Shown: piece by piece, positions 1-64,000 of the stretch
Layout of the letters: every line of letters begins with the position of its first letter
How positions within the stretch are numbered: the first letter of the stretch is position 1
Origin: Octopus bimaculoides
Taxonomy: Eukaryota
Length of the DNA stretch: 64,000 nucleotides
Direction: 5' to 3'
Assembly: GCF_001194135.2 (NCBI RefSeq)
Contig: NC_069005.1
Span: forward strand, 34,642,504-34,706,503
Notes under the pieces: generated by a model
The model's input: only the letters and a program-made list of their open reading frames with translations
Database searches by the model: none
What the model was told of the DNA's origin: nothing
Program-made: the position numbers and the translations under genes

Positions 1-6
1 ATATAT

Positions 7-55
<49 letters not shown>

Positions 56-60
56 TATAA

Positions 61-1443
61 ATATATGCATGTATCCATACATGTATGTACATACCTACAT
101 CTATATGTATACGTGCATGCATGTATGGGTACTGGACATCAAAAAAATGTTAAACACAATTAGAAACGAAAGCATAAAAACGAAAACAGAAAACGAACTT
201 TTTTCGATCAATGAAAAAGACAAACAGAGAAACGAGGCATGCAACATAACGAGTATATCCTTTCGTCAGTTGTCCCTGTTTCATTTACCCCGCTTTTTCG
301 AAGGCAGGGACAATCCGCCACTTTGTTGAAACAGTCCTTCCCGCAAATTAAATAAAATTTGGGATTTTTTTGCGGAGGGTGAAAGTTTTAACAAGAACAA
401 GACAATGAGAGCAAGACAGTAAAAACAAACTGTGAGGGCTGTTGAGCCATCGTCTTGGCTTAACAGCACTCGCTGTTTGTTTTTACTGTCTTGTTCTCAC
501 TGTCCTGTTCTTGTTAACACTTTCACCCTCTGCAAAAAATCTCAAATTTTATTTAATTAGCTTTGCGGGAACAACTGTTTCAACGAAGTCGGGTATTGTC
601 CTTGCCTTCGAAACGCGGAGTAGATGAAACAGAGACAACTGACGAAGAGGTATACTCTAAATGATCGAAAGCCAAGCATCTTTTTCCAAGTGTATATATA
701 TATANNNNNNNNNNNNNNNNNNNNNNNNNNNNNNNNNNNNNNNNNNNNNNNNNNNNNNNNNNNNNNNNNNNNNNNNNNNNNNNNNNNNNNNNNNNNNNNN
801 NNNNNNNNNNNNNNNNNNNNNNNNNNNNNNNNNNNNNNNNNNNNNNNNNNNNNNNNNNNNNNNNNNNNNNNNNNNNNNNNNNNNNNNNNNNNNNNNNNNN
901 NNNNNNNNNNNNNNNNNNNNNNNNNNNNNNNNNNNNNNNNNNNNNNNNNNNNNNNNNNNNNNNNNNNNNNNNNNNNNNNNNNNNNNNNNNNNNNNNNNNN
1001 NNNNNNNNNNNNNNNNNNNNNNNNNNNNNNNNNNNNNNNNNNNNNNNNNNNNNNNNNNNNNNNNNNNNNNNNNNNNNNNNNNNNNNNNNNNNNNNNNNNN
1101 NNNNNNNNNNNNNNNNNNNNNNNNNNNNNNNNNNNNNNNNNNNNNNNNNNNNNNNNNNNNNNNNNNNNNNNNNNNNNNNNNNNNNNNNNNNNNNNNNNNN
1201 NNNNNNNNNNNNNNNNNNNNNNNNNNNNNNNNNNNNNNNNNNNNNNNNNNNNNNNNNNNNNNNNNNNNNNNNNNNNNNNNNNNNNNNNNNNNNNNNNNNN
1301 NNNNNNNNNNNNNNNNNNNNNNNNNNNNNNNNNNNNNNNNNNNNNNNNNNNNNNNNNNNNNNNNNNNNNNNNNNNNNNNNNNNNNNNNNNNNNNNNNNNN
1401 NNNTATATATATATATATATATATATAAATATATATATATAAT

Positions 1444-1510
<67 letters not shown>

Positions 1511-2404
1511 TATAAATATATGCATGTATCCATACATGTATGTACATACATACATTTATATGTATACATGCATGCATGTATGGGTACAGGACATCAAAAA
1601 ATGTTAAATACAATGAGAAACGAAAGCATAAAAGCGAAAACAGAAAACGAACTTTTTTCGAACAACGAAAAAAAAACAAACAGAGAAACGAGGCATGCAA
1701 CATATCGAGTATACCCCTTCGTCAGTTGTCCCTGTTTCATCTACCCCGCTTTTTCGAAGGCAAGGACAATACGCGACTTCATTGAAACAGTCCTTCCCGT
1801 AAAGCAAATTAGATAAAATTTGAGATTTTTTGCAGACTGTGAAAGTGTTAACAAGAACAGGACAGTGAGAACAAAACAGTAAAAACAGTAAGAACAAGAC
1901 AGTAAAAACAAACAGTGAGGGCTGTTAAGCCAAGACGCTGGCTCAACAGCACTCACCGTTTGTATGTATGTACATGTATGTACATACCTACATCTATATG
2001 TATACATGCATGCATGTATGAGTACAGGACATCAAAAAAATGTTAAATACAATGAGAAACGAAAGCATAAAAGCGAAAACAGAAAACGAACTTTTTTCGA
2101 ACAACGAAAAAAAAAACAAACAGAGAAACGAAGCATGCAACATATCGAGTATACCCCTTCGTCAGTTGTCCCTGTTTCATCTACCCCGCTTTTTCGAAGG
2201 CAATGACAATACGCGACTTCGTTGAAACAGTCCTTCCCGCAAATTAAATAAAATTTGGGATTTTTTGCGGAAAGTGAAAGTGTTAACAAGAACAGGCCAG
2301 TGAGAACAAAACAGTAAAAACAAACAACGAGGGCTGTTAAGCCAAGGCGAAGGCTCAACAGCCCTCACCGTTTGTTTTTACTGTCTTGCTCTCATTGTCC
2401 TGTT
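61..2404. repeat. Tandem array of a ~450-bp unit (copies ~61-660, ~1515-1962, ~1965-2404) containing a long palindrome, interrupted by N gaps
   Basis: Repeated block GGACATCAAAAAATGTTAAA...GAAACGAAAGCATAAAA...TTCGTCAGTTGTCCCTGTTTCAT with diverged copies; arms 251-449 and 456-657 are inverted. Confidence 0.85.
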
Positions 2405-2974
2405 NNNNNNNNNNNNNNNNNNNNNNNNNNNNNNNNNNNNNNNNNNNNNNNNNNNNNNNNNNNNNNNNNNNNNNNNNNNNNNNNNNNNNNNNNNNNNNNN
2501 NNNNNNNNNNNNNNNNNNNNNNNNNNNNNNNNNNNNNNNNNNNNNNNNNNNNNNNNNNNNNNNNNNNNNNNNNNNNNNNNNNNNNNNNNNNNNNNNNNNN
2601 NNNNNNNNNNNNNNNNNNNNNNNNNNNNNNNNNNNNNNNNNNNNNNNNNNATATATATATATATATAGTGAGGATTTACAAAAAAAAACAACAGACGAAG
2701 ACTGGTGTGTAAACAACAAACAGATGTATTAGTTTAATGCCTGAAACCTTGTGGCTGAGAAGCGAACTTCTTTCCGAGGCATTGACAAATGCCAAAACAA
2801 AAGGTAAGAAAAGCGAACGTAGGTTGATGGTCCCTGATCTTGCACATCGGAATGATTATCACACGAGAGGAAAGTATGACAGAACCTTTGGTATAAGTAA
2901 AATTCACAGGAGGGACTCAGTTTAACATCGGCTTCAACTAGGGGATACCCAACAACAAAAACAAACAAGCATCA

Positions 2975-3190
2975 TCCCGTTAAACCGGCCATATCGGGCC
3001 CAAATATTCCACCCATTTTGTGTTCAAAGTGGCCAGATCAGGCCTCACATACTTACTCTGAAATGTCATTCTAAATGTAAGCAAACGTTTCATCGATATC
3101 TCAAAGCTACAAAATAATGCAGGATTAATATTGAAGATGTAAATAAAGATTATAAATTGGACGGAGTAACATGAATGCTAACGGATTAAG
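2975..3190. mobile_element. Degenerate non-autonomous interspersed element (MITE-like), related copy ~46845-47060
   Basis: Shared core ccaaatatt(c)..ggccagatc..ctctcaca..tctcaaag.taca.ataatgc..gaatgcta in both places; TTAA-like ends. Confidence 0.4.
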
Positions 3191-3197
3191 CCATCAG

Positions 3198-3760
3198 CAT
3201 CACCAACAACCACCACCAACACCACCAACACCATTACAACCACCACTACTACTAATATCACCACCACTATCGCGAATACTACAACCAATACCACCACTAA
3301 TATCACCACTACTACCATGATCTCCACAACCACCAACACCCACTCTCACTACCATCAACATTATTACTGCCACTACCACCACTACCACCACTACGACTGA
3401 AAGCATTTCTTTATCTAAATACAATTAAAGTATTATTTAGATGAAGCACACGACCGTCTTTAATGATTGCAGGAGGGTTCGCGTTGAAGCGGTAGCAGTG
3501 ATGGTGTTAGCGGTGGGGAGGGGGTGTAGCAGTGATAGTGGTGGTAGAGAGGGTGGTGGTGACAACGGTGGTGGTGGTGGTATTGGTAATAGTTCTGGTG
3601 GTGTTGGTGGTGACGGCACCGATAGCGGTGGTGGTAGTAACGATGGTTGTGGTGGTGGTGCTGCTGCTGCTGCTGTCACCTTAGCAGCAGCGAGCGACGT
3701 CGGTAGTGCTGTTGCTGATAGTAAGGGGGGCGGTGGCGTGTGACGTCTGGTGGTGTTGGA
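3198..3760. repeat. Degenerate (ACC/ACT)n tract followed by (GGT)n tract
   Basis: Low-complexity trinucleotide runs at 3198-3400 and 3490-3760. Confidence 0.8.
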
Positions 3761-3957
3761 TATTCATTTCTTCTGTTATTCAAAGCTGTTGCGCTTAGTG
3801 CCTAGCAGCGTTGTTTAGTGACCCCCACCGCTAACTCAATGTGAGACAGCCGAGAGAAAAAAATTTCCCCCGCAAATACACAATGTTGACCAGGCGCTTA
3901 GACAGGATCGTATCGTAAAACCAGGCTTCAAATGTACGTATAAATAGTATAAACATT

Positions 3958-3958
3958 C

Positions 3959-4036
<78 letters not shown>

Positions 4037-4040
4037 CATT
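3958..4040. repeat. (TTA)n microsatellite; representative of many (AAT)n, (TA)n, (TG)n, (TAGA)n and (TATG)n arrays across the window, most N gaps abut them
   Basis: Direct reading. Confidence 0.95.
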
Positions 4041-4883
4041 ATTGTATAATTTATTATTATTAATATGGCAAGCAACAAAAACAAACAGCTATACATACTA
4101 TAAGTACACACAAACACACACGCACATAAATATATACACATTCTTAGAGTGAAAGTTATTTCTGTCACGTCCACACAAAACATGTGTATACATGTGTGTG
4201 TGTTTGTGTGTTTGTGTGTGTAGGTATGTATGATACACCATAAAGCTAAGACCTTTATGGACGTGAAACCTAAGGTAACCCCATAAACTGGCCTTATCTA
4301 ACTTTAGTATATATATATATATATATATATATNNNNNNNNNNNNNNNNNNNNNNNNNNNNNNNNNNNNNNNNNNNNNNNNNNNNNNNNNNNNNNNNNNNN
4401 NNNNNNNNNNNNNNNNNNNNNNNNNNNNNNNNNNNNNNNNNNNNNNNNNNNNNNNNNNNNNNNNNNNNNNNNNNNNNNNNNNNNNNNNNNNNNNNNNNNN
4501 NNNNNNNNNNNNNNNNNNNNNNNNNNNNNNNNNNNNNNNNNNNNNNNNNNNNNNNNNNNNNNNNNNNNNNNNNNNNNNNNNNNNNNNNNNNNNNNNNNNN
4601 NNNNNNNNNNNNNNNNNNNNNNNNNNNNNNNNNNNNNNNNNNNNNNNNNNNNNNNNNNNNNNNNNNNNNNNNNNNNNNNNNNNNNNNNNNNNNNNNNNNN
4701 NNNNNNNNNNNNNNNNNNNNNNNNNNNNNNNNNNNNNNNNNNNNNNNNNNNNNNNNNNNNNNNNNNNNNNNNNNNNNNNNNNNNNNNNNNNNNNNNNNNN
4801 NNNNNNNNNNNNNNNNNNNNNNNNNNNNNNNNNNNNNNNNNNNNNNNNNNNNNNNNNNNNNNNNNNNNNNNNNNNNNNNNNNN

Positions 4884-4937
<54 letters not shown>

Positions 4938-6073
4938 TGGCGATGGTGATGCTAATGTTATTGTTTTCTCTCAGTTTGTCAGCCCCTTCAGGAGCAACCT
5001 TTACCTCCAGAGGCGTTCTACGTCGCGATTTCTTTTTATTTTAGCCGACATTACGCAATGAATTTTTTGTTTTAAGACGACAGCATGTGATTTGAGGGAC
5101 TTTTCGCTATTTCCAAAATGTGGATCTAACAACGAAAGTTCCTGGTTTTTATATAAACACACAAAAAACGTATATTCATATATATAAACATGTGTGTGCG
5201 TGTGTGTGTGTGTGTGTGTGTCAGCGTGTATAAAACTATGTAAACATTTAAACATCTGTAATGTGTATTCGTTAGCATGTAAAGCAACATCCACAGTAAC
5301 CATACACATACACACACAAGCAAACAGGCAAACGCATATATAAATACTGATGTGCGTACACATACATGAAATCATACCCTATATTATAACTCTGTGTGAG
5401 TGTGTGAGTGTGTGCGTGTGTGTGCGTGTGCGCGCGCGTGCGTGCACAATTATGAACAATCCCAACGATTCTAAACATGATTCTTTTTTCTTTTGTTTTG
5501 GTTCTGATGTTTATGTCTGGATTTCCTCTAAAGACTTAAATCTAGCTACCGATCTACAAGCGCAACCCACTTTACATTCTTTCGACCTCCACCCATTGTT
5601 ATGCCATATTTATGCGTGTGTATATATACATATATATCAATAATTAAATATATTCTGTTAGAATATTATACATTGAATTTATGAGTGCTCTTTGTATAAA
5701 ATATCAAAAATATTAATACTATAAAGCATTCAGACATTAATAGGAGCGATTATATATACTGTATTTTGAAATCATAGCATGAAATTTAATATCAAAAAAA
5801 ATTCTCACGACGATATATACGTCTAAAATAATATTACAATAGTATTTTATATATATTTTATTTTTTTAAATATATGTAAATATATGAAACATGACAGTTT
5901 AAAAATTTATTAATTAATGCACCTTACGATCGTTTCACGAAAGTATTGTCATTATAATAGATCCATTGTTGATACACATTGATAGACGATACTTCCGCTC
6001 GTCAGAAACTGAAGAAGCCCGTCGTATATACATACATATATACATACATACATAGATAGATACGTAGACAGAC

Positions 6074-6139
<66 letters not shown>

Positions 6140-6454
6140 CAGATAGATAGGCAACACACACATATTTTGGAAAATATAAATACGCGGACATAGTAATATG
6201 ATTGCATATATGTTAATAAATCAGGGTGATGAACATGCTTGCGAGTAAAATTATGCGAAAGTGCAAAACGAAAATACAAATAAGTGTGTGTGTGTGTGTG
6301 TGTGTGTGTAAGTGTGAGTGCACCCACCCATTCGCGCCAACCCACAATTGCTGCGTTTGTCTATAATTAAATGATGTAACAAGCGACATCTTTTACGCAT
6401 TCCTTTCTTTGCATAAACATTACTTATCTCCTAAATAACTACTTATCTGTCCTT

Positions 6455-6605
6455 AGGCGTGGCTGCGTGCTAAGAAGTGTGCTTCCCAACCATATAGTTC
6501 CGGTTCCAGTTCCACTGTGTGACACCTTGGCCAGGTGCCTTCTCCTCAGGCTGATCAAAGCCTTGTGAGTGGATTTGGTAGAGAGAAGCTGGAAGAAGCC
6601 TATCT
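6455..6605 (+). mobile_element. tRNA-derived CORE-type SINE (family B)
   Basis: GGCGTGGCTG..AAGAAG head, GGTTCCAGTTCC B-box-like, caccttggcca core, AAAGCCTTGTGAGTGGATTTGGTAGA body; ends in TA/TG microsatellite. Confidence 0.8.
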
Positions 6606-6606
6606 G

Positions 6607-6667
<61 letters not shown>

Positions 6668-6671
6668 GAGC

Positions 6672-6860
6672 GAGCTGAACTGAAGGTAAAGATTATAGCA
6701 GCATTCAATAACTTAAACAAGGAGATCATCCAGAAGTGTTGCAAGAGATTCCAAAGTCTTCTGGACGCTGTGGTTGAAGCCAATGGTGACTTTATTGAAT
6801 AAATTGATTCAAGATATTTCCAGATATTTTAATGTAATTCTGGTAAATATATCTGTTAAA
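6672..6860 (+). mobile_element. Tc1/mariner-superfamily transposase 3' end remnant
   Basis: Translates ELKVKIIAAFNNLNKEIIQKCCKRFQSLLDAVVEANGDFIE*, a typical C-terminus. Confidence 0.65.
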
Positions 6861-7004
6861 ATGTTTTCATTTTTGAGTAATTTGGATGACAATATATATT
6901 GTATATATATATATATACTATATATATATTTTTTATATGCATGTGTGTATATATATGTATATACATATTATTATATGTATGTGTGTATGTGTATGTATAT
7001 ACAT

Positions 7005-7065
<61 letters not shown>

Positions 7066-7789
7066 CATATATATATACATATATATATATACATATNNNN
7101 NNNNNNNNNNNNNNNNNNNNNNNNNNNNNNNNNNNNNNNNNNNNNNNNNNNNNNNNNNNNNNNNNNNNNNNNNNNNNNNNNNNNNNNNNNNNNNNNNNNN
7201 NNNNNNNNNNNNNNNNNNNNNNNNNNNNNNNNNNNNNNNNNNNNNNNNNNNNNNNNNNNNNNNNNNNNNNNNNNNNNNNNNNNNNNNNNNNNNNNNNNNN
7301 NNNNNNNNNNNNNNNNNNNNNNNNNNNNNNNNNNNNNNNNNNNNNNNNNNNNNNNNNNNNNNNNNNNNNNNNNNNNNNNNNNNNNNNNNNNNNNNNNNNN
7401 NNNNNNNNNNNNNNNNNNNNNNNNNNNNNNNNNNNNNNNNNNNNNNNNNNNNNNNNNNNNNNNNNNNNNNNNNNNNNNNNNNNNNNNNNNNNNNNNNNNN
7501 NNNNNNNNNNNNNNNNNNNNNNNNNNNNNNNNNNNNNNNNNNNNNNNNNNNNNNNNNNNNNNNNNNNNNNNNNNNNNNNNNNNNNNNNNNNNNNNNNNNN
7601 NNNNNNNNNNNNNNNNNNNNNNNNNNNNNNNNNNNNNNNNNNNNNNNNNNNNNNNNNNNNNNNNNNNNNNNNNNNNNNNNNNNNNNNNNNNNNNNNNNNN
7701 NNNNNNNNNNNNNNNNNNNNNNNNNNNNNNNNNNNNNNNNNNNNNNNNNNNNNNNNNNNNNNNNCCCATATATTTTACTTGTTTTATAT

Positions 7790-8130
7790 TCAAACAAGCC
7801 TCTCACATGCGAGTGATAAATCAGGTGAATAGGGTGGGTACGAAAGTGATACCATGTTATTTGGGGCGAGAAATTCACGAAGTAGGAGAGCTCGGAGACA
7901 GGGTGCATTGACGTCGTGAAGAATCCAATTCTTCGCGCTCTACAGATCCGGTCGCATTCACCGAATGTCCGCCCTCAAACGCTTCAAAACGTCGCAGTAA
8001 AACTCTTGACGGTCTGGCTCTGAGGGACTAATTCTCGATGCACAATACCACGGATGTCGAAAAAAAAACGATGAGCAAGCTCTTGATTAAGTTGCGGCTC
8101 TGTCGTGCCTTCTTTGGTCAAGGAAAGAAA
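7790..8130 (-). mobile_element. Mariner transposase pseudogene fragment
   Basis: FFDIRGIVHRELVPQSQTV and, after a frameshift, WILHDVNAPCLRALLLREFLAPNNMVSLSYPPYSPDL (YSPDL motif). Confidence 0.85.
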
Positions 8131-9178
8131 GGCCTCTTCCACTATGAAATTAGAAATATCTGTACGTTGAGGAAAGCAATTATTAGTACAATACATAAAA
8201 TGTCCAGGTTTTATAATAATAATCATCTGTCAAGTTAAAGGCATAATTCGTCTTATGAAGAAATATTTTTGTGGATTAAGAATAGGAAAACATAAAAAGA
8301 TCGTTTTATTAACTGTTAAATGAATTCGGACGTTCAACAGTATTAATAAAAAGAACAGCATTACTTATCTTATCGAAAATTCCTTGTTGACTGTAGTATT
8401 ACTCATGAAGTATGGGATTTATACGATGTGTGTCACGTGACAAGATGGCGTTCTTTTCTATGTAGAATTAAAATATGTGAATCATGAGACAATATGGCTT
8501 TAAAAGGAGAAGAGAGAAGAATGTATTAAATGAATAAAATGACGAAATACGTATAGTAGACAGGAAACTAAACAATAGTATGCTATTTAGTGGAAGATAA
8601 TTTAATTATTATTATAGTTTAAGTGACAGGAGCTTTTAATATAAGTATCTAAGGTACGTAAGTTATACTATATTATGAGGAATAGTAATATTTCGGTGAA
8701 CTTATTATACGTCTCTGAGTAGTTTGTTTATTTTTATTCGAACTATGTATTATTACATTAATAGCTCCTATCACTTAAACTGCCCTATATATATATATAT
8801 NNNNNNNNNNNNNNNNNNNNNNNNNNNNNNNNNNNNNNNNNNNNNNNNNNNNNNNNNNNNNNNNNNNNNNNNNNNNNNNNNNNNNNNNNNNNNNNNNNNN
8901 NNNNNNNNNNNNNNNNNNNNNNNNNNNNNNNNNNNNNNNNNNNNNNNNNNNNNNNNNNNNNNNNNNNNNNNNNNNNNNNNNNNNNNNNNNNNNNNNNNNN
9001 NNNNNNNNNNNNNNNNNNNNNNNNNNNNNNNNNNNNNNNNNNNNNNNNNNNNNNNNNNNNNNNNNNNNNNNNNNNNNNNNNNNNNNNNNNNNNNNNNNNN
9101 NNNNNNNNNNNNNNNNNNNNNNNNNNNNNNNNNNNNNNNNNNNNNNNNNNNNNNNNNNNNNNNNNNNNNNNNNNNNNN

Positions 9179-9246
<68 letters not shown>

Positions 9247-9483
9247 TGTATGTATGTATATAATGTATGTACAGACAATCACACATATGTTATTTGACTT
9301 TGTATATGTATGTATTTAATGTGAGCAAATACACATCTGTTCTGAAAGATAAACATAGAAACATGTCCATCGCAAATGTGTTTTATTTTCTCTATAAACA
9401 TTGTGGTTATGACTACCTGCAGTGTTGCTAGTATCTTAGCCACCTGACCCAACGATTCAGTTTCGAATCTTCACCAAACATTA

Positions 9484-9524
<41 letters not shown>

Positions 9525-9968
9525 ACACACATACCATGAACGCGATCAAGGACACTGAGCAACGCATGAACTTCTCAAAATCTCCTTTCTCAGTCTACAT
9601 ACTTTAAATCTGTAGTTTTGTATGTAATGAAGATGTTTGCATATGCATACACTGAGATATATAGACATGGATTCACACACACGCGCGCGCGCGCACACAT
9701 ACACACACACATACAAATGTGTGTGTGTGTGTGCAAAGCCATAGCAGTCACGTTGAAGCCTGCATGACTTTGAAGCATGTACCATGCTTTTGCTAACTGT
9801 ATTAGATGCTTACGTAATTTCAAGCCGACCTAGACACCCGCTCGGTCCTCTCACCCGGGACCCAGCAGAGCATTGACGATGCGACAGTGGGAACGATAGA
9901 GTGGAAACAACCAGAACTAGTGTTTTGCTGAAGGATGCATACATATTTGTGTATGTATAAATATGTAA

Positions 9969-10051
<83 letters not shown>

Positions 10052-10281
10052 TATGTATATACATATGCACATATACATATATGTTGTTGTTGAAGGGGTG
10101 GGGGAAAGTAATAATAACAGTGATGGAATTATCTAGCACTGGGAGCATCGTATTTCGTATTTACGAGGTGAGGGGCGTGACTGTAACGAAAGTTTCCCCA
10201 TATTACTTCTTTCTCTTTTTCTTTAGTTCATTCTTCTTTTTCTTGAACTATTTCTTCGTATTATGGTTATTATTATTGCAA

Positions 10282-10714
10282 AGGCAGCGAGCTGGCAGAA
10301 TCGTTAGCACGCCGGGCGAAATGCTTAACAGTATTTAGTCTGCCTCTTCGTTCTGAGTTCATATTCCGCCGAAGTCGATTTTGCCTTTCATCCCTTTTGG
10401 GGTCGATAAATTGAGTACTGGGGTCGATTTAATCGACTATACGCCTCCCACAAATTTCAGGCCTTGTACTTATAGTAGAAAGAATTATAATTCAACGTTT
10501 GGTAAACGCCTGATGCTAATATTCGATGGGACTGAAAACGGCAAGCTGGCAGCGTCGTTACGTTCTGAGTTCAAATTCTCTCGGAGGCAACTTTGCCTGT
10601 CATCCTTTCGGGATCGATGAAATAAGTACCAGTTGAACACTGGGGTCCATGTAATCAACTAACCCCCTCACTCGAAATTGCTGGCCTTGAGCCAAATTTC
10701 GAAGTCGTTATTAT
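10282..10714 (+). mobile_element. Two tandem tRNA-derived SINE copies (family A; 10282-10487, 10540-10714)
   Basis: GGCGAGCTGGCAGAA head, GTTCTGAGTTCAAATTC B-box, central GCCTTTCATCCTTTCGGGGTCGATAAAT domain. Confidence 0.85.
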
Positions 10715-12279
10715 GATAGGACTTATAGCCTCTCTAGTACTCCTAGCCTTAACATCACGTCGCATTCCGAGTGTTGTGCTTCGGCATTGCAAGAGCAGGA
10801 GGCAATAACCTAATTACCTAATTGGCAAGAGACTTTGAAGCTTTTCAACTTTCAAGAAATGATCGGAAATAATGTCACATTTGTGACAAGCAGCTGTCCA
10901 AAATGTCTCTAACCCTTTTGTTGTGTAACGAGTCTGCGCTCTCCTTTGAAGTCGATGCGTCATTTTCCTAAGTAAAAAGAAAGTAATTATAATCACACGA
11001 AAGAGACAAAAACAAGCTTTGTTACGTGACAAGGGTCAGGGTTCAAATATATTCGAACGATAGAGTCGAATAGTAATGTTGTAAGGTGGGGAATTACAAA
11101 CAAACCCAGCCTTCCCCTGGGTAGTAGGCCTCACTATAAGCAACTTACAACACATTCCACATATCTATATAAACGTAAAAGGCCAATAACATGACTAGGC
11201 ATTACACTTGTTTCTGTAGTAAAACATAACTCTTGAAGTCCAAAGTTGCCAGATCCTTCTTCTATCACCCTCATTGTATTTGTTGCTCAACGTGACAAGT
11301 ATTTAATACGTAAATACTAACTTTACCCTGTATAACAGTAATCTATTAAGAAACATAAACTTCACACTATAACAATAATAAAAGGTCAAACTTACTTCCT
11401 GTGTTGACATAAATACTAAGACTGACTGCACTAGTTTTCCAGACCCACACAGGCTTCAGCAGCCGCCATCTTGTTATGCTCAAGAAGGAAAAGCATCATT
11501 GGAGATTCCGATTACACAATCCATCCATCAATGGAAACAATTTGTGATATTTTACAGATCATAACATTTTTTGTTGCCATATGGCAACTATGGGCTGTAA
11601 AGCGTTAAAGGTACAACCTTCCAATGCAATATATATTATTGCTAAAAATAACAATGTTATTTATAGGAATGGATGACCTGAGATATATATAAATATACTT
11701 CTACTGTTAAAAGCACATATAAACTAAAACAAGGAATAATGTTAGAACAATCACATCAAAATCTTTGTCGGGTGCCAACGCACCAGGCCTAATATAATTG
11801 CTACACAAAAGAAACATTATGAACAGTTATAGAGATCAGCTGTCATACAGATGTGAACGTTTTTAATTTACCTACAGTAAACATATCCTCTTAATCCTTT
11901 ACATATGTCATGATAATCCTTGATTAAATATCTCAGTGACAGTCTCTAAAATCTGAGGTTTGTCAAGCAAAGAATGTGATCAACTAACATGCATTTCGCA
12001 AATACAGGTTTCTCTAAGAGGAACAGTGAAATTAGGCATGACTTTTCTAAAGTTCAGTATAAAATTATTCGACAATTTTTTATCTATATTCCAGAGATAC
12101 AATGTCGTCCCTAAAAAAGACCAAATAATTAATAATCCTGGGATAAATCTACAGAAACCTATAGTTTTTGAACATCAGCGCAAGGAATATTAGTGGAACA
12201 TTCCTATCAAGACATTTGTCAAGTGCAAACATAACAGGATGGATATAGATATTTAAAATAAAAAAGAAAAAGTATGTAC

Positions 12280-12485
12280 GTGGAGTCACTGGCTTTAAGG
12301 GTATCACGAAAGGCCTAGCTGGAGGCCAACCTTCCGAGTTCTTTTACAGGGCTTAAAATACTGAAGGGCTGCTGCAATGTGTATGTGAATCTGAGAGGGG
12401 AATATGTTGAATAAAATCATAATTAATTGATCCTCCTGTATTTTCTTTTACTCAAGGCCAGGAACTTTTCAGCACACTCTCATAC
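12280..12485 (+). mobile_element. Non-autonomous mariner element; second copy ~57845-58040
   Basis: ~165 bp shared between the two loci; retains transposase C-terminus (GLERLKDCCNKYENLRGEYAE*) and TIR-like CCAGGAACTTTTCAGCAC. Confidence 0.7.
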
Positions 12486-12639
12486 CGTCATAAGGATCAA
12501 GTGCCCTGTTGATATGGATATCTCTTCGAAAATCAAAATGAAATGGGATAACTACATCAACTGCTTCGAAACCTGCAGCTTCTGTACTCAGATTATAAAT
12601 TCACGTTAATACTTAGTGCATTTAGTTGTGTTAGTAAAT

Positions 12640-12765
12640 ATGTGATAATCTGGATAAGCTGGGGTTTTCAGAAAAAGAAATCAACCAGCGACTCGCACAT
12701 TACGAACACAATCTGTGAGTGGAACAGTAAAAAATATGCAAGACTTTCCTTAAGTTTGAAATGTG
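12640..12765 (+). mobile_element. Possible 3' end of an RLE-type (R4/Dong-like) LINE
   Basis: Frameshifted LDKLGFSEKEINQ...SVSGTVKxCKTFL-like peptide. Confidence 0.35.
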
Positions 12766-13500
12766 TCATTGTTTTTTTTTATCCACATTCCAACGATGGA
12801 ATGTGTTAGAAACCAGCTCCTTCCTTATAAGAAGACTTCAAATATTCAAAAGTAGAAGAAACATATATACACACATGCATACAGACAGATAGACATATAT
12901 ACGTACACACACACACACACACATATACATACGCACGTACATACAGGCACACATGCATACATACGTACATACATGCATACATACATGCGCAAATATATAC
13001 ATATATAAAAGTACTCTGTTACGTGAGAGGTGTGTTTTAACAGAAAACATTTGTGTTTGTGAAGAAAAAAATTCAAGTTCTGGTTTTCAGAGACACACAC
13101 CACCAACAACACCACAACTGTCACTCCATTATTACCTCCACCCCTTCAATACCTCCACCCCATCAATACTTTCACCCCACCACTCCCTTCCCCCTACCAC
13201 CGCCATCAGTCTCCAGTTTTAACCTTCAGTACAACAACATCCATCACACTGAGTGTTTATCCAGGTTATTCTAGCGTTATCCACATTCACCGACAACTGA
13301 CAGACGGAGAGAGAGGGGGGAGAGGTGGGCGGCAGGACAATCTGAATGGAGAAAAGTTGTGAAGTGGGTTAACAGAATGGCAGGGAGTTAGGAGAACCAG
13401 TTGAAAAAAACATAATTACTCTGAAAATGTAGCCACATCTTCTTTTCAGAGGTATTAAAAGCGTCAGTGAAATGGTAAATAACGAAGTCACATGTTGCCT

Positions 13501-13542
<42 letters not shown>

Positions 13543-13839
13543 TATGGTAAAGTGTTTGCACTGGAGAAAACTGTGCATACACTTTTATCAGCTTGTATAA
13601 GATTTCAGTTAACGTTCTTAAAATGAAACCCACACGCAACGTGGTTTAATAATGTACTTACTGTATTTATGAGTTCAAAAGAAAAGGCAATAAAATCCAC
13701 TCGCATGGATTTTCGATTATAAAATCGACGAGAAAAGTATATTTCTTGCTTATGTTTATTTCATTGAAGATTAACGTTTAGTTCAAGAGCTATTATTTGT
13801 AAGGCATCTAGAAACAAACACAAAAGAGAGGCCAGTTTT

Positions 13840-15020
13840 TCTTGTTTGAGCAATAGATGGGACACCATCGATGGTAGTTTGTCCTCGAGGCTTCATCAGT
13901 TTATTGAAAAAGTTATATCTAGCACGTTTATAATCCACAGGCAACATCTGGCTGCAGATAATCTAAGTGGTAGACCTAACAAATCAATGAGCACTGTTAT
14001 CATAGCAATAAATAAAATCAAGGCACATGCGCACAAATCCCCACTGTTTCTACTGCGCTGTTCTGAGAATAGTAACGATTATGAACGTCTGTTGTTGCCC
14101 ACAGAAGTCCGACGTCTGTCAAAAAAACTGCTGGAAAGTTTCTATTCCCTTTTTAAAAGCTGTTGAATTCTTGCAAGGCTGTTATTCTGTTCTCTGTGAT
14201 GAACCATGAAACATTGCTTATACGACAGATATATTCACAAAGTTCAATGAAGCTAATTTGCAACTGCAGGGAAATGAAGTTCAACCTTATCAAAGTAAAA
14301 CCAGCCGTCTCCCTGTTTCTGTCGAAGTTCATATTTTATTCAAATTTCACATAATCCGTTGTTCTTTCAGTTTCCGAGCCTCTCTGAATCGGAGAAGGGA
14401 AAGGGCATACCAGAAGATGGCATTTAAGTGTATTGTTCACTGCGCAGGGACATGTGATAGGTTTCAGGATATTTATTTTTGATTAAAATACCAGTCTGAG
14501 TGAGTCCAAGATATCAGCTATGAAGATACAAGAAATATGGCAGAAGAACTGGTTTCACTTTAAAATTACATTTAGCAGAGGTCAAAGTTCAAAGAAGTCA
14601 CGTCAGGATTTTTTATAGCAAAAGGACCTTTCTGACTGCTACCTTGCACTGTGGAACAAAGTCAAGATGTACTTTATAACCTTTCCAACGTCATGTTTTA
14701 TAGAGCAGAGCTTCAGTACAGTTGCCCATATTTTTTCTAAACAAAGAAAGAAACTGAGAATTATTGAACGCGACAGGGGCGGACTGAGCCGTCGGTCAAT
14801 CGGGCACTGCCTGAGGGCCCGGAGCTCTGAGGGATCCGGACTCTACATGTTAACTCTACTAAAACACACATTCAGAGGGGCCCGGTAAAGTTATGCCCGA
14901 AGGCCCTTAATACTCTCAGTCCACCCCTGGAACGCGGGGATCTAAGTCTACTTCTTAGTACCTTTCAGTCAGGTGTTGAGAGTCTGATGTCGCTACACAA
15001 TGCGCATGTCTATCACATTA
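13840..15020 (+). mobile_element. hAT (Buster/Charlie, ZBED5-like) transposase pseudogene remnant
   Basis: VIIAINKIKAHA...CSENSNDYERLLLPTEVRRLSK; FPTSCFIEQSFS...KQRKKLRIIERGDL (split by a MITE); multiple stops and frameshifts. Confidence 0.8.
14774..14929. mobile_element. hAT-type MITE, 156 bp
   Basis: 15-bp TIR CAGGGGCGGACTGAG / CTCAGTCCACCCCTG (1 mismatch); 8-bp TSD GAACGCGA / GAACGCGG. Confidence 0.88.
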
Positions 15021-15591
15021 AAAATGTGGAGACAACGTAATTGCAAGTTGGGTGTAAATTTAGTCTTTCATATTGTAAAGAGGACAAAATAATTGGTTAG
15101 GTTAAGTTTTATTTGTGAAATACTGTTATTTTGAATTTGCAGTTGAAAGAGGTCTATGTTTGTTGTTGTGAAGTAGTGGGGGGCACTAGGAGCATGATGT
15201 GGGTGCCAAGGCGGTGGCAATCCGAAAAGGCTTGGGAACTACTAGACTACATAGAGAAACATATGAGTTTAACAACATTATCTAGTTTTCATAAAGAGAT
15301 TAAAAATTGTGTTGACACGCTAAACGCACCCGTAAGTTTATCGTTAAATCTTATTGATCCTAGAGCTATGAAGTGCTTGTGGTGACACACGTGTGCATCT
15401 ATACCAATGCAAACATACATGCACACATGCATACATACGAAGACGGCAGGCAGACATTAAGTGACGTTACAGTTTCAACGTTCTGCAAATTCGGTCAATT
15501 CATGAGTGTTGCTGTTGTATTGTTGTTGTTATTGTTGTTGTTGTTGTCGTTTACGACATTGTTGTGGATGCTGTTGGTTGTTGGAGTTCTT

Positions 15592-15650
<59 letters not shown>

Positions 15651-15957
15651 TGATGATAATAATAATTACGATAATGTTAAAATTGATTTTGTGGACGAGT
15701 TAATGACTATAAGGTTCTTGATAGCATGCTTTTTGTATTGCTTTTGTTGTTATAGTAATGTTATTGTAAATGATGATCATGATGACGACAACAATGATCA
15801 TCATCATCATCACTGTCATCGTCTTCGTTGTCGTCGTCATGTTATTGCGCTTAGTTTATTTTCTTTCGCTTCCTGGTCGTTTACAAATAGCTATTTATGT
15901 TAATCGTAGCAGGATATGGTGGAGAGACGAGGAAAAGAATGTGAAATGATGTTACAT

Positions 15958-16051
<94 letters not shown>

Positions 16052-16527
16052 NNNNNNNNNNNNNNNNNNNNNNNNNNNNNNNNNNNNNNNNNNNNNNNNN
16101 NNNNNNNNNNNNNNNNNNNNNNNNNNNNNNNNNNNNNNNNNNNNNNNNNNNNNNNNNNNNNNNNNNNNNNNNNNNNNNNNNNNNNNNNNNNNNNNNNNNN
16201 NNNNNNNNNNNNNNNNNNNNNNNNNNNNNNNNNNNNNNNNNNNNNNNNNNNNNNNNNNNNNNNNNNNNNNNNNNNNNNNNNNNNNNNNNNNNNNNNNNNN
16301 NNNNNNNNNNNNNNNNNNNNNNNNNNNNNNNNNNNNNNNNNNNNNNNNNNNNNNNNNNNNNNNNNNNNNNNNNNNNNNNNNNNNNNNNNNNNNNNNNNNN
16401 NNNNNNNNNNNNNNNNNNNNNNNNNNNNNNNNNNNNNNNNNNNNNNNNNNNNNNNNNNNNNNNNNNNNNNNNNNNNNNNNNNNNNNNNNNNNNNNNNNNN
16501 NNNNNNNNNNNNNNNNNNNNNNNNNNN

Positions 16528-16590
<63 letters not shown>

Positions 16591-17266
16591 CGTGGTGAAA
16601 TTCGAGAGAAATGAGGGGATGTGTGTAATAGGCCTGGTAAATACAGGATTCCAAATTACGCAAGCTAATAAGATACCGCCTAGGAATTACCGCCGAAGCA
16701 ATAAATAGATACAGAAATAAAATGAAAAATCAAGAAAATTCCATCAGTCAGAGCAGACATTTGACACACAACGTTCAGGGTAGCGTTTGTGAAATTAGTA
16801 AATTTCGAATAGTTCATTTTCGCTGGTCGTTTAAAGTCACAGTTTGTTTGTTTGTTTTTTTGTTTTTTTTACGATTGCAAATCTCTAACATATTCTGACA
16901 TGATAAACATCTGTTGTTCGGTTCGGTCACAGTCACTTCTGAAATAACCACTTGAAATTGATGTTGCTGCACTTGTTTTAGCTTTTGATTTACTGAGTCA
17001 GTCGCTGACTTTCTTTCATTAAATCGTAGACAAAATGATTTACTTGGTTTAGTTTCGGTCCTCTGTGTAATGCGTTCAAACCTCGCCCAAGTTAACTTTA
17101 CTACATTTAAAGTATTAGCAGGACGCTCAGGGAAGGAAAGAATGGTGATTTTACGATTCGAGCAAAGCTCTTCTTCAGAAACAGAGGAAAATCCAATAGA
17201 AAAGGAAGACGGAGGGGAAAAATCACCAATGATTCACATGTGATTGATTACATTTTGAAAATGTAT

Positions 17267-17315
<49 letters not shown>

Positions 17316-17987
17316 NNNNNNNNNNNNNNNNNNNNNNNNNNNNNNNNNNNNNNNNNNNNNNNNNNNNNNNNNNNNNNNNNNNNNNNNNNNNNNNNNNNNN
17401 NNNNNNNNNNNNNNNNNNNNNNNNNNNNNNNNNNNNNNNNNNNNNNNNNNNNNNNNNNNNNNNNNNNNNNNNNNNNNNNNNNNNNNNNNNNNNNNNNNNN
17501 NNNNNNNNNNNNNNNNNNNNNNNNNNNNNNNNNNNNNNNNNNNNNNNNNNNNNNNNNNNNNNNNNNNNNNNNNNNNNNNNNNNNNNNNNNNNNNNNNNNN
17601 NNNNNNNNNNNNNNNNNNNNNNNNNNNNNNNNNNNNNNNNNNNNNNNNNNNNNNNNNNNNNNNNNNNNNNNNNNNNNNNNNNNNNNNNNNNNNNNNNNNN
17701 NNNNNNNNNNNNNNNNNNNNNNNNNNNNNNNNNNNNNNNNNNNNNNNNNNNNNNNNNNNNNNNNNNNNNNNNNNNNNNNNNNNNNNNNNNNNNNNNNNNN
17801 NNNNNNNNNNNNNNNNNNNNNNNNNNNNNNNNNNNNNNNNNNNNNNNNNNNNNNNNNNNNNNNNNNNNNNNNNNNNNNNNNNNNNNNNNNNNNNNNNNNN
17901 NNNNNNNNNNNNNNNNNNNNNNNNNNNNNNNNNNNNNNNNNNNNNNNNNNNNNNNNNNNNNNNNNNNNNNNNNNNNNNNNNNNNNNN

Positions 17988-18019
<32 letters not shown>

Positions 18020-18434
18020 ATTTCCTATTTCCTATAGGTTCGGGTCGACCCATACTTTGTGAGTGAAACTGTGTAGAAGGAATCTGTATAGCAGCCCATC
18101 GGCTGTAATTGCACAAGTACAGCCTTGTCACTCACTGTCACTCGCTGATTCTGCCTGAGAATTATGTTAAGGGTACACATGTCTGTGAGATACTCAGCCA
18201 TTTATGCCTTAATTCTGGAGCAGAGAATTCAACTGATCGAAAATTAAATCCTCATTGTTTAATGAAGGAGACCCACCACCGTCACCACCTCCACCACCAT
18301 GTACGTATAAGCATTCATTCTTCTTTATATAACCAATCAAATATATTTTAACATTACCTTTCTCAATTTCAGAGTCCCAAGTTCCATATCGCATACAGAT
18401 CACATCTACTGCTTTCTAAACTGCTGCGCAATTC

Positions 18435-19248
18435 ATGGATTACGGATTATCTAACCTCTTATATTGGATTATTTGTAAGTATCCTTAGCTATTCCTGGAT
18501 TTACAATTGTCTTCTTGATGTGAACCATAATGTTTTATGAGAATACGCAGAACATGTTCTGGCAGTATACAGAATATTCCTGGCGGTTGTGGAATCCTTG
18601 CTGAAACTAAAGCAACAATAAAAGAACACCAGTGCAATGACAGCCAACAGCAAGTTGTACCCTGAAGTTTCCCATAAGAACGGCAAGTTAAGATAATGGA
18701 GGGATGTGAACAAAGAAACGATAGGAAGAGCCAGTCTTCAAACTTAACAACTTTAACATACATAGAATGCAACAATGAAGAAATTCTGGGTCCAAACTCC
18801 ACACCATTATTCAAGTCTATCTTAAAAGTCGGACCAATTCCTAAAATATTTCAATAGAGATTATATACAGTTCATATAGTTTTATAAAGTTCCATCTACT
18901 GTTCAAGTAAATAATCATGAGCTTTATTTAGTTTTAAAAGATAAACAATTCTAGTGCATCATACCTAAAACAAGGGTACATTATAAACAAATTCTATATC
19001 TAAGATACTCTAACACATTACATCTTCAAACAACAACACATTATAAACATCTTTTATACGCTGATAATTCACTCTATTAAAACTTCAACAATTGTACATT
19101 ATTAACCAGGCCGAATTGGCATTCTGTTATATTTGCACCAAGTTCTATAAATATTGTCTTTTATAAACGTTGTCTAATTTAAACATATTGCTAAAATTTA
19201 TAAACAAGCACGATCGCGTGCGCGTGTGTGTGTACATATATGCGTATG

Positions 19249-19288
<40 letters not shown>

Positions 19289-19872
19289 GCGTGTGTATTT
19301 TGGAGTATAGTTGAAGGTGGAGGATGAATGGACATGTATGCGCTTATGCATACATTTATCTGTAGGCTCAACCGCTTAAGCTTGCAATTACTCTGTCATA
19401 TGTTCATGGGGACGATTATTATATTCTATGACGTCCTTACAATTAACAACTTTAACAACAGTGAGAACTATACCAGGTGGTACTAAGTTTAACAGATCAT
19501 GGAACGAAGTACACGGCGGCGCGATGGGGTTTCAGATACATAACACACACATACATATATATACGTGGCTGTGGTAAGAAGCTTGCTTACCAACCACATG
19601 CTTCCGGTGCAGTCCCACTGCGTGGCACCTTGGGCTAGTGTCTTCTACTATAGCCTCGGGCCGACCAAAGCCTTGCGAGTGGATTTGGTAGACGGAAACT
19701 GAAAAGAAGCCCGTCGTATATTACGTCCCCGTAACTTAGCGGCTTGGGAAAAGCGACCAATAAAATAAGTACTAGGCTTACAAAGAATAAGTCATGGGGT
19801 CGATTTGCTCGACTGGAGGCGGTGCTCCAGCATAACCACAGTCAAATGAGTGAAACAAGTAAAAAATAAATA

Positions 19873-19921
<49 letters not shown>

Positions 19922-22191
19922 AATACATACCCATATATATATAAAAAATTTTCTCCGTGTTTTTCTCCTTGTTTTCTCCGTATTCTTTCTGTTGAAGAGC
20001 GTAGCTCGAAACGTTAAAGACTTTCTGTATTCCCGAGCGTCAAACTAATACATCCTTTTGTTGTTCACACCACCTGTCCTCGTCTGTTGTTGTTGTTTTT
20101 TTCGTACATTCTCCCTATACATATTATTTATTTATTGATTTTGCAGTGTTGTCAGTAATAAAGTGTGAAGCAGTCGAAGATTGCATTCCAGTAATTAATG
20201 AGACGGATTTCAGGGTTCCAGTCAATCAGACAATTGTGGTGAGATGCCAACTGGGAACATGCCACTACAGATTTGAAGGTGTTACCTGGAAAAGACATGG
20301 CCGAAAGATAAACGATTACACAGAATCGTAAGTGACGTCATACCATTTTGTATTTCCGTCTTACGCATCCACATGTACGCTGTTGCTGCTGTTGTTGTGT
20401 GTTGGTGGAATATCTGTAGTCATTATAAACAAAGAAAGTCCACCCATGACCATCTCATCGTTTATTCAGAAACAGAATGCATAGGGCTTCCTTGTTTAAT
20501 ATTGTGTTCCTTTTTCCAGTTGGGAGAGTGAGATCCGAAGGATATTTGACTGCTATATTTTACAGATCGAGCGATATGCAAGTTTGTCTATCTGAATATA
20601 TGCGCATACGCGTTTGTGTTTGCATGTGCGTGCGTGTACATGAGTGTTCATGCGTGTGTAAGCACAAAATTTTAAACAGGGAACTTCTGCCCAAATTAGT
20701 GAACCTCCTCTGTTCGCCCCCCCCCCCCNNNNNNNNNNNNNNNCCCCCCTCATTCGCTTCGCCTGGACAGTATTCGCGATATTTTTGGATTCCTTATGGT
20801 CTTCGAGGAAAAGATTGAGAGTCAGGTGTATAACGCCTCCCTGCTCAGACCAGCCACTCGGTATGTCAGTTTGGTCCTCCGTTGTTCTTAGAAATGAATA
20901 TCAATGACTCTGTAGAATGCCAACATCACGTAACGATACCCAGCTACGAGTTTTCTTCCGAGTGCATCACATGATGCACTTTTGCCACAGCCTTTGTGAA
21001 AGTTTCAATGTCGGTTATGTAAATTTTATTGTTGATGTTGCTTCTGTTGTGTTGCTTGATTTGGAGCTAGCTCTGAGGCATCTTTGCAGTCCAAAATTTA
21101 GACAAAAATTATTTGAAATCTTCCTGAAAAAAGGGATCTTTCTACGAAGCTATTGTTTCTCTTCATTCTCTGATATACAGCTGATGGATTAGCAACCAAC
21201 TTGTTGTCAATGCTTACGTCATTGTTGTATCTCCCACGCCATCCCTGATAACAGAAATTTCTCCATCATTTTGACTTCATGTCCTGGTGTTATTAATTTC
21301 CCTCAGAATCTGTTGGGAGTGGTAGAATCTCTGAAGCATTTTTTTAAACATAGTATGTAGTTAGTGAATGAGTTGTGTGAATTATTATCTATCATATGAT
21401 AGCGTTTGAATTCCTGGTTCTGTTGCGTGGGTTGTTTACTTATTCAGGATGACCAGCGTTCAGTTAGTTTATTATCACGTACACCGCAGATGTCTCTGAA
21501 GTGTTTTTGTTCTTCTATTTATCACAATTATAGCTGAGGTATACTATCAGGTATTGACCAATATATATCCATCAAGTCATCTTCTCTGTCCATAATTATT
21601 GGGTGGGTGGGGGTACCTCGTCCATAGGTTAACTCTCATTAGAATTTCCGACTGGATTCCCAGGCGTCACCAACTAAGATTATGGATGTTATCCAGCCAT
21701 CTAGGCGTGACTGTCTGGTAAGAAGCTTCCTTCCCAACTGCATGGTTCCGAGTTCAGTCTCACTGCACGAGGAGGTACCCAGATGAAGCTGGAATTTTGC
21801 AATGTTATTTGTCTTACTTTTACATGTTTACACTTTTATTGCCTTCAAATTATTCTCCATTCCAAGCAATGCATCGGTCCAGACTCGTTTTCCACTATTC
21901 GATGCAGTGTTGGAACTCTTGCGAAGTGTTACCTTTTAACGCTTCCATCTCTCTTTCATTCATCCTCTTTCTTTTCGATTATTTCATCTTGTTAAACCGT
22001 TAATCCCTACACATGTTTTTTTCTCTCTCCGTTTTTTTCTCTCCCTCTCTATTTTTTTCCCTCTCAACCTTTTCTGTCGAAGAGCGTAGGCTCGAAGCAT
22101 CAAAGACTTTTCCATTCTTCCCGAGCGTCAAACTAATACACCTGCTTGTTGTCCCTTCACCTGTCTTTATCTTTTGCTTTCTATAAATTTG

Positions 22192-22267
<76 letters not shown>

Positions 22268-22990
22268 TGTGTTTATATTTTAGAATCAGTGAAATTCGAT
22301 ACCCAAACATGACTAAACTCCGTATTTTAAGAATGAACAAATCATATGAAGGCGAGTATGTTTGTTCGAGTGAGTATTCCAGAATATCCAGAAGTATATT
22401 TATCCATGTCAGCGGTAAGTCACTCGTAATAACCATAATTACTATTGTTATTAAGGCGGCGAGCTGACAGAATCGTTATCACAACGGGCAAAATGCTTTG
22501 CGGTATTTCGCCCGTCGCTACGTTCTGAGTTCAAATTTCGCCGAGGTCAACTTTACTCTATGTCTATTTAGATAAATTCCTATACTAAAAGTAAATTTAT
22601 TACCATTCACACACATATATACACACATATATATGTATATTTGGTCGCCTATTAGGCGATAGATACACAGTTCGAATGGGAGTCAGTGAAAGTATTTCTG
22701 TGTTTTATCCGAAATAGATATTCATAAAGTCTAATGTTTATTTTGTTTTTACAGAATCTTCCATAACAACAGAGCATCGAACTGGACCAACTTCACCATC
22801 AACTGGAACTGTAATGACAGAGACTACGTCATTCGACGAAATTTCCTCCTCAGATGAAAAACTAACTACATTCCCAACCACTTCTGGGGGTACTACTATC
22901 ACATCACAATGTAAAACATTTTGGCCACATGTCACACTTTTGTATACTATTCTCACACTATATTTCATAAATTGCGAACATTTCACGTAA
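18435..22990 (+). CDS. Single-Ig-domain cell-surface protein, 195 aa, 4 coding exons (18435-18474, 20147-20327, 22284-22414, 22755-22990): signal peptide, Ig domain, Ser/Thr stalk, hydrophobic C-terminus (putative GPI signal)
   Basis: Phases 1/2/1 join cleanly with gtaagt donors and polypyrimidine-AG acceptors. Protein: MDYGLSNLLYWIILLSVIKCEA...IVVRC...VTWKR...LRI...YEGEYVC...SSITTEHRTGPTSPST...FWPHVTLLYTILTLYFINCEHFT*. Ig C-W-YxC pattern and four NxS/T sequons. A splice acceptor at 18372 upstream of the ATG implies an unlocated 5'UTR exon. Confidence 0.8.
19565..19865 (+). mobile_element. CORE-type SINE (family B) with 3' tail segment
   Basis: GTGGCTGTGGTAAGAAGCTTGCT..GTGGCACCTTGGGC..GGAAACTGAAAAGAAGCCCGTCG..CAGTCAAATGAGTGAAACAAGTAAAA. 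Confidence 0.85.
19945..20125 (+). mobile_element. Penelope-like terminal repeat carrying a hammerhead-like motif; second copy ~22005-22190, partial reverse copy ~2676-2745
   Basis: Shared CTG(T)xGAAGAGCGTA(G)GCTCGAA...AAAGACTTT...CCCGAGCGTCAAACTAATACA. Confidence 0.6.
20830..21350 (-). mobile_element. Highly degenerate LINE ORF fragment (R4/Dong-like)
   Basis: Broken peptides NKLVANPSAVYQRMKR and FLSKFWTAK...ETFTKAVAKVH resemble the pre-RT region of RLE LINEs. Confidence 0.35.
22453..22558 (+). mobile_element. Family A SINE, 5' part
   Basis: AAGGCGGCGAGCTGACAGAATCG..GTTCTGAGTTCAAATT. Confidence 0.75.
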
Positions 22991-23916
22991 CATATTAAAA
23001 ATAACATTGTGAGCTGCATATATTTCACGTTGTATTTATAAAGTTACTAAATGGTCAAACTTTACATTCACTGCAGAGCTATGAACTGCATTCTTTGTAC
23101 AGAATGAAATTAAAATGTCCAGCTACAAGTTGTGCATATTTATATCAAATATGAGAATACAAAACCAATGAACTACATACATTTCATTGTCTGGTGGAAG
23201 CATATAAAGTATAAACAACAAACATTTCACATCATGATGAAAATATACGGAACAGAAACCACAAATTTTATCTTGTCTTGTTAGATTAAACCCTTCAAGA
23301 CCGAGCCCCAGCATGGCCATAGTCAAATGACTAGAACAAGCATTGTTAAAGTAGCTCTTATATTTTATAGGAATAACTCGATAAATCTAGGGGTAAGGTG
23401 ATTAAATTAGTGGTAACGCTATAATTTCAGGGTTAACACAATACATTTTAGAGGTAAATTTATGTATTTTAGGATAATGCGATAGATTTCAAGGTAATCC
23501 AATATGTTTTTAGGGGTAGCGAAATCCATTTCAAGGTGACCCAATACATTTAGCCAGTTAAACTAAAGTGTACCCGATAAATTTAATGCAATTCAATTTT
23601 TAGAAATGATTGACTAATTTATATACATATAAGACGAGAGATGTTGTGACGTATATCATGTTTTAATGACAGCACTAATGAATGAAGAGAAATCAAATTT
23701 ACAACTATAGAAATTATTTTATCGCTATTTTCTTTCTCGAATTTTATATTACATGTTTTTTAAATTTTATTTTTGAATAAATATTTTTCTTTCTTCATGT
23801 TACTTTTTCAAGATGAGAAATATAATTTAAAGCATTTTCATGTTCTTTCTCTCTCTTTTTTTTTTTTTTATAAAGAAATATAGAAAGTAATTTTTAATTC
23901 TATATACGCGTGGCTA

Positions 23917-24460
23917 TTACGTTCTGAGTTCAAATTCCGCCGAGGTCGATTTTGCCTTTCATGCTTTCAGGGTCGGTAAATTAAGTACCAGTTGCGTACT
24001 GGGTCAATCTAATCGACTGCCCCCGCTCCCAAAAATTTCTGGCCTTATGCCTAGAGTAGAAAAGAATATACACGTGGCTGTATGGTAAGAAGCTTGCTTC
24101 CCAACCACAAGGTTCCGGGTTCAGTTCCACTGCGTAGCACCTTGGTCAAGTGTCTTCCACTATATACTTAGGCCGACCAAAGCCTTGTGAGTGGATTCGG
24201 TAGACGGAAACTGAAAGAAGCCTGTCGTATGTATGTGTGTGAGTGTGTGTATCTTTGTGTCTGTGTTTGTCCTCCACTACCACTTGACAACCGGTGTTAG
24301 TGTGTTTACGTCCCCGTAATTATCAGTTCGGCAAAAGAAACCGATAGAATAAGTATCAGGCTTTGAAAAATATACTGGGGTCGTTTTGTTCGACTAAAAG
24401 ACCTTTCAAGGCAGTGCATCAGCATGCCCGCAGTCAAATGACTGAAACAAGTAAAAGAAA
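23917..24460 (+). mobile_element. Adjacent SINEs: 5'-truncated family A (23917-24067) followed by family B with tail (24070-24460)
   Basis: Same diagnostic motifs as the other copies. Confidence 0.85.
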
Positions 24461-25184
24461 AAGGATAGCCAAAATGGATATTGAATGGACGATCTGGCCA
24501 ATGTCCTGTTTCCGTCGACCATTATGTAATAGAACAGCTGATCATGTCAATAGCTGCACAGTGTTGAACGTGAACGGAAGATGGAGCCGTATGTCTGGTC
24601 AATAGCCAATATATCTGGTCAGGAACCAAATATATCGACGATGAATTGTAAAATGAGTTATGTCCGTGTTGACCATAGATTGAATTGCTTCACTGGTCAA
24701 TAACCGATTTGTATGGGTGTATGTATGTGTAACTGGACGGGCGGCTATGAGCTGCACTTTTAATATTAGGGCAAAGAATTCTTTAACACAATCTACAAAT
24801 GAATAAAATTCTGCGAAATTATTTCCACTTGAAATTAATTTTTATGATTACAATCTGAACAGAAATATCAGCTTTATCTCTGCACATCTGGATTCAATAA
24901 CAAACATATAAAATGATGTATGTTTCTTCAATTTATATATANNNNNNNNNNNNNNNNNNNNNNNNNNNNNNNNNNNNNNNNNNNNNNNNNNNNNNNNNNN
25001 NNNNNNNNNNNNNNNNNNNNNNNNNNNNNNNNNNNNNNNNNNNNNNNNNNNNNNNNNNNNNNNNNNNNNNNNNNNNNNNNNNNNNNNNNNNNNNNNNNNN
25101 NNNNNNNNNNNNNNNNNNNNNNNNNNNNNNNNNNNNNNNNNNNNNNNNNNNNNNNNNNNNNNNNNNNNNNNNNNNTTCATTTTT

Positions 25185-25541
25185 AAGGCGGCGAGCTGGC
25201 AGAAACATTGGCACGCCGGGCGAAATGCTTAGCGGTATTTCGTTTGCCGTTACGTTCTGAGTTCAAATTCCGCCGAGGCCGACTTTGCCTTTCATCCTTT
25301 CGGGGTCGGTAAATTAAGTACCAGTTGCGTACTGGGGTCGATCTAATCGACTTGCCCCCTCCCCAAAAATTTCAGGCCTTGTGCCTAGAGTAGAAAAGAA
25401 TATGCAAGTTCCGCCGAGGTCGACTTGGCCTTTCATCCTTTCGGGGTCGATAAATTAAGTACCAGTTGCATACTGGAGTCGAGCTAATCGACTGGCCCCC
25501 TCCCCCAAAATTTCGGGTCTTGTGCCTAGAGTAGAAAAGAA
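25185..25541 (+). mobile_element. Full-length family A SINE plus tandem partial copy (25408-25541)
   Basis: Near-consensus head, B-box, central domain and AGTAGAAAAGAAT tail. Confidence 0.9.
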
Positions 25542-26479
25542 TGTCTGTGAAAGAACTGTGGACGACACAGAGACAGAAGGGATCCGACATAACTGCAGTT
25601 CTGAGAAAGAAGAAATGGATTTGTCACAAATGGCTTCTTTGTTGGAAGGGCTTCAACGTTGAAGAAATTAAATGTTTCCATCACCACGATCAACAACAAC
25701 AACAGCAGCAGCACAGTTACTCTTGCCACTGCCACTTCTAGTATCACCACTACCCTCACCACTACCACCACAACAAGCGTTACCACCACCGCCACCACAT
25801 CCCCTGTCACGACCGCCTATAAATTTCAACTAATAACAGCAACAACAGCAGTAAGAACATCGACAGCTTTAACAAGGTTTATCTGTCTTCTGAACGACAA
25901 ACTTTAATGAATATCGTAAGAAATATTTAGATAAGTTTAATTATTTTTATCACGAATATCATTTTGTATATGAGGGACTATATTGTCGATTGTACCCCGC
26001 CACACACTTTTCTCGTCGGAGCTGGGCAAGTTATGGGGTGGGGGTGGATACAGCGAGGCTGTTGCAGCTATAGTGTTCTAAGTTCGTATCCCGCTGTTGC
26101 CATGGCAGGCTGTGATCCCAGAAAAACAATTGGAATACTTCAGGAAAAGAATTGCACAGGAACTTTCGGGATATATTTTCTGATTCAGAGATCGTCTGGT
26201 TCGCTATGTCAGATATCAGTAGCAAGACGGTGGAGTATGGCTAAATACTTTGATGTTTTTGAAGTGAGTAATAATGGTAATTATTATTATTTCTACTAAT
26301 TAGTTCCGTAAAAAGGAGACCCCCCCCCCCACCACCAACTATTATCTTACCCAAAAAGAAGACTATTTAACGGAAGATAACTTTTAACTATGTTTATTGG
26401 AGTTACTTCCCTTATGTCATTCGTTGTTGGGTTTTAGGTGTCTTTCAAAAGCTGATAGGCTGGCCGTAGGATTATTGGG

Positions 26480-26670
26480 CTGGCAGAATCGTTAGCACGC
26501 CGGGCAAAATGCTTAGCGATATTTCGTCTGCTGCAAATTCCACCGAGGTCGATTTTGCCTTTCATCCTTTTGGGATCGATAAATTAAGTACCAGTTACGC
26601 ACTGGGGTCGATGTAATCGACTTAATCCCTTTGTTTGTCCCCTCTATGTTTAGCCCCTTGTGGGCAGTAA
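26480..26670 (+). mobile_element. Family A SINE variant
   Basis: GCTGGCAGAATCGTTAGCACGCCGGG..GCCTTTCATCCTTTTGGGATCGATAAATTAAGTACCAG. Confidence 0.8.
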
Positions 26671-27929
26671 AGAAACAAAAAATATTATTGTTATTATTAT
26701 TATTATGGCTGGATTCCCACCTGGGCCGTAGCAAGAAAGTCTNNNNNNNNNNNNNNNNNNNNNNNNNNNNNNNNNNNNNNNNNNNNNNNNNNNNNNNNNN
26801 NNNNNNNNNNNNNNNNNNNNNNNNNNNNNNNNNNNNNNNNNNNNNNNNNNNNNNNNNNNNNNNNNNNNNNNNNNNNNNNNNNNNNNNNNNNNNNNNNNNN
26901 NNNNNNNNNNNNNNNNNNNNNNNNNNNNNNNNNNNNNNNNNNNNNNNNNNNNNNNNNNNNNNNNNNNNNNNNNNNNNNNNNNNNNNNNNNNNNNNNNNNN
27001 NNNNNNNNNNNNNNNNNNNNNNNNNNNNNNNNNNNNNNNNNNNNNNNNNNNNNNNNNNNNNNNNNNNNNNNNNNNNNNNNNNNNNNNNNNNNNNNNNNNN
27101 NNNNNNNNNNNNNNNNNNNNNNNNNNNNNNNNNNNNNNNNNNNNNNNNNNNNNNNNNNNNNNNNNNNNNNNNNNNNNNNNACGAGGCTTCTTATGCAGCC
27201 CCGGAAAAATCCAGCAAATAATTTCAGATGGAAAAAAAGTTATTTTGTATGATGTCACGTAATTCACACTTTTTGGATCCGCTTCAAAATATTCAACGTA
27301 AATTCCAGGAAAGAAAACTAATAGTCAAACTTTTCTGTGAAAACTAAATCAAAATAATTCTTGTAACTGTTACAGCTTAGATATTTCGTTTCTGTCTGAC
27401 TTTTAGTCACGTCACATCAGAACGCCCATTCTTGGATATTTACACAGAATGGTAAATAACGCGGGGGTAGGGTGGGGTCGAAAGGAATGAGAGATGTGGA
27501 ACCGAAAAACGAGAAGGCCACAAGTGATAGTTTCTAAATAATCTGGCAATGAAGTGGCCAACGAGGGAAGTCCTGACATGGCAGAAATAGCTGTCAAATC
27601 TATCTCGGAACACACTACTGTCTTACGCATGAAACAATAACGATTTCAACGTAGTGGACAGACATGACAGAAATAGCAGCCAAACCTTCCACTAAACATC
27701 CATGACTGTCTGTCTGTCTGTCTATAAGTATGTACGTATGTATGCATGTGAGTATGCGTGTATGTATGTGCCTGTGCTTGTGTGTATGCATGTGTTTGAG
27801 TGTACGTATGTGCGTGAGCATGTATGTGTGTGTATATATATATATATATATGTAGTATGTAGTATGTATGTATGTATGTATGTATGTATGTATGTATGCG
27901 TGTTTGCATGTGTGCTTTATGTGGACCTT

Positions 27930-28660
27930 TCTGTAGCTGTATATGGACAAAGGTTAAAAATTGTCCCCAAATTCTTATGTTTAGGAAGTACTATGAGCAC
28001 TTCTGGTCTTGATAATGAAATTTCTTATAGAATAAGCAAATCTAGTGATGCCTTTGATAGGCTTAACCATCACCTCTGGTCAAGCCATAACATACCTAAA
28101 CAAACTAAAGTTTAAGGTTTCTAACGCCTGTTCTGCCATTACTGCCCCATGGAAGTGAGACATGGCTTATTTAAGGTAAACATTTCACGCATTTAGAACG
28201 ATTCCATCAATATTGACTTTGGAAAATTCTTAGGATAAACTGGAGAATGGCAATCGGTGAAGTAGAGGTAATTGAGAGAAGTTGTAGTAGGAATGTAGAA
28301 CCGATCATTCTGCAAAATAGTTTGAGGTGAGGTGGGCATCTGGTGAGAATAAATGATGAAAGACTTCTGGAGTAACTTATGTATGGTGAGCTGGAAGATG
28401 GTAAATGGCCAGCACATAAAGCTAAAGACTGCCTTAAAACTGCTTTGACAGAGAGACAGGAATTTCAGATGTTAATTGGGACAGAGAAGTACAAGAGCGA
28501 AATAGATGGAGGAAAAAGGGTTCACACAGTGGCTGCTGGAGGTTTGAAAGAGAGAGAATGAAACAGGAGAAGATCAAGAGAAAGCTTTGAAAGAATGGAC
28601 CTGTGGGAAATGAAGGAGTATTGATTTTGTGGTTTGTAGGAGGCAATGCTTAGGTTGCGC
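27930..28660 (+). mobile_element. RTE (BovB-like) LINE RT C-terminal fragment, degenerate
   Basis: VYGQRLKIVPKFLCLGSTMS..LDNEISYRISKSSDAFDRL..LWSSHNIPKQTKV*, then HGSETW-like and LMYGEL motifs with stops. Confidence 0.8.
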
Positions 28661-29049
28661 AAGCCTTGTCAGCCTATCAAAGGAGCGACGGGAATCGAAC
28701 CCTTGTAAATTATGATACAGCTATTGCTGACAAGAGAACATGGGTAACCTGTAGAAAGGATAGCCGTTCAGTTGGAGGATTAAGAAGATAAGGTCAAAAG
28801 ATGTCATACTGTGGCACCGGTGCCTTCTGCCAGCAGCCAGCACAACTGTGCAAAACTTTGGCGGGGCTCAAGTCATATAAGGGGCTCAAGAGTCATATAA
28901 GGGCCCTACATTGCATCATCGATGACTCATTTTAAGGATTCTTTCCAGCAATGGCTTCGCCTTTTATACGAGAAAGCAGTCACTATGTGTGTAAGTATGT
29001 ATGTATGTATGTATGTATGTATGCGTGTATATATTTGTGTCTGTGTTTG

Positions 29050-29240
29050 TTGTCCCCGCCCCCAACATCGCTTGATAACCGATGCTGGTGTGTGTTTATG
29101 TCCCCATAACTCAGCGGTTCGGCAAAAGAGACCGATAGAATAAGTAACTAAGCTTACAAAGAATAAGTTCTGAGGTCGATTTGTTCGACTAAAGGCGCTG
29201 CTGCAGCATGGCCAGTCAAAATGACTGAAACAAGTAAAAG
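29050..29240 (+). mobile_element. 3' tail segment of family B SINE
   Basis: CGCTTGATAACCGATGCTGG..CGGTTCGGCAAAAGAGACCGATAGAATAAG..GTCAAAATGACTGAAACAAGTAAAAG. Confidence 0.75.
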
Positions 29241-29312
29241 AATGTGTATCTCCATTACACATATACATACATATATATATACATACGTGTACATGTGTGT
29301 TATATGCATGTC

Positions 29313-29357
<45 letters not shown>

Positions 29358-29929
29358 GTATGTTTGTGTGTGTTTAGCAAACAAAATCGCTTTTGATTTT
29401 TTTACAGATTTATATTTGAAAAAAGTACACCAAGGAGAAATTACGATATAATAGTTTTAACTAAATCAGTATTTTTTTTATAAAATGATAATCATTTCAG
29501 TAATTTCGTTCAAAGAACGTATTTTAACGATATAAAAAGTCAGGAAATATATTATTGATATTTTTGTTAATCAAAAATTACATTTTTCAATCATTTCTCA
29601 AGAAATGTTTCGATTTTTTTTTGTTTGCTTTCTGACTGAGTAAACTTTTGAGGAAAGAACATGAAAGCAAACTCATTTAAAATGTCAACAAACATCAAAG
29701 ATCAATTAATATGATATAGTAGAATATATTTCGATAGATTTGATAAATTTAGTTTACCTTGAAAGCCGAGTTTAGAAGGAAAATGGTGTGAGATGCGGCA
29801 GAAAGTGGAAGAACTGCTTCAATGGTCGTCTCTGGTTTGAGAAAACTGTCGTCTGCTTTTGAAAGGCAAAACTGGAAAAGTCCGGCTCTTTCCGTATCGG
29901 TTCAGTTCAACCAATGAGTGAGTGGTTAT

Positions 29930-30055
29930 GCATGTGAGTGTGTGTATGTGCGTATGTGTGCGCGTGTGCGTACGCGTGTGCGTGTGCGTGCGTGCGCGTG
30001 TGCGTACGTGCGCGTGTGCGTGCGTACGTGCGCGTGTGCGTGTGCATGTGTGTCA
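29930..30055. repeat. Alternating purine-pyrimidine (TG/CG/TA) tract
   Basis: Direct reading of tgtgcgcgtgtgcgtacgcg... Confidence 0.9.
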
Positions 30056-30419
30056 TGGAGCAAGAGATATAGGAAACAAAGTAGGAGAAAATGAGATAGT
30101 AATAAAAAAACGGAGCCCATAGACGTCTTTTTCCTGAGAAGGATATTATTTATTTAGAAAGGGAAAGCCGGGAAAGGTCCGGTTGTATGCGAAATAGTTT
30201 TGGTTTGACCATTGTATGTTTAATTCAGTGCGTATGTAACTGTGTCTATGTATAGGAGCGCGTGCGCGTGAGCATGATGAGGAGACCTTATCCGTCCATT
30301 GTAAATTAGTGAAGGGACCTCTCAAAATTCAAAAACTTGGGGGGTTTCAGAGAAGGGAACTCTAAATACTTACGGCTCTTCTTTGACACCCTGGGCCCAG
30401 AGCCGATGCCCATTTAATA

Positions 30420-30644
30420 GGTACTACTAAAGCAGCGCGGACCCAAACGCGCAGTCGCGCGTCCGCGCTAGCTAGTCTTGAGTGGTCGATCCTAACCCTA
30501 ACCCTATCCCTAACCCGCGTGTGCAAATGAATACATGTTTAGGGTTAGGGTTAGGAATAGGGTTAGGGTTAGGATCGACCACTCACGACTAGCTAGCGCG
30601 GACGCGCGACTGCGCGTTCGGGTCCGCGCTGCTTTAGTAGTACC
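30420..30644. mobile_element. MITE with 97-bp TIRs and internal telomeric repeats; Mutator-like by TSD length
   Basis: TIRs 30420-30516 and 30548-30644 (3 mismatches); perfect 9-bp TSD CATTTAATA (30411-30419, 30645-30653). Confidence 0.9.
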
Positions 30645-31859
30645 CATTTAATAAATACAACCTTCCCCCCTTTTAGGCCCGGACAACAAATGTTGAAAAA
30701 AAGTATCTACAAAATGACTGAAGTCAAAATATTACACAACGACTTTTCATGTTAAACCTTTGAAAGAAATAAAGAGTGAAATCAGAAAATTTGAGAAAAA
30801 GGGAATTTAGAAAACTGTTAGCCATCAAGTTTTCCTTTCACACGTACAAATACACGCACGCACACACACACACATATAGCTTCTTGTGTGCACGGGTACA
30901 CATACATTTTTCCATATCTATTAGCAATGCTTTATTACAGTACCTCTCCCTTTCTATCTATCTATCTATCTATCTCCCATTTTGTTTCCCTTCTCTGTCT
31001 CAGCGCCATTATCCACATACACACATACATTCTCACTCACACATACACAGAGTGGTTGAACCGAGTGGCAGACGACCATTGAATTTGTTTTCCAGTTTTG
31101 TTGAATTTCTGCCGCACAGTTTTTAATTCAAGGTAAACTAATTTAAATTCATTGAAAAATATTCTACAATATTACATTAATTTATCTTTGATATTTGTTG
31201 ACATTTTAAATGAGCTAACAAGTTTCGTTTGCTCTTGTTCTTTCCTTTAAAATTTACTTTAAGAATTGATTGAAAAATTAATTTTTCAAACAAAACTTAT
31301 CAAAGTTACAAAATAACTTCTTATATCGTATCATTATATGAATGAAATTACTTAATCGATCATAGTGTAAAAAAAAACAAATTTAATCTAAAACATTGTT
31401 TTGTAATTTCTTTAAGATTTTTACTTTCATGTCATTTCAAGATATAAAGCTCTAAAACGAACACAGAACACACATTTCTGTCTGTTCTTCTATTTGTCTC
31501 TGTCTGTTTATCCATCCAACATTTTGTGTCTATCAACTCCTCTCTTTTTTCTGTGTCTACTTCTATCCATTTATTTATCGATCTCATTACGTGTCCCTTT
31601 ACTTACAAATCGATTGATTAATGGAGATAGAGAGTGAGAAAGTCGATGGAGACAAATAGACGGGCAAACAGGTTAACAAGAGGAATATCAGATGTGAGAA
31701 ATGGCTAATGGAACAAATATGATATGAGACGGTCGTTATCATAATTATCAAAAAGTAAACACCAGTCAAGTGTTGGGGGCCGATGTAATCGACTTACCCC
31801 TCCCCTCAAAAACTGCTGGGTCCTGTGCCAAAATCTGAAACCATTATATTTGTTATTAG

Positions 31860-32041
31860 AATCGTTAGCAGGCCGGACAAAATGCTGTGCGGCATTTCGT
31901 CCGTCTTTACGTTCTGGGATCAAATTCCGCCGAGGTCGACTTTGCCTTTCATCCTTTTGGGAACGATAAGTACCAGTGATACACTGGAGTCGATGTAATC
32001 CCCTGAAATTTCAAGCCGTGTGCCTATAGTCGAAAGGATTA
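31860..32041 (+). mobile_element. Family A SINE (with a rearranged 3' piece at ~31750-31850)
   Basis: AGAATCGTTAGC..AAATTCCGCCGAGGTCGACTTTGCCTTTCATCC. Confidence 0.75.
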
Positions 32042-32609
32042 TGTTGCAGAATCCTAATCTCTGAAGCTCAAAACAGAGATTTGAAGAAACAACGGGTTTC
32101 AGAGTGTTAGCCGAAAATAATGGCCGCTCTGAGTGTTGTGTTTTCAAACGCAATTTTATCATCGTATTTTAATTATATTTTGGGTGAATTTCGACATACT
32201 TGGTAATTGAAGTATGCTCTTTAATAATGTTCTACTTAATTCAGACAGAAAACATCCCTGAAGCATAGGCNNNNNNNNNNNNNNNNNNNNNNNNNNNNNN
32301 NNNNNNNNNNNNNNNNNNNNNNNNNNNNNNNNNNNNNNNNNNNNNNNNNNNNNNNNNNNNNNNNNNNNNNNNNNNNNNNNNNNNNNNNNNNNNNNNNNNN
32401 NNNNNNNNNNNNNNNNNNNNNNNNNNNNNNNNNNNNNNNNNNNNNNNNNNNNTTCTTGCATGAGTTCAAGCTTCCTAAATATAAGAATTGGCTGAAAATT
32501 TTTAACCTTTGTCCATATACAAACTGAACTCATGCAAGAAAAATAAACGAAACTGCTTGAACCATTTTTTAAGCATCTAAACACAATTTTAAGTGATAAA
32601 ACTTTCAGG

Positions 32610-32745
32610 TCCAAACCAAAAGTGGGTTCAGCTTTCAGAGATTTCTTAGCATCAAAGCCAATAAGTTTTTATCAACAAGGCATAAAGAATCTCGTTGACC
32701 GATGGCAGAGATGCAGAGATGTTCACGGCTCATACTTTGACTAAT
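32610..32745 (+). mobile_element. Mariner transposase 3' end remnant
   Basis: GIKNLVDRWQRCRDVHGSYFD* C-terminal motif. Confidence 0.7.
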
Positions 32746-34316
32746 CAAAACATTTCTACAGTGAATTTTTCCAGAACAAAATTGTTTCTAGAATTGACCA
32801 TCATTTTCGGAACAACCTAATAATTTCTTACTTTATTCTATAACTAGAAAATATTGGTGTAATCTAGAGCATGGGAAAAGCTGGCCCTTCATTTTCCTTT
32901 GTTGTTATTTGAGATAATTTAGGAGGGATAGTTATGGTCGGAACAGCATGATCGTTAGTCTGCTTGACCAGGGAATGGCCTAGGGCTAAGCAACAACAAC
33001 AACAAAATACTGATAATTGTAATAGTACTCATTGACTTATGAGAACCAAGATGTAATGTTACTCTGGATATTAATGGTATTGGAAAACATTCGAGTGTCA
33101 CAACTGCTTGTTTCTTCTTCAATTAAATCCAAATTGTATTTAGTCATTAAAAGAAACTAATATTAAAATCATCAAATTCTATTAGAAAACAACATCAACA
33201 AATTTTTATTTAAGCACATATGTGTGTGTCTGTGTGGCCTCGTTTTGGAAGAGGCTCACTGCATCGCTGCATGTTGTAAGAGGCAACTAAAATAGTTGGT
33301 GACAGGAGAGGCATCCAGCTGAAAAACACTTCCACACAGAAAATGTCCAACCCATGCCAGCATGGAAAAGTGGACATAAAACGCTGATAAATGAGTGTGT
33401 GTGTGCGTGTATGTATGTATATATATATATATACCTACACGTATATATATTTTTTTAAGTGTGTGTGTGTTTATTTCAAAGTTTTATTTTTTCTTGGGTG
33501 AGCTCTTCCGGATTCCAAAATACAAAACAACTCCTGTACAAAGTCTCATGTTGCTAAAATAAAGGAACAACAAACAGTTATACAAATATGTTAGTGTTAA
33601 CACCATTGTAGGATAAAAAAAAGAATATGTTTTAATTGATTATAGGTCCTAGATTAGCTTTTAAGATGTTTTGGAAAGAAATTTTTGTCTGTATGAAAAA
33701 TAACTTGTGTTTCTTGTACAAAAAATACTGTAGAATCAATCAGCTGAGTAGAGAAATGGCAGTTTATTAGCTGATAGTTTTTATTTTTTTATTTTTACAT
33801 TCTACTTTTTAAAAAACAAAAAGACATCAAGTCCAATACTTGGGTTTCTGTCGGATTCAAATTTACAAAAGTGTAGACATTGATGATGGTGATGAAAATA
33901 GCAAAATTTCAATTAATATGTCTGTGTAAATTTGGTATTGATTTGTGTATGTTTGTGTGTGTGTGCATGTGCTTGTGTTATGTGTGTGTGTGTGTGTGTG
34001 CATACATATACTTTCCATATAAAAACGTATATACACCTATATGCAGAAATATACAATCTTACATTTATAATGTTAAATAATGTCTGTGTGTGTGTGTAAT
34101 GTATGTCTATACATTCAAATTCAAATAAAAAAAACACCTACATATACAATATAATCTAATGAATCTAAATCTGGATTGTTTAAAATCTTTAATAGTGTTT
34201 TCAAAGTAGTTTTAGATTCATTATCTGAATGATATGCAGATGGTTGTAACCAGAATCTTCTGAGCACATCTGTAATATAAAGATGAATGTTAACCAGTGA
34301 TTATGATGTGAATGGT

Positions 34317-34490
34317 TCAAGAAACCGTGATGACTACTTTGTTGGGCCGTTTCAGCTGGCTTTCTCGTACTAATGCTGTTAACATGCTGTTTTCATTCAT
34401 TAATAATTGAGAAGCTTTATCAAATTCCACAATTCTACCTTGGTCTAATACCATAACACGGTCATAATCATTTAGATGAGTCAGATGATG
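34317..34490 (-). CDS. Last coding exon (HHLTHLNDYDRVMVLDQGRIVEFD...VITVS*)
   Basis: ctttccag acceptor; D.V.VLD.G.IVEFD motif; stop TGA. Confidence 0.93.
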   Translation of the reverse strand, partial: HHLTHLNDYDRVMVLDQGRIVEFDKASQLLMNENSMLTALVRESQLKRPNKVVITVS

Positions 34491-37400
34491 CTGGAAAGTA
34501 AAGAAAACATTGGATATAATGACAGAATTAAGAATCAAAAGACATCTTACCATAATACACCACACACACACCTTAAACAACATAACCAACACACACACAC
34601 ACACAGTGTTCCCACAATGCAACACTACACATCACCTTATGCAATATAACCCTATCCACAATGTAGCTGTGGTTTGAAGAAATACTTGTCAAGCTATACA
34701 CAATGCCTCCAAATCTAGACACACACACACATACACATGCACAATGTAGGAGGCACTTGCATATGTGCTTAGGAAATCTGAGTTATTTCAATGAATATAT
34801 GTTTAAATGATTGGTTTTAAAATAAATTTATGTTCATTCAATCCTTTAATAGATTCAGGATTTGAAAATAAAGTGCACTCACCAAAGTCACAAGAACGGT
34901 GGAATCCCTGAACACAGTGCGGATGAGGTCCTGAATGGTTTCCTCCATCAAGGCATCATCGTTGGTGTGTTCCTGCTCCACTATAACTATTTTACTGTCT
35001 CTCATATAAGCTCGAGCAAAACAGAAAAGCTATAAAAAAAAAAACAAGGATTACATATATTTAAGTCACCCGTATAATGAGGAATCAAACACAATGACTG
35101 TACAAGGTTGGTTTTGAACATGCGATCTTGTGGTCAATTATTTAATCTAACACCTTCATGTAATAAACATTGGCTAAAGGAACTGAACAATTAAAACATC
35201 TGAAAATCTCACCTGTCTCTGTCCAATAGTAAATTCCTTGCCTTCATGGAGGACAACAGTTTCTGTGGAGAGAAATATCACTGGTAAAAATAACCATATA
35301 AACGATAATTTCAACTGTTTGGGGTAACACAAATTACAAGCTACATCTGACAGTGTTTAGGGTAACACAGTTTAGAGGCTGGAGATAAGTGTTTGAGATA
35401 ACACAGATTATGCTGTAAGCTAGAATAAAGGTTGACCTGGGGCTAAACAACAACAGCAGATGTAAGCTTCCCTGTCTACCTTTGGCTTAATGTCCAAATT
35501 AATGAGATTCCTCTGAGTAACGAACTGCTGACTGAGACAAGTAACAGGAAACCCTCCAGACTGTGTTACATTCAATCAGCATATTTAAGTGTCAAAGTAG
35601 TTTAAAATGTCTTCTCAGAGAGCTTAAGCAAGTTAATCAGCTGTTGAAAGTACATGTAAGATCAGTTTGGAGTTTACCTATGAAGGTCAGTTTGACATTA
35701 TATATAACAAAAGGAAGGTGTGTGTGATCAGCATTATTGAAGAGTCAAGCAAAGGCAATCCTAAAAATACAACATCTCTATCAACATACCCAGTTTATGG
35801 GGAAGCTCTTGAACTGTGCTTTTCATTTGAACTGCATTCAAAGCTTCCCAAATCTCTGGATCTTTATATATGCCTTCTGGATCAAGATTGAACCTGAAAA
35901 ACAAAACATTTCTGGCATCAGCATTAACTAACTCTCTTTATGTTTGCTTGGTTTTAGTTTAATACAGGTTCACTTGATATACAAATTCATAGATTTACAC
36001 AAGTTGTTCAAACAGATATTTTAATAAAATTTGATAATGCTTGTTGAGTTTGGAATAATCTAGATTTGAAATGATGAATGAGAAACTCACCTGACTGTTC
36101 CGTCAAACATGATTGGGTCGTGGGGTACAATGGAAAGACGAGATCTCAGAACTTGGGACGGCACAACTGATATGTCCTGATAGTTTATCAAGATCTTTCC
36201 TTCATGTACATGGATCATCTTGAATAAGGATAAGATGAGAGATGATCGCCCACTCCCAGCATGTCCACAGAAGGCCACCTTGAAATATAGAAAAAACAAC
36301 AAACTGCTGTGTAACTGGCAGCAACAGAAGGAATACAAACAACCACTGTCACCCTGACTAACCACCTCTAGACTAATCATCATCACAACATTAACATTAC
36401 TAAATATAACCATCAGCATCTTCAGCATCACTCCACCTTTACATAACATACACAAACAAACAAAAGAGCTGCTGTGTGGTCACGTGACCAGCTTGGTAGG
36501 GTAATGTCACATGATCATGTGACTGACCAGATTATCAAATGTTGTTATACATCACTGGTCACAATGCACTTTGCACTTTGTTTTAGCTTTCGAATTATGC
36601 CACCCTGCTTGCTAGGTGAATGGGCCAACATTCCTCGTGATCGGAAGGCTCGTCCATCATGGGGTTATTCATTTACTGTTGTATAGACTAGAGCAATATG
36701 AAATGAAGTGTTCCCAATCCGGGAATCGAACCCACTATCTAGCAATTGTAAGTGCAACACCCTAACCACTGGGTCACACACCCTCACAGATATGGTCATA
36801 TAATCTTCTTGAAATGACACATTACCATCAAGACATACATTGTTTCTGAAAAGAAAAGACAGATGGTTGCAGGTGGAATGTTTTTGATCAAAAGTATGTT
36901 TGACCAGGAATATATATATATATATCATATCCCACAATATTACCAAACAAAGCTTTAAGCTATCCACCATCTTTATAGTAAGTCCTTCTCTACCAGTTTT
37001 TGCTAGATGTATGGAAAGGGATCACTCCCAAAAATATGATCAGTTATTACCACAGTGTAAGTCTGCAATTAACCACCTCTACCATTACCATCACAAACAA
37101 CAAGATTTGTTACCTTTTCCGCATCTTTTATAGTAAAAGTGGCATCCATAACGACGGGGCTCTGTTCAGGATCATAGTTTAAGGCAATGTGTTGAAATTC
37201 AATGTCACCAACATCTGGCCAAGACTCAGGGACCTCAATGCAATCTGTAATATAAAGACAAAAGCAAAATAACATTTTAGAATGAAGGCAAGAATGAAGA
37301 ACTGTAATTTTAAAAAAATACATAATTACTCTATTTGTTTGGCTAAATATAGTTAAAATAGCATTTCTACTTTACAAACAATAATTTAGGGAGAGAAAAT

Positions 37401-40400
37401 GATCAGCACACTTTTGCATTCTGAGTTCAAATCCATCTCATGTTCACTGTAATCATCATTCTTCCGGGGTCAATAAAATAACTGCAGATTGATATAATTC
37501 ACTGTTCTCTTTTCCGAATTGTTTGTCTATGAATGAGTTAGAAATTACTATTTTTCACTGTCTACGTCCATCTTGTCTTTATTGTCAGGCATTAAATTGA
37601 ACATTAAATATGTACAGACAGTTTGGAATTACTGAAATGAGATCTGACCGTTATGTTGAAGCACTGATCAGGTTCCAGAGCTACTTAGAAACTCTGACAT
37701 TAATTCAAGCAGAGACTTGCCAAACATTTCAAGACATTACCAGCAGCAATGTATAGAGCTGTAGGATGGCAATCAATGGTACAAGACTTCAATAAATTTT
37801 CAAACAGACAGTAAAAATGATGACACACCTGGTGGATCTACTGAAGGTGGTGTCTCACAAGCATATTCCACAACCCTCTCTAAAGACGAGATGTTGTTCT
37901 CTAGTTCTGTTGCATGACGTGCTATCATGTTCACATAAATTGGCATCTGAAATAGATAAAAATTCTACAGTGCAATGAGGGAAAAATACATCAATATTAC
38001 TTCACAGATGTACAGTAAAATAATGATAAAACCATCCAAGAAATTTCTCTACTCAAGAAGAGAACCAAAGAAATATGAATTAGCATGTATATATATTATA
38101 CAGGTCGTATATAAAGGTTTTACAGAAGAGTATTGGCTCAGCTGCCCTGAAAATTCCAGCATTTATCTCCAGATTAATGTTGGGCATCATAATGACATCA
38201 GTCACATTGTTTCTGATTTCCAATTTACATTCAGAATAGACAGTGATGTTTTGTATTTTGGTCAGTGAAAAGTTTAAGATTTCTCTAAGAACTAATATTT
38301 CATTCCCTGCATCACTATCCAGTCAGAATGCAAGAGGTTAATATTGGAAATCTGATATTAAATCCCTTTTTAATTATTCAATCAGAAACTGGATGCCAGT
38401 GTTGCATATGTGAATCAGTTACACAATTCTCCAATGCAGGTATTGTTTATCAGAAATATATAAGAGCTGACCAGTCCAGCTGGAAGGGGAATTTCAGAGA
38501 CGACTTGTAGGGGTCAGCAAAACTAACAAAGGAAATGTGAGCCTGTGATTCTACCAAAACATGAAGAAATCCTCAAATTCTACTTACCATGAGAACATTC
38601 AACATACAGAGTCCAACTAATGTGCCATTTTCTTCGTTTTGGATGGAGAAAGCCAAGCTACCAAGTGATGCCAGTAATAAAATAAGGCATCCAAGGAAAT
38701 CCTGCAATAAGAAGTTCTTGTTAGAACAAGTTAACCATTTAAGTGGACAGAAACATTATTCTGGGAAGCTTATAACCATTGTTATTACAACTGCTGAATG
38801 TGATCGACTGGCAGAATTGTTAGCACCATGGCAAAGATACATTGAGACAGTTGTTCAGACACTTTACATTCTTAGATTTAATAAAGTAAAAGATCAGTTA
38901 AGGCTGGGGTCAACTTGATTCACTTATGCCCCCAACCCACAAAAATTGCTGGCCTAATGTTGAAATTAGAAAGAGTAACACTTACCAAACGTATGGCTAA
39001 CCACCGATTCACAGCATGAATGTACAGGAAGACAACATTGAATACGTTTATTGCATGGGTGACATAACCAGTAAACCAGTACTGTACCCTGAAAATAGAA
39101 TTTAAAAACAGGCAACTACAAGTCATGTGTTCTATCAGTTGTTTGACACTGAGATACTAAAAATTAGGGACTCAACTAATTTTTAGTTTTAATTACCGTT
39201 GCATAATCATTTACACCACTCTCCCTAATTTGACTTCAGTAATTTTTAGGTTTTTGAGAGGAGAGCTAACTTACCTTGTTATTCCACTTCAAGAAAAATA
39301 CAGGTTATGATCATGTATTTTGATATATGAATGGTAAAGGACTGGCGAAATAACTAATTAATTAAATAAAAAATTAGTAATAAGCTGATAAATTAAATTA
39401 GTTGTGACAAAAATGAATAATGGAAAACATTCAATATACCTGTAAGCTCTAATTGTCCGAAGTCCACTAAGAATTTCTGAGAAATGGTTAAAAAGAGGCA
39501 GTTTGGTAAGATTCTGAAGACGATTGAGCTGTCTATAAAATAGAAGAGAAATAATTTGCTGTAGAGAGTAGATTAATGAAAACTAGAATACTTTACCAAC
39601 TCCACACACGTTGGTTTGTGTGTGTCAGTTACACTCTACTTTGCTGACAAAGTATATTCTACTCTACCTGTGTAAACTGTGGGTATGGGAGTATGATATC
39701 ACATATATACAATAATCTATACCCTTCTCATTTTCCCCATTTGTCTCTGCTGACGGAATAACCCAGAAACAGCTGTAAGACTGAATTTTTTTCCAATAAT
39801 AATAATGTATATGACTCGAGATGTTTGCCTTGTCTTAACGTTTGTTTTCCTATAGATACTGAGAGGTAATATTTATCTTTACTTAAACAAGGATGTCCTG
39901 TTACAATAAACTATAGAGCAATAAATACTACAAGAGAAACTCTCATATTGACTTTTGGTGCAAAAGGAACTCTTGTTTCTATCCCTAGTGATGTAAACAA
40001 CATTCATCATCATCATCATCATCATCGTTTAACGTCCGCCTTCCATCTTTCTCTATTATTCTTAATTGTACATCGAACACTTTAGCCGTACTCCATCCAC
40101 TTTCACTATTTCACATTTCCTCTACTCTTCATGTTTCCTCTTCGCTTTATATTTACAAAAAACTTGTTTGCAAAATAGTCACTCCTATTTTTTTACTATA
40201 AAGTCTGTCAAGTACATTAATTATTCAGCAAATACAGAGAGCAAAACTTATGGAAAGCCACTTTTAATTTAATGTAGTCCGTTCCTATACATACACACAA
40301 ACACACACACACACACACAAGCATCTACCATGCATAAACAAGCCTTGTTTGACAGGAAAGCATTAAGAAAACAGGAAAAGACTAACCTGATGGAAGGTCG

Positions 40401-43400
40401 GTAAAATTTGAAGAGCAGATAAAAGAGTATTATTATAGGAACAGTGGCCAGTACAAAATAGGGCATGGCTATAGAACAGATGACCAACACTATGATTGCT
40501 TGTAGTAAGAACCTCAACAATAACTCTATGGTTGTTGGTAGGATCTGAAATAAACAGGATAGAAGTGGATATAAAATGGTATGTAAAAGTACAAAATTAT
40601 GGTGGTGCTCTAGCATGACCACAGCTACATGGCTGAAATGATTAAAAGCATATGTGTGTGTGTGAGTATACAATCAGTGTACTGAAAAGATGCTCTTGAT
40701 CAAGCACAAACAGGACATCTACTCCTTCAGTCCAGGGCAAAACTCTGAGTAGACTCAATTTTGATATAATGAACACGCAGACATACACAAAGAGAGACAT
40801 ATCAATGCAGTATTCTATGGCCAGATTCCCTTCCTGATGCCAGTTGTTACTTATATCCCAATAAATAAGTTACTTATTCCACTGGAATCTGAATGGATGG
40901 ATGAATACAAAAATCTCTCAAGTGCTTTGCGGTCAATGCCTATAGAGAGAAGCAAATGTTCATTTTCTTCATTTTGCATCCATTTTGCTGTAGTGGACAG
41001 GTTGGAGAGGTAATGTCATTTTTGACCACAGTATTTTATTATAACCAGATGATCTTCATTGCTTACCATTTTTTGTTTTACAGATAAGAAAGTTTTCATT
41101 CCATTATTTCAAGAGCACAGTTATTGCATGAAATATTCACCAGAAACGTAAGTACATAAACAACATATTTTTTTACCCACGCAATCTCAAGCAGAAATGA
41201 CAACTTTCTGCTGTACGCGTGCATACATACAGATGTAAACATAATCACAAACACATATTACCCAGTGCCTCTGCATATCTTGTGAGAAAATGGATCTATA
41301 ACTAGAATGACCCTTTCCAAGGTGCAGACGTAGATAAGGTTCGGAACACCAACCGCTTCCCATGGCACCAATGCTGAGGGAGAGAGAGAAGTGAGTGGAG
41401 GCATGCTCAGCTGACCAACACCACAGACACTCAAAACATTGAACTTACCTGGTCAACAATACGACTGTCGGCTGAGAATGTATTGAGAATAGTGGCAGGT
41501 GGTGTTGACTCAAAGTGACTGAAACAGAAAATAAAACAGTCAAGCACTCACTTATTGAATGTTGTAGTTAACAGGTAACATCAATCAGTTCTGGTCAAGA
41601 TACACTTAGCACATGCTACAAGCCTTAGTTTATACTTTTAAGACATGGATTTCCCCCTGGCCTACTTAATATCCAAACATACATACAGTAGGCATATAGG
41701 CCCATAACATATACTTGTCAAACCTTCACTCACCAACACACCACAATCACACGGATACACTATATCCTCTCGCTGCCTTTTATACTGCAACTACAACAGC
41801 TCCTGCTCACAGGAACTAAAAAGCTATCTATCAAAACTGTTTCACTTACATCACAGGTAAACTGGTCAAATAGTGAAGCATCTTCTGATGAAGTCGGTCA
41901 GCTCCTCTCACTGTAGTGAACTTTAGTAATAGACCAGTCAACACTGTGACTGCCACACAGCTTAAACAGATGACCATATATAAACCAATATAGTAGGTGT
42001 GGTTGACAGGTGTGAGCTGCAGACAGAGAAGAAAACAAAGGATCAACATTGTTACATTTTATGTGTGATTAGACTGTAGAAGATTGTCACCAGAAATCAA
42101 ATTTATATTTAGTGTGAAAGGGATAGACCCAAGAAGTGGGATGAAGTGGTGTGAAAGGCTCTTGAGACACTGGGCCTCACTGAGGAAATGACATGGGACC
42201 AGGAGTTGAGGTGATTTGCTGAACTTGAGAAGATGTGTCCAGTTAAGAAGAATCATGGTCATCCATACATACAGGCATGTCTTTTGCAAGTGCCAGTGCC
42301 ACATGATGTACACATGATTGAAAGGTGAAAAGAGAAAAACAAAAAAACCACCTACCTTTGGACTGGTGATGGAATTATTCTGATGTATTTCATAATGCAC
42401 AGAGTGTTTTGAGTACATCCAGTTAGCAAGCCAAAGATCAGAGGTGACGATTAAAGTGTGTTTGCACAAAAGGAGTATCACCAATAATAGAACCAGTGAA
42501 GAGGAGCAGAGTTTCAGGAATTCAAAACACATGCCAGTGGAGATTGAACCAAGGTCACGCAGATCCAGTTTTAATGATGGACTTTCTTCTTCTTCATTGT
42601 CCTCTATCAGATAACAAACAGACATCATCATCATCATATACACACACACACACATTACATAAATAGCTTTTTTTTTAGTAATACTTACTTTTACTTTTCC
42701 ATTACATGCAAACCATGTGTGTATGTATACACATACATACATACATACATGCATAAACAAACAGACTATCTACACACATGTGTACACAAATTATGAGTTA
42801 ACCTTCAATATTATATCAATATCAAAATTAATTCCAGAAAATACTTTTCCAAAATATTTAGAGAGAAAGAAAGAAACATTAAAGATTACAGAGAAATCTT
42901 AGAGATATTCTGTAAAAGAATTGCAGATTGAGAGAAATGAATCCACACAGATTCTCCTTTGTAACACAGCAGCAATGGTGGATTTATTATCACCTTCGCC
43001 TTAGCGAAGGCAGATGTATTGTTTGCAGTCGCATTTGTTTGTTTGTCTGTGGACAAAATATCTCAAGAACCACTGGATGGAATCGGATGAAATTTTCAGG
43101 GATGTTTGGCCTTGGGATTGGCATGAACTGATTAGATCTTGGGATCAATCCGGTACCGGACAAGGATTCTGGATTATTTTACCACTTTTTTTACTTAATT
43201 TTTGAGAGCAGCTGCATTCATTTTTAGTATTCCCGTTTGTGAGAGCAGTGAAGTTTATTTCAGATATTCTTATTTTAAAAATCATCTCCGGCTAATTGTT
43301 GAGAGGACATTGGTGTTGCCTTGGCGGGGATTTGCGCTCTCTAAGTGCTCTTGTTAATTTTGATTTGTAATTAATAAGTTGTCAGAACAGATCCATTACA

Positions 43401-46400
43401 TTCTTTAAAATGAAATCATTTAGGATTCATCTTCTTAAGTTGCTACTTTGGTCAGGTGCATGTCTCAGGTAAACAATTGATAAAGAACAGGTGGAAGAGT
43501 AGAACTAAGGAGAAACGGGTTTCCTGACTCTGTAACCGCAACTACAACCACATGCTGGGCAAAATGCTTAGCAGCATTCCATCCGTCTTTACATTCCAAG
43601 TTCAAATTCTGGCAAAGCCAACTTTGCCTTTCGTCCTTTCAGGGTCAATAAAGTAAGTACCAGCTGAGTACTGGAGGGGGGGGGGGTCAATGTAATCAAC
43701 TTACCCACTTCTCTGAAATTACTGTGTGTGTGTGTGTGTGTGTGTGTAAAATCTACAGCTCTGAATCAACTGTCAACCTTCTCCTTATATTCAGACCAGC
43801 TCAATCTTCACTCTTGCACATTGCATCTGATTCCTCTGAGACAAGTTCTTTTTTTTTTTCCCTTCGGTTCAGTTGTATTATTTAAACACTGGGAAAAAGA
43901 CATCTCTTCCGACCAGAAATGTAATGTTTCTTTCCAGACAGACAAGTTTGTCAACTCTACTAGTGTCCATAAGAGAGGGACAACTAAAGAGCGTTAATAT
44001 TCTGAAAGAGAATAAATAGCACGTGTGTGTGTGTGTGATATGCATTAATGTGGCAGAAAAGAAGAAGGTGCATTAGTTTTGCATAAGTGTTTAAGCAGAG
44101 ATTTAACATGTGGTATACAATACAGGACGGTGCATCACTTGCAACTCTTCTACAGTGTACTACATGAAAAATACTACATATTTATATTGACTACCAGTAA
44201 TAGTAGTGATAGTAGCAGTGGTAACAATAGCGAGGAGGGGAGGGTAGGAGGAGCCAGTGCAGAATACTTTACGTTCATAACATGTCTCCTTTGTGTAGTC
44301 ATCAAGGGGAAGTAAATCATCTGAAAAAAGGTGACAGTTTAGAAGTGATACAGTCCAACCGTTCGGTAGTAAATACGGGCATTAACTTACCTCATAACAA
44401 GATTCCATTTACAGAATTAACTGTTTCTGCTAAACAATTCTGGTTCTGGTCACCCCTCTCCCCTCTTTAAAAATGCTCACTATATACATAATATATACAC
44501 ACAACATTATTTATATACATAATATATACACACAATATTATTTATATATATATATAAACTAGCAGTCCATCAGTTAGGACAATGAGTGTTCCAGTGGATC
44601 CAATCAACAGAGCAGCCTGCTAATGAAATTAACATGCAAATGGCTGAGTGCTCCACAGACACACATACCCTCAATTCTCTCAAAAATATAAATGAACTTT
44701 AAATAACTGCCATGACACTGACAACAATGCTGTAATTGTTACACAATAAATACTTTAAAAACGAAACTCTAGCTTTCTCGTCACTGTAGCAAAGAAGGAA
44801 CTGCTGACAGGTGGACGGTCAGCTTTCTCGTTCTGACTAAGTCCTTGGAAATTGGTTTATTGTATAAAAGAGTCGACAAAGACATGGGTGCATGCATAAA
44901 GGCATTCATTATGCTTGCACAAAACACATGCAAACACAGGGAAACATTCACAGATGATGATTGTGTTCATGCAAATATAGAAACCAGAAATAAACATGCA
45001 TGTGGACCCATACACACAGACACAGAACACAGGTATATACAAATCTACATACAGCCATACAAACAAACATACAAGCATACAGCTGAAATTGCTAAAAAAA
45101 ATATTTAGCGTTTCTACATCAGACTTAAAACATTAAACTGTTTTCTGCAGAAAATACATGAAAATCAAATAAAATCATATTCTAAAAATATATAGTCTCC
45201 ATGAAGTGTGCGTGTGGTGTATGGCAGTACCATATTTCTTCAAATAGGTAACAGTAAAGAGTAAAAACTCCCACCTCCTTTAGTCATGAATGACCATGGA
45301 ATGGCACCTAGAAAGTTCCCCTCCAAGGCACAAGTCCAAGCAAGGTTGTTTCTGGAAGACCAGCAGTAGCCCATGCATACCAACCCACCCTCTCCACACC
45401 ACCAATGTTATCCAAGGGAATGACAAAGAGCGATACAGCTTGGCACCAGTGATATCGCATCGCATTTTTACAGCTGAGTGAACTGGAGCAAAGTGAAATA
45501 AAGTGTCTTGCTCAAGAGTACAATATACAACCCGGTCTAGGAATTGAACTCACTACCTCATGATTGTGAGCCTGACACTCTAACCACTGAGCCATGTGTC
45601 TTCAAATACAGGTAGAATATATCACAAGTTTTTTTACCCAGGTGGGCGATGGAGCATTTTTTGGCCAATAGGTAGGCAATATTGCAATTTGGCACAAAAG
45701 GTTTAAGAAACACTGCTTTAGGGTCTGGAACTGTAAAATAATTCAGATCACATCTAGCACACACACACACACACATTATATATTCAAGATGTTGTTAGTG
45801 TAGGGTGTTCCAGACAACATTAGTGACTCCGTCTACAGATGTGTCACACCAACTCAGCGATGAAACATCTATGTGGCCACTCAACTACCTGGAAGCAGGA
45901 GCCAAATCTCCCTCAGATCACAGTCAACTATCTTGAAACACATTAGATGTTGTAGTGCCAAGATACATTGTGGCTGAATAAAAGACAAAACGGTCACAGT
46001 TAGATCACATTTTTGTATCATTTGTTGGATTAAGGGGTGGGATTAGTGGGGGATAAACAGCACTCACATTATACTACATCCTACCATCATAACACCACAA
46101 CCAGATATACACACACATATAATTGTGACTTTAATGTTAGACAAGATACTTACCTTCTTCCAATCCATCATCCTCAAGACTATTTTCTGTCATTACAGAC
46201 ATCTGTGATACCTGACGACTAATTGGTATCCCAAGGTTTGACTGAAACACAAATATATATACCAGTAATATACAGGGGTTTAAACACACAACACACAGGA
46301 AATTCATTTGCAAGTTCAGTGAACCTACGACTAAAGATGACCTTAAATGTGTCCTTTTTTTAATATTATAAAATGTTAAGGAAGACTTAGCTACTATTTC

Positions 46401-48839
46401 TTGCAGATTGAGCAACTATATAGAGACTCCACATTAACTCATGCCTTTAAAAGTAAATGTGAATCCACTCAGAGAAGGCTCAGCACACTTCTCACCTGTA
46501 GCCACTGCTGTCCCTTTTCATAGCTTTCTTCATGTCAATATATATGAACACACACACAAAATGATTGGAGACAACATACCTGTATAGACAGCTTGTGTAC
46601 TGGTTCAGAGATATGGTCAAAACTAGTTCGCCGGTGCTTGTCAAACTCATGGTCAATATCCTGCCTGGAAGTTAACAAAAATACCACACCAATAAAATAT
46701 AAACTACACCTTGCATATATAAATAAATAATAAATGCGTTCTACTCTCTGTTTCGATGTTGGCCATACTGTCTTCCAAATGTATTACATTGTCCCCTAAG
46801 GTATCTCTTTGTAGATCTAAACCCATTCAGCATGTCAGAAATCAACTCTTCAGCATTTAAACTGACCCAAATATTCTTCCTGTTTTATGGTCAAACTGGC
46901 CAGATCCAGTCTCTCTCACCTACCCTACAATGCTAGTTCTAAAAAATATTCAATCACACAATTGAAATCTCAAAGTTACAAGATAATGCTGGATAAATTC
47001 AAAAACATGTGGATAAATAAATGTTACATTTGATAGAATAATCTGAATGCTATATGGTTTTAAAAGGGCAGCATCTTATTTGGAAACTGTTTTAAACTTA
47101 GATCTTTAGAATACAAGGTGACCACACTAAGCAATGATGTGGATAAATACAAACTTGCTACAAGATTAAAATATGCTTGAGGCACATTCAAATCCATAAT
47201 AAAGATGACTCACTGTGTTTTGTCACGGAGAAAATTTCTTGTCAACAGCAAGAAAATATAGTGAATGGCATTCTTACAGGTTTATTAAATATACTCCAAA
47301 CAATTTAAACTGATAACGAGTTTAGATCTTTGATACTTCAGAGAGATTACATAGGAAATGAGTTGAAGTGTACATGTGTGTGTGCGCACGAGTTTAAATT
47401 TTAGATCAACATAGAGGATAGTCACCCGAAACAATCATTGTTTGCCCTGGAACAGTTTCAAAGTTTCAGCCTAGGGTTCACACAAATGTTCTACAATAAC
47501 AGTCTCAATGTACAACAATGATTGAGGGACAGACTCACACTGTACTTACGACACTGTATAGGCCATAGTAATACTGTACGTTCAAAGGACACAACATGCA
47601 ATTAAAGATCACACAAGTTTGGTATGAAAATATTTTGAAGAAGATGGGGTGAAGGTAGAATAATAGAAAATAACTGTGATAAGGAATAAGAAGAAGAAAA
47701 AAAGAAAGAAATAGAGTAAAGTATTGTGATTACAAAAATAACAACAACAACAGCTGAAATATTGACTAGATGGTCATGTGACTACTTAATTCATTAGGCA
47801 TATAGAACAAAATGGTTTGGCGAGAAAGCATTATAGAATTGTTTATGAGGGGGAAATAAGAGGGTCATCTCGTTGGCTTTGCCATCCATTGCACACCCAT
47901 ACAACCTTTAAATTTTAAGGTCTTGCACATTTTTATTGTCCCCCAATACTGTGATTATCTCAGGTTTATGAATTATCAACAATCGAACTTCAGCCATTCA
48001 TTCATCCAAATGTTTTGGTTATAATCCCTATCACATTAATAAATGGATAGAAAGTAGGACTTTGGGTGGGGTGGGGGACTAAGGGATTTGCACACTCTTC
48101 ATGTATGGCTCATGTCATCTCTTTGTTGTAGTTTTCTTACTGTGTTGATGCCGTGTGTGTGGATTTGAGTTAGCAGTTATTTTGTAATTAGCTATAAATA
48201 TTTCCAGTTGTTGCTGTTGTGTTTGTTGTTAGTAAAAAAACACAACATTGAAGAAACAGAGAAGAAAAGTAACAACAGCACGTACAATACAATAATAAAA
48301 AAAAAAAATAAAACAATAATAATAATCCTTTCTGAAATTTGGTGGGGAGTAGGTAAATCAGGTACATTGATCCCAGTACTCAACTGGTACTTATTTTATT
48401 GACACCCAAAAGGATGAAAGGCAAAGTCGACCTAGGCAGAATTTGAACTCAGAACATTAAAGTCAGACGAAATACCGTTAAGTATTTTGCCCAGCATGCT
48501 AACAACTCTACCGGCTCACTGCCTTAACAATAATAAGAATAATAATAATAATAAAAAAAATAATAGTGGTAAGAACCTGGTCAGAAAGAACACAAAAGTA
48601 CATATATACATATATATATATACATATATACATACATATATATATATATATATAAGAATAAGAAAGCATTCACAGAAGTAATACCTCTCAGCCAAACTGG
48701 ATCTCCTGAAATCAAAGAATCAACAGATTAAATATTCCCCAACAGAACTTGACCAACATTCTTCAGAATAAAGTTGCACAACAGAATAAATAAGGATATA
48801 TGTATGTTTGTATGTATATATGTAAGATAGATAGATATG

Positions 48840-48905
<66 letters not shown>

Positions 48906-51872
48906 TGAAAATAGTTTCATTCACTGAAAGTTCTGGCCTTCCCTGTTGTTATTGAGTCTCTTGTTACTGTTTTGTTATTTAAAACAACTTCAAGAACCTC
49001 AGAGAAACAAGAAATCTTGAGTAGCAACAGGATGGAGTTCAAGATCCAAATGAATTGCTTAAACTTTATGCTTACTAAATACTTTTCTCTCTTCTTTGTA
49101 CACCCATACATATAACAAAGTGTGTGTGTGTATCTTATATGTCACTGGTCTCTTCATGTGTAAAGAAGATGTCCATTTATAGCTCTTCAGCCTTTTAAAA
49201 TGGTTCTTCTCAATTTTGTAAAGTAGGGACAGCGAGCACCCACTCACTCCCATCTTCTGCCTCTCACTGGGATATGAGAATGAATACACAGCTACTCACA
49301 TTGAAAGGTACACATACATACTCCCTACCAAACCAACTACAATAACTCTTTCCTAGGCATTACAACCAAAAAAAAAAGAGAAAAAGAAAAAAGAAAAAAA
49401 CAATGGAACAAGTTCCCCTGAGAAACAAAGACAAACTTTTCAGAATTCAATGCCACAATTAGTATCTGTTATGACTGTACATAGATTTACCAAAACAATT
49501 ATAGATGCAGCTAAAAATATATTCATTAAGGCAATACAAGACATACAACTCTGATTACAAGACTGAAACCGTCAAACTGATAATGAACGGAGACAACCCC
49601 AGACACTAAAACCAGAAATGTAGATATATATATATATATATATATAAATTTAAATACTAAGGGTGAAAAATTGAGTATTAATTTAATTAATATCAATTTA
49701 AAACCAGTGGCCTAGCATATTGAAAAATCTGAAGATTCAGAAAAATTATATTACATACATATACGAGGGATGACCACTAAGTGGACATCCATTATGCTAG
49801 AAGACCACCTATGGTCTGACCATTAAGAAGAGATTGTTCTCAAGAAAAAGTATAGTTCCAAAGTTACCAATCACATGCAGCAGGTAACACTCTTGTTTTG
49901 CTGTGTTATGAAAGAGACATCAATAGATTAATCAAAGTGTGATTACATTAGTTTCTAAAATATCTGTGAAAACTGAAACTTCAATGAATCAACAAAAGAA
50001 GGAAATGACACAATATTTGTATTGACTAATGAGTGATGGATGAATATGACAAAAGAGTGAATATTGAAGATAACAGATGCTTTGGGTGAGGTGTAAAAGT
50101 GATATATGAGAGTGGACACCTCAACAAAGAGTTACAACCCCAGGCCATTTCAGTTTTTCAGTTTATATCATACTAAACATAAGTAGACAAAAAGCATGCC
50201 CTACTGCCCCTCAGGTCACCCAATACATGCACTGCACAGTCCAGAGTATTGAGCAGCATTTATAACAAAAAATGCAAGACAGAAGTAAAACCCAGTGACT
50301 TAGATATACTCAGGTTGTGTGAGAGAGAGAGAGAGAGATCGGTTCATGAGAGAAAGAAAGAAATGTGAATACCTGGTTGGTATGTGAGAGAGAAAGAATG
50401 AGTGAAACAGGACATACTAATGACCAAAATTCCAGAAAAGATAATAGAAACAGGAAACAGAAAAATACCTTTCTGGAAGACTTGATCTCCTCCTGGGGCA
50501 ACAAAATAAAAACAATAGCTTCATTACTGATATTTAACATGTTGTAACATGCTATTTAAGGTGATTAGAATAAATCATAGCTACATGTGATATGTTGTAA
50601 TAGACTCTTAAGTTTTTCATTATTTATTCTTGTACAAGTACTTAGACCAGATCCTCAGTTTCAACAACCGACACAACAACCACATTAGTGTAGGAAGACC
50701 TTCAAAGTCATAGCTGAGAATGACAGATCATAACATACATTGAGAGGTCATAGCAAGCGAAGCGATAAGATGTATTGACAAGGCACGGAAGACCACGACA
50801 GGTTACAACAGATCACAGGCAGTCATTGCAAACTAAAGAGATGTTGAGAGGTCATGGCACACAATGAGAAGTGACAGCAGGTCATCAGAGGTGATGACAG
50901 GCCATAGCAGACCACTGCAGGTCATAAAAGATGAAACTGACCCGGAAATAGTTAGAAGGTACTCCTCATTTGATTCCTATGCTGCAAAACCATAGACGTA
51001 GAGAGAGAGAGTATTTCACAACATGACATATAAGAGTACCTCAGTACCCAATATACAGAGAGTACCTAAAAAAGAAAAAAAGGATCAAGTGTCGTTCCTG
51101 AGCCATAAGCTCAAGGCCAGTTTCCCAGAATCTGTGGTGTATACACCCACCCTAGATGGGACACCAGCCCACTTTAGGATTGCTCACTTTTGCCAAATGA
51201 GGGGACTGGAACAACATGAAATGAAATGTTTTTGCTTGCCCAGTCCAGAAATTGAAACCACAATCTTATAATCATGAGTGTAACACCCTAACCACTAAGC
51301 CATGCACCACCACAGAGAGTACCCAAGTACATGACATAGAAAGAACCTCAGTAGACAATAAATAGAGGATTCCACAACAACAAAGATGGTACCTCACTAC
51401 AAAACAGGCAGAACCTTACAAAAGGATACAGAGTTCTTCATTACACAACACAAAGTAAAATTGACAACAAGATATAGGGTACGTCACTACAAGACATACA
51501 AGCAGCACTACATGGTACAGAGTACCTCAAGACAGACAGTATAGTACCTCACTGCAAGATATAGAGTACCATGCCAAAAAAAAAACCTGATGATAGTTCA
51601 TTATAAGGCATGCAGTACCACATAATAAAACATACAAAGTACCTTATTATGAAATTTAGAGTACTGCAAGGAAGACATGACTTTATTACAAGACATATGG
51701 AACCATGCTATCAGACAGTCATGCAGTACTGCACAAGACAGAGACAAACTACTCTTGCTACTACTAATAACACTACTGATCAATACTTACTGATACTTTT
51801 GAAAAAATATCAATATGTATTGAGTACTTCACTACAAGATCTTGTTCTGAAATATATAAAACCAAGCTGTAT

Positions 51873-51903
<31 letters not shown>

Positions 51904-52591
51904 TATTTTGCAACATCCAGCTCACATACATACACATGCACACACAATACTCTACAGATACTGACAATATTTTACTACATCACATACATACACACACTCA
52001 CAGTATACAGCTACAGGACAAGGACATGACCACATGACATCAATATATAAAAATCTATCAAAAAATACCTTTCAACCACATTAGTTCTTCTGGAAATAAA
52101 ATTGATATAATAATGGAAGTTAGAAGATAAAGTAAAACTGATTAATTATTATAATTTATGTGTTCTTGACAATGATGATGATGATGTCGATAATTATTTA
52201 GGATTTAGGCCATCAATTACAAGGAGAGGGATGGTCAATTCCATCAATGAAGGGATTAAGCAATTATATCAACCCCATTTCTTCACTAGGACTTTATTTT
52301 ATTGGCTCCCAAAAGAATGAAAGACAAAATCAACCTCAGTGGAATTTGAACTTACATTGTACAGAACCAGAACGAATATCACACAGTAGTTTCTTTTTTC
52401 TCACAGTCTAACAATGCTGCCACTCCACTACTATCACTACCGACATTGACCCCAGTATGCGACTGGTACCTTATTTTATTGTCTGCAGAAGGATGGACGA
52501 CAAGGCAGACTTTGGCAGGATTCAAGCTCAGAACACAAAATGTCGGATTAAATGCCACTAAGCCTGTTGTACTAACAACAATTCTACCACC

Positions 52592-52628
<37 letters not shown>

Positions 52629-53941
52629 TCTACTAAAGGCACAAGGTGTAACTGGTACTTATTTCATCGACCCCCAAAAGGATAAAAAGCAAAGTCAACC
52701 TCAGTGGAATCTGAACTCAGAACATAAAGATGGACTAACCACATGGTTCCGGCATGGTACCTAGGCCAAGTGTCTTCTACTATAGTCTTGGGCTGACCAA
52801 AACCATATGAGTGGATTTGATAGACAGAAACTGAAAGAAGCCCATTTATATATATATATATGTATGTATGTATTTGTGTATCTGTGCTTGTTCTCCCACC
52901 ATTGCTTGACAGCCAATGTGTTACATTCCCGTAACTTAGCGGTTCAGCAAAATAAACCGATAGAATAAATACTAGGCTTACAAAGAATAAGTCCTGGGGT
53001 TGATTTGTTCGACTAGAGGCGGTGCTCCAGCATGGCCGCAGTCAAATGACTGAAACAAGTAAAAGAATATATACATTATTCAGACAACATAAATACCAGA
53101 AAATATTTGACTCCAATACAGATTTCTGGCAGCCATCTCGACGAGTTCAAATATAGACAGAAGGCCATGAAGTTGGGGAGAGGGCTAGCATTTACTTTAT
53201 ATACCCTGAACAAATATTAAAGATGTGCATCGCATAATTAATATAATGGCTGTAAATGGGATTAGTGAATGTCAAAGTAGAAGACACACCAAACAGAGTA
53301 AGGGAGACTACTCGATATTGATGAAGGGAGGTAACTTGGTCTAAACAGACGTAAGTGGTCTATGTGTGACAGGGGCGGCTAATGTTGGCTAACTATACGG
53401 GGAACGAAGGAGGGTTAACACTATGTGAGGCTTCTCGGGAGACTTGTAATAATATGTGGGAGAGGGATAACATATTGTGGGTTAACACTTCATTCAAACA
53501 TTATATGGTTTGACCAACTCCTCCATTTATGTGAAGTTAATAAAACACTTAATGATTTCATGGGTTAACCCCACATCAATTATCTGGGTTAACATGACAT
53601 TCAATTATTTTAGCTTCTACAACAATAAAATAGGTTAATATCAAACACGTAATGGTTGTTACAATACAAAAAAATCAAGTGGGATAACATAAAATGTAGG
53701 CATGACGAGAATAATCTAACCCAGATGTGGAGTGTAAAGGGGCTAACACTTACTTGTTATCCTTCAGTACCCTTCTCCAGCTTTCATAGAGATCAGGGTC
53801 AGCACGCTTTATGTCCTTCAATCTTCCCTGACATTTGATTTGGTGACGATTCACAACAATTATCTGCAGAGAAACAAAACATGTATTACTATTGTGTGGG
53901 GGGAGGGGGGTTTAGAAATTACTATCGTGTGTAAATATATG

Positions 53942-53978
<37 letters not shown>

Positions 53979-56900
53979 GACACAAATTACAGAAATATTT
54001 AGATGACATTATATATTAAAGAAAATTCTAATTTCACGACAAATTGTTTCGTAACTTAAAAACATGTAAATAATTTATATCATATTTAATATTTAATAAT
54101 AAATAAGTTACACCCAAACAAATACCCACACACATTTATACAACATGGTAACATCAACAAAAATAATGTAAAACAATGTCTGTGAAAGGAACTGACCTGA
54201 TAAGCATTGTAGATGTGAGGAATTTGTGGAGAGACAAGGATAACTGTACGTTTTCTTCTGATCATGCTGCGTACCACTGCCTCCTCAAAAACATTGCGTC
54301 CAAGGTGAGGCTCTATCTTGGAGAATGGATCATCCTGGGAACAAAACATGTTTAAAGTTCAAATCTTGTTTGAAACAACTTTTCTTTATTTCCACCCTTG
54401 GGAAAATGAAACTGACTTAGGCCTACAATGTGTTTTTTTTTTTAATATTTAAGTTAAAGGAGGGGATAGGCAGTATCCATGACCCTTTTTAGAGCTTTCA
54501 TGACCAGTTGGATGGGGGAGAGGGCTTAACCTTCAGACCAGACATTTTGTTAGAATGCTTACAACAAAGATGACACCTGTAAAGAACAGCCAAGGACCAG
54601 GTGCTGGGGTTAAACTTGCAGATGGATTGATGATGATGATGATGTGAGTTGTTAAGTTCAACTCAATCTTTAACCCCCTAAACTAGAAATGGTAGCAGCC
54701 AGTAAATGGAATAACTGGAAGAGTCCATGTAAAGAAGGTGGGTAGATTATGCTTACCATAATAATTGTGTTTGCTGAGGAATAGAGGGCTCTCGCAAGAG
54801 AGATACGCTGTTTCTGACCCTCTGTCAGTAAGATACCCTGAAAATAGAGACAAAGTCAAAAGTAGTAATTAGAATGGTGATGCTGTTGTTGTTTGGTTGG
54901 TTGAGCCAGTTCATACTTCTCACTTGCATCATCTTTATCTTCTGATAATATCTTTTGTGCCGTAAACCATTTACTATCAAAGGAAGGAAGGGTACCCCCT
55001 TCTTTCCCTTAATGTCCTAAACACGTGCTTATTTTGCTTAATGGATAATCTAGCGCTGGTGGAGACCCATTTTCTACTCTCGACAGACCAAATTATTCTA
55101 TGGTAGCATCTCTTCATTGGCTGAACACTCAAAGTACAGCTCTAAATATAACGATAATGAGAGGATTGACTCGTTAACCTACCTGTTCACCAACTTCTGT
55201 CCGATCTTTGGCCGGCCACAAAGTCAGGTCCGTGTTCAGAGAAACAGCATGGAGTACTTTTTTATATCTGTAATAAGTAACAAATACTTTATAGAGACAC
55301 ACACACAGATACCACCCAATACATTATGTACACACACCACCACTGCCACTGCCACCCAATTCGGTCCTCAATTCCTTATGGTTATCCATAGTACTTAATA
55401 ATGAAGGTCTTCTCCATCATTTACGGTTTCTTTGATGAACATACATCCCAAACTGTTGTTTAATTTCATATTCTCCAAAGTTGATGTACCAATCTTGTCT
55501 CTTTCAGCAGCAGGAAAACACAAATGCCAATCACAGCAAGGAAACAGCACTGCAGCACACACACACACACACACACAGAGTTTCATAAAACATATTCAAG
55601 AAACACTTACTTTCTATAATTGTATGGTTGACCAAAAAGTATGTTTTCTTGGACTGTGGCATTCATGAGCCAAGGTGGTTGCGAACAATATGCCAATGTA
55701 CAGGCTCTGTAAGGAAACAGATTAATCGATCAGTTATAATAACAACTAAGAATGATATTAGTGAAAGAGGTTGTTGTGTTAACTTTACTGTTAGTGACTA
55801 CGAATGGATAGCAAATTGTTGCAATAAAACTGTAAGATGAAGATGATGATGAAAACATATATACACACAGAGACAGAGAAACATACCTGTTCCACTCCAT
55901 GACTCCAGAATCCAAGACCATTTCCCCCAACATGGCTGATAACAATGTTGATTTGCCTGACCCAGAGGGACCAGTTATTATTGTCATCTTACCTACAGAA
56001 TAGAACAACAACAGTAGTAGTAGTAGCAGCAGCAGCATGTGGTGGTGCCTACAGTAGTGATGGCACCAGAGACTACCAAATATCTCCAACATCACCATCT
56101 GTGTCCAAGTGAAGCAATATCATTCACATCCTTCACCACCCGTCCCCCATGCAAACCCTCAAATATTCTTAAAAGGTTAACCTTTCACATCACTAACCCA
56201 TGCATTCTCCTCTCCAAATTAGAGAGAGAAAGAGAAAGATAAAAGGCAGAAATACTAGGAGTTATATACATAACTTTCAAAGGCGTGGCTGTATGGTAAG
56301 TAGTTTGCTTCCCAACCACATGGTTCCAGGTTCAATCCCACTGCGTGACACCTTGTCATGCATATCTACGTGTGTATACCTTTGTGTCTGTGTTTGTGGG
56401 CCCCCACAGAAACATAGCATAACTGAGATGAAGGCCCTGTTGGTCATTTGGCCTGAATGCTATGCGACGACTGCCCAAACCGAGCTAACCTGGACCAACA
56501 CAACCACCACCATTACTACACTTTGCTGCCAAAAGTGATGACGAAGAAGAAATTTTGCAATAATATAAAAAATATGAGGGACGAACTTCTAGAAACTAAG
56601 ATGCAGTTAGAGGTGAGGAGAGTAGAGATGCTGAAAGAACTTACCCAGGGGGATTTTAATGTTGATATCTTTCAAACAGGAAGATTCATCGGAGAGGTCC
56701 GTAGAGAAAGAAGCCTCGGAGATGTCAAGGGCAAGCCGGTGTTCCACGGTCGGAGCGGCTTCTGCTGCTTCTCCCTCATCTTCCATGATAGAGACGTTGC
56801 CGTTGGTATTTCGTCGACGATAATGAAACCCTCGTCTTTCGGCGATGTAGGTGTCGTTTTCAGAAGTGATTGAGTGCTGTGAAAAGCTCGGCCGACGAAA

Positions 56901-58375
56901 GGCAGGGTCAAGGATGTCCAGCACAGATGCCCCGCTGTTCTGCCGGCTGTGGTTTGGAGTGTGACCCAGGGGGGGACTACTCTCCACTGATGAGATACTT
57001 CCACGCATCGCTCCATTGTGGAACGCCATGCTAAGCTGGTTGGTTTTTACATCATACTTCATCAGAGTGTCCAGCTTGTTCTAACAACAACAACAACATC
57101 AGTAAGAGTGACATCACAACACACACACACACACACACACACACCACAAAGAAGAAAGTGAAGGAGACGAAATAGGAGATCTCGAAACGTTTATAAAGAG
57201 TAGCAGCAAGAGGAAATGTAAAAGTTGAGGGTGTACAAAGAGTAGCAGTAAGAGGAGATATTATAATTGAAGGTGTACAGGAGGATTAGTTGAGGGTGTA
57301 AAAAGAGTAACAGTTGAGGGTGTAGAAAGAGTAGCAGTAAGAGGAAACATGACAACTGAAGGTGTACAGAAAGTAGAAATAACAGAATATGTAAGAGTTG
57401 AAGGTGTACAAAAAGTAGCAGTAAGAGGAGATGTAACAGTTAAAGGTGTAGAGAGAGTAGCAGTAAGAGGAGATGTAACAGCTGAAGGTGTACAAAAAGT
57501 AGCAGTAAGAGATATGTTATAATTGAAGGTGTAGAGAGAGCAGCAGTAAGAGATCTGTCTGGAAGAGTGGCAGTGATGTTTTTCCAAACTTACTAACATG
57601 GGTGGAATTGATTTTGAAAATTCAGACATTTCTGCATCACTGGATCTTGAGTCCATCACCAGCAGAGTAGGAGTGGAACCTGTTGTCAGCCATGTGGACT
57701 AATTTGGTTTACAGAGGAGAAAATATCTGTAGCCCCCCTACACTACCAACTCCTGCAGAATAATGTGCCGTGCAGCCCACCTACATTGTAGGACCATAGT
57801 GTACCATGTGGTCCACATACAATAGGACATAGTGTACCATATGGTCTACAAAGAGGTGCTAAAACGCTCCTGGCTTTAAGGGCATCGTGAAAGGCCTGGT
57901 TAAAAGCCCAATCTTCCGACTTCTTTTACAGGGCTTAGAAAGACTAAAGGACTGCTGTAATAAGTATGAGAATCTGAGAGGGGAATACGCTGAATAAAAT
58001 TATAATTAACTGATCCTCCTGCATTTTCTTTTACCCAATAGGTACAGTAGGATGTACTGTATGACGTGGTTGAACTATCATAGAACAGACTGTACCATGT
58101 GGACCACCAGCACACCACAGTCCACCACGTGGTCCATTTTACTAGAGGACATTGGGTACAATATCCTCCTTATAAACAGAAGATTGAGTAAACAGAAAAC
58201 TAAATATATTTCACAGCAGCAGTCAGGGAACCATGAGTGTGTAAAGCACAGGCAGCAGGATTATAATAGCATGAAACTATTGGTAGCTCTTTCGGTGGTG
58301 TATTTAAATTCATATTTATCTCTCACTGGAGGGAGTACTTTTTTTCTTGACCTTACCTCTATCGGATCTGTAAAC

Positions 58376-58429
<54 letters not shown>

Positions 58430-61400
58430 TCACTGTAAGGAAAAGGTCATGTGTATGTGTATACACACACACGTCACAGTATTGAGAAGGTCATGTGTAT
58501 AGAATGTGGGGTGTATATGCTGCAGGAGGGAAGGGACCACATGGCCAGATGAGACAGGGAACTTAATCCCATCTGATGATTCATTAATCCTATCTGCCAT
58601 TGAAGTGTTAAGGCAATAAATCAGATGTGCAGAAACAAAGCAACAGAGTGCAGTGTATGGTGCATCATTGTGCACATCTCACCTTACAATCAATACAGGA
58701 GAACATGGACTTGGCTGACTGGACAACTGATCGCAATCGGGATATGGAGAAGGACGACTGAAAGACAAGTTGTTACAACAATGATGATGATGATGACTAT
58801 AGTGATAGTGATGACAATATGGATGATGACGTTGATGGTGATGGTGTTACAGTAGTAAAGATGATTATAGTGATGGAGATGGTACTTTGTGGAACTGACA
58901 CTGACAGTTTCAGTGGTATGTTTTAACATTGAAACAATGGTGACGGTGACGGTGTATTGTGTAATATGACTGGTGTTTCAAAAGACAAACGGTAAAACCC
59001 AAAATTACCTCTGCTTCTTTCTGTACGTTGCTTGTCTGGTGGCACTTGGTGAAGAAGGCACTGGGGTGTTGGCATATCTGGCTGGATTGTAAGAAGGAGG
59101 TCAACTCTCGGCTGCTGCTCTTCGCATTCAGCAAAGATATGTAAATAACACAGAGGAAATAAAAAGGGTAACACATAACCTGGAAGGTGGCAGCAACAGA
59201 GAATACTTGGCCGGGCGTCAGAACTGTTCCCTTTGAAATATGGTAGAAGAGAAAGCTCTACAAAGAAATAGAAGTGGAATATTAGAAGAGAATTCAAAGA
59301 GAATGAATTAGTCAGCATCATCATTAAACATCTATTTTCCATGCTGGCATGGTTTGGACAGCTTGACCAGTGTTGGCAAGCCAGGAGACAGTGCCAAGCT
59401 CTATTGCCTGTTTCAGCATGGTCTCTATGCCTGGTTGCCCTCCCTAATGCCAACCGCTTCACAGAGTGGACTGGGTGTTTTTTGTGTGGCACCAGCACTG
59501 ATGGGGTTACCTAGTAACTTGCAAGATAAACATTCGTCAACTCAGGGACTTCCTGTAATGGGTCTTGTCAGATAAAAATCTCTTTCTATGGTTTCTGATA
59601 CCAGAATGTGTATTCTGCTTAATGACAGCAGGGGTAGCTACAGGCCCCCCCTCCCAGGTCATATAAAGGGAGTTGGAGATGGTTCATATCCACAGGACCT
59701 GCCCCAATGGCTGACCACCACTAGACTGGACCAAGAATATGTAGAGTCAGTTGGAGTTGTTCTTTAGAGTGACACATTAAACAAAGATATGTAAGTTAAA
59801 ATCACAGGAACTTACCGCAGCTGTTGACAATAACGGGGCTGATGTAACAAGGAACTCTGCAAGAGAAACAATCAAAAGTTAATTAAGAAATCAGTAATCA
59901 ATGCACAAAAACAATAATTTGTTAGAGTCATTAGGTTATCCCATCAAAGACCTTGTGCTTTTGTGTGGCACTGGTACAAGTGCTTTTTTATGACACCAGC
60001 AGCCACAAGCCCACAAGCAAAATTCATCGGCACACTTCTACAGCATCCCAAAAAGTGATTTCCAAAAATGTTTCCAGCAGTGGCAGGAATGCTAACAAAA
60101 GTGTGGAGACACCCAAGATGAATACTTTGAAGGAGACTGAATCAAAATGTTGAGTTTTTTTAATTTTACTTGTTTTTTGGCCAAAGGCCAAATATATGTA
60201 TATATATATATATATATATATACAAAAGAGAGAGAAAGTGTGTGTGAGTGTGAAAGCGTACAAACTGACCGATGATAGACTTGAGGTAGGCAATACGATA
60301 CAACAATTTCATCTCTTTCTTTCGATCCTTACTGACCAAACGGCTGAAACATTTCTCCCAGGCATTCAACTTGATCTGCTTGATGCCTTTTATTAGTTGT
60401 TTTACTTTCTTCACCCTCCTTTCACTGAGATTCTGAAAAAGAGAAAGAATGAGGCAGTAAGAGAGAGAGAGAGAGAAGTGGGGTATAATGGGTATAACAG
60501 AGTAAAGTGGTTGGGTCAGACAGACAGTCTAATGAAGTGGTTCTCAACTGCTGTTCATATAAGATTTTTGGGGGTCCATGCAACAAAATCGTAAATTGGG
60601 GATCCACAATAGTATTTTAGGGGTCCCTGAAAATGTTTTGCTTTCGATGTGTCTCGTATTGGTCTGGATTGCAAGGAACAGCCAGGTTTCTTTCTCTGAC
60701 ATTTTCCATAATTCAACCTCCACAAGTTGATGTGTGGAAAACAAAATGGGAATTTTTGGAAGAAGTTTCTATAAAACTTGTTTTTAAACATGGAATGATT
60801 ACGGGGGGTCCAGCAGAAAAGAATGGTGATCAAAGGGATCCACAGATAAGAAATAATTTGAGAACCCCTGCTCTATATAGGAGAGAAAAGCCGAGTTGAA
60901 CAATGACATATAGATGAAAGTAGAGTAGTTTGGTGTGTGGGGGAAGGGTCGGTAGTTTGGTGTGACAATGGTATTTAGGGAGTAGAGGGATAAGTAACAA
61001 GTGGACAGTGCAGTTGAGCAATATTAACAACCACCCATATCTAACATACCATTATGCTGCCTTGGAGTCTAAACAGGTGCCGTGCAGTTGCAATGTGCAT
61101 ACATGTGTGCACACCAATGATGAAAAAGCCCATTACTGCACTGGAACCGAGTTTTAGGAAGACCACGATAAAACCAACAACAATCTGGAAAATAAATAAG
61201 AGAGAGAGAGAGCAACAGGTTGGATCATGGGGTAAGCATCTTGTACATGTAACTGTGGCAACAGAGTTTACTACAGGTCAGTAGTAAACTGGACATCAGC
61301 TAAAAGAGGGATAACAATAATAGAAAGGTCACTGAGTGTGGCCATGCTGGAGCACCGCCTTGAAGGGTTCTAGTCGAACAAATTGACCCCAGGACTTATT

Positions 61401-63318
61401 TTTTAAGCTTAGTACTTATTCTATTAGTCACTTTTGCAAGCACACCAACACTGGTTGTCAAACAGTGATGGGAGAACAAACACACGCACACATGCACAAC
61501 AGGCTTCTTTCAGTTTCCATCTATCAAATCCACTCATAAGGCTTTGGTCAGCCTGACGCTATAGTAGAAGACATTTGCCCAAGGTGCCACACATTCGGAC
61601 TGAACCCAGAGCCATGTGGTTGGGAGGCAAGCTTCTTATCACACAGCCACTCCTGCGACTATGATAATACTGATAACTGTGGAAATAGAATTGGTGAGGC
61701 AACCGGAATATGGAACAGAAACTGGAGAAGCTACAGAAGTTTTGAACTAAAATTGGTGAGGCAACCGGAATATGGAACAGAAACTGGAGAAGCTACAGAA
61801 GTTTTGAACNNNNNNNNNNGAATTGGTGAGGCAACCGGAATATGGAACAGAAACTGGAGAAGCTACAGAAGTTTTGAACTAAAATTGGTGAGGCTACAAC
61901 ATGTGACTTGTCTGTGGATATTTACAACAGGTGGTTGGTCTCCACAGCCTCACCTGTTGATTAGTGTCAGTCATAATTAAATTATTCCATTTATGACATT
62001 CAACAACTGGATCCAATGGGCAAAACTCATAGGTTCTGGTCTAAAGATGAAAACTGCCATTCTTTTAACTGGTACTTGTGATCAGTAAAACACATCTGTG
62101 GTGGCTCCACATTGGTTTGGTGTCTATGGAACGGTGAACTTAAAACCTTGCAGAATAAAAGGTTCTGTTGACAAAAACAATATTTTAATTGCAAACTCAT
62201 GCCAGACAAATACTTTGGTTGAATGTCAGGATGACTTACCTGAAGAGGTATTGCCCAGAAATAGTGCAAAAAACTGTAAATGATCATAAGGTTGTTACAT
62301 TCTATTGTCACATGATTCATTATTTCAGTTTCTGTAATTCTTCCATGGGACAAAGCTTGAGTTGATAACTGTTGCACCTTGCTGTATATCATCACCTGTA
62401 AAAGACGGGGTGTAAAGGTGAGAACAACCAATCAACTGATATTTTATTGATCACATGTTAGTGTGTGATATATACAGACTCAGTTGATTACTTAATCAAT
62501 AATCAATGACAATTAAGGAAATAAGCAAGAATATTAGTGACATAAATATGTTGAAAATGGTTGCAAGTGGGAATTAAATTAATCCTAGACTTATCCTCTC
62601 TTCAGGAATTCCTCTCTATGTCAGTGTGTGTGTGTGAAAAATATTCAGACAGTGTATATTCAAAAGAAAACTAGGTTCGGTTTACCAGCTGATTGGAAAT
62701 GAGCAACTCTAAGAACAGGAAATGGGAGCCTTTCAGTTATAATGTGTGTGTGTGTGTGTGTGTGATATTACACACACACACAAGATGTAAGAGAAGATGG
62801 ACGCAATAATAGGTGAGGACTTACCTGTATAGCAGCTTTCATCCTCATCCCTTCTCGGATGAGTATAAAAAAATGGTACTCCATGAGAGAGTACTGCAAT
62901 AACATGAGTACAAACACTAAAGTGATGAGGATGTAGCCATTGGAGAAGAACTCAGTGACAGACACATTTAAGTTGTCCTGCAAAAGAGAGAGATAATGGT
63001 TATGGTGTACATGTTGTACTGGGGGGTAGGCATGGTGCACGTGGTACTGAGTAGGGGGAATGGGGGCACTATGGAAGAGGGGGCATGATATATGTTGTAA
63101 TATGTAGTGGTGGCCATGGTACATGTGATTCTTTCAGCTTATCATACATGTAGTATTATGGAATTATGAGTGTGACATGTGATGTATATGTGGAGAGGAG
63201 GTAGAAGTGGGGGCTTTATGGGTGGAAGGCATGTGGTGGTGAAGGTTGTAGTTCTGTGAGAAAGACAGTGGATATGAAGGTGGTGGGGTTGCTGTTATGC
63301 AAACAATGTGGGGAGAAG

Positions 63319-63349
<31 letters not shown>

Positions 63350-63928
63350 AATGTTTATGTAGATTCATGAGCTCACACACAAAAAAAAACTTGTGAATAT
63401 TCACACATACACGCACAAGCACAGATACGCATACACGTATACATTCACCAACACAGAAACACCCCACACACACACAAACTAGCATACACTCACCACAAAT
63501 AGACAGACACACACCCACACACAAATCTGTACAGAGAGTATACAAACACACACACATATCCCTACCTTTTTATCCTGTAGAGACAAGAGTGCCGCCACAG
63601 TAGTCTTAATGGCGGTGGTGGCAGCAGTAGTGGTGGTGGTGGTAGCTGATCCATTGTAGATAGAATAAACAGCTCCGACCTCATCTTCCAGGGAACGTCG
63701 GGTGACAGACACCACACGTGATGTAGCATTGTGGAGTCTTCTAGCAGAACCAATTGGTTGACTAAATTCATTACAATAGTTGAGAATATCTTCTATCCAC
63801 CATGGGCCAATGAATGCCAGTAAGTCAGCCGTTAGACGAAGACAACCACTCCAGATAATGGCCGGCCACGAAGCTTTAAACATGCTCACTAACAAAGATG
63901 GCTTCAGCCCCAACCGTAATTTTGATTG
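34317..63928 (-). CDS. ABCC9-like: Sulfonylurea-receptor-like ABC transporter subfamily C (ABCC8/ABCC9/Sur family), 5'-partial multi-exon gene (35 coding exons in window, ~1523 aa)
   Basis: GT-AG exons join in phase into TMD1-NBD1-TMD2-NBD2. SUR-like segments: EFFSNGYIL, GIKQIKLNAWE, GPSGSGKST, AYCSQPPWLMNATVQENILFG, DDPFS, LKDIKRADPDLYESW, LNTFSADSRIVDQ, FNLDPE, stop TGA at 34317-34319. ABCC8 vs ABCC9 orthology cannot be resolved by eye. Confidence 0.9.
34883..35029 (-). CDS. NBD2 Walker B exon (LFCFARAYMRDSKIVIVEQEHTNDD...STVLVTL)
   Basis: ttttatag / TTG|gtgagt, 147 nt, phase 0-0. Confidence 0.92.
35213..35262 (-). CDS. NBD2 signature exon (ETVVLHEGKEFTIGQRQ)
   Basis: ctctccacag / CAG|gtgaga, phase 1-0. 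Confidence 0.92.
35790..35893 (-). CDS. NBD2 exon (FNLDPEG...IWEALNAVQMKSTVQELPHKL)
   Basis: gtttttcag / G|gtatgt, phase 2-1. Confidence 0.93.
36091..36278 (-). CDS. NBD2 Walker A / Q-loop exon (VAFCGHAGSGRSSL...LRSRLSIVPHDPIMFDGTVR)
   Basis: atttcaag / AG|gtgagt, phase 0-2. Confidence 0.95.
37114..37244 (-). CDS. Start of NBD2 exon (CIEVPESWPDVGDIEFQHIALNY...IKDAEK)
   Basis: tattacag / AAG|gtaaca; WP..G.I motif. Confidence 0.93.
37829..37946 (-). CDS. End of TMD2 exon (MPIYVNMIARHATELENNISSLERVVEY...DPP)
   Basis: tatttcag / G|gtgtgt, phase 0-1. Confidence 0.9.
38588..38701 (-). CDS. TMD2 exon (DFLGCLILLLAS...LVGLCMLNVLM)
   Basis: tattgcag / ATG|gtaagt, phase 0-0. Confidence 0.9.
38986..39088 (-). 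CDS. TMD2 exon (VQYWF...AVNRWLAIRL)
   Basis: attttcag / TTG|gtaagt; NRWL..RL motif. Confidence 0.92.
39440..39532 (-). CDS. TMD2 exon (QLNRLQNLTKLPLFNHFSEILSGLRTIRAYR)
   Basis: attttatag / AG|gtatat; HFSE..GL.TIRA motif. Confidence 0.93.
40387..40544 (-). CDS. TMD2 exon (ILPTTIELLLRF...FKFYRPSIR)
   Basis: tatttcag / AG|gttagt, phase 0-2. Confidence 0.9.
41449..41518 (-). CDS. TMD2 exon (HFESTPPATILNTFSADSRIVDQ)
   Basis: ctgtttcag / CAG|gtaagt; aligns to [23 protein letters not shown] of SUR. Confidence 0.92.
41850..42016 (-). CDS. TMD2 exon (LTPVNHTYYIGLY...GADRLHQKMLHYLTSLPV)
   Basis: gtctgcag / AT|gtaagt, phase 0-2. Confidence 0.9.
42356..42603 (-). CDS. Start of TMD2 exon (DNEEEESP...DLWLANW...ITSPK)
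   Basis: ctgatag / AAG|gtaggt, phase 1-0; D.WLA.W motif. Confidence 0.9.
42983..43355 (+). mobile_element. Helentron-associated non-autonomous element (HINE/DINE-like)
   Basis: 5' TTATTATCACCTTCGCC hairpin, GTTTGTTTGTCTGT microsatellite, 3' CCTTGGCGGGG subterminal IR and GCGCTCTCTAAGTGC stem-loop ending in TTGTT. Confidence 0.65.
43553..43722 (+). mobile_element. Family A SINE, degenerate
   Basis: GGGCAAAATGCTTAGC..TTCAAATTC..CTTTGCCTTTCGTCCTTTCAGGGTCAATAAA. Confidence 0.7.
44273..44320 (-). CDS. Linker exon (DDLLPLDDYTKETCYE)
   Basis: ccttttttcag / C|gtaaag, 48 nt, phase 1-1. Confidence 0.7.
45440..45603 (-). mobile_element. Third tRNA-SINE family (CTTGAGCAAG domain); related copies ~51120-51310 and ~36640-36780
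   Basis: Reverse strand GGCTCAGTGGTTAGAG A-box, GAGTTCAATTCC B-box, CTTGAGCAAGACAC domain. Confidence 0.7.
46154..46241 (-). CDS. Linker exon (SNLGIPISRQVSQMSVMTENSLEDDGLEE)
   Basis: gtgtttcag / G|gtaagt, phase 0-1; acidic stretch as in the SUR ED linker. Confidence 0.82.
46580..46664 (-). CDS. Linker exon (QDIDHEFDKHRRTSFDHISEPVHKLSIQ)
   Basis: aacttccag / CAG|gtatgt, phase 2-0. Confidence 0.8.
47550..47573 (-). CDS. 24-nt microexon (S)ITMAYTV(S)
   Basis: gtcctttgaacgtacag / TC|gtaagt, phase 2-2. Confidence 0.6.
48325..48523 (-). mobile_element. Family A SINE
   Basis: Reverse complement of the family A consensus. Confidence 0.8.
48685..48705 (-). CDS. 21-nt microexon (R)RSSLAE(S)
   Basis: attctttgatttcag / AG|gtatta, phase 2-2. 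Confidence 0.7.
50469..50492 (-). CDS. 24-nt microexon (K)RRSSLPE(R)
   Basis: ttttattttgttgccccag / AG|gtattt, phase 2-2. Confidence 0.7.
52450..53067. mobile_element. SINE cluster: two reverse family A fragments (52450-52575, 52645-52735) and a forward family B copy with tail (52737-53067)
   Basis: Diagnostic family motifs. Confidence 0.75.
53754..53863 (-). CDS. End of NBD1 exon (IIVVNRH...LKDIKRADPDLYESWRRVLKDN)
   Basis: ctctgcag / AA|gtaagt, phase 0-2; LY..W motif typical of SUR. Confidence 0.9.
54197..54334 (-). CDS. NBD1 Walker B / D-loop / H-loop exon (DDPFSKIEPHLG...RTVILVSPQIPHIYNAYQ)
   Basis: gttcccag / CAG|gtcagt, phase 0-0. Confidence 0.92.
54757..54837 (-). CDS. NBD1 signature exon (GILLTEGQKQRISLARALYSSANTIIM)
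   Basis: attttcag / ATG|gtaagc, 81 nt; GQKQRISLARALY is conserved. Confidence 0.93.
55183..55267 (-). CDS. NBD1 exon (YKKVLHAVSLNTDLTLWPAKDRTEVGEQ)
   Basis: tattacag / CAG|gtaggt, phase 2-0. Confidence 0.92.
55611..55706 (-). CDS. NBD1 Q-loop exon (ACTLAYCSQPPWLMNATVQENILFGQPYNYRK)
   Basis: ccttacag / AA|gtaagt, phase 2-2. Confidence 0.93.
55887..55992 (-). CDS. NBD1 Walker A exon (GKMTIITGPSGSGKSTLLSAMLGEM)
   Basis: ttctgtag / AG|gtatgt; canonical GxxGxGKS. Confidence 0.95.
56645..57080 (-). CDS. ABCC/SUR-like exon, Ser-rich linker plus start of NBD1 (NKLDTLMK...LKDINIKIPLG)
   Basis: (ttg)n ttag / G|gtaagt, 436 nt, phase 0-1; LKDINIKIP resembles SUR NBD1 beta-strand. Confidence 0.9.
57205..57550. 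repeat. 42-bp minisatellite (~8 degenerate units)
   Basis: Unit AGTAGCAGTAAGAGGAGATGTAACAGTTGAAGGTGTACAAAA; period 42 between 57414 and 57456. Confidence 0.85.
57594..57698 (-). CDS. Tentative linker exon (STWLTTGS...EFSKSIPPML)
   Basis: Strong donor TTA|gtaagt; acceptor aaattag is weaker but gives phase 0-0 continuity; the 5' boundary is uncertain. Confidence 0.55.
59009..59257 (-). CDS. ABCC/SUR-like exon, end of TMD1 (SFLFYH...LTPGQVFS...ELTSFLQSSQI...KEAE)
   Basis: ctttgtag / GAG|gtaatt, 249 nt, phase 0-0. Confidence 0.85.
59816..59856 (-). CDS. ABCC/SUR-like small exon (EFLVTSAPLLSTAA)
   Basis: ctcttgcag / GCG|gtaagt, 41 nt, phase 1-0. Confidence 0.85.
60270..60432 (-). CDS. ABCC/SUR-like exon TMD1 (NLSERRVKK...GIKQIKLNAWE...KSII)
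   Basis: ctttttcag / G|gtcagt, phase 0-1. Confidence 0.9.
61050..61184 (-). CDS. ABCC/SUR-like exon TMD1 (IVVGFIVVFLKLGSSAVMG...LQGSIM)
   Basis: ttttccag / ATG|gtatgt, 135 nt; matches the SUR LLGxSA motif; absent from ORF track. Confidence 0.88.
61330..61657 (-). mobile_element. Family B CORE-type SINE with tail
   Basis: Reverse complement of GGAGTGGCTGTGTGATAAGAAGCTTG..GGCACCTTGGGCAAATGTCTTC..CCAGCATGGCC. Confidence 0.85.
61689..61893. repeat. 62-bp tandem repeat (3 identical units plus partial) spanning a 10-N gap
   Basis: AATTGGTGAGGCAACCGGAATATGGAACAGAAACTGGAGAAGCTACAGAAGTTTTGAACTAA starting at 61689, 61751, 61821. Confidence 0.8.
62240..62395 (-). CDS. ABCC/SUR-like exon TMD1 (VMIYSKVQQLS...HYFWAIPLQ)
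   Basis: tttacag / CAG|gtaagt, 156 nt, phase 0-0. Confidence 0.9.
62825..62977 (-). CDS. ABCC/SUR-like exon TMD1 (DNLNVSVTEFFSNGYIL...GMRMKAAIQ)
   Basis: ttgcag / CAG|gtaagt, 153 nt, phase 0-0. Confidence 0.9.
63566..63928 (-). CDS. ABCC/SUR-like exon, start of TMD1 (QSKLRLGLKPSLL...LLSLQDKK)
   Basis: tttcag acceptor, AAG|gtaggg donor, phase 0-0; LRLTADLLAFIGPWWI resembles ABCC TMD1 helix 1. Confidence 0.75.
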
Positions 63929-64000
63929 CTGAAAGGACAAGAGAATAATTGCAGAAATTTCAATTAGAGAATGGGGAATACTTCATATTTGTAACATTTA

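What the first reader, a model, noticed from the sequence alone, without database searches (positions are those of the whole stretch)
34883..57080. SUR-like ABCC with both composite ATP sites degenerate: a candidate natural pseudo-ATPase
Seen in sequence, aligned by eye to SUR2. NBD2: Walker A GHAGSGRSS (invariant K>R, CGA at 36246-36248); Q-loop IVPHDP (Q>H, 36120-36122); Walker B IVIVEQ instead of ILIMDE (D>E, and catalytic E>Q at 34973-34975); D-loop TNDD. NBD1: signature LTEGQ instead of LSGGQ (54814-54828); A-loop FST instead of FSW (56700-56702); D-loop SKIE; H-loop VSPQ instead of VTHK. Established knowledge: ABCC proteins normally keep one consensus site (NBD2 Walker A/B plus NBD1 LSGGQ), and E>Q is the standard hydrolysis-dead mutation (CFTR E1371Q, MRP1 E1454Q). 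Here both halves of that consensus site are altered, yet ~1520 codons over 35 exons stay open with intact splice sites. Inference: this is a conserved non-hydrolysing SUR-like protein acting as a scaffold, ligand sensor or channel regulator. Kir6, the vertebrate SUR partner, is not known in molluscs, so the partner is an open question.
Basis: partly seen in the sequence, partly recalled or inferred. Interest (0 to 1): 0.85.

Follow-up and report, generated by a model that had tools for sequence, protein, structure and literature searches.

The report
Octopus SUR with a dismantled ATPase site
The window holds most of the Octopus bimaculoides version of the sulfonylurea receptor, a channel-regulating ABC protein. 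In octopuses, cuttlefish and squid-like relatives its one normally working ATP-splitting site was rebuilt long ago and then kept unchanged, so it most likely works without splitting ATP.

Summary
In detail: every motif codon sits at the stated coordinates on the minus strand. The gene is Octopus bimaculoides "ABCC9". My spliced model is 1484/1485 identical to the RefSeq isoforms XP_014770068, XP_014770071 and XP_014770072.

It is the single mollusc SUR orthologue. PDB matches score 925 bits to SUR2B against 558 to MRP1, and an NJ tree places it in the mollusc SUR clade with 100% bootstrap.

The NBD2 changes (Walker A K>R, Q-loop Q>H, Walker B D>E, catalytic E>Q) and the NBD1 signature LTEGQ are shared by three Octopus species, Argonauta and two decapodiform mRNAs. 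They are absent from 19 gastropod and bivalve SURs and from the 149 closest ABCC cluster representatives.

Replacements at ultra-conserved positions concentrate in consensus-site motifs: 13 of 23 positions against 16 of 106 elsewhere (p=8e-5). Of the 29 replaced positions, 26 are invariant among coleoids.

dN/dS is 0.086 overall and 0.079 in NBD2, so this is not a pseudogene. A-to-I editing cannot restore the canonical residues.

The most likely reading is a non-hydrolysing regulatory subunit. Loss of ATPase activity and the partner are inferred, not shown. The stated span is too narrow: the gene runs from 34320 to 63928 and off the window.

The parts
34320..63928 (-). In-window part of the Octopus bimaculoides SUR orthologue (RefSeq 'ABCC9'). 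It has 32 constitutive or major exons and codes residues 297-1808 of isoform X1. The gene continues 5' beyond coordinate 64000, where TMD0 and L0 are encoded.
   Evidence: tblastn with P0001 followed by GT/AG refinement. All 31 introns are GT-AG with polypyrimidine tracts. The model is 1484/1485 identical to XP_014770068/71/72. The acceptor AG is at 63930-63929.
59075..63928 (-). TMD1 exons (exons 1-7)
   Evidence: Aligns to SUR2 TMD1. Coordinates.
56739..59074 (-). Insert of about 155 residues before NBD1. It includes the optional exon 8 (58757-58683) and an alternative donor that adds VQKEAE (59026-59009). It is rich in RRxS/RGS motifs. Gastropods and bivalves have it; vertebrate SUR does not.
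53754..56738 (-). NBD1 exons. A-loop FST (Thr 56700-56702). Walker A GPSGSGKST, intact (55972-55946). Q-loop SQ, intact (55690-55670). Signature LTEGQ (54828-54814). Walker B plus D-loop IIMDDPFSKIE (54765-54311, split by an intron). H-loop VSPQ (54235-54224).
52068..52088 (-). 21-nt cassette micro-exon coding RTNVVER, in the NBD1-TMD2 linker
   Evidence: Exact peptide match with AG and GT flanks. It is present or absent in different RefSeq isoforms, and equivalents occur in decapodiform mRNA contigs.
50471..50491 (-). 21-nt cassette micro-exon coding RRSSLPE, a basophilic-kinase consensus
48684..48704 (-). 21-nt cassette micro-exon coding RSSLAER
   Evidence: The same peptide is found in the mRNA contig P0151.
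42545..46664 (-). Constitutive linker exons 16-18 and the start of exon 19, coding RRTSF...SQMSVMTENSLEDD
37240..42544 (-). TMD2 exons (19-27). The pocket residues that align with human SUR1 N1244, R1245 and R1299 are kept. S1237 is Phe and W1296 is Met.
34320..37239 (-). NBD2 exons (27-32). A-loop NYD, Tyr intact (37182-37168). Walker A GHAGSGRSS (36266-36240). Q-loop VPHDP (36128-36114). Signature FTIGQ (35233-35219). Walker B plus D-loop IVIVEQEHTNDD (34990-34955). H-loop TLHHL, His kept (34888-34482, across an intron). The stop codon follows 34320.

Best explanation
The locus is the Octopus bimaculoides orthologue of the sulfonylurea receptor (ABCC8/ABCC9 family), and it is expressed and under strong constraint.

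On the stem lineage of coleoid cephalopods, the only catalytically competent ATP site of this protein was rebuilt. That site (site 2) is made of the NBD2 Walker A, Q-loop, Walker B and H-loop region together with the NBD1 signature. The new residues were then frozen.

The protein keeps the full SUR architecture, and its TMD0, which in vertebrates holds the Kir6 pore subunit, evolves at the normal mollusc rate.

The most likely mechanism has four parts:
- It no longer hydrolyses ATP at any useful rate.
- It serves as a non-enzymatic regulatory subunit of an ion channel, with TMD0/L0 holding the partner.
- Site 1, and probably the remodelled site 2, bind nucleotide as ligand or structural glue rather than substrate.
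- Control has shifted towards phosphorylation of the RRxS-rich insert and linker, whose content is tuned by alternative 21-nt micro-exons.

Shown here: identity, orthology, the motif changes, their age, purifying selection, and splicing.

Inferred: loss of hydrolysis, retained nucleotide binding, the channel partner, and control by phosphorylation.
For: **Identity**
- The spliced model is 99.9% identical to the O. bimaculoides ABCC9 isoforms.

**SUR orthology**
- PDB phmmer gives 925 bits to SUR2B, 913 to SUR1, 558 to MRP1 and 377 to CFTR. TMD0 alone scores 228 bits against SUR2.
- An NJ tree puts the coleoid clade (100% bootstrap) inside the mollusc SUR clade (100%), on a long stem branch.

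**Motifs**
- Five coleoid sequences share GHAGSGRSS, [VI]PHD, IVIVEQEHTN[DE]D and LTEGQ.
- All 19 gastropod and bivalve SURs are canonical. So are the brachiopod, echinoderm, hemichordate, amphioxus, arthropod and vertebrate SURs.
- The 149 best non-coleoid representatives from an exhaustive HMMER scan of 1.84 billion proteins are also canonical.

**Targeted remodelling**
- Coleoids replace 13 of 23 ultra-conserved site-2 motif positions, against 16 of 106 elsewhere (p=8e-5). In site-1 motifs only 1 of 14 is replaced.

**Constraint**
- dN/dS between O. bimaculoides and O. sinensis is 0.086 overall (97 synonymous and 31 non-synonymous differences), 0.079 in NBD2 and 0.064 in NBD1.
- Against Argonauta, pN/pS is 0.117 overall and 0.070 in NBD2.
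- NBD2 is the most conserved domain between octopus and cuttlefish, at 87%.
- The altered residues keep the same amino acid through synonymous codon changes: CGA, CGG, AGA and AGG; GAG and GAA; CAG and CAA.
- In contrast, the NBD1 A-loop position (T, M or K) and H-loop position (P, S or T) drift freely.

**TMD0**
- TMD0 identity to other molluscs is 0.50-0.57, the same as the gastropod-bivalve baseline. TMD1, TMD2 and both NBDs are 0.13-0.19 lower than baseline.

**Splicing and expression**
- Full-length intronless mRNA contigs exist for the decapodiforms.
- The RRSS micro-exon cassettes are used in different combinations in RefSeq isoforms and in mRNA contigs.

**Context**
- Human SUR1 turns over only about 0.02 ATP per second, and KATP gating is not coupled to hydrolysis (PMC5790381). 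Losing catalysis is therefore a small functional step for a SUR.
Against: - No biochemical data exist. E>Q mutants of ABC exporters often keep some residual ATPase (my own knowledge).
- An unusual extra Glu follows the Gln (VEQE, where 39 of 39 other ABCCs have Ala). It could in principle act as a shifted base.
- Walker A K>R and Walker B D>E may also weaken Mg-nucleotide binding. That binding is the actual sensor function of vertebrate SUR, so "binds but does not hydrolyse" is not assured.
- No partner is identified.
   - No Kir-like ORF lies in the 34 kb downstream of the gene in the window.
   - None lies within 10 kb in Argonauta or Pecten.
- Octopus expression rests on RefSeq models that I could not check against reads.
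- In decapodiforms the Arg codon (AGA/AGG) was seen only in mRNA. An edited AAA/AAG cannot be excluded there, but three octopod genomes encode CGA/CGG.
Confidence: 0.6

Rival explanations
1. Nucleotide-blind scaffold. Site 2 no longer binds nucleotide at all. NBD2 is kept only as a structural or protein-docking module, and the NBDs are either permanently apart or permanently latched by the new side chains (for example the NBD1 signature Glu against the NBD2 Arg and His residues). The protein would then be a constitutive auxiliary subunit with no metabolic sensing.
For: - Four Mg or phosphate ligands changed together: K>R, Q>H, D>E and E>Q. A Glu was also introduced into the signature that faces the gamma-phosphate.
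- The flanking conserved residues R1594, T1595, A1722, T1723 and R1753 also changed, mostly to His or Glu. This looks like a re-packed pocket.
- Coupling-helix motifs in TMD1 and TMD2 are altered as well: G491T, D500E, G1334A and R1339T.
Against: - The P-loop glycines, the Ser after the Arg, the A-loop Tyr and the H-loop His of NBD2 are all retained and invariant across coleoids. That is what retained nucleotide binding would predict.
- K>R keeps the positive charge.
Confidence: 0.25
2. It is still an ATPase or transporter. Catalysis is kept through non-canonical chemistry, for example Glu1722 (the residue after the Gln) acting as a shifted general base with Arg replacing Lys, and the protein still cycles or transports.
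For: - An acidic residue appears at the +1 position only in coleoids and is invariant there.
- Strong constraint on NBD2 would also fit an active enzyme.
Against: - All four residues whose single mutation is the standard way to kill ABC hydrolysis are changed at once.
- None of the 149 nearest ABCC representatives tolerates any one of the K, D or E changes.
- SURs are not known to transport anything, and vertebrate SUR is already a very slow ATPase.
Confidence: 0.1
3. The gene is a decaying copy or pseudogene, or the motifs are assembly errors, or they are corrected in the mRNA by A-to-I editing.
For: - The window comes from a gapped assembly: 12 runs of N, 4569 bases in total.
- Coleoids edit mRNA heavily (my own knowledge).
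Against: - 1484 codons are open across 32 exons, all with GT-AG splice sites.
- dN/dS is 0.086.
- The same residues are encoded in three independent octopod genome assemblies (O. bimaculoides, O. sinensis, Argonauta) and in decapodiform mRNAs. The O. vulgaris proteins fall in the same 90% cluster.
- None of the needed reversions is an A-to-G change.
- The only run of N inside the gene is 10 bases, in an intron (61810-61819).
Confidence: 0.02

Closest known systems
Vertebrate sulfonylurea receptors SUR1 (ABCC8) and SUR2A/B (ABCC9), the regulatory subunits of KATP channels
   Same: - It has the same TMD0-L0-TMD1-NBD1-TMD2-NBD2 architecture.
- These are its best PDB matches over all domains (925 and 913 bits), including TMD0.
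- NBD2 aligns without gaps.
- NBD1 has the ABCC-type degenerate Walker B (D-D).
- The central-cavity residues equivalent to N1244, R1245 and R1299 are conserved.
   Different: - The consensus site is dismantled: K>R, Q>H, D>E, E>Q and LSGGQ>LTEGQ.
- The NBD1 A-loop Trp and H-loop His are lost.
- There is an insert of about 155 residues before NBD1 and a longer linker with alternative micro-exons.
- No Kir gene is adjacent, whereas ABCC8-KCNJ11 and ABCC9-KCNJ8 are neighbours in vertebrates (my own knowledge).
Gastropod, bivalve and brachiopod SUR orthologues (e.g. Aplysia, Biomphalaria, Pecten, Mytilus and Lingula 'ABCC9')
   Same: - They form the same orthologous clade (100% bootstrap).
- The molluscs share the pre-NBD1 insert with its HSRQNS...GAS and RRRxxS...EDE motifs. 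The gastropods also share the S-QMS-VMTE linker motif.
- TMD0 conservation is similar.
   Different: - All of them keep the canonical GRTGSGK[ST]S, IPQD, DEATAS, AHR and LSGGQ motifs.
- The coleoid ABC core is 0.13-0.19 less identical to them than they are to each other.
Engineered hydrolysis-dead ABCC proteins (CFTR E1371Q, bovine MRP1 E1454Q)
   Same: They carry the same Glu-to-Gln change at the catalytic base of NBD2. In those proteins it traps an ATP-bound NBD dimer (my own knowledge; MRP1 structures are listed).
   Different: - Here the change is natural and ancient.
- It comes together with Walker A K>R, Walker B D>E, Q-loop Q>H and a Glu in the partner signature. The outcome (locked dimer or no dimer) therefore cannot be read off from the single mutants.
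CFTR (ABCC7)
   Same: - It is an ABCC member that is not a transporter.
- Its NBD1 H-loop also lacks His (my own knowledge).
- It is regulated through a disordered segment rich in RRxS sites. The octopus linker and insert carry similar sites, some in alternative micro-exons.
   Different: - CFTR keeps a working consensus site that times channel closing.
- CFTR is only a distant relative of this protein (377 bits).
- The phosphorylation idea for the octopus protein is untested.

Membership tests
SUR (ABCC8/ABCC9) subfamily of ABCC proteins | TMD0-L0 followed by two TMD-NBD halves, with TMD0 of the SUR type | tested here: met
   The full-length orthologue P0001 and the isoforms of the window's own gene align to SUR2B in four stretches that cover TMD0/L0 (228 bits), TMD1, NBD1 and TMD2-NBD2. 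The window itself holds TMD1 to NBD2 only.
SUR (ABCC8/ABCC9) subfamily of ABCC proteins | Closer to SUR than to MRP or CFTR, and orthologous placement in a tree | tested here: met
   Scores are 925 and 913 bits to SUR2 and SUR1, against 558 to MRP1 and 377 to CFTR. The NJ tree gives 100% bootstrap for SUR-like against MRP, 100% for the mollusc SUR clade including coleoids, and 100% for the coleoid clade.
SUR (ABCC8/ABCC9) subfamily of ABCC proteins | One consensus (catalytically competent, MgADP-sensing) site: NBD2 Walker A Lys, Walker B Asp-Glu and Q-loop Gln, plus NBD1 LSGGQ | tested here: not met
   The coleoid sequences have R, E-Q, H and LTEGQ instead. All 35 other SUR-like sequences examined keep the NBD2 motifs. 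All that are aligned at the NBD1 signature keep the SGGQ core (first residue L, once M; one sequence is gapped there).
SUR (ABCC8/ABCC9) subfamily of ABCC proteins | Assembles with a Kir6-type pore subunit and confers sensitivity to Mg-nucleotide and sulfonylurea | not testable with these tools
   Indirect evidence only. TMD0 evolves at the baseline mollusc rate. Three drug/KNtp pocket residues are kept and two are changed. No Kir ORF lies within 34 kb downstream.
Catalytically active ABC ATPase | At least one composite site with Walker A Lys, Walker B Asp, a catalytic Glu, an H-loop His and a canonical LSGGQ from the partner domain | tested here: not met
   Site 1 has Lys and Asp present, but Asp in place of the catalytic Glu (as in all ABCCs), an H-loop of P, S or T, and a partner signature of FTIGQ or FSVGQ. 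Site 2 has Arg, Glu and Gln with the H-loop His present, and a partner signature of LTEGQ.
Pseudogene or decaying gene copy | Frame disruptions, lost splice sites, dN/dS near 1 | tested here: not met
   There are no stops in 1484 codons, and all introns are GT-AG. dN/dS is 0.086.

The most novel reading that the evidence does not exclude
Coleoid cephalopods turned a SUR into a true pseudo-ATPase whose former catalytic pocket now serves as a fixed latch. It either holds a nucleotide permanently or is filled by its own new Glu, His and Arg side chains. Metabolic (MgADP) gating would be replaced by control through phosphorylation and splicing of an R-domain-like insert and linker, with combinations of RRSS micro-exons. 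That would be CFTR-like regulatory logic built on a SUR scaffold, possibly paired with a channel that is not of the Kir6 type.
Probability: 0.15. Interest if true: 0.8.

Novelty: new variant of a known kind. Interest (0 to 1): 0.62.

Why it matters
SUR is the textbook case of an ABC protein reused as a channel regulator. Whether its ATPase activity matters for gating has long been debated. Structural work argues that it senses ADP and that gating is not coupled to hydrolysis (PMC5790381).

A SUR orthologue that lost every standard catalytic residue of its consensus site, yet was kept under strong selection across the coleoid split, is a natural experiment on that question. By my own knowledge that split is hundreds of millions of years old. 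The protein shows what a SUR can do without hydrolysis and offers a ready-made, evolution-tested "dead" variant for structural and electrophysiological work.

It also sharpens an open question: what invertebrate SURs pair with. The partner is still unclear even in arthropods (PMC12258255).

Among the 149 nearest ABCC cluster representatives, none has lost the NBD2 Walker A Lys or the Walker B Asp-Glu. I found no paper describing an ABC protein with no canonical site, or any paper on cephalopod SUR.

Tried and rejected
- **Representative search input.** I used the last 1195 residues of the O. sinensis orthologue instead.
- **First dN/dS attempt.** Whole-protein tblastn HSPs ran into introns and inflated dN. 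I replaced it with per-exon alignments. The rerun crashed on the mRNA loci but gave clean values for O. sinensis and Argonauta.
- **Argonauta signature codon.** One codon read as GGT. This was an artefact of the HSP choice made. The Argonauta genome encodes LTEGQ.
- **Conserved SUR-Kir gene neighbourhood.**
   - No Kir-like ORF lies in window 1-34300.
   - None lies within 10 kb of the gene in Argonauta or Pecten.
   - Amphioxus has a second SUR-like gene downstream instead.
   - Mizuhopecten was not on record, and O. sinensis isoform X4 was not on record either.
- **Nautilus orthologue.** I hoped one would date the change, but none appeared.
- **Literature.** Searches for cephalopod SUR or KATP, mollusc Kir6, and ABC proteins with two degenerate sites found nothing relevant.
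- **Kir6.2 protein search, not run.** The 120-row output would probably fill with vertebrate Kir6 clusters.
- **Structure prediction, not run.** The tool returns no coordinates, so it could not say anything about nucleotide binding.
- **Rejected readings.** Pseudogene, assembly error, rescue by RNA editing, and a paralogue that diverged beside a canonical copy. For the last, no second cephalopod SUR was retrieved although the more distant P0001 was. This is moderately strong evidence, limited by the word pre-filter of that search.


Full report
**What is in the window**

- Reading 34850-35150 and 36050-36350 gives the exons coding LFCFARAYMRDSKIVIVEQEHTNDD... and VAFCGHAGSGRSS...LSIVPHDPIMFDGTVR.
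- I built a crude concatenation of stop-free stretches and used it to find close homologues.
- I then mapped Octopus sinensis "ABCC9-like isoform X4" (P0001) back onto the window with tblastn and refined each junction to GT/AG.
- The result is 32 exons and 1484 in-frame codons with no stop. Every intron is GT-AG and is preceded by a polypyrimidine tract.
- The first in-window exon starts at 63928, after the AG at 63930-63929. The last ends at 34320.

The model is 1484/1485 identical to the three RefSeq isoforms of Octopus bimaculoides "ATP-binding cassette sub-family C member 9" (XP_014770068, XP_014770071 and XP_014770072). The one mismatch is my mis-called first codon. The window is therefore O. 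bimaculoides and the gene is already annotated.

The window holds residues 297-1808 of isoform X1. TMD0 and L0 lie beyond coordinate 64000. Its "35 exons, ~1520 codons" does fit the whole in-window gene once three 21-nt micro-exons are added.

**What family it belongs to**

- Against all PDB sequences, the full-length orthologue scores 925 bits to SUR2B and 913 to SUR1. It scores 558 to MRP1 and 377 to CFTR.
- The N-terminal TMD0/L0 aligns to SUR2 at 228 bits on its own.
- NBD2 aligns to SUR1 and SUR2 without any gap, so each motif residue can be equated position by position.
- With a gastropod SUR as bait I recovered SUR orthologues from ten gastropods and nine bivalves. The octopus protein followed (37% identity, 100% coverage), ahead of the deuterostome and insect SURs.
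- An NJ tree on 1477 columns and 44 sequences with 100 bootstraps gives 100% for SUR-like against MRP, 100% for a mollusc SUR clade that includes the coleoids, and 100% for the coleoid clade. The coleoid clade sits on a long stem branch.

So this is the mollusc SUR orthologue, not merely a SUR-like ABCC.

The same search returned no second cephalopod SUR, although it did return the more divergent P0001 and one octopus MRP1-like protein. This argues against a co-existing canonical paralogue, within the limits of that tool's word pre-filter.

**How unusual the motifs are**

| Motif | Coleoid sequences (5) | Other SURs |
|---|---|---|
| NBD2 Walker A | GHAGSGRSS | GRTGSGK[ST]S |
| NBD2 Q-loop | [VI]PHD | IPQD |
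| NBD2 Walker B and D-loop | IVIVEQEHTN[DE]D | hhhhDEATAS.D |
| NBD2 H-loop region | TLHHL (His kept) | IAHR. |
| NBD1 signature | LTEGQ | LSGGQ |
| NBD1 D-loop | ends in E | ends in D |
| NBD1 A-loop third position | T, M or K | W |
| NBD1 H-loop | P, S or T | H |

The five tabulated coleoid sequences are O. bimaculoides, O. sinensis, Argonauta hians, a cuttlefish-like mRNA and a second decapodiform mRNA. The O. vulgaris proteins belong to the same 90% cluster and are 97.6% identical to my model, but I did not tabulate their motifs.

All 19 gastropod and bivalve SURs are canonical. So are the SURs of Lingula, three echinoderms, a hemichordate, amphioxus, arachnids, insects and vertebrates, and a sponge ABCC9-like protein.

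An exhaustive HMMER scan of 1.84 billion cluster representatives gave the 149 nearest non-coleoid ABCCs. Every one that has an NBD2 keeps the Walker A Lys, the Walker B Asp-Glu and the H-loop His. The nearest of them are brachiopod, bivalve, gastropod, amphioxus, arachnid and sea-star proteins named ABCC8 or ABCC9.

**An unbiased scan of the remodelling**

I took the 129 alignment positions that are at least 95% conserved in 39 non-cephalopod ABCCs and asked which are replaced in all five coleoids.
- 29 are replaced, and 26 of these are invariant among coleoids.
- 13 of the 23 such positions inside site-2 motifs are replaced, against 16 of 106 elsewhere (Fisher p=8e-5). Site-2 motifs here are the NBD2 A-loop, Walker A, Q-loop, Walker B/D-loop and H-loop, plus the NBD1 signature.
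- Site-1 motifs lose only 1 of 14. NBD2 outside the motifs is not enriched (7 of 39).

The change is therefore a targeted rebuild of the consensus catalytic pocket, not general decay. A few conserved coupling-helix residues in TMD1 and TMD2 also changed (G491T, D500E, G1334A, R1339T).

"Both sites degenerate" is thus true in outcome. The novelty lies in site 2, because site 1 is the ordinary ABCC degenerate site with two further losses.

**Selection**

Per-exon codon alignments give these values.

| Comparison | Overall | NBD2 | NBD1 | TMD2 |
|---|---|---|---|---|
| O. bimaculoides vs O. sinensis (dN/dS) | 0.086 (dS 0.106; 97 synonymous, 31 non-synonymous) | 0.079 | 0.064 | 0.034 |
| O. bimaculoides vs Argonauta (pN/pS; synonymous sites saturated) | 0.117 | 0.070 | 0.067 | 0.124 |

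- Between octopus and the cuttlefish-like sequence, NBD2 is the most conserved domain (87% identity), followed by TMD0 (83%).
- At the altered catalytic positions the codons differ synonymously between lineages: Arg is CGA, CGA, CGG, AGA and AGG; Glu is GAG or GAA; Gln is CAG or CAA. The amino acid never changes.
- In contrast, the NBD1 A-loop and H-loop positions vary freely among coleoids.
- This pattern says the new site-2 residues are themselves functional. It is my main reason to prefer "binds nucleotide or forms a defined latch" over "empty relic".

**Where the cephalopod lineage sped up**

| Domain | Octopus vs gastropod or bivalve SUR (identity) | Gastropod vs bivalve baseline |
|---|---|---|
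| TMD0 | 0.50-0.57 | 0.49-0.57 |
| TMD1 | 0.31-0.37 | about 0.50 |
| TMD2 | about 0.33 | about 0.50 |
| NBD1 | 0.47-0.54 | about 0.65 |
| NBD2 | 0.42-0.46 | about 0.60 |

The part that holds the pore subunit in vertebrate KATP kept its normal rate. The ABC engine was reworked.

**Artefact, pseudogene and editing**

- Three independent octopod genome assemblies (O. bimaculoides, O. sinensis and Argonauta) encode the same residues. The decapodiform mRNA contigs show them too.
- The decapodiform sequences come from intronless contigs of 5.5-7.5 kb that carry the whole ORF, whereas the octopus gene spans more than 85 kb. They must therefore be mRNA.
- They align across all my junctions, which supports the splice model.
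- The reversions to K, Q, D and E need C>A, C>G, G>C/T and similar changes. None of these is the A>G change that A-to-I editing produces.
- One caveat: the decapodiform Arg codon AGA/AGG was seen only in mRNA.

**How it most likely works**

Vertebrate SUR1 binds MgATP at the degenerate site and MgADP at the consensus site. It turns over only about 0.02 ATP per second, and KATP gating is not coupled to hydrolysis. The protein acts as an ADP sensor (PMC5790381). Losing catalysis is therefore a modest step for a SUR.

Here, though, the residues that hold Mg and the phosphates changed as well. My best reading (confidence 0.6) is as follows:
- It is a non-hydrolysing regulatory subunit that still docks a channel through TMD0/L0.
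- Site 1 binds ATP much as in other ABCCs.
- Site 2 is a non-catalytic nucleotide pocket or latch.

A nucleotide-blind scaffold is the main rival (0.25). Retained catalysis through the odd extra Glu in VEQE is possible but unlikely (0.1). Pseudogene, artefact or editing rescue is essentially excluded (0.02).

The partner is unknown.
- No Kir-like ORF lies in the 34 kb downstream in the window, and none lies within 10 kb in Argonauta or Pecten.
- Even in arthropods the make-up of KATP channels is unresolved (PMC12258255).

**Regulatory extras**

- Molluscan SURs carry an insert of about 130-155 residues before NBD1, which vertebrate SUR lacks. It contains conserved HSRQNS...GAS and RRRxxS...EDE motifs.
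- In coleoids the NBD1-TMD2 linker contains three 21-nt cassette exons. In the window they are at 52088-52068 (RTNVVER), 50491-50471 (RRSSLPE) and 48704-48684 (RSSLAER).
- RefSeq isoforms use them in many combinations. Decapodiform mRNA contigs carry equivalents (KNVVPER and RCSLAER; KTAAPER and RSSLAER) that are present, absent or paired.
- Two of the three cassettes add an RRxS site. This suggests phosphorylation-based control tuned by splicing, a lead I did not test.

**Novelty and score**

The gene is annotated, and SURs are known non-transporters. I found no description of a SUR, or any ABCC, whose consensus site is lost by evolution and then conserved. I also found no paper on cephalopod SUR.

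I rate it a new variant of a known kind. It is of real interest to ABC-protein and KATP specialists as a natural hydrolysis-dead SUR. Two things temper the score: hydrolysis was already thought dispensable for SUR function, and the key claims need bench work.

Noticed in passing
window 52088-52068, 50491-50471, 48684-48704 (minus strand): Three 21-nt cassette micro-exons lie in the NBD1-TMD2 linker and code RTNVVER, RRSSLPE and RSSLAER. Octopus RefSeq isoforms use them in many combinations. Equivalent 7-residue cassettes appear in decapodiform mRNA contigs, so the alternative splicing is ancient. Two of the three add an RRxS kinase consensus.
   Followed up: partly
window 58757-58683 and 59026-59009 (minus strand): Exon 8 (25 residues, SSFSISRLRSVVQSAKSMFSCIDCK) is an optional cassette. 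It is seen only in Octopus isoforms and is absent in O. sinensis X10, the O. vulgaris models, Argonauta and the decapodiforms. Exon 7 has an alternative downstream donor that adds VQKEAE.
   Followed up: partly
window 56739-59074; loci of gastropod and bivalve SURs (alignment): An insert of about 130-155 residues between TMD1 and NBD1 is shared by molluscan SURs and is absent from vertebrate SUR. It carries conserved HSRQNS...GAS and RRRxxS...EDE motifs. Its function is unknown.
   Followed up: partly
P0134 (XP_029654666.1, O. sinensis, on a separate 239-kb scaffold): A 301-residue 'ABCC8-like' model consists of NBD2 only, with the same degenerate motifs. It has one residue difference from the main gene within NBD2. 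It is probably a haplotig or an assembly duplicate rather than a second gene.
   Followed up: no
window 34320-34370 (C-terminus); alignment: All coleoid proteins end in a conserved extension...RE[SG]Q..R.NKV[VL]IT[VI]S. It runs past the point where the sponge ABCC9-like sequence (P0005) ends. It could be a trafficking or docking motif.
   Followed up: no
window 20005-20328 (plus strand): A stop-free stretch has an immunoglobulin-like look (...CEAVEDCIPVINETDFRVPVNQTIVVRCQLGTCHYRFEGVTWKRHG...). It may be an exon of a neighbouring gene on the opposite strand.
   Followed up: no
window 1-32452 and 61810-61819: There are twelve runs of N, 4569 bases in all. Eleven lie downstream of the gene and one, of 10 bases, lies in an intron. 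Simple repeats (CA/TG-rich) are abundant, and the downstream 34 kb contains no convincing coding sequence.
   Followed up: partly
L005 (Branchiostoma lanceolatum, CM068854.1): Amphioxus carries two SUR-like ABCC genes in tandem on the same strand, about 2.8 kb apart. There is no Kir gene between them.
   Followed up: no

Follow-up and report, generated by a model that had tools for sequence, protein, structure and literature searches.

The linker between NBD1 and TMD2 of a SUR-like octopus ABCC gene appears to receive short insertions from duplicated microexons, each a candidate kinase-site module whose inclusion would be regulated by splicing. We assign this reading, drawn from the sequence of a 64-kb window (the whole stretch of DNA analysed), a probability of roughly 0.6. 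Two microexons, E1 and E2, and probably a third, E0, would be genuine translated exons that arose by ancient tandem duplication in the intron following NBD1, and each would insert a module of 7-8 residues at the very start of the linker.

Gene identity and exon layout

The gene lies on the minus strand, as do all features described here, and is SUR-like (SUR/ABCC9-like, cephalopod-type), with SUR1 and SUR2 as its top matches among solved structures. The margin over other solved ABCC proteins is small for NBD1 (SUR1 1.6e-54, CFTR 1e-51) and NBD2 (SUR2 1.7e-67, ABCC5 6e-62), and clear for the exon at 42356..42603, which runs from the end of the linker into TMD2 (CKHTLIVTSDLWLANW): its match to SUR2 945-1015 and SUR1 963-1038 has E about 6e-7, the next family being MRP1 at 0.13. 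Similarity across NBD1, NBD2 and the linker/TMD2 region points to membership of the SUR (ABCC8/ABCC9) subfamily. The window opens within the L0/TMD1 region (63982 downward), leaving TMD0 outside, and contains no Kir6-type partner gene.

NBD2 is degenerate: it reads GHAGSGRSS, IVPHDP and IVIVEQEH where SUR2 has GRTGSGKSS, ILQDP and ILIMDEAT, with Lys replaced by Arg in Walker A, Gln by His in the Q-loop, Asp by Glu in Walker B and the catalytic Glu by Gln. The consensus residues of the nucleotide site (Walker A Lys, Walker B Asp and catalytic Glu) are absent from this domain. The NBD1 signature reads LTEGQ.

A protein homologue search with NBD1 and the linker returned distant ABCC matches only, the best being a hemichordate ABCC9-like protein at 44%, and no match was obtained with the linker alone, in a contig search with the 151-aa exon ORF or in two metagenome scans. 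The collections searched hold no cephalopod orthologue, so absence from them says nothing on E1 and E2.

The large exon leading into NBD1 (56645..57080) contains a Ser-rich insertion with the motif RRPSF (56897-56883), the fourth RRxS-hydrophobic site of the gene. YRRRN (56822-56808) and RGS and RQNS sites are found in the same exon. The last NBD1 exon (53754..53863, IIVVNRHQIKCQGRLKDIKRADPDLYESWRRVLKDN-K) aligns with the C terminus of NBD1 in SUR1/SUR2 and finishes in phase 2 at 53754, its 3' end reading GATAACAA/gtaagt (AA/gtaagt; slashes mark splice sites). It is followed by an intron of 7089 nt (53753-46665) that contains no N. The first constitutive linker exon (46580..46664, QDIDHEFDKHRRTSFDHISEPVHKLSIQ preceded by K, R or S) begins with G CAG GAT at 46664 and carries the third RRxS-hydrophobic site, RRTSF (46633-46619). 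The second (46154..46241, SNLGIPISRQVSQMSVMTENSLEDDGLEE) has a weak RxxS site and opens an acidic run, which is completed by EDNEEEE in the 42356..42603 exon. In alignment this run (LEDDGLEE-EDNEEEE) falls on the SUR2 947-961 region. It is of ED type, the ED domain being defined as a Glu/Asp run that closes the NBD1-TMD2 linker on its C-terminal side (PMC8694068).

Candidate microexons in the 7-kb intron

A preliminary description of this DNA proposed three microexons within the intron, and their coordinates, lengths, AG/GT dinucleotides, phase (2-2), open frames and peptides are all exact: E1 (50469..50492, 24 nt, cag/GAGGAGATCAAGTCTTCCAGAAAG/gtattttt) encodes (K)RRSSLPE(R), E2 (48685..48705, 21 nt, cag/GAGATCCAGTTTGGCTGAGAG/gtattact) encodes RSSLAE(R) preceded by K or R, and E3 (47550..47573, 24 nt, cag/TATTACTATGGCCTATACAGTGTC/gtaagt) encodes ITMAYTV(S) preceded by S or N. 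Included together between the exon end at 53754 and the linker start at 46664, they would read KRRSSLPE-RRSSLAE-SITMAYTVS. A single candidate of this kind says little, because the intron contains 183 in-phase decoys (AG..GT, stop-free, 9-33 nt). Scored with matrices derived from the gene's own splice sites (23 donors and 21 acceptors), E1 ranks 2 and E2 ranks 6 among them, and the E2 acceptor reaches the 99th percentile among intronic AGs. Their combined scores are 9.5 and 9.2; the constitutive mean, about 17, is well above both.

The gtatt donor had correctly been noted as common to E1 and E2. The two exons differ at 6 nt across 18 codon nt, and five of these differences are synonymous (4 at third codon positions, 1 at a Leu first position), over about 4.2 synonymous sites. 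The probability of at most one amino acid change given 6 random substitutions is 0.006-0.008; every E1/E2 statistic rests on 18-21 nt, and R, S and L are six-codon amino acids. No dinucleotide shuffle (0/3000) produced a similar, donor-anchored pair in which each exon had a splice score of at least 5; with no splice requirement a similar pair arose in 32 of 2000 shuffles, so that peptide similarity alone has p about 0.016. The identical 4-mer shared by the two exons, RSSL, was discarded as too weak, since some candidate pair shares one in 812 of 1000 shuffles.

The flanks of E1 and E2 are not alignable (score 25; null 16 +/- 5). E0, E1 and E2 are mutual best blastn matches in the 64-kb window, and their likeness is confined to 36-38 nt running from acceptor to donor. 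A repeat or transposon origin of the three was rejected: no repeat family overlaps them and the 64 kb holds no extra copies. The only other similar decoy pair, NPLIW (52830/51205), sits in a multi-copy interspersed repeat and illustrates what a repeat-derived pair looks like. The synonymous differences together with the unalignable flanks suggest an old duplication of which the coding part and the splice sites alone were kept. The earlier proposal of exon duplication under protein-level selection is thereby borne out, with five of six differences synonymous, flanks that no longer align and good splice signals, and E1 and E2 look real, above chance.

A better candidate than E3 had been missed. 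E0 (52069..52089, 21 nt, AAGAACTAATGTGGTTGAAAG, K-RTNVVE-R) was identified by splice score and paralogy: it has the highest combined splice score of all 183 decoys, and its donor, AAAG/gtattttt, is identical to that of E1. It is identical to E2 at 14 of 21 nt, the next-best AG/GT-anchored 21-mer reaching 11, and E0 and E2 are reciprocal best blastn matches in the window. E0 is probably a third paralogue of the E1/E2 family. It lacks the acceptor serine, having AAT (Asn) in place of the AGT (Ser) of E1 and E2, and is diverged at 4 of 6 residues; the signs of purifying selection concern E1 and E2.

Of the three exons originally proposed, E3 is the one that falls away. It ranks 21 of 183, its acceptor scores under the intronic 75th percentile, and it resembles no other sequence in the 64-kb window, which leaves SITMAYTVS with nothing beyond its splice dinucleotides. 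We regard E3 as doubtful, no better than chance, and treat it as a decoy pending transcripts. A hemichordate linker segment (W-x-K-SIT-V-I...) was tried as support and rejected, as it aligns with the constitutive octopus-type WRRVLKD and not with E3.

Predicted splicing of the microexons

The reading frame is open in all 16 inclusion combinations, and the junctions predicted upon inclusion are GATAACAA/GAGGAGATCAAG or CCAGAAAG/GAGATCCAG. E1 has tandem in-frame acceptors (CAG/GAG/GAG), which make trimming to 21 or 18 nt possible. The E1 and E2 donors, GTATT, do not have the +5 G that is present in 21 of 23 constitutive donors, and the skip junction, DNK/QDIDHEFDK, parallels MNRQDQELEKE of vertebrate SUR1 (NK/QD versus NRQD). 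These two observations suggest alternative use: E1 and E2 are probably lineage-specific, alternative insertions whose inclusion is regulated rather than constitutive. At 21, 24 and 21 nt and in phase 2-2, E0, E1 and E2 fall within the microexon size class (3-27 nt, frame-preserving). SRRM/eMIC-type microexons are characterized by a UGC near the 3' splice site, a long AG-exclusion zone and a strong branch point (PMC8797185). E1 has a UGC at -8 to -6 from the acceptor AG. UGC is absent from E0 and E2, which have AG-free zones of 48 and 42 nt, respectively, and E0 also has CTAAC. No further RRxS microexons were found in the two downstream linker introns.

Two other accounts of the exons themselves have to be weighed. 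It seems rather improbable that the three form a mutually exclusive cluster, with one of E0, E1 or E2 used per transcript (K-RTNVVE-R, K-RRSSLPE-R or K-RSSLAE-R) and splicing picking the type of module, not the number. Tandem paralogues of 21/24/21 nt in one phase, 1.6-1.8 kb apart, are arranged as duplicated alternative exons usually are, E0, E2 and, in its 21-nt register, E1 are neighbouring paralogues alike in length and phase, and arthropod ABCC (MRP) genes contain mutually exclusive exon clusters. However, lengths that are multiples of three mean that the frame does not enforce exclusivity, the long introns make steric exclusion inapplicable, and a search of the flanks for selector or docking motifs returned no shared 7-9-mers above the null. 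Slightly more improbable again is that E1 and E2 (and E0) are pseudo-exons, chance or relic intronic sequence, with the mRNA always joining 53754 to 46664. The 183 in-phase decoys, the frequency of short shared peptides in shuffles, donors that lack the +5 G and score under the constitutive range, and a skip form that by itself restores the vertebrate-like NK/QD would all be expected of such sequence. Their peptides are likewise in no database protein, but this empty result is weightless because the collections are without any cephalopod orthologue, and the joint shuffle test (0/3000), the synonymous excess (p about 0.007), the splice ranks of 2 and 6 of 183 and the reciprocal best matches in 64 kb argue for real exons.

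Kinase-site motifs and the proposed role of the linker

If E1 and E2 are translated as regulated insertions, both would bring an RRxS-hydrophobic motif, a textbook basophilic-kinase site, as the preliminary description had recognized in calling them PKA-consensus sequences. RRxS followed by a hydrophobic residue is an established consensus of basophilic AGC kinases. The PKA-type form (R-R-x-S/T plus hydrophobic) is found in E1 (RRSSL), in E2 ([KR]RSSL) and in constitutive exons of the same gene (RRTSF and RRPSF); window-wide, RRx[ST]-hydrophobic gives 17 matches in 128,000 six-frame codon positions. Sites of R-R/K-x-S type between NBD1 and TMD2 comprise RRSSL twice, RRTSF and RQVS. Because the phase-2 AG/G junctions always give Lys or Arg, E1 and E2 would always present [KR]-R-S-S-L-x-E, which fits AGC-type kinases (PKA/PKG) and, through S-x-x-E, CK2; the motif marks a candidate site, kinase identity not being readable from sequence. 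With the constitutive RRTSF counted in, the number of candidate sites in the linker would range from 1 to 3 according to inclusion. Inclusion would probably alter the linker's length and, after phosphorylation, its charge. Transcription, alternative use, phosphorylation and an effect on gating are what we infer.

The closer precedent for this linker is that of SUR2 (ABCC9), which contains an R helix and an ED domain, and not the CFTR R domain. SUR2 is of the same family and has the same linker, with an acidic run at its C-terminal end as in the octopus gene. In vertebrate SUR2 the linker sits between the NBDs or touches them, and it restrains their dimerisation and activation. Its inhibitory R helix, which occupies the part of the linker where the octopus insertions would fall, lies between the NBDs, and a 6-residue insertion relieves inhibition (PMC10276813); phosphorylation of the R helix is given as unknown in the same paper, and the ED domain is autoinhibitory (PMC8694068). 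Since 6 inserted residues relieve inhibition by the SUR2 linker, insertions of 7-8 residues are plausible modulators. The vertebrate SUR2 linker is shorter than that of the octopus gene, microexons or clustered RRxS sites are not described there, and the octopus NBD2 is degenerate, unlike that of SUR2.

The linker had also been described as R-domain-like, which holds for its position between NBD1 and TMD2 and for its several RRxS sites but not for sequence homology. A CFTR-like identity is contradicted by a gene that is SUR-like and a linker with no detectable homology to R-domain sequence: queried against solved structures, the linker alone matched SUR, MRP1 and Ycf1 and, with E values up to 10 allowed, no chain of CFTR. 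The R domain of CFTR (ABCC7) shares with the octopus linker the NBD1-TMD2 position and multiple R-R/K-x-S sites, and the CFTR site just past NBD1, RRNSILTE, resembles RRSSLPE, whereas the R domain is a long segment that is not known to be built from microexons. PKA phosphorylation of CFTR relieves inhibition of NBD dimerisation (PMC8694068), and regulation of the NBD1-TMD2 linker by phosphorylation recurs among ABCC proteins, as in the R region of yeast Ycf1 and in further linkers with phosphosites (PMC8694068, PMC10276813). R[RK]SS[LI] occurs in this linker in 2 of 82 ABCC homologues examined (P0007, P0097). The sites of Ycf1 and the homologues are in constitutive sequence as far as known, and the likeness is one of motif, not descent; kinship of RRSSLAES-I with RKSSIAES-L of P0007 was rejected as a motif-level coincidence between paralogous ABCC branches.

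Small cassettes with kinase sites have parallels elsewhere. In GABA-A gamma2L, a 24-nt exon adds a PKC site to a cytoplasmic regulatory segment. The GluN1 C1 cassette (RRR-SS), a small frame-preserving exon, adds a basic cluster and a serine, as E1 and E2 would (PMC4245912). Both are single cassettes, whereas the octopus gene has two or three predicted tandem paralogous microexons that could combine.

The insertions might act in trafficking rather than gating, their Arg clusters and serines forming a phospho-controlled ER/Golgi retrieval or 14-3-3 module, which we consider unlikely. E0 preceding E1 would yield VERRRSSLPE, with RRR beside the serines, and E1 fits the 14-3-3 mode I core, R-x-x-pS-x-P. 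There is precedent in KATP channels, where PKA phosphorylation beside the Arg-based signal of Kir6.2 frees COPI and 14-3-3 (PMC4004980), in the alternatively spliced GluN1 C1 cassette, which has RRR beside PKA/PKC serines (PMC4245912), and in the CFTR R region, whose PKA sites bind 14-3-3 (PMC3302758). However, RxR arises only in the E0+E1 combination, and the site adjoins NBD1 in a linker that regulates NBD dimerisation, which favours a gating role. Very improbable, in our view, is the earlier suggestion that E1, E2 and E3 are all cassettes and that graded phosphorylation of an R-domain-like linker replaces ATP hydrolysis as the switch. The lost NBD2 motifs, the LTEGQ signature of NBD1 and the 1-3 linker sites that inclusion would yield are consistent with it, but E3 is unsupported, the linker is without R domain homology, and SUR signals by Mg-nucleotide binding and NBD dimerisation, so that lost hydrolysis alone implies no switch; the replacement is speculation, motivated by an NBD2 that is truly degenerate. 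It is also a doubtful proposition that the array serves as a splicing-programmable dial, setting both the number of sites (1-3) and the kind of module (RSSL or the non-phosphorylatable RTNV), and that, the consensus ATP site no longer hydrolysing, kinase signalling and splicing, not the nucleotide cycle, control the associated cephalopod channel or transporter.

For annotation, the gene is a practical warning that exons of 21-24 nt within introns of 7 kb regularly escape detection or are called in excess: of the candidates here, E3 had been proposed and is unsupported, and E0, a better one, had been missed. Should transcripts confirm the reading of E1 and E2 as regulated kinase-site insertions, the gene would clearly exemplify how duplicated microexons can encode phosphosite dosage, and it would do so in animals known for diversifying their neural proteins at the RNA level. 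If true, it would extend the phospho-regulated NBD1-TMD2 linker of CFTR and Ycf1 to the SUR branch, and would give a simple, testable handle on how a SUR-like protein of an invertebrate might be regulated when its consensus ATP site is dead.

Gene identity and the catalytic residues of NBD2

The encoded domains identify the minus-strand gene as a SUR-like ABCC gene: Among solved structures, the NBD1 block matches SUR1/SUR2 best (1.6e-54), with CFTR and the MRPs close behind, the top match of NBD2 is SUR2 (1.7e-67), and the NBD1-TMD2 linker with the start of TMD2 matches only SUR convincingly (6e-7; MRP1 0.13). Within this last match, an acidic run, LEDDGLEE-EDNEEEE, aligns to the SUR ED domain, the Glu/Asp-rich C-terminal end of the linker. 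The nearest database relatives are hemichordate "ABCC9-like" proteins (44%). TMD0 falls beyond the window.

NBD1 carries the signature LTEGQ (54808-54828, minus strand). Compared with SUR2, NBD2 is degenerate at four catalytic positions: the Walker A Lys is Arg (GHAGSGRSS, 36240-36266), the Q-loop Gln is His (IVPHDP, 36114-36134), and the Walker B Asp and catalytic Glu are Glu and Gln (IVIVEQEH, 34955-34990; all minus strand). The H-loop His is retained. Downstream of the gene, two plus-strand open frames of immunoglobulin-like appearance (20191-20250, …VNQTIVVRCQ…, and 22345-22374, …YEGEYVCSSE…) suggest exons of another gene on the opposite strand.

Candidate microexons between the NBD1 and linker exons

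The microexon sites were read directly, the flanking exons mapped and all combinations translated. The last NBD1 exon ends at 53754 (minus strand, ...AAG GAT AAC AA/gtaagt; slashes mark splice sites) and the next constitutive exon, encoding the linker, starts at 46664 (minus strand, ttccag/G CAG GAT ATT...), enclosing an intron of 7089 nt with 0 N. The window as a whole contains 4569 N in many gaps edged by TA/TG/CA microsatellites, which indicates a draft assembly; this intron is gap-free. The preliminary description placed three phase 2-2 microexons here, E1 (50492-50469, 24 nt), E2 (48705-48685, 21 nt) and E3 (47573-47550, 24 nt). All three are on the minus strand, symmetric in phase and flanked by AG and GT. 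Its coordinates, flanks, phases and peptides proved exact. Together they translate as DNK-RRSSLPE-RRSSLAE-SITMAYTV-SQDIDHEFDKHRRTSF..., and the frame stays open in 16/16 inclusion patterns of these three and a further candidate, E0.

A lone candidate proves nothing here, since the intron holds 183 in-phase, stop-free AG..GT segments of 9-33 nt. When these decoys were scored with matrices derived from this gene's own 23 donors and 21 acceptors, E1 ranked 2nd, E2 6th and E3 21st. E1 and E2 differ at six positions of their common 21-nt register (four third codon positions, one synonymous Leu first position and one Pro/Ala change), and six random substitutions would cause at most one amino-acid change with p of 0.006-0.008. 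The five synonymous changes fall over about 4.2 synonymous sites and the flanks are no longer alignable, so the duplication would be old, and what has been preserved is just the peptide and the splice sites. Shuffles of the intron that retained its dinucleotide composition produced two segments of equal length with no more than one internal mismatch in 32/2000 cases; with a splice score of 5 or higher required of both segments, the count was 0/3000. These results support the earlier proposal of a duplicated exon under peptide-level selection. The RSSL 4-mer common to both was rejected as evidence: some shared 4-mer occurred in 812/1000 shuffles.

Transposons are not modelled by the shuffles; repeats were checked separately. 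The one other similar pair in the real intron, NPLIW (52830 and 51205), sits inside an interspersed repeat, of which the window has some 15 partial copies. This multi-copy SINE-like family is found in the intron and throughout the rest of the window, at 48382-48460, 52285-52363, 52461-52539, 52650-52728 and about 15 further sites, e.g. 24139-24363, 61502-61589 and 19620-19712, and generates look-alike pseudo-exon pairs. A repeat origin of E0, E1 and E2 was rejected: no repeat family was found over them, there are no additional copies within the 64 kb, and their mutual similarity ends within 36-38 nt. The case for the exons is built on intrinsic sequence evidence of about 20 nt each.

E0 (52089-52069, minus strand; ttatttccag/AAGAACTAATGTGGTTGAAAG/gtattttt, K-RTNVVE-R), absent from the preliminary description, has the top splice score among all 183 decoys. 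It shares length, phase and first Arg codon with E2 and its donor octamer with E1, and matches E2 at 14/21 nt (next-best anchored 21-mer, 11). By blastn in the window, E2 is the best match of both E0 and E1, and the best matches of E2 are E1, then E0; the three are spaced 1.6-1.8 kb apart. E0 is a probable third paralogue, at odds slightly better than even. Its acceptor-serine codon is AAT (Asn) instead of AGT and 4/6 residues differ, so selection on its peptide is at most a possibility. The proposed third microexon (SITMAYTVS) gained no support: E3 has a good donor, GTAAGT, and a mediocre acceptor whose score does not reach the 75th percentile for AGs in the intron, about 20 decoys equal or better it, and no similarity to other sequence was found. 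It is very unlikely to be a real exon.

Possible splicing patterns

Two hints favour regulated use of E1 and E2. Their donors, AG/GTATT, are without the +5 G found in 21/23 constitutive donors, and the skip junction, VLKDNK/QDIDHEFDK, parallels SUR1 TLMNRQDQELEKE by eye, so the microexon-free junction looks ancestral. The skip string is GAAGGATAACAA/GCAGGATATTGA; predicted strings are GAAGGATAACAA/GAGGAGATCAAG (NBD1/E1), CTTCCAGAAAG/GAGATCCAGTTT (E1/E2), TTGGCTGAGAG/GCAGGATATTGA (E2/linker), GAAGGATAACAA/AAGAACTAATGT (NBD1/E0), GTGGTTGAAAG/GAGGAGATCAAG (E0/E1), TTGGCTGAGAG/TATTACTATGGC (E2/E3) and TATACAGTGTC/GCAGGATATTGA (E3/linker). E1 has tandem in-frame acceptors (ccccAG/GAG/GAG, 50484-50498, minus strand), the first by far the strongest (score 5.4 vs -2.9); use of the second or third could drop one or two Arg (KRRSSL, KRSSL, KSSL). 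E0, E1 and E2 might be mutually exclusive, but all their lengths are multiples of three, so exclusivity is unenforced by frame, and no shared motifs were found in their flanks.

Predicted kinase sites and a proposed role in an inhibitory linker

Because the microexon junctions are AA/G, AG/G or AG/A, the residue across the splice site is Lys or Arg, so that E1 and E2 read [KR]-R-S-S-L-x-E regardless of the neighbouring exon. Depending on inclusion pattern, the translated linker would have 1-3 sites of the form [KR]Rx[ST]-hydrophobic. PKA/PKG-type kinases have R-R-x-S-hydrophobic as their established consensus. The Glu at +3, conserved in E1 and E2, also fits the S-x-x-E motif of CK2, and the E1 Pro at +2 fits the 14-3-3 mode-I core. 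Candidate site peptides are DNKRRSSLPERRSSLAERQD and KHRRTSFDH; constitutive exons carry the same motif as RRTSF (46633) and RRPSF (56897; both minus strand). The window has only 17 matches to RRx[ST]-hydrophobic in its 128,000 six-frame codon positions. In the large pre-NBD1 exon (56645-57080, minus strand), an insertion rich in Ser contains RGSIS, SRQNSG and RRPSF, which may be a second R-like region, and the exon also has YRRRN, which fits an Arg-based ER-retrieval motif; the SUR1 RKR is located in the same TMD1-NBD1 region.

In the best-supported reading, the microexons would adjust how long an inhibitory linker is and what charge it takes on when phosphorylated. A helix of the SUR2 linker is wedged between the two NBDs, where it has an inhibitory effect on activation, and a 6-residue insertion lifts this inhibition (PMC10276813); the ED domain is described as a mobile autoinhibitory motif (PMC8694068), and the equivalent linkers of CFTR and Ycf1 are freed by phosphorylation (PMC8694068, PMC10276813). 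From these data and the motif content we infer that the microexons may tune the linker, through regulated splicing and phosphorylation and with a functional effect. A role in trafficking is a serious rival: COPI and 14-3-3 binding to Kir6.2 is controlled by PKA phosphorylation beside an Arg-based signal (PMC4004980), and the spliced C1 cassette of GluN1 places RRR beside PKA/PKC serines (PMC4245912).

In its proposed way of working, the region resembles the CFTR R domain, but it is not one. The earlier label "R-domain-like" stands for the NBD1-TMD2 position and the clustered sites; a linker search found no sequence homology to that domain. R[RK]SS[LI] occurs in the NBD1-TMD2 linker of 2/82 homologues with a linker tail, the unrelated ABCC fragments P0097 (RRRRSSLTRSSIKRNSIS) and P0007 (RKSSIAES). 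Clustered basophilic sites in this linker may have arisen repeatedly, by convergence, among ABCC proteins. The addition of kinase sites by short spliced cassettes has precedents; what stands out here is that the sites would sit on paralogous microexons arranged in tandem, within a SUR-type protein whose consensus ATP site is dead.
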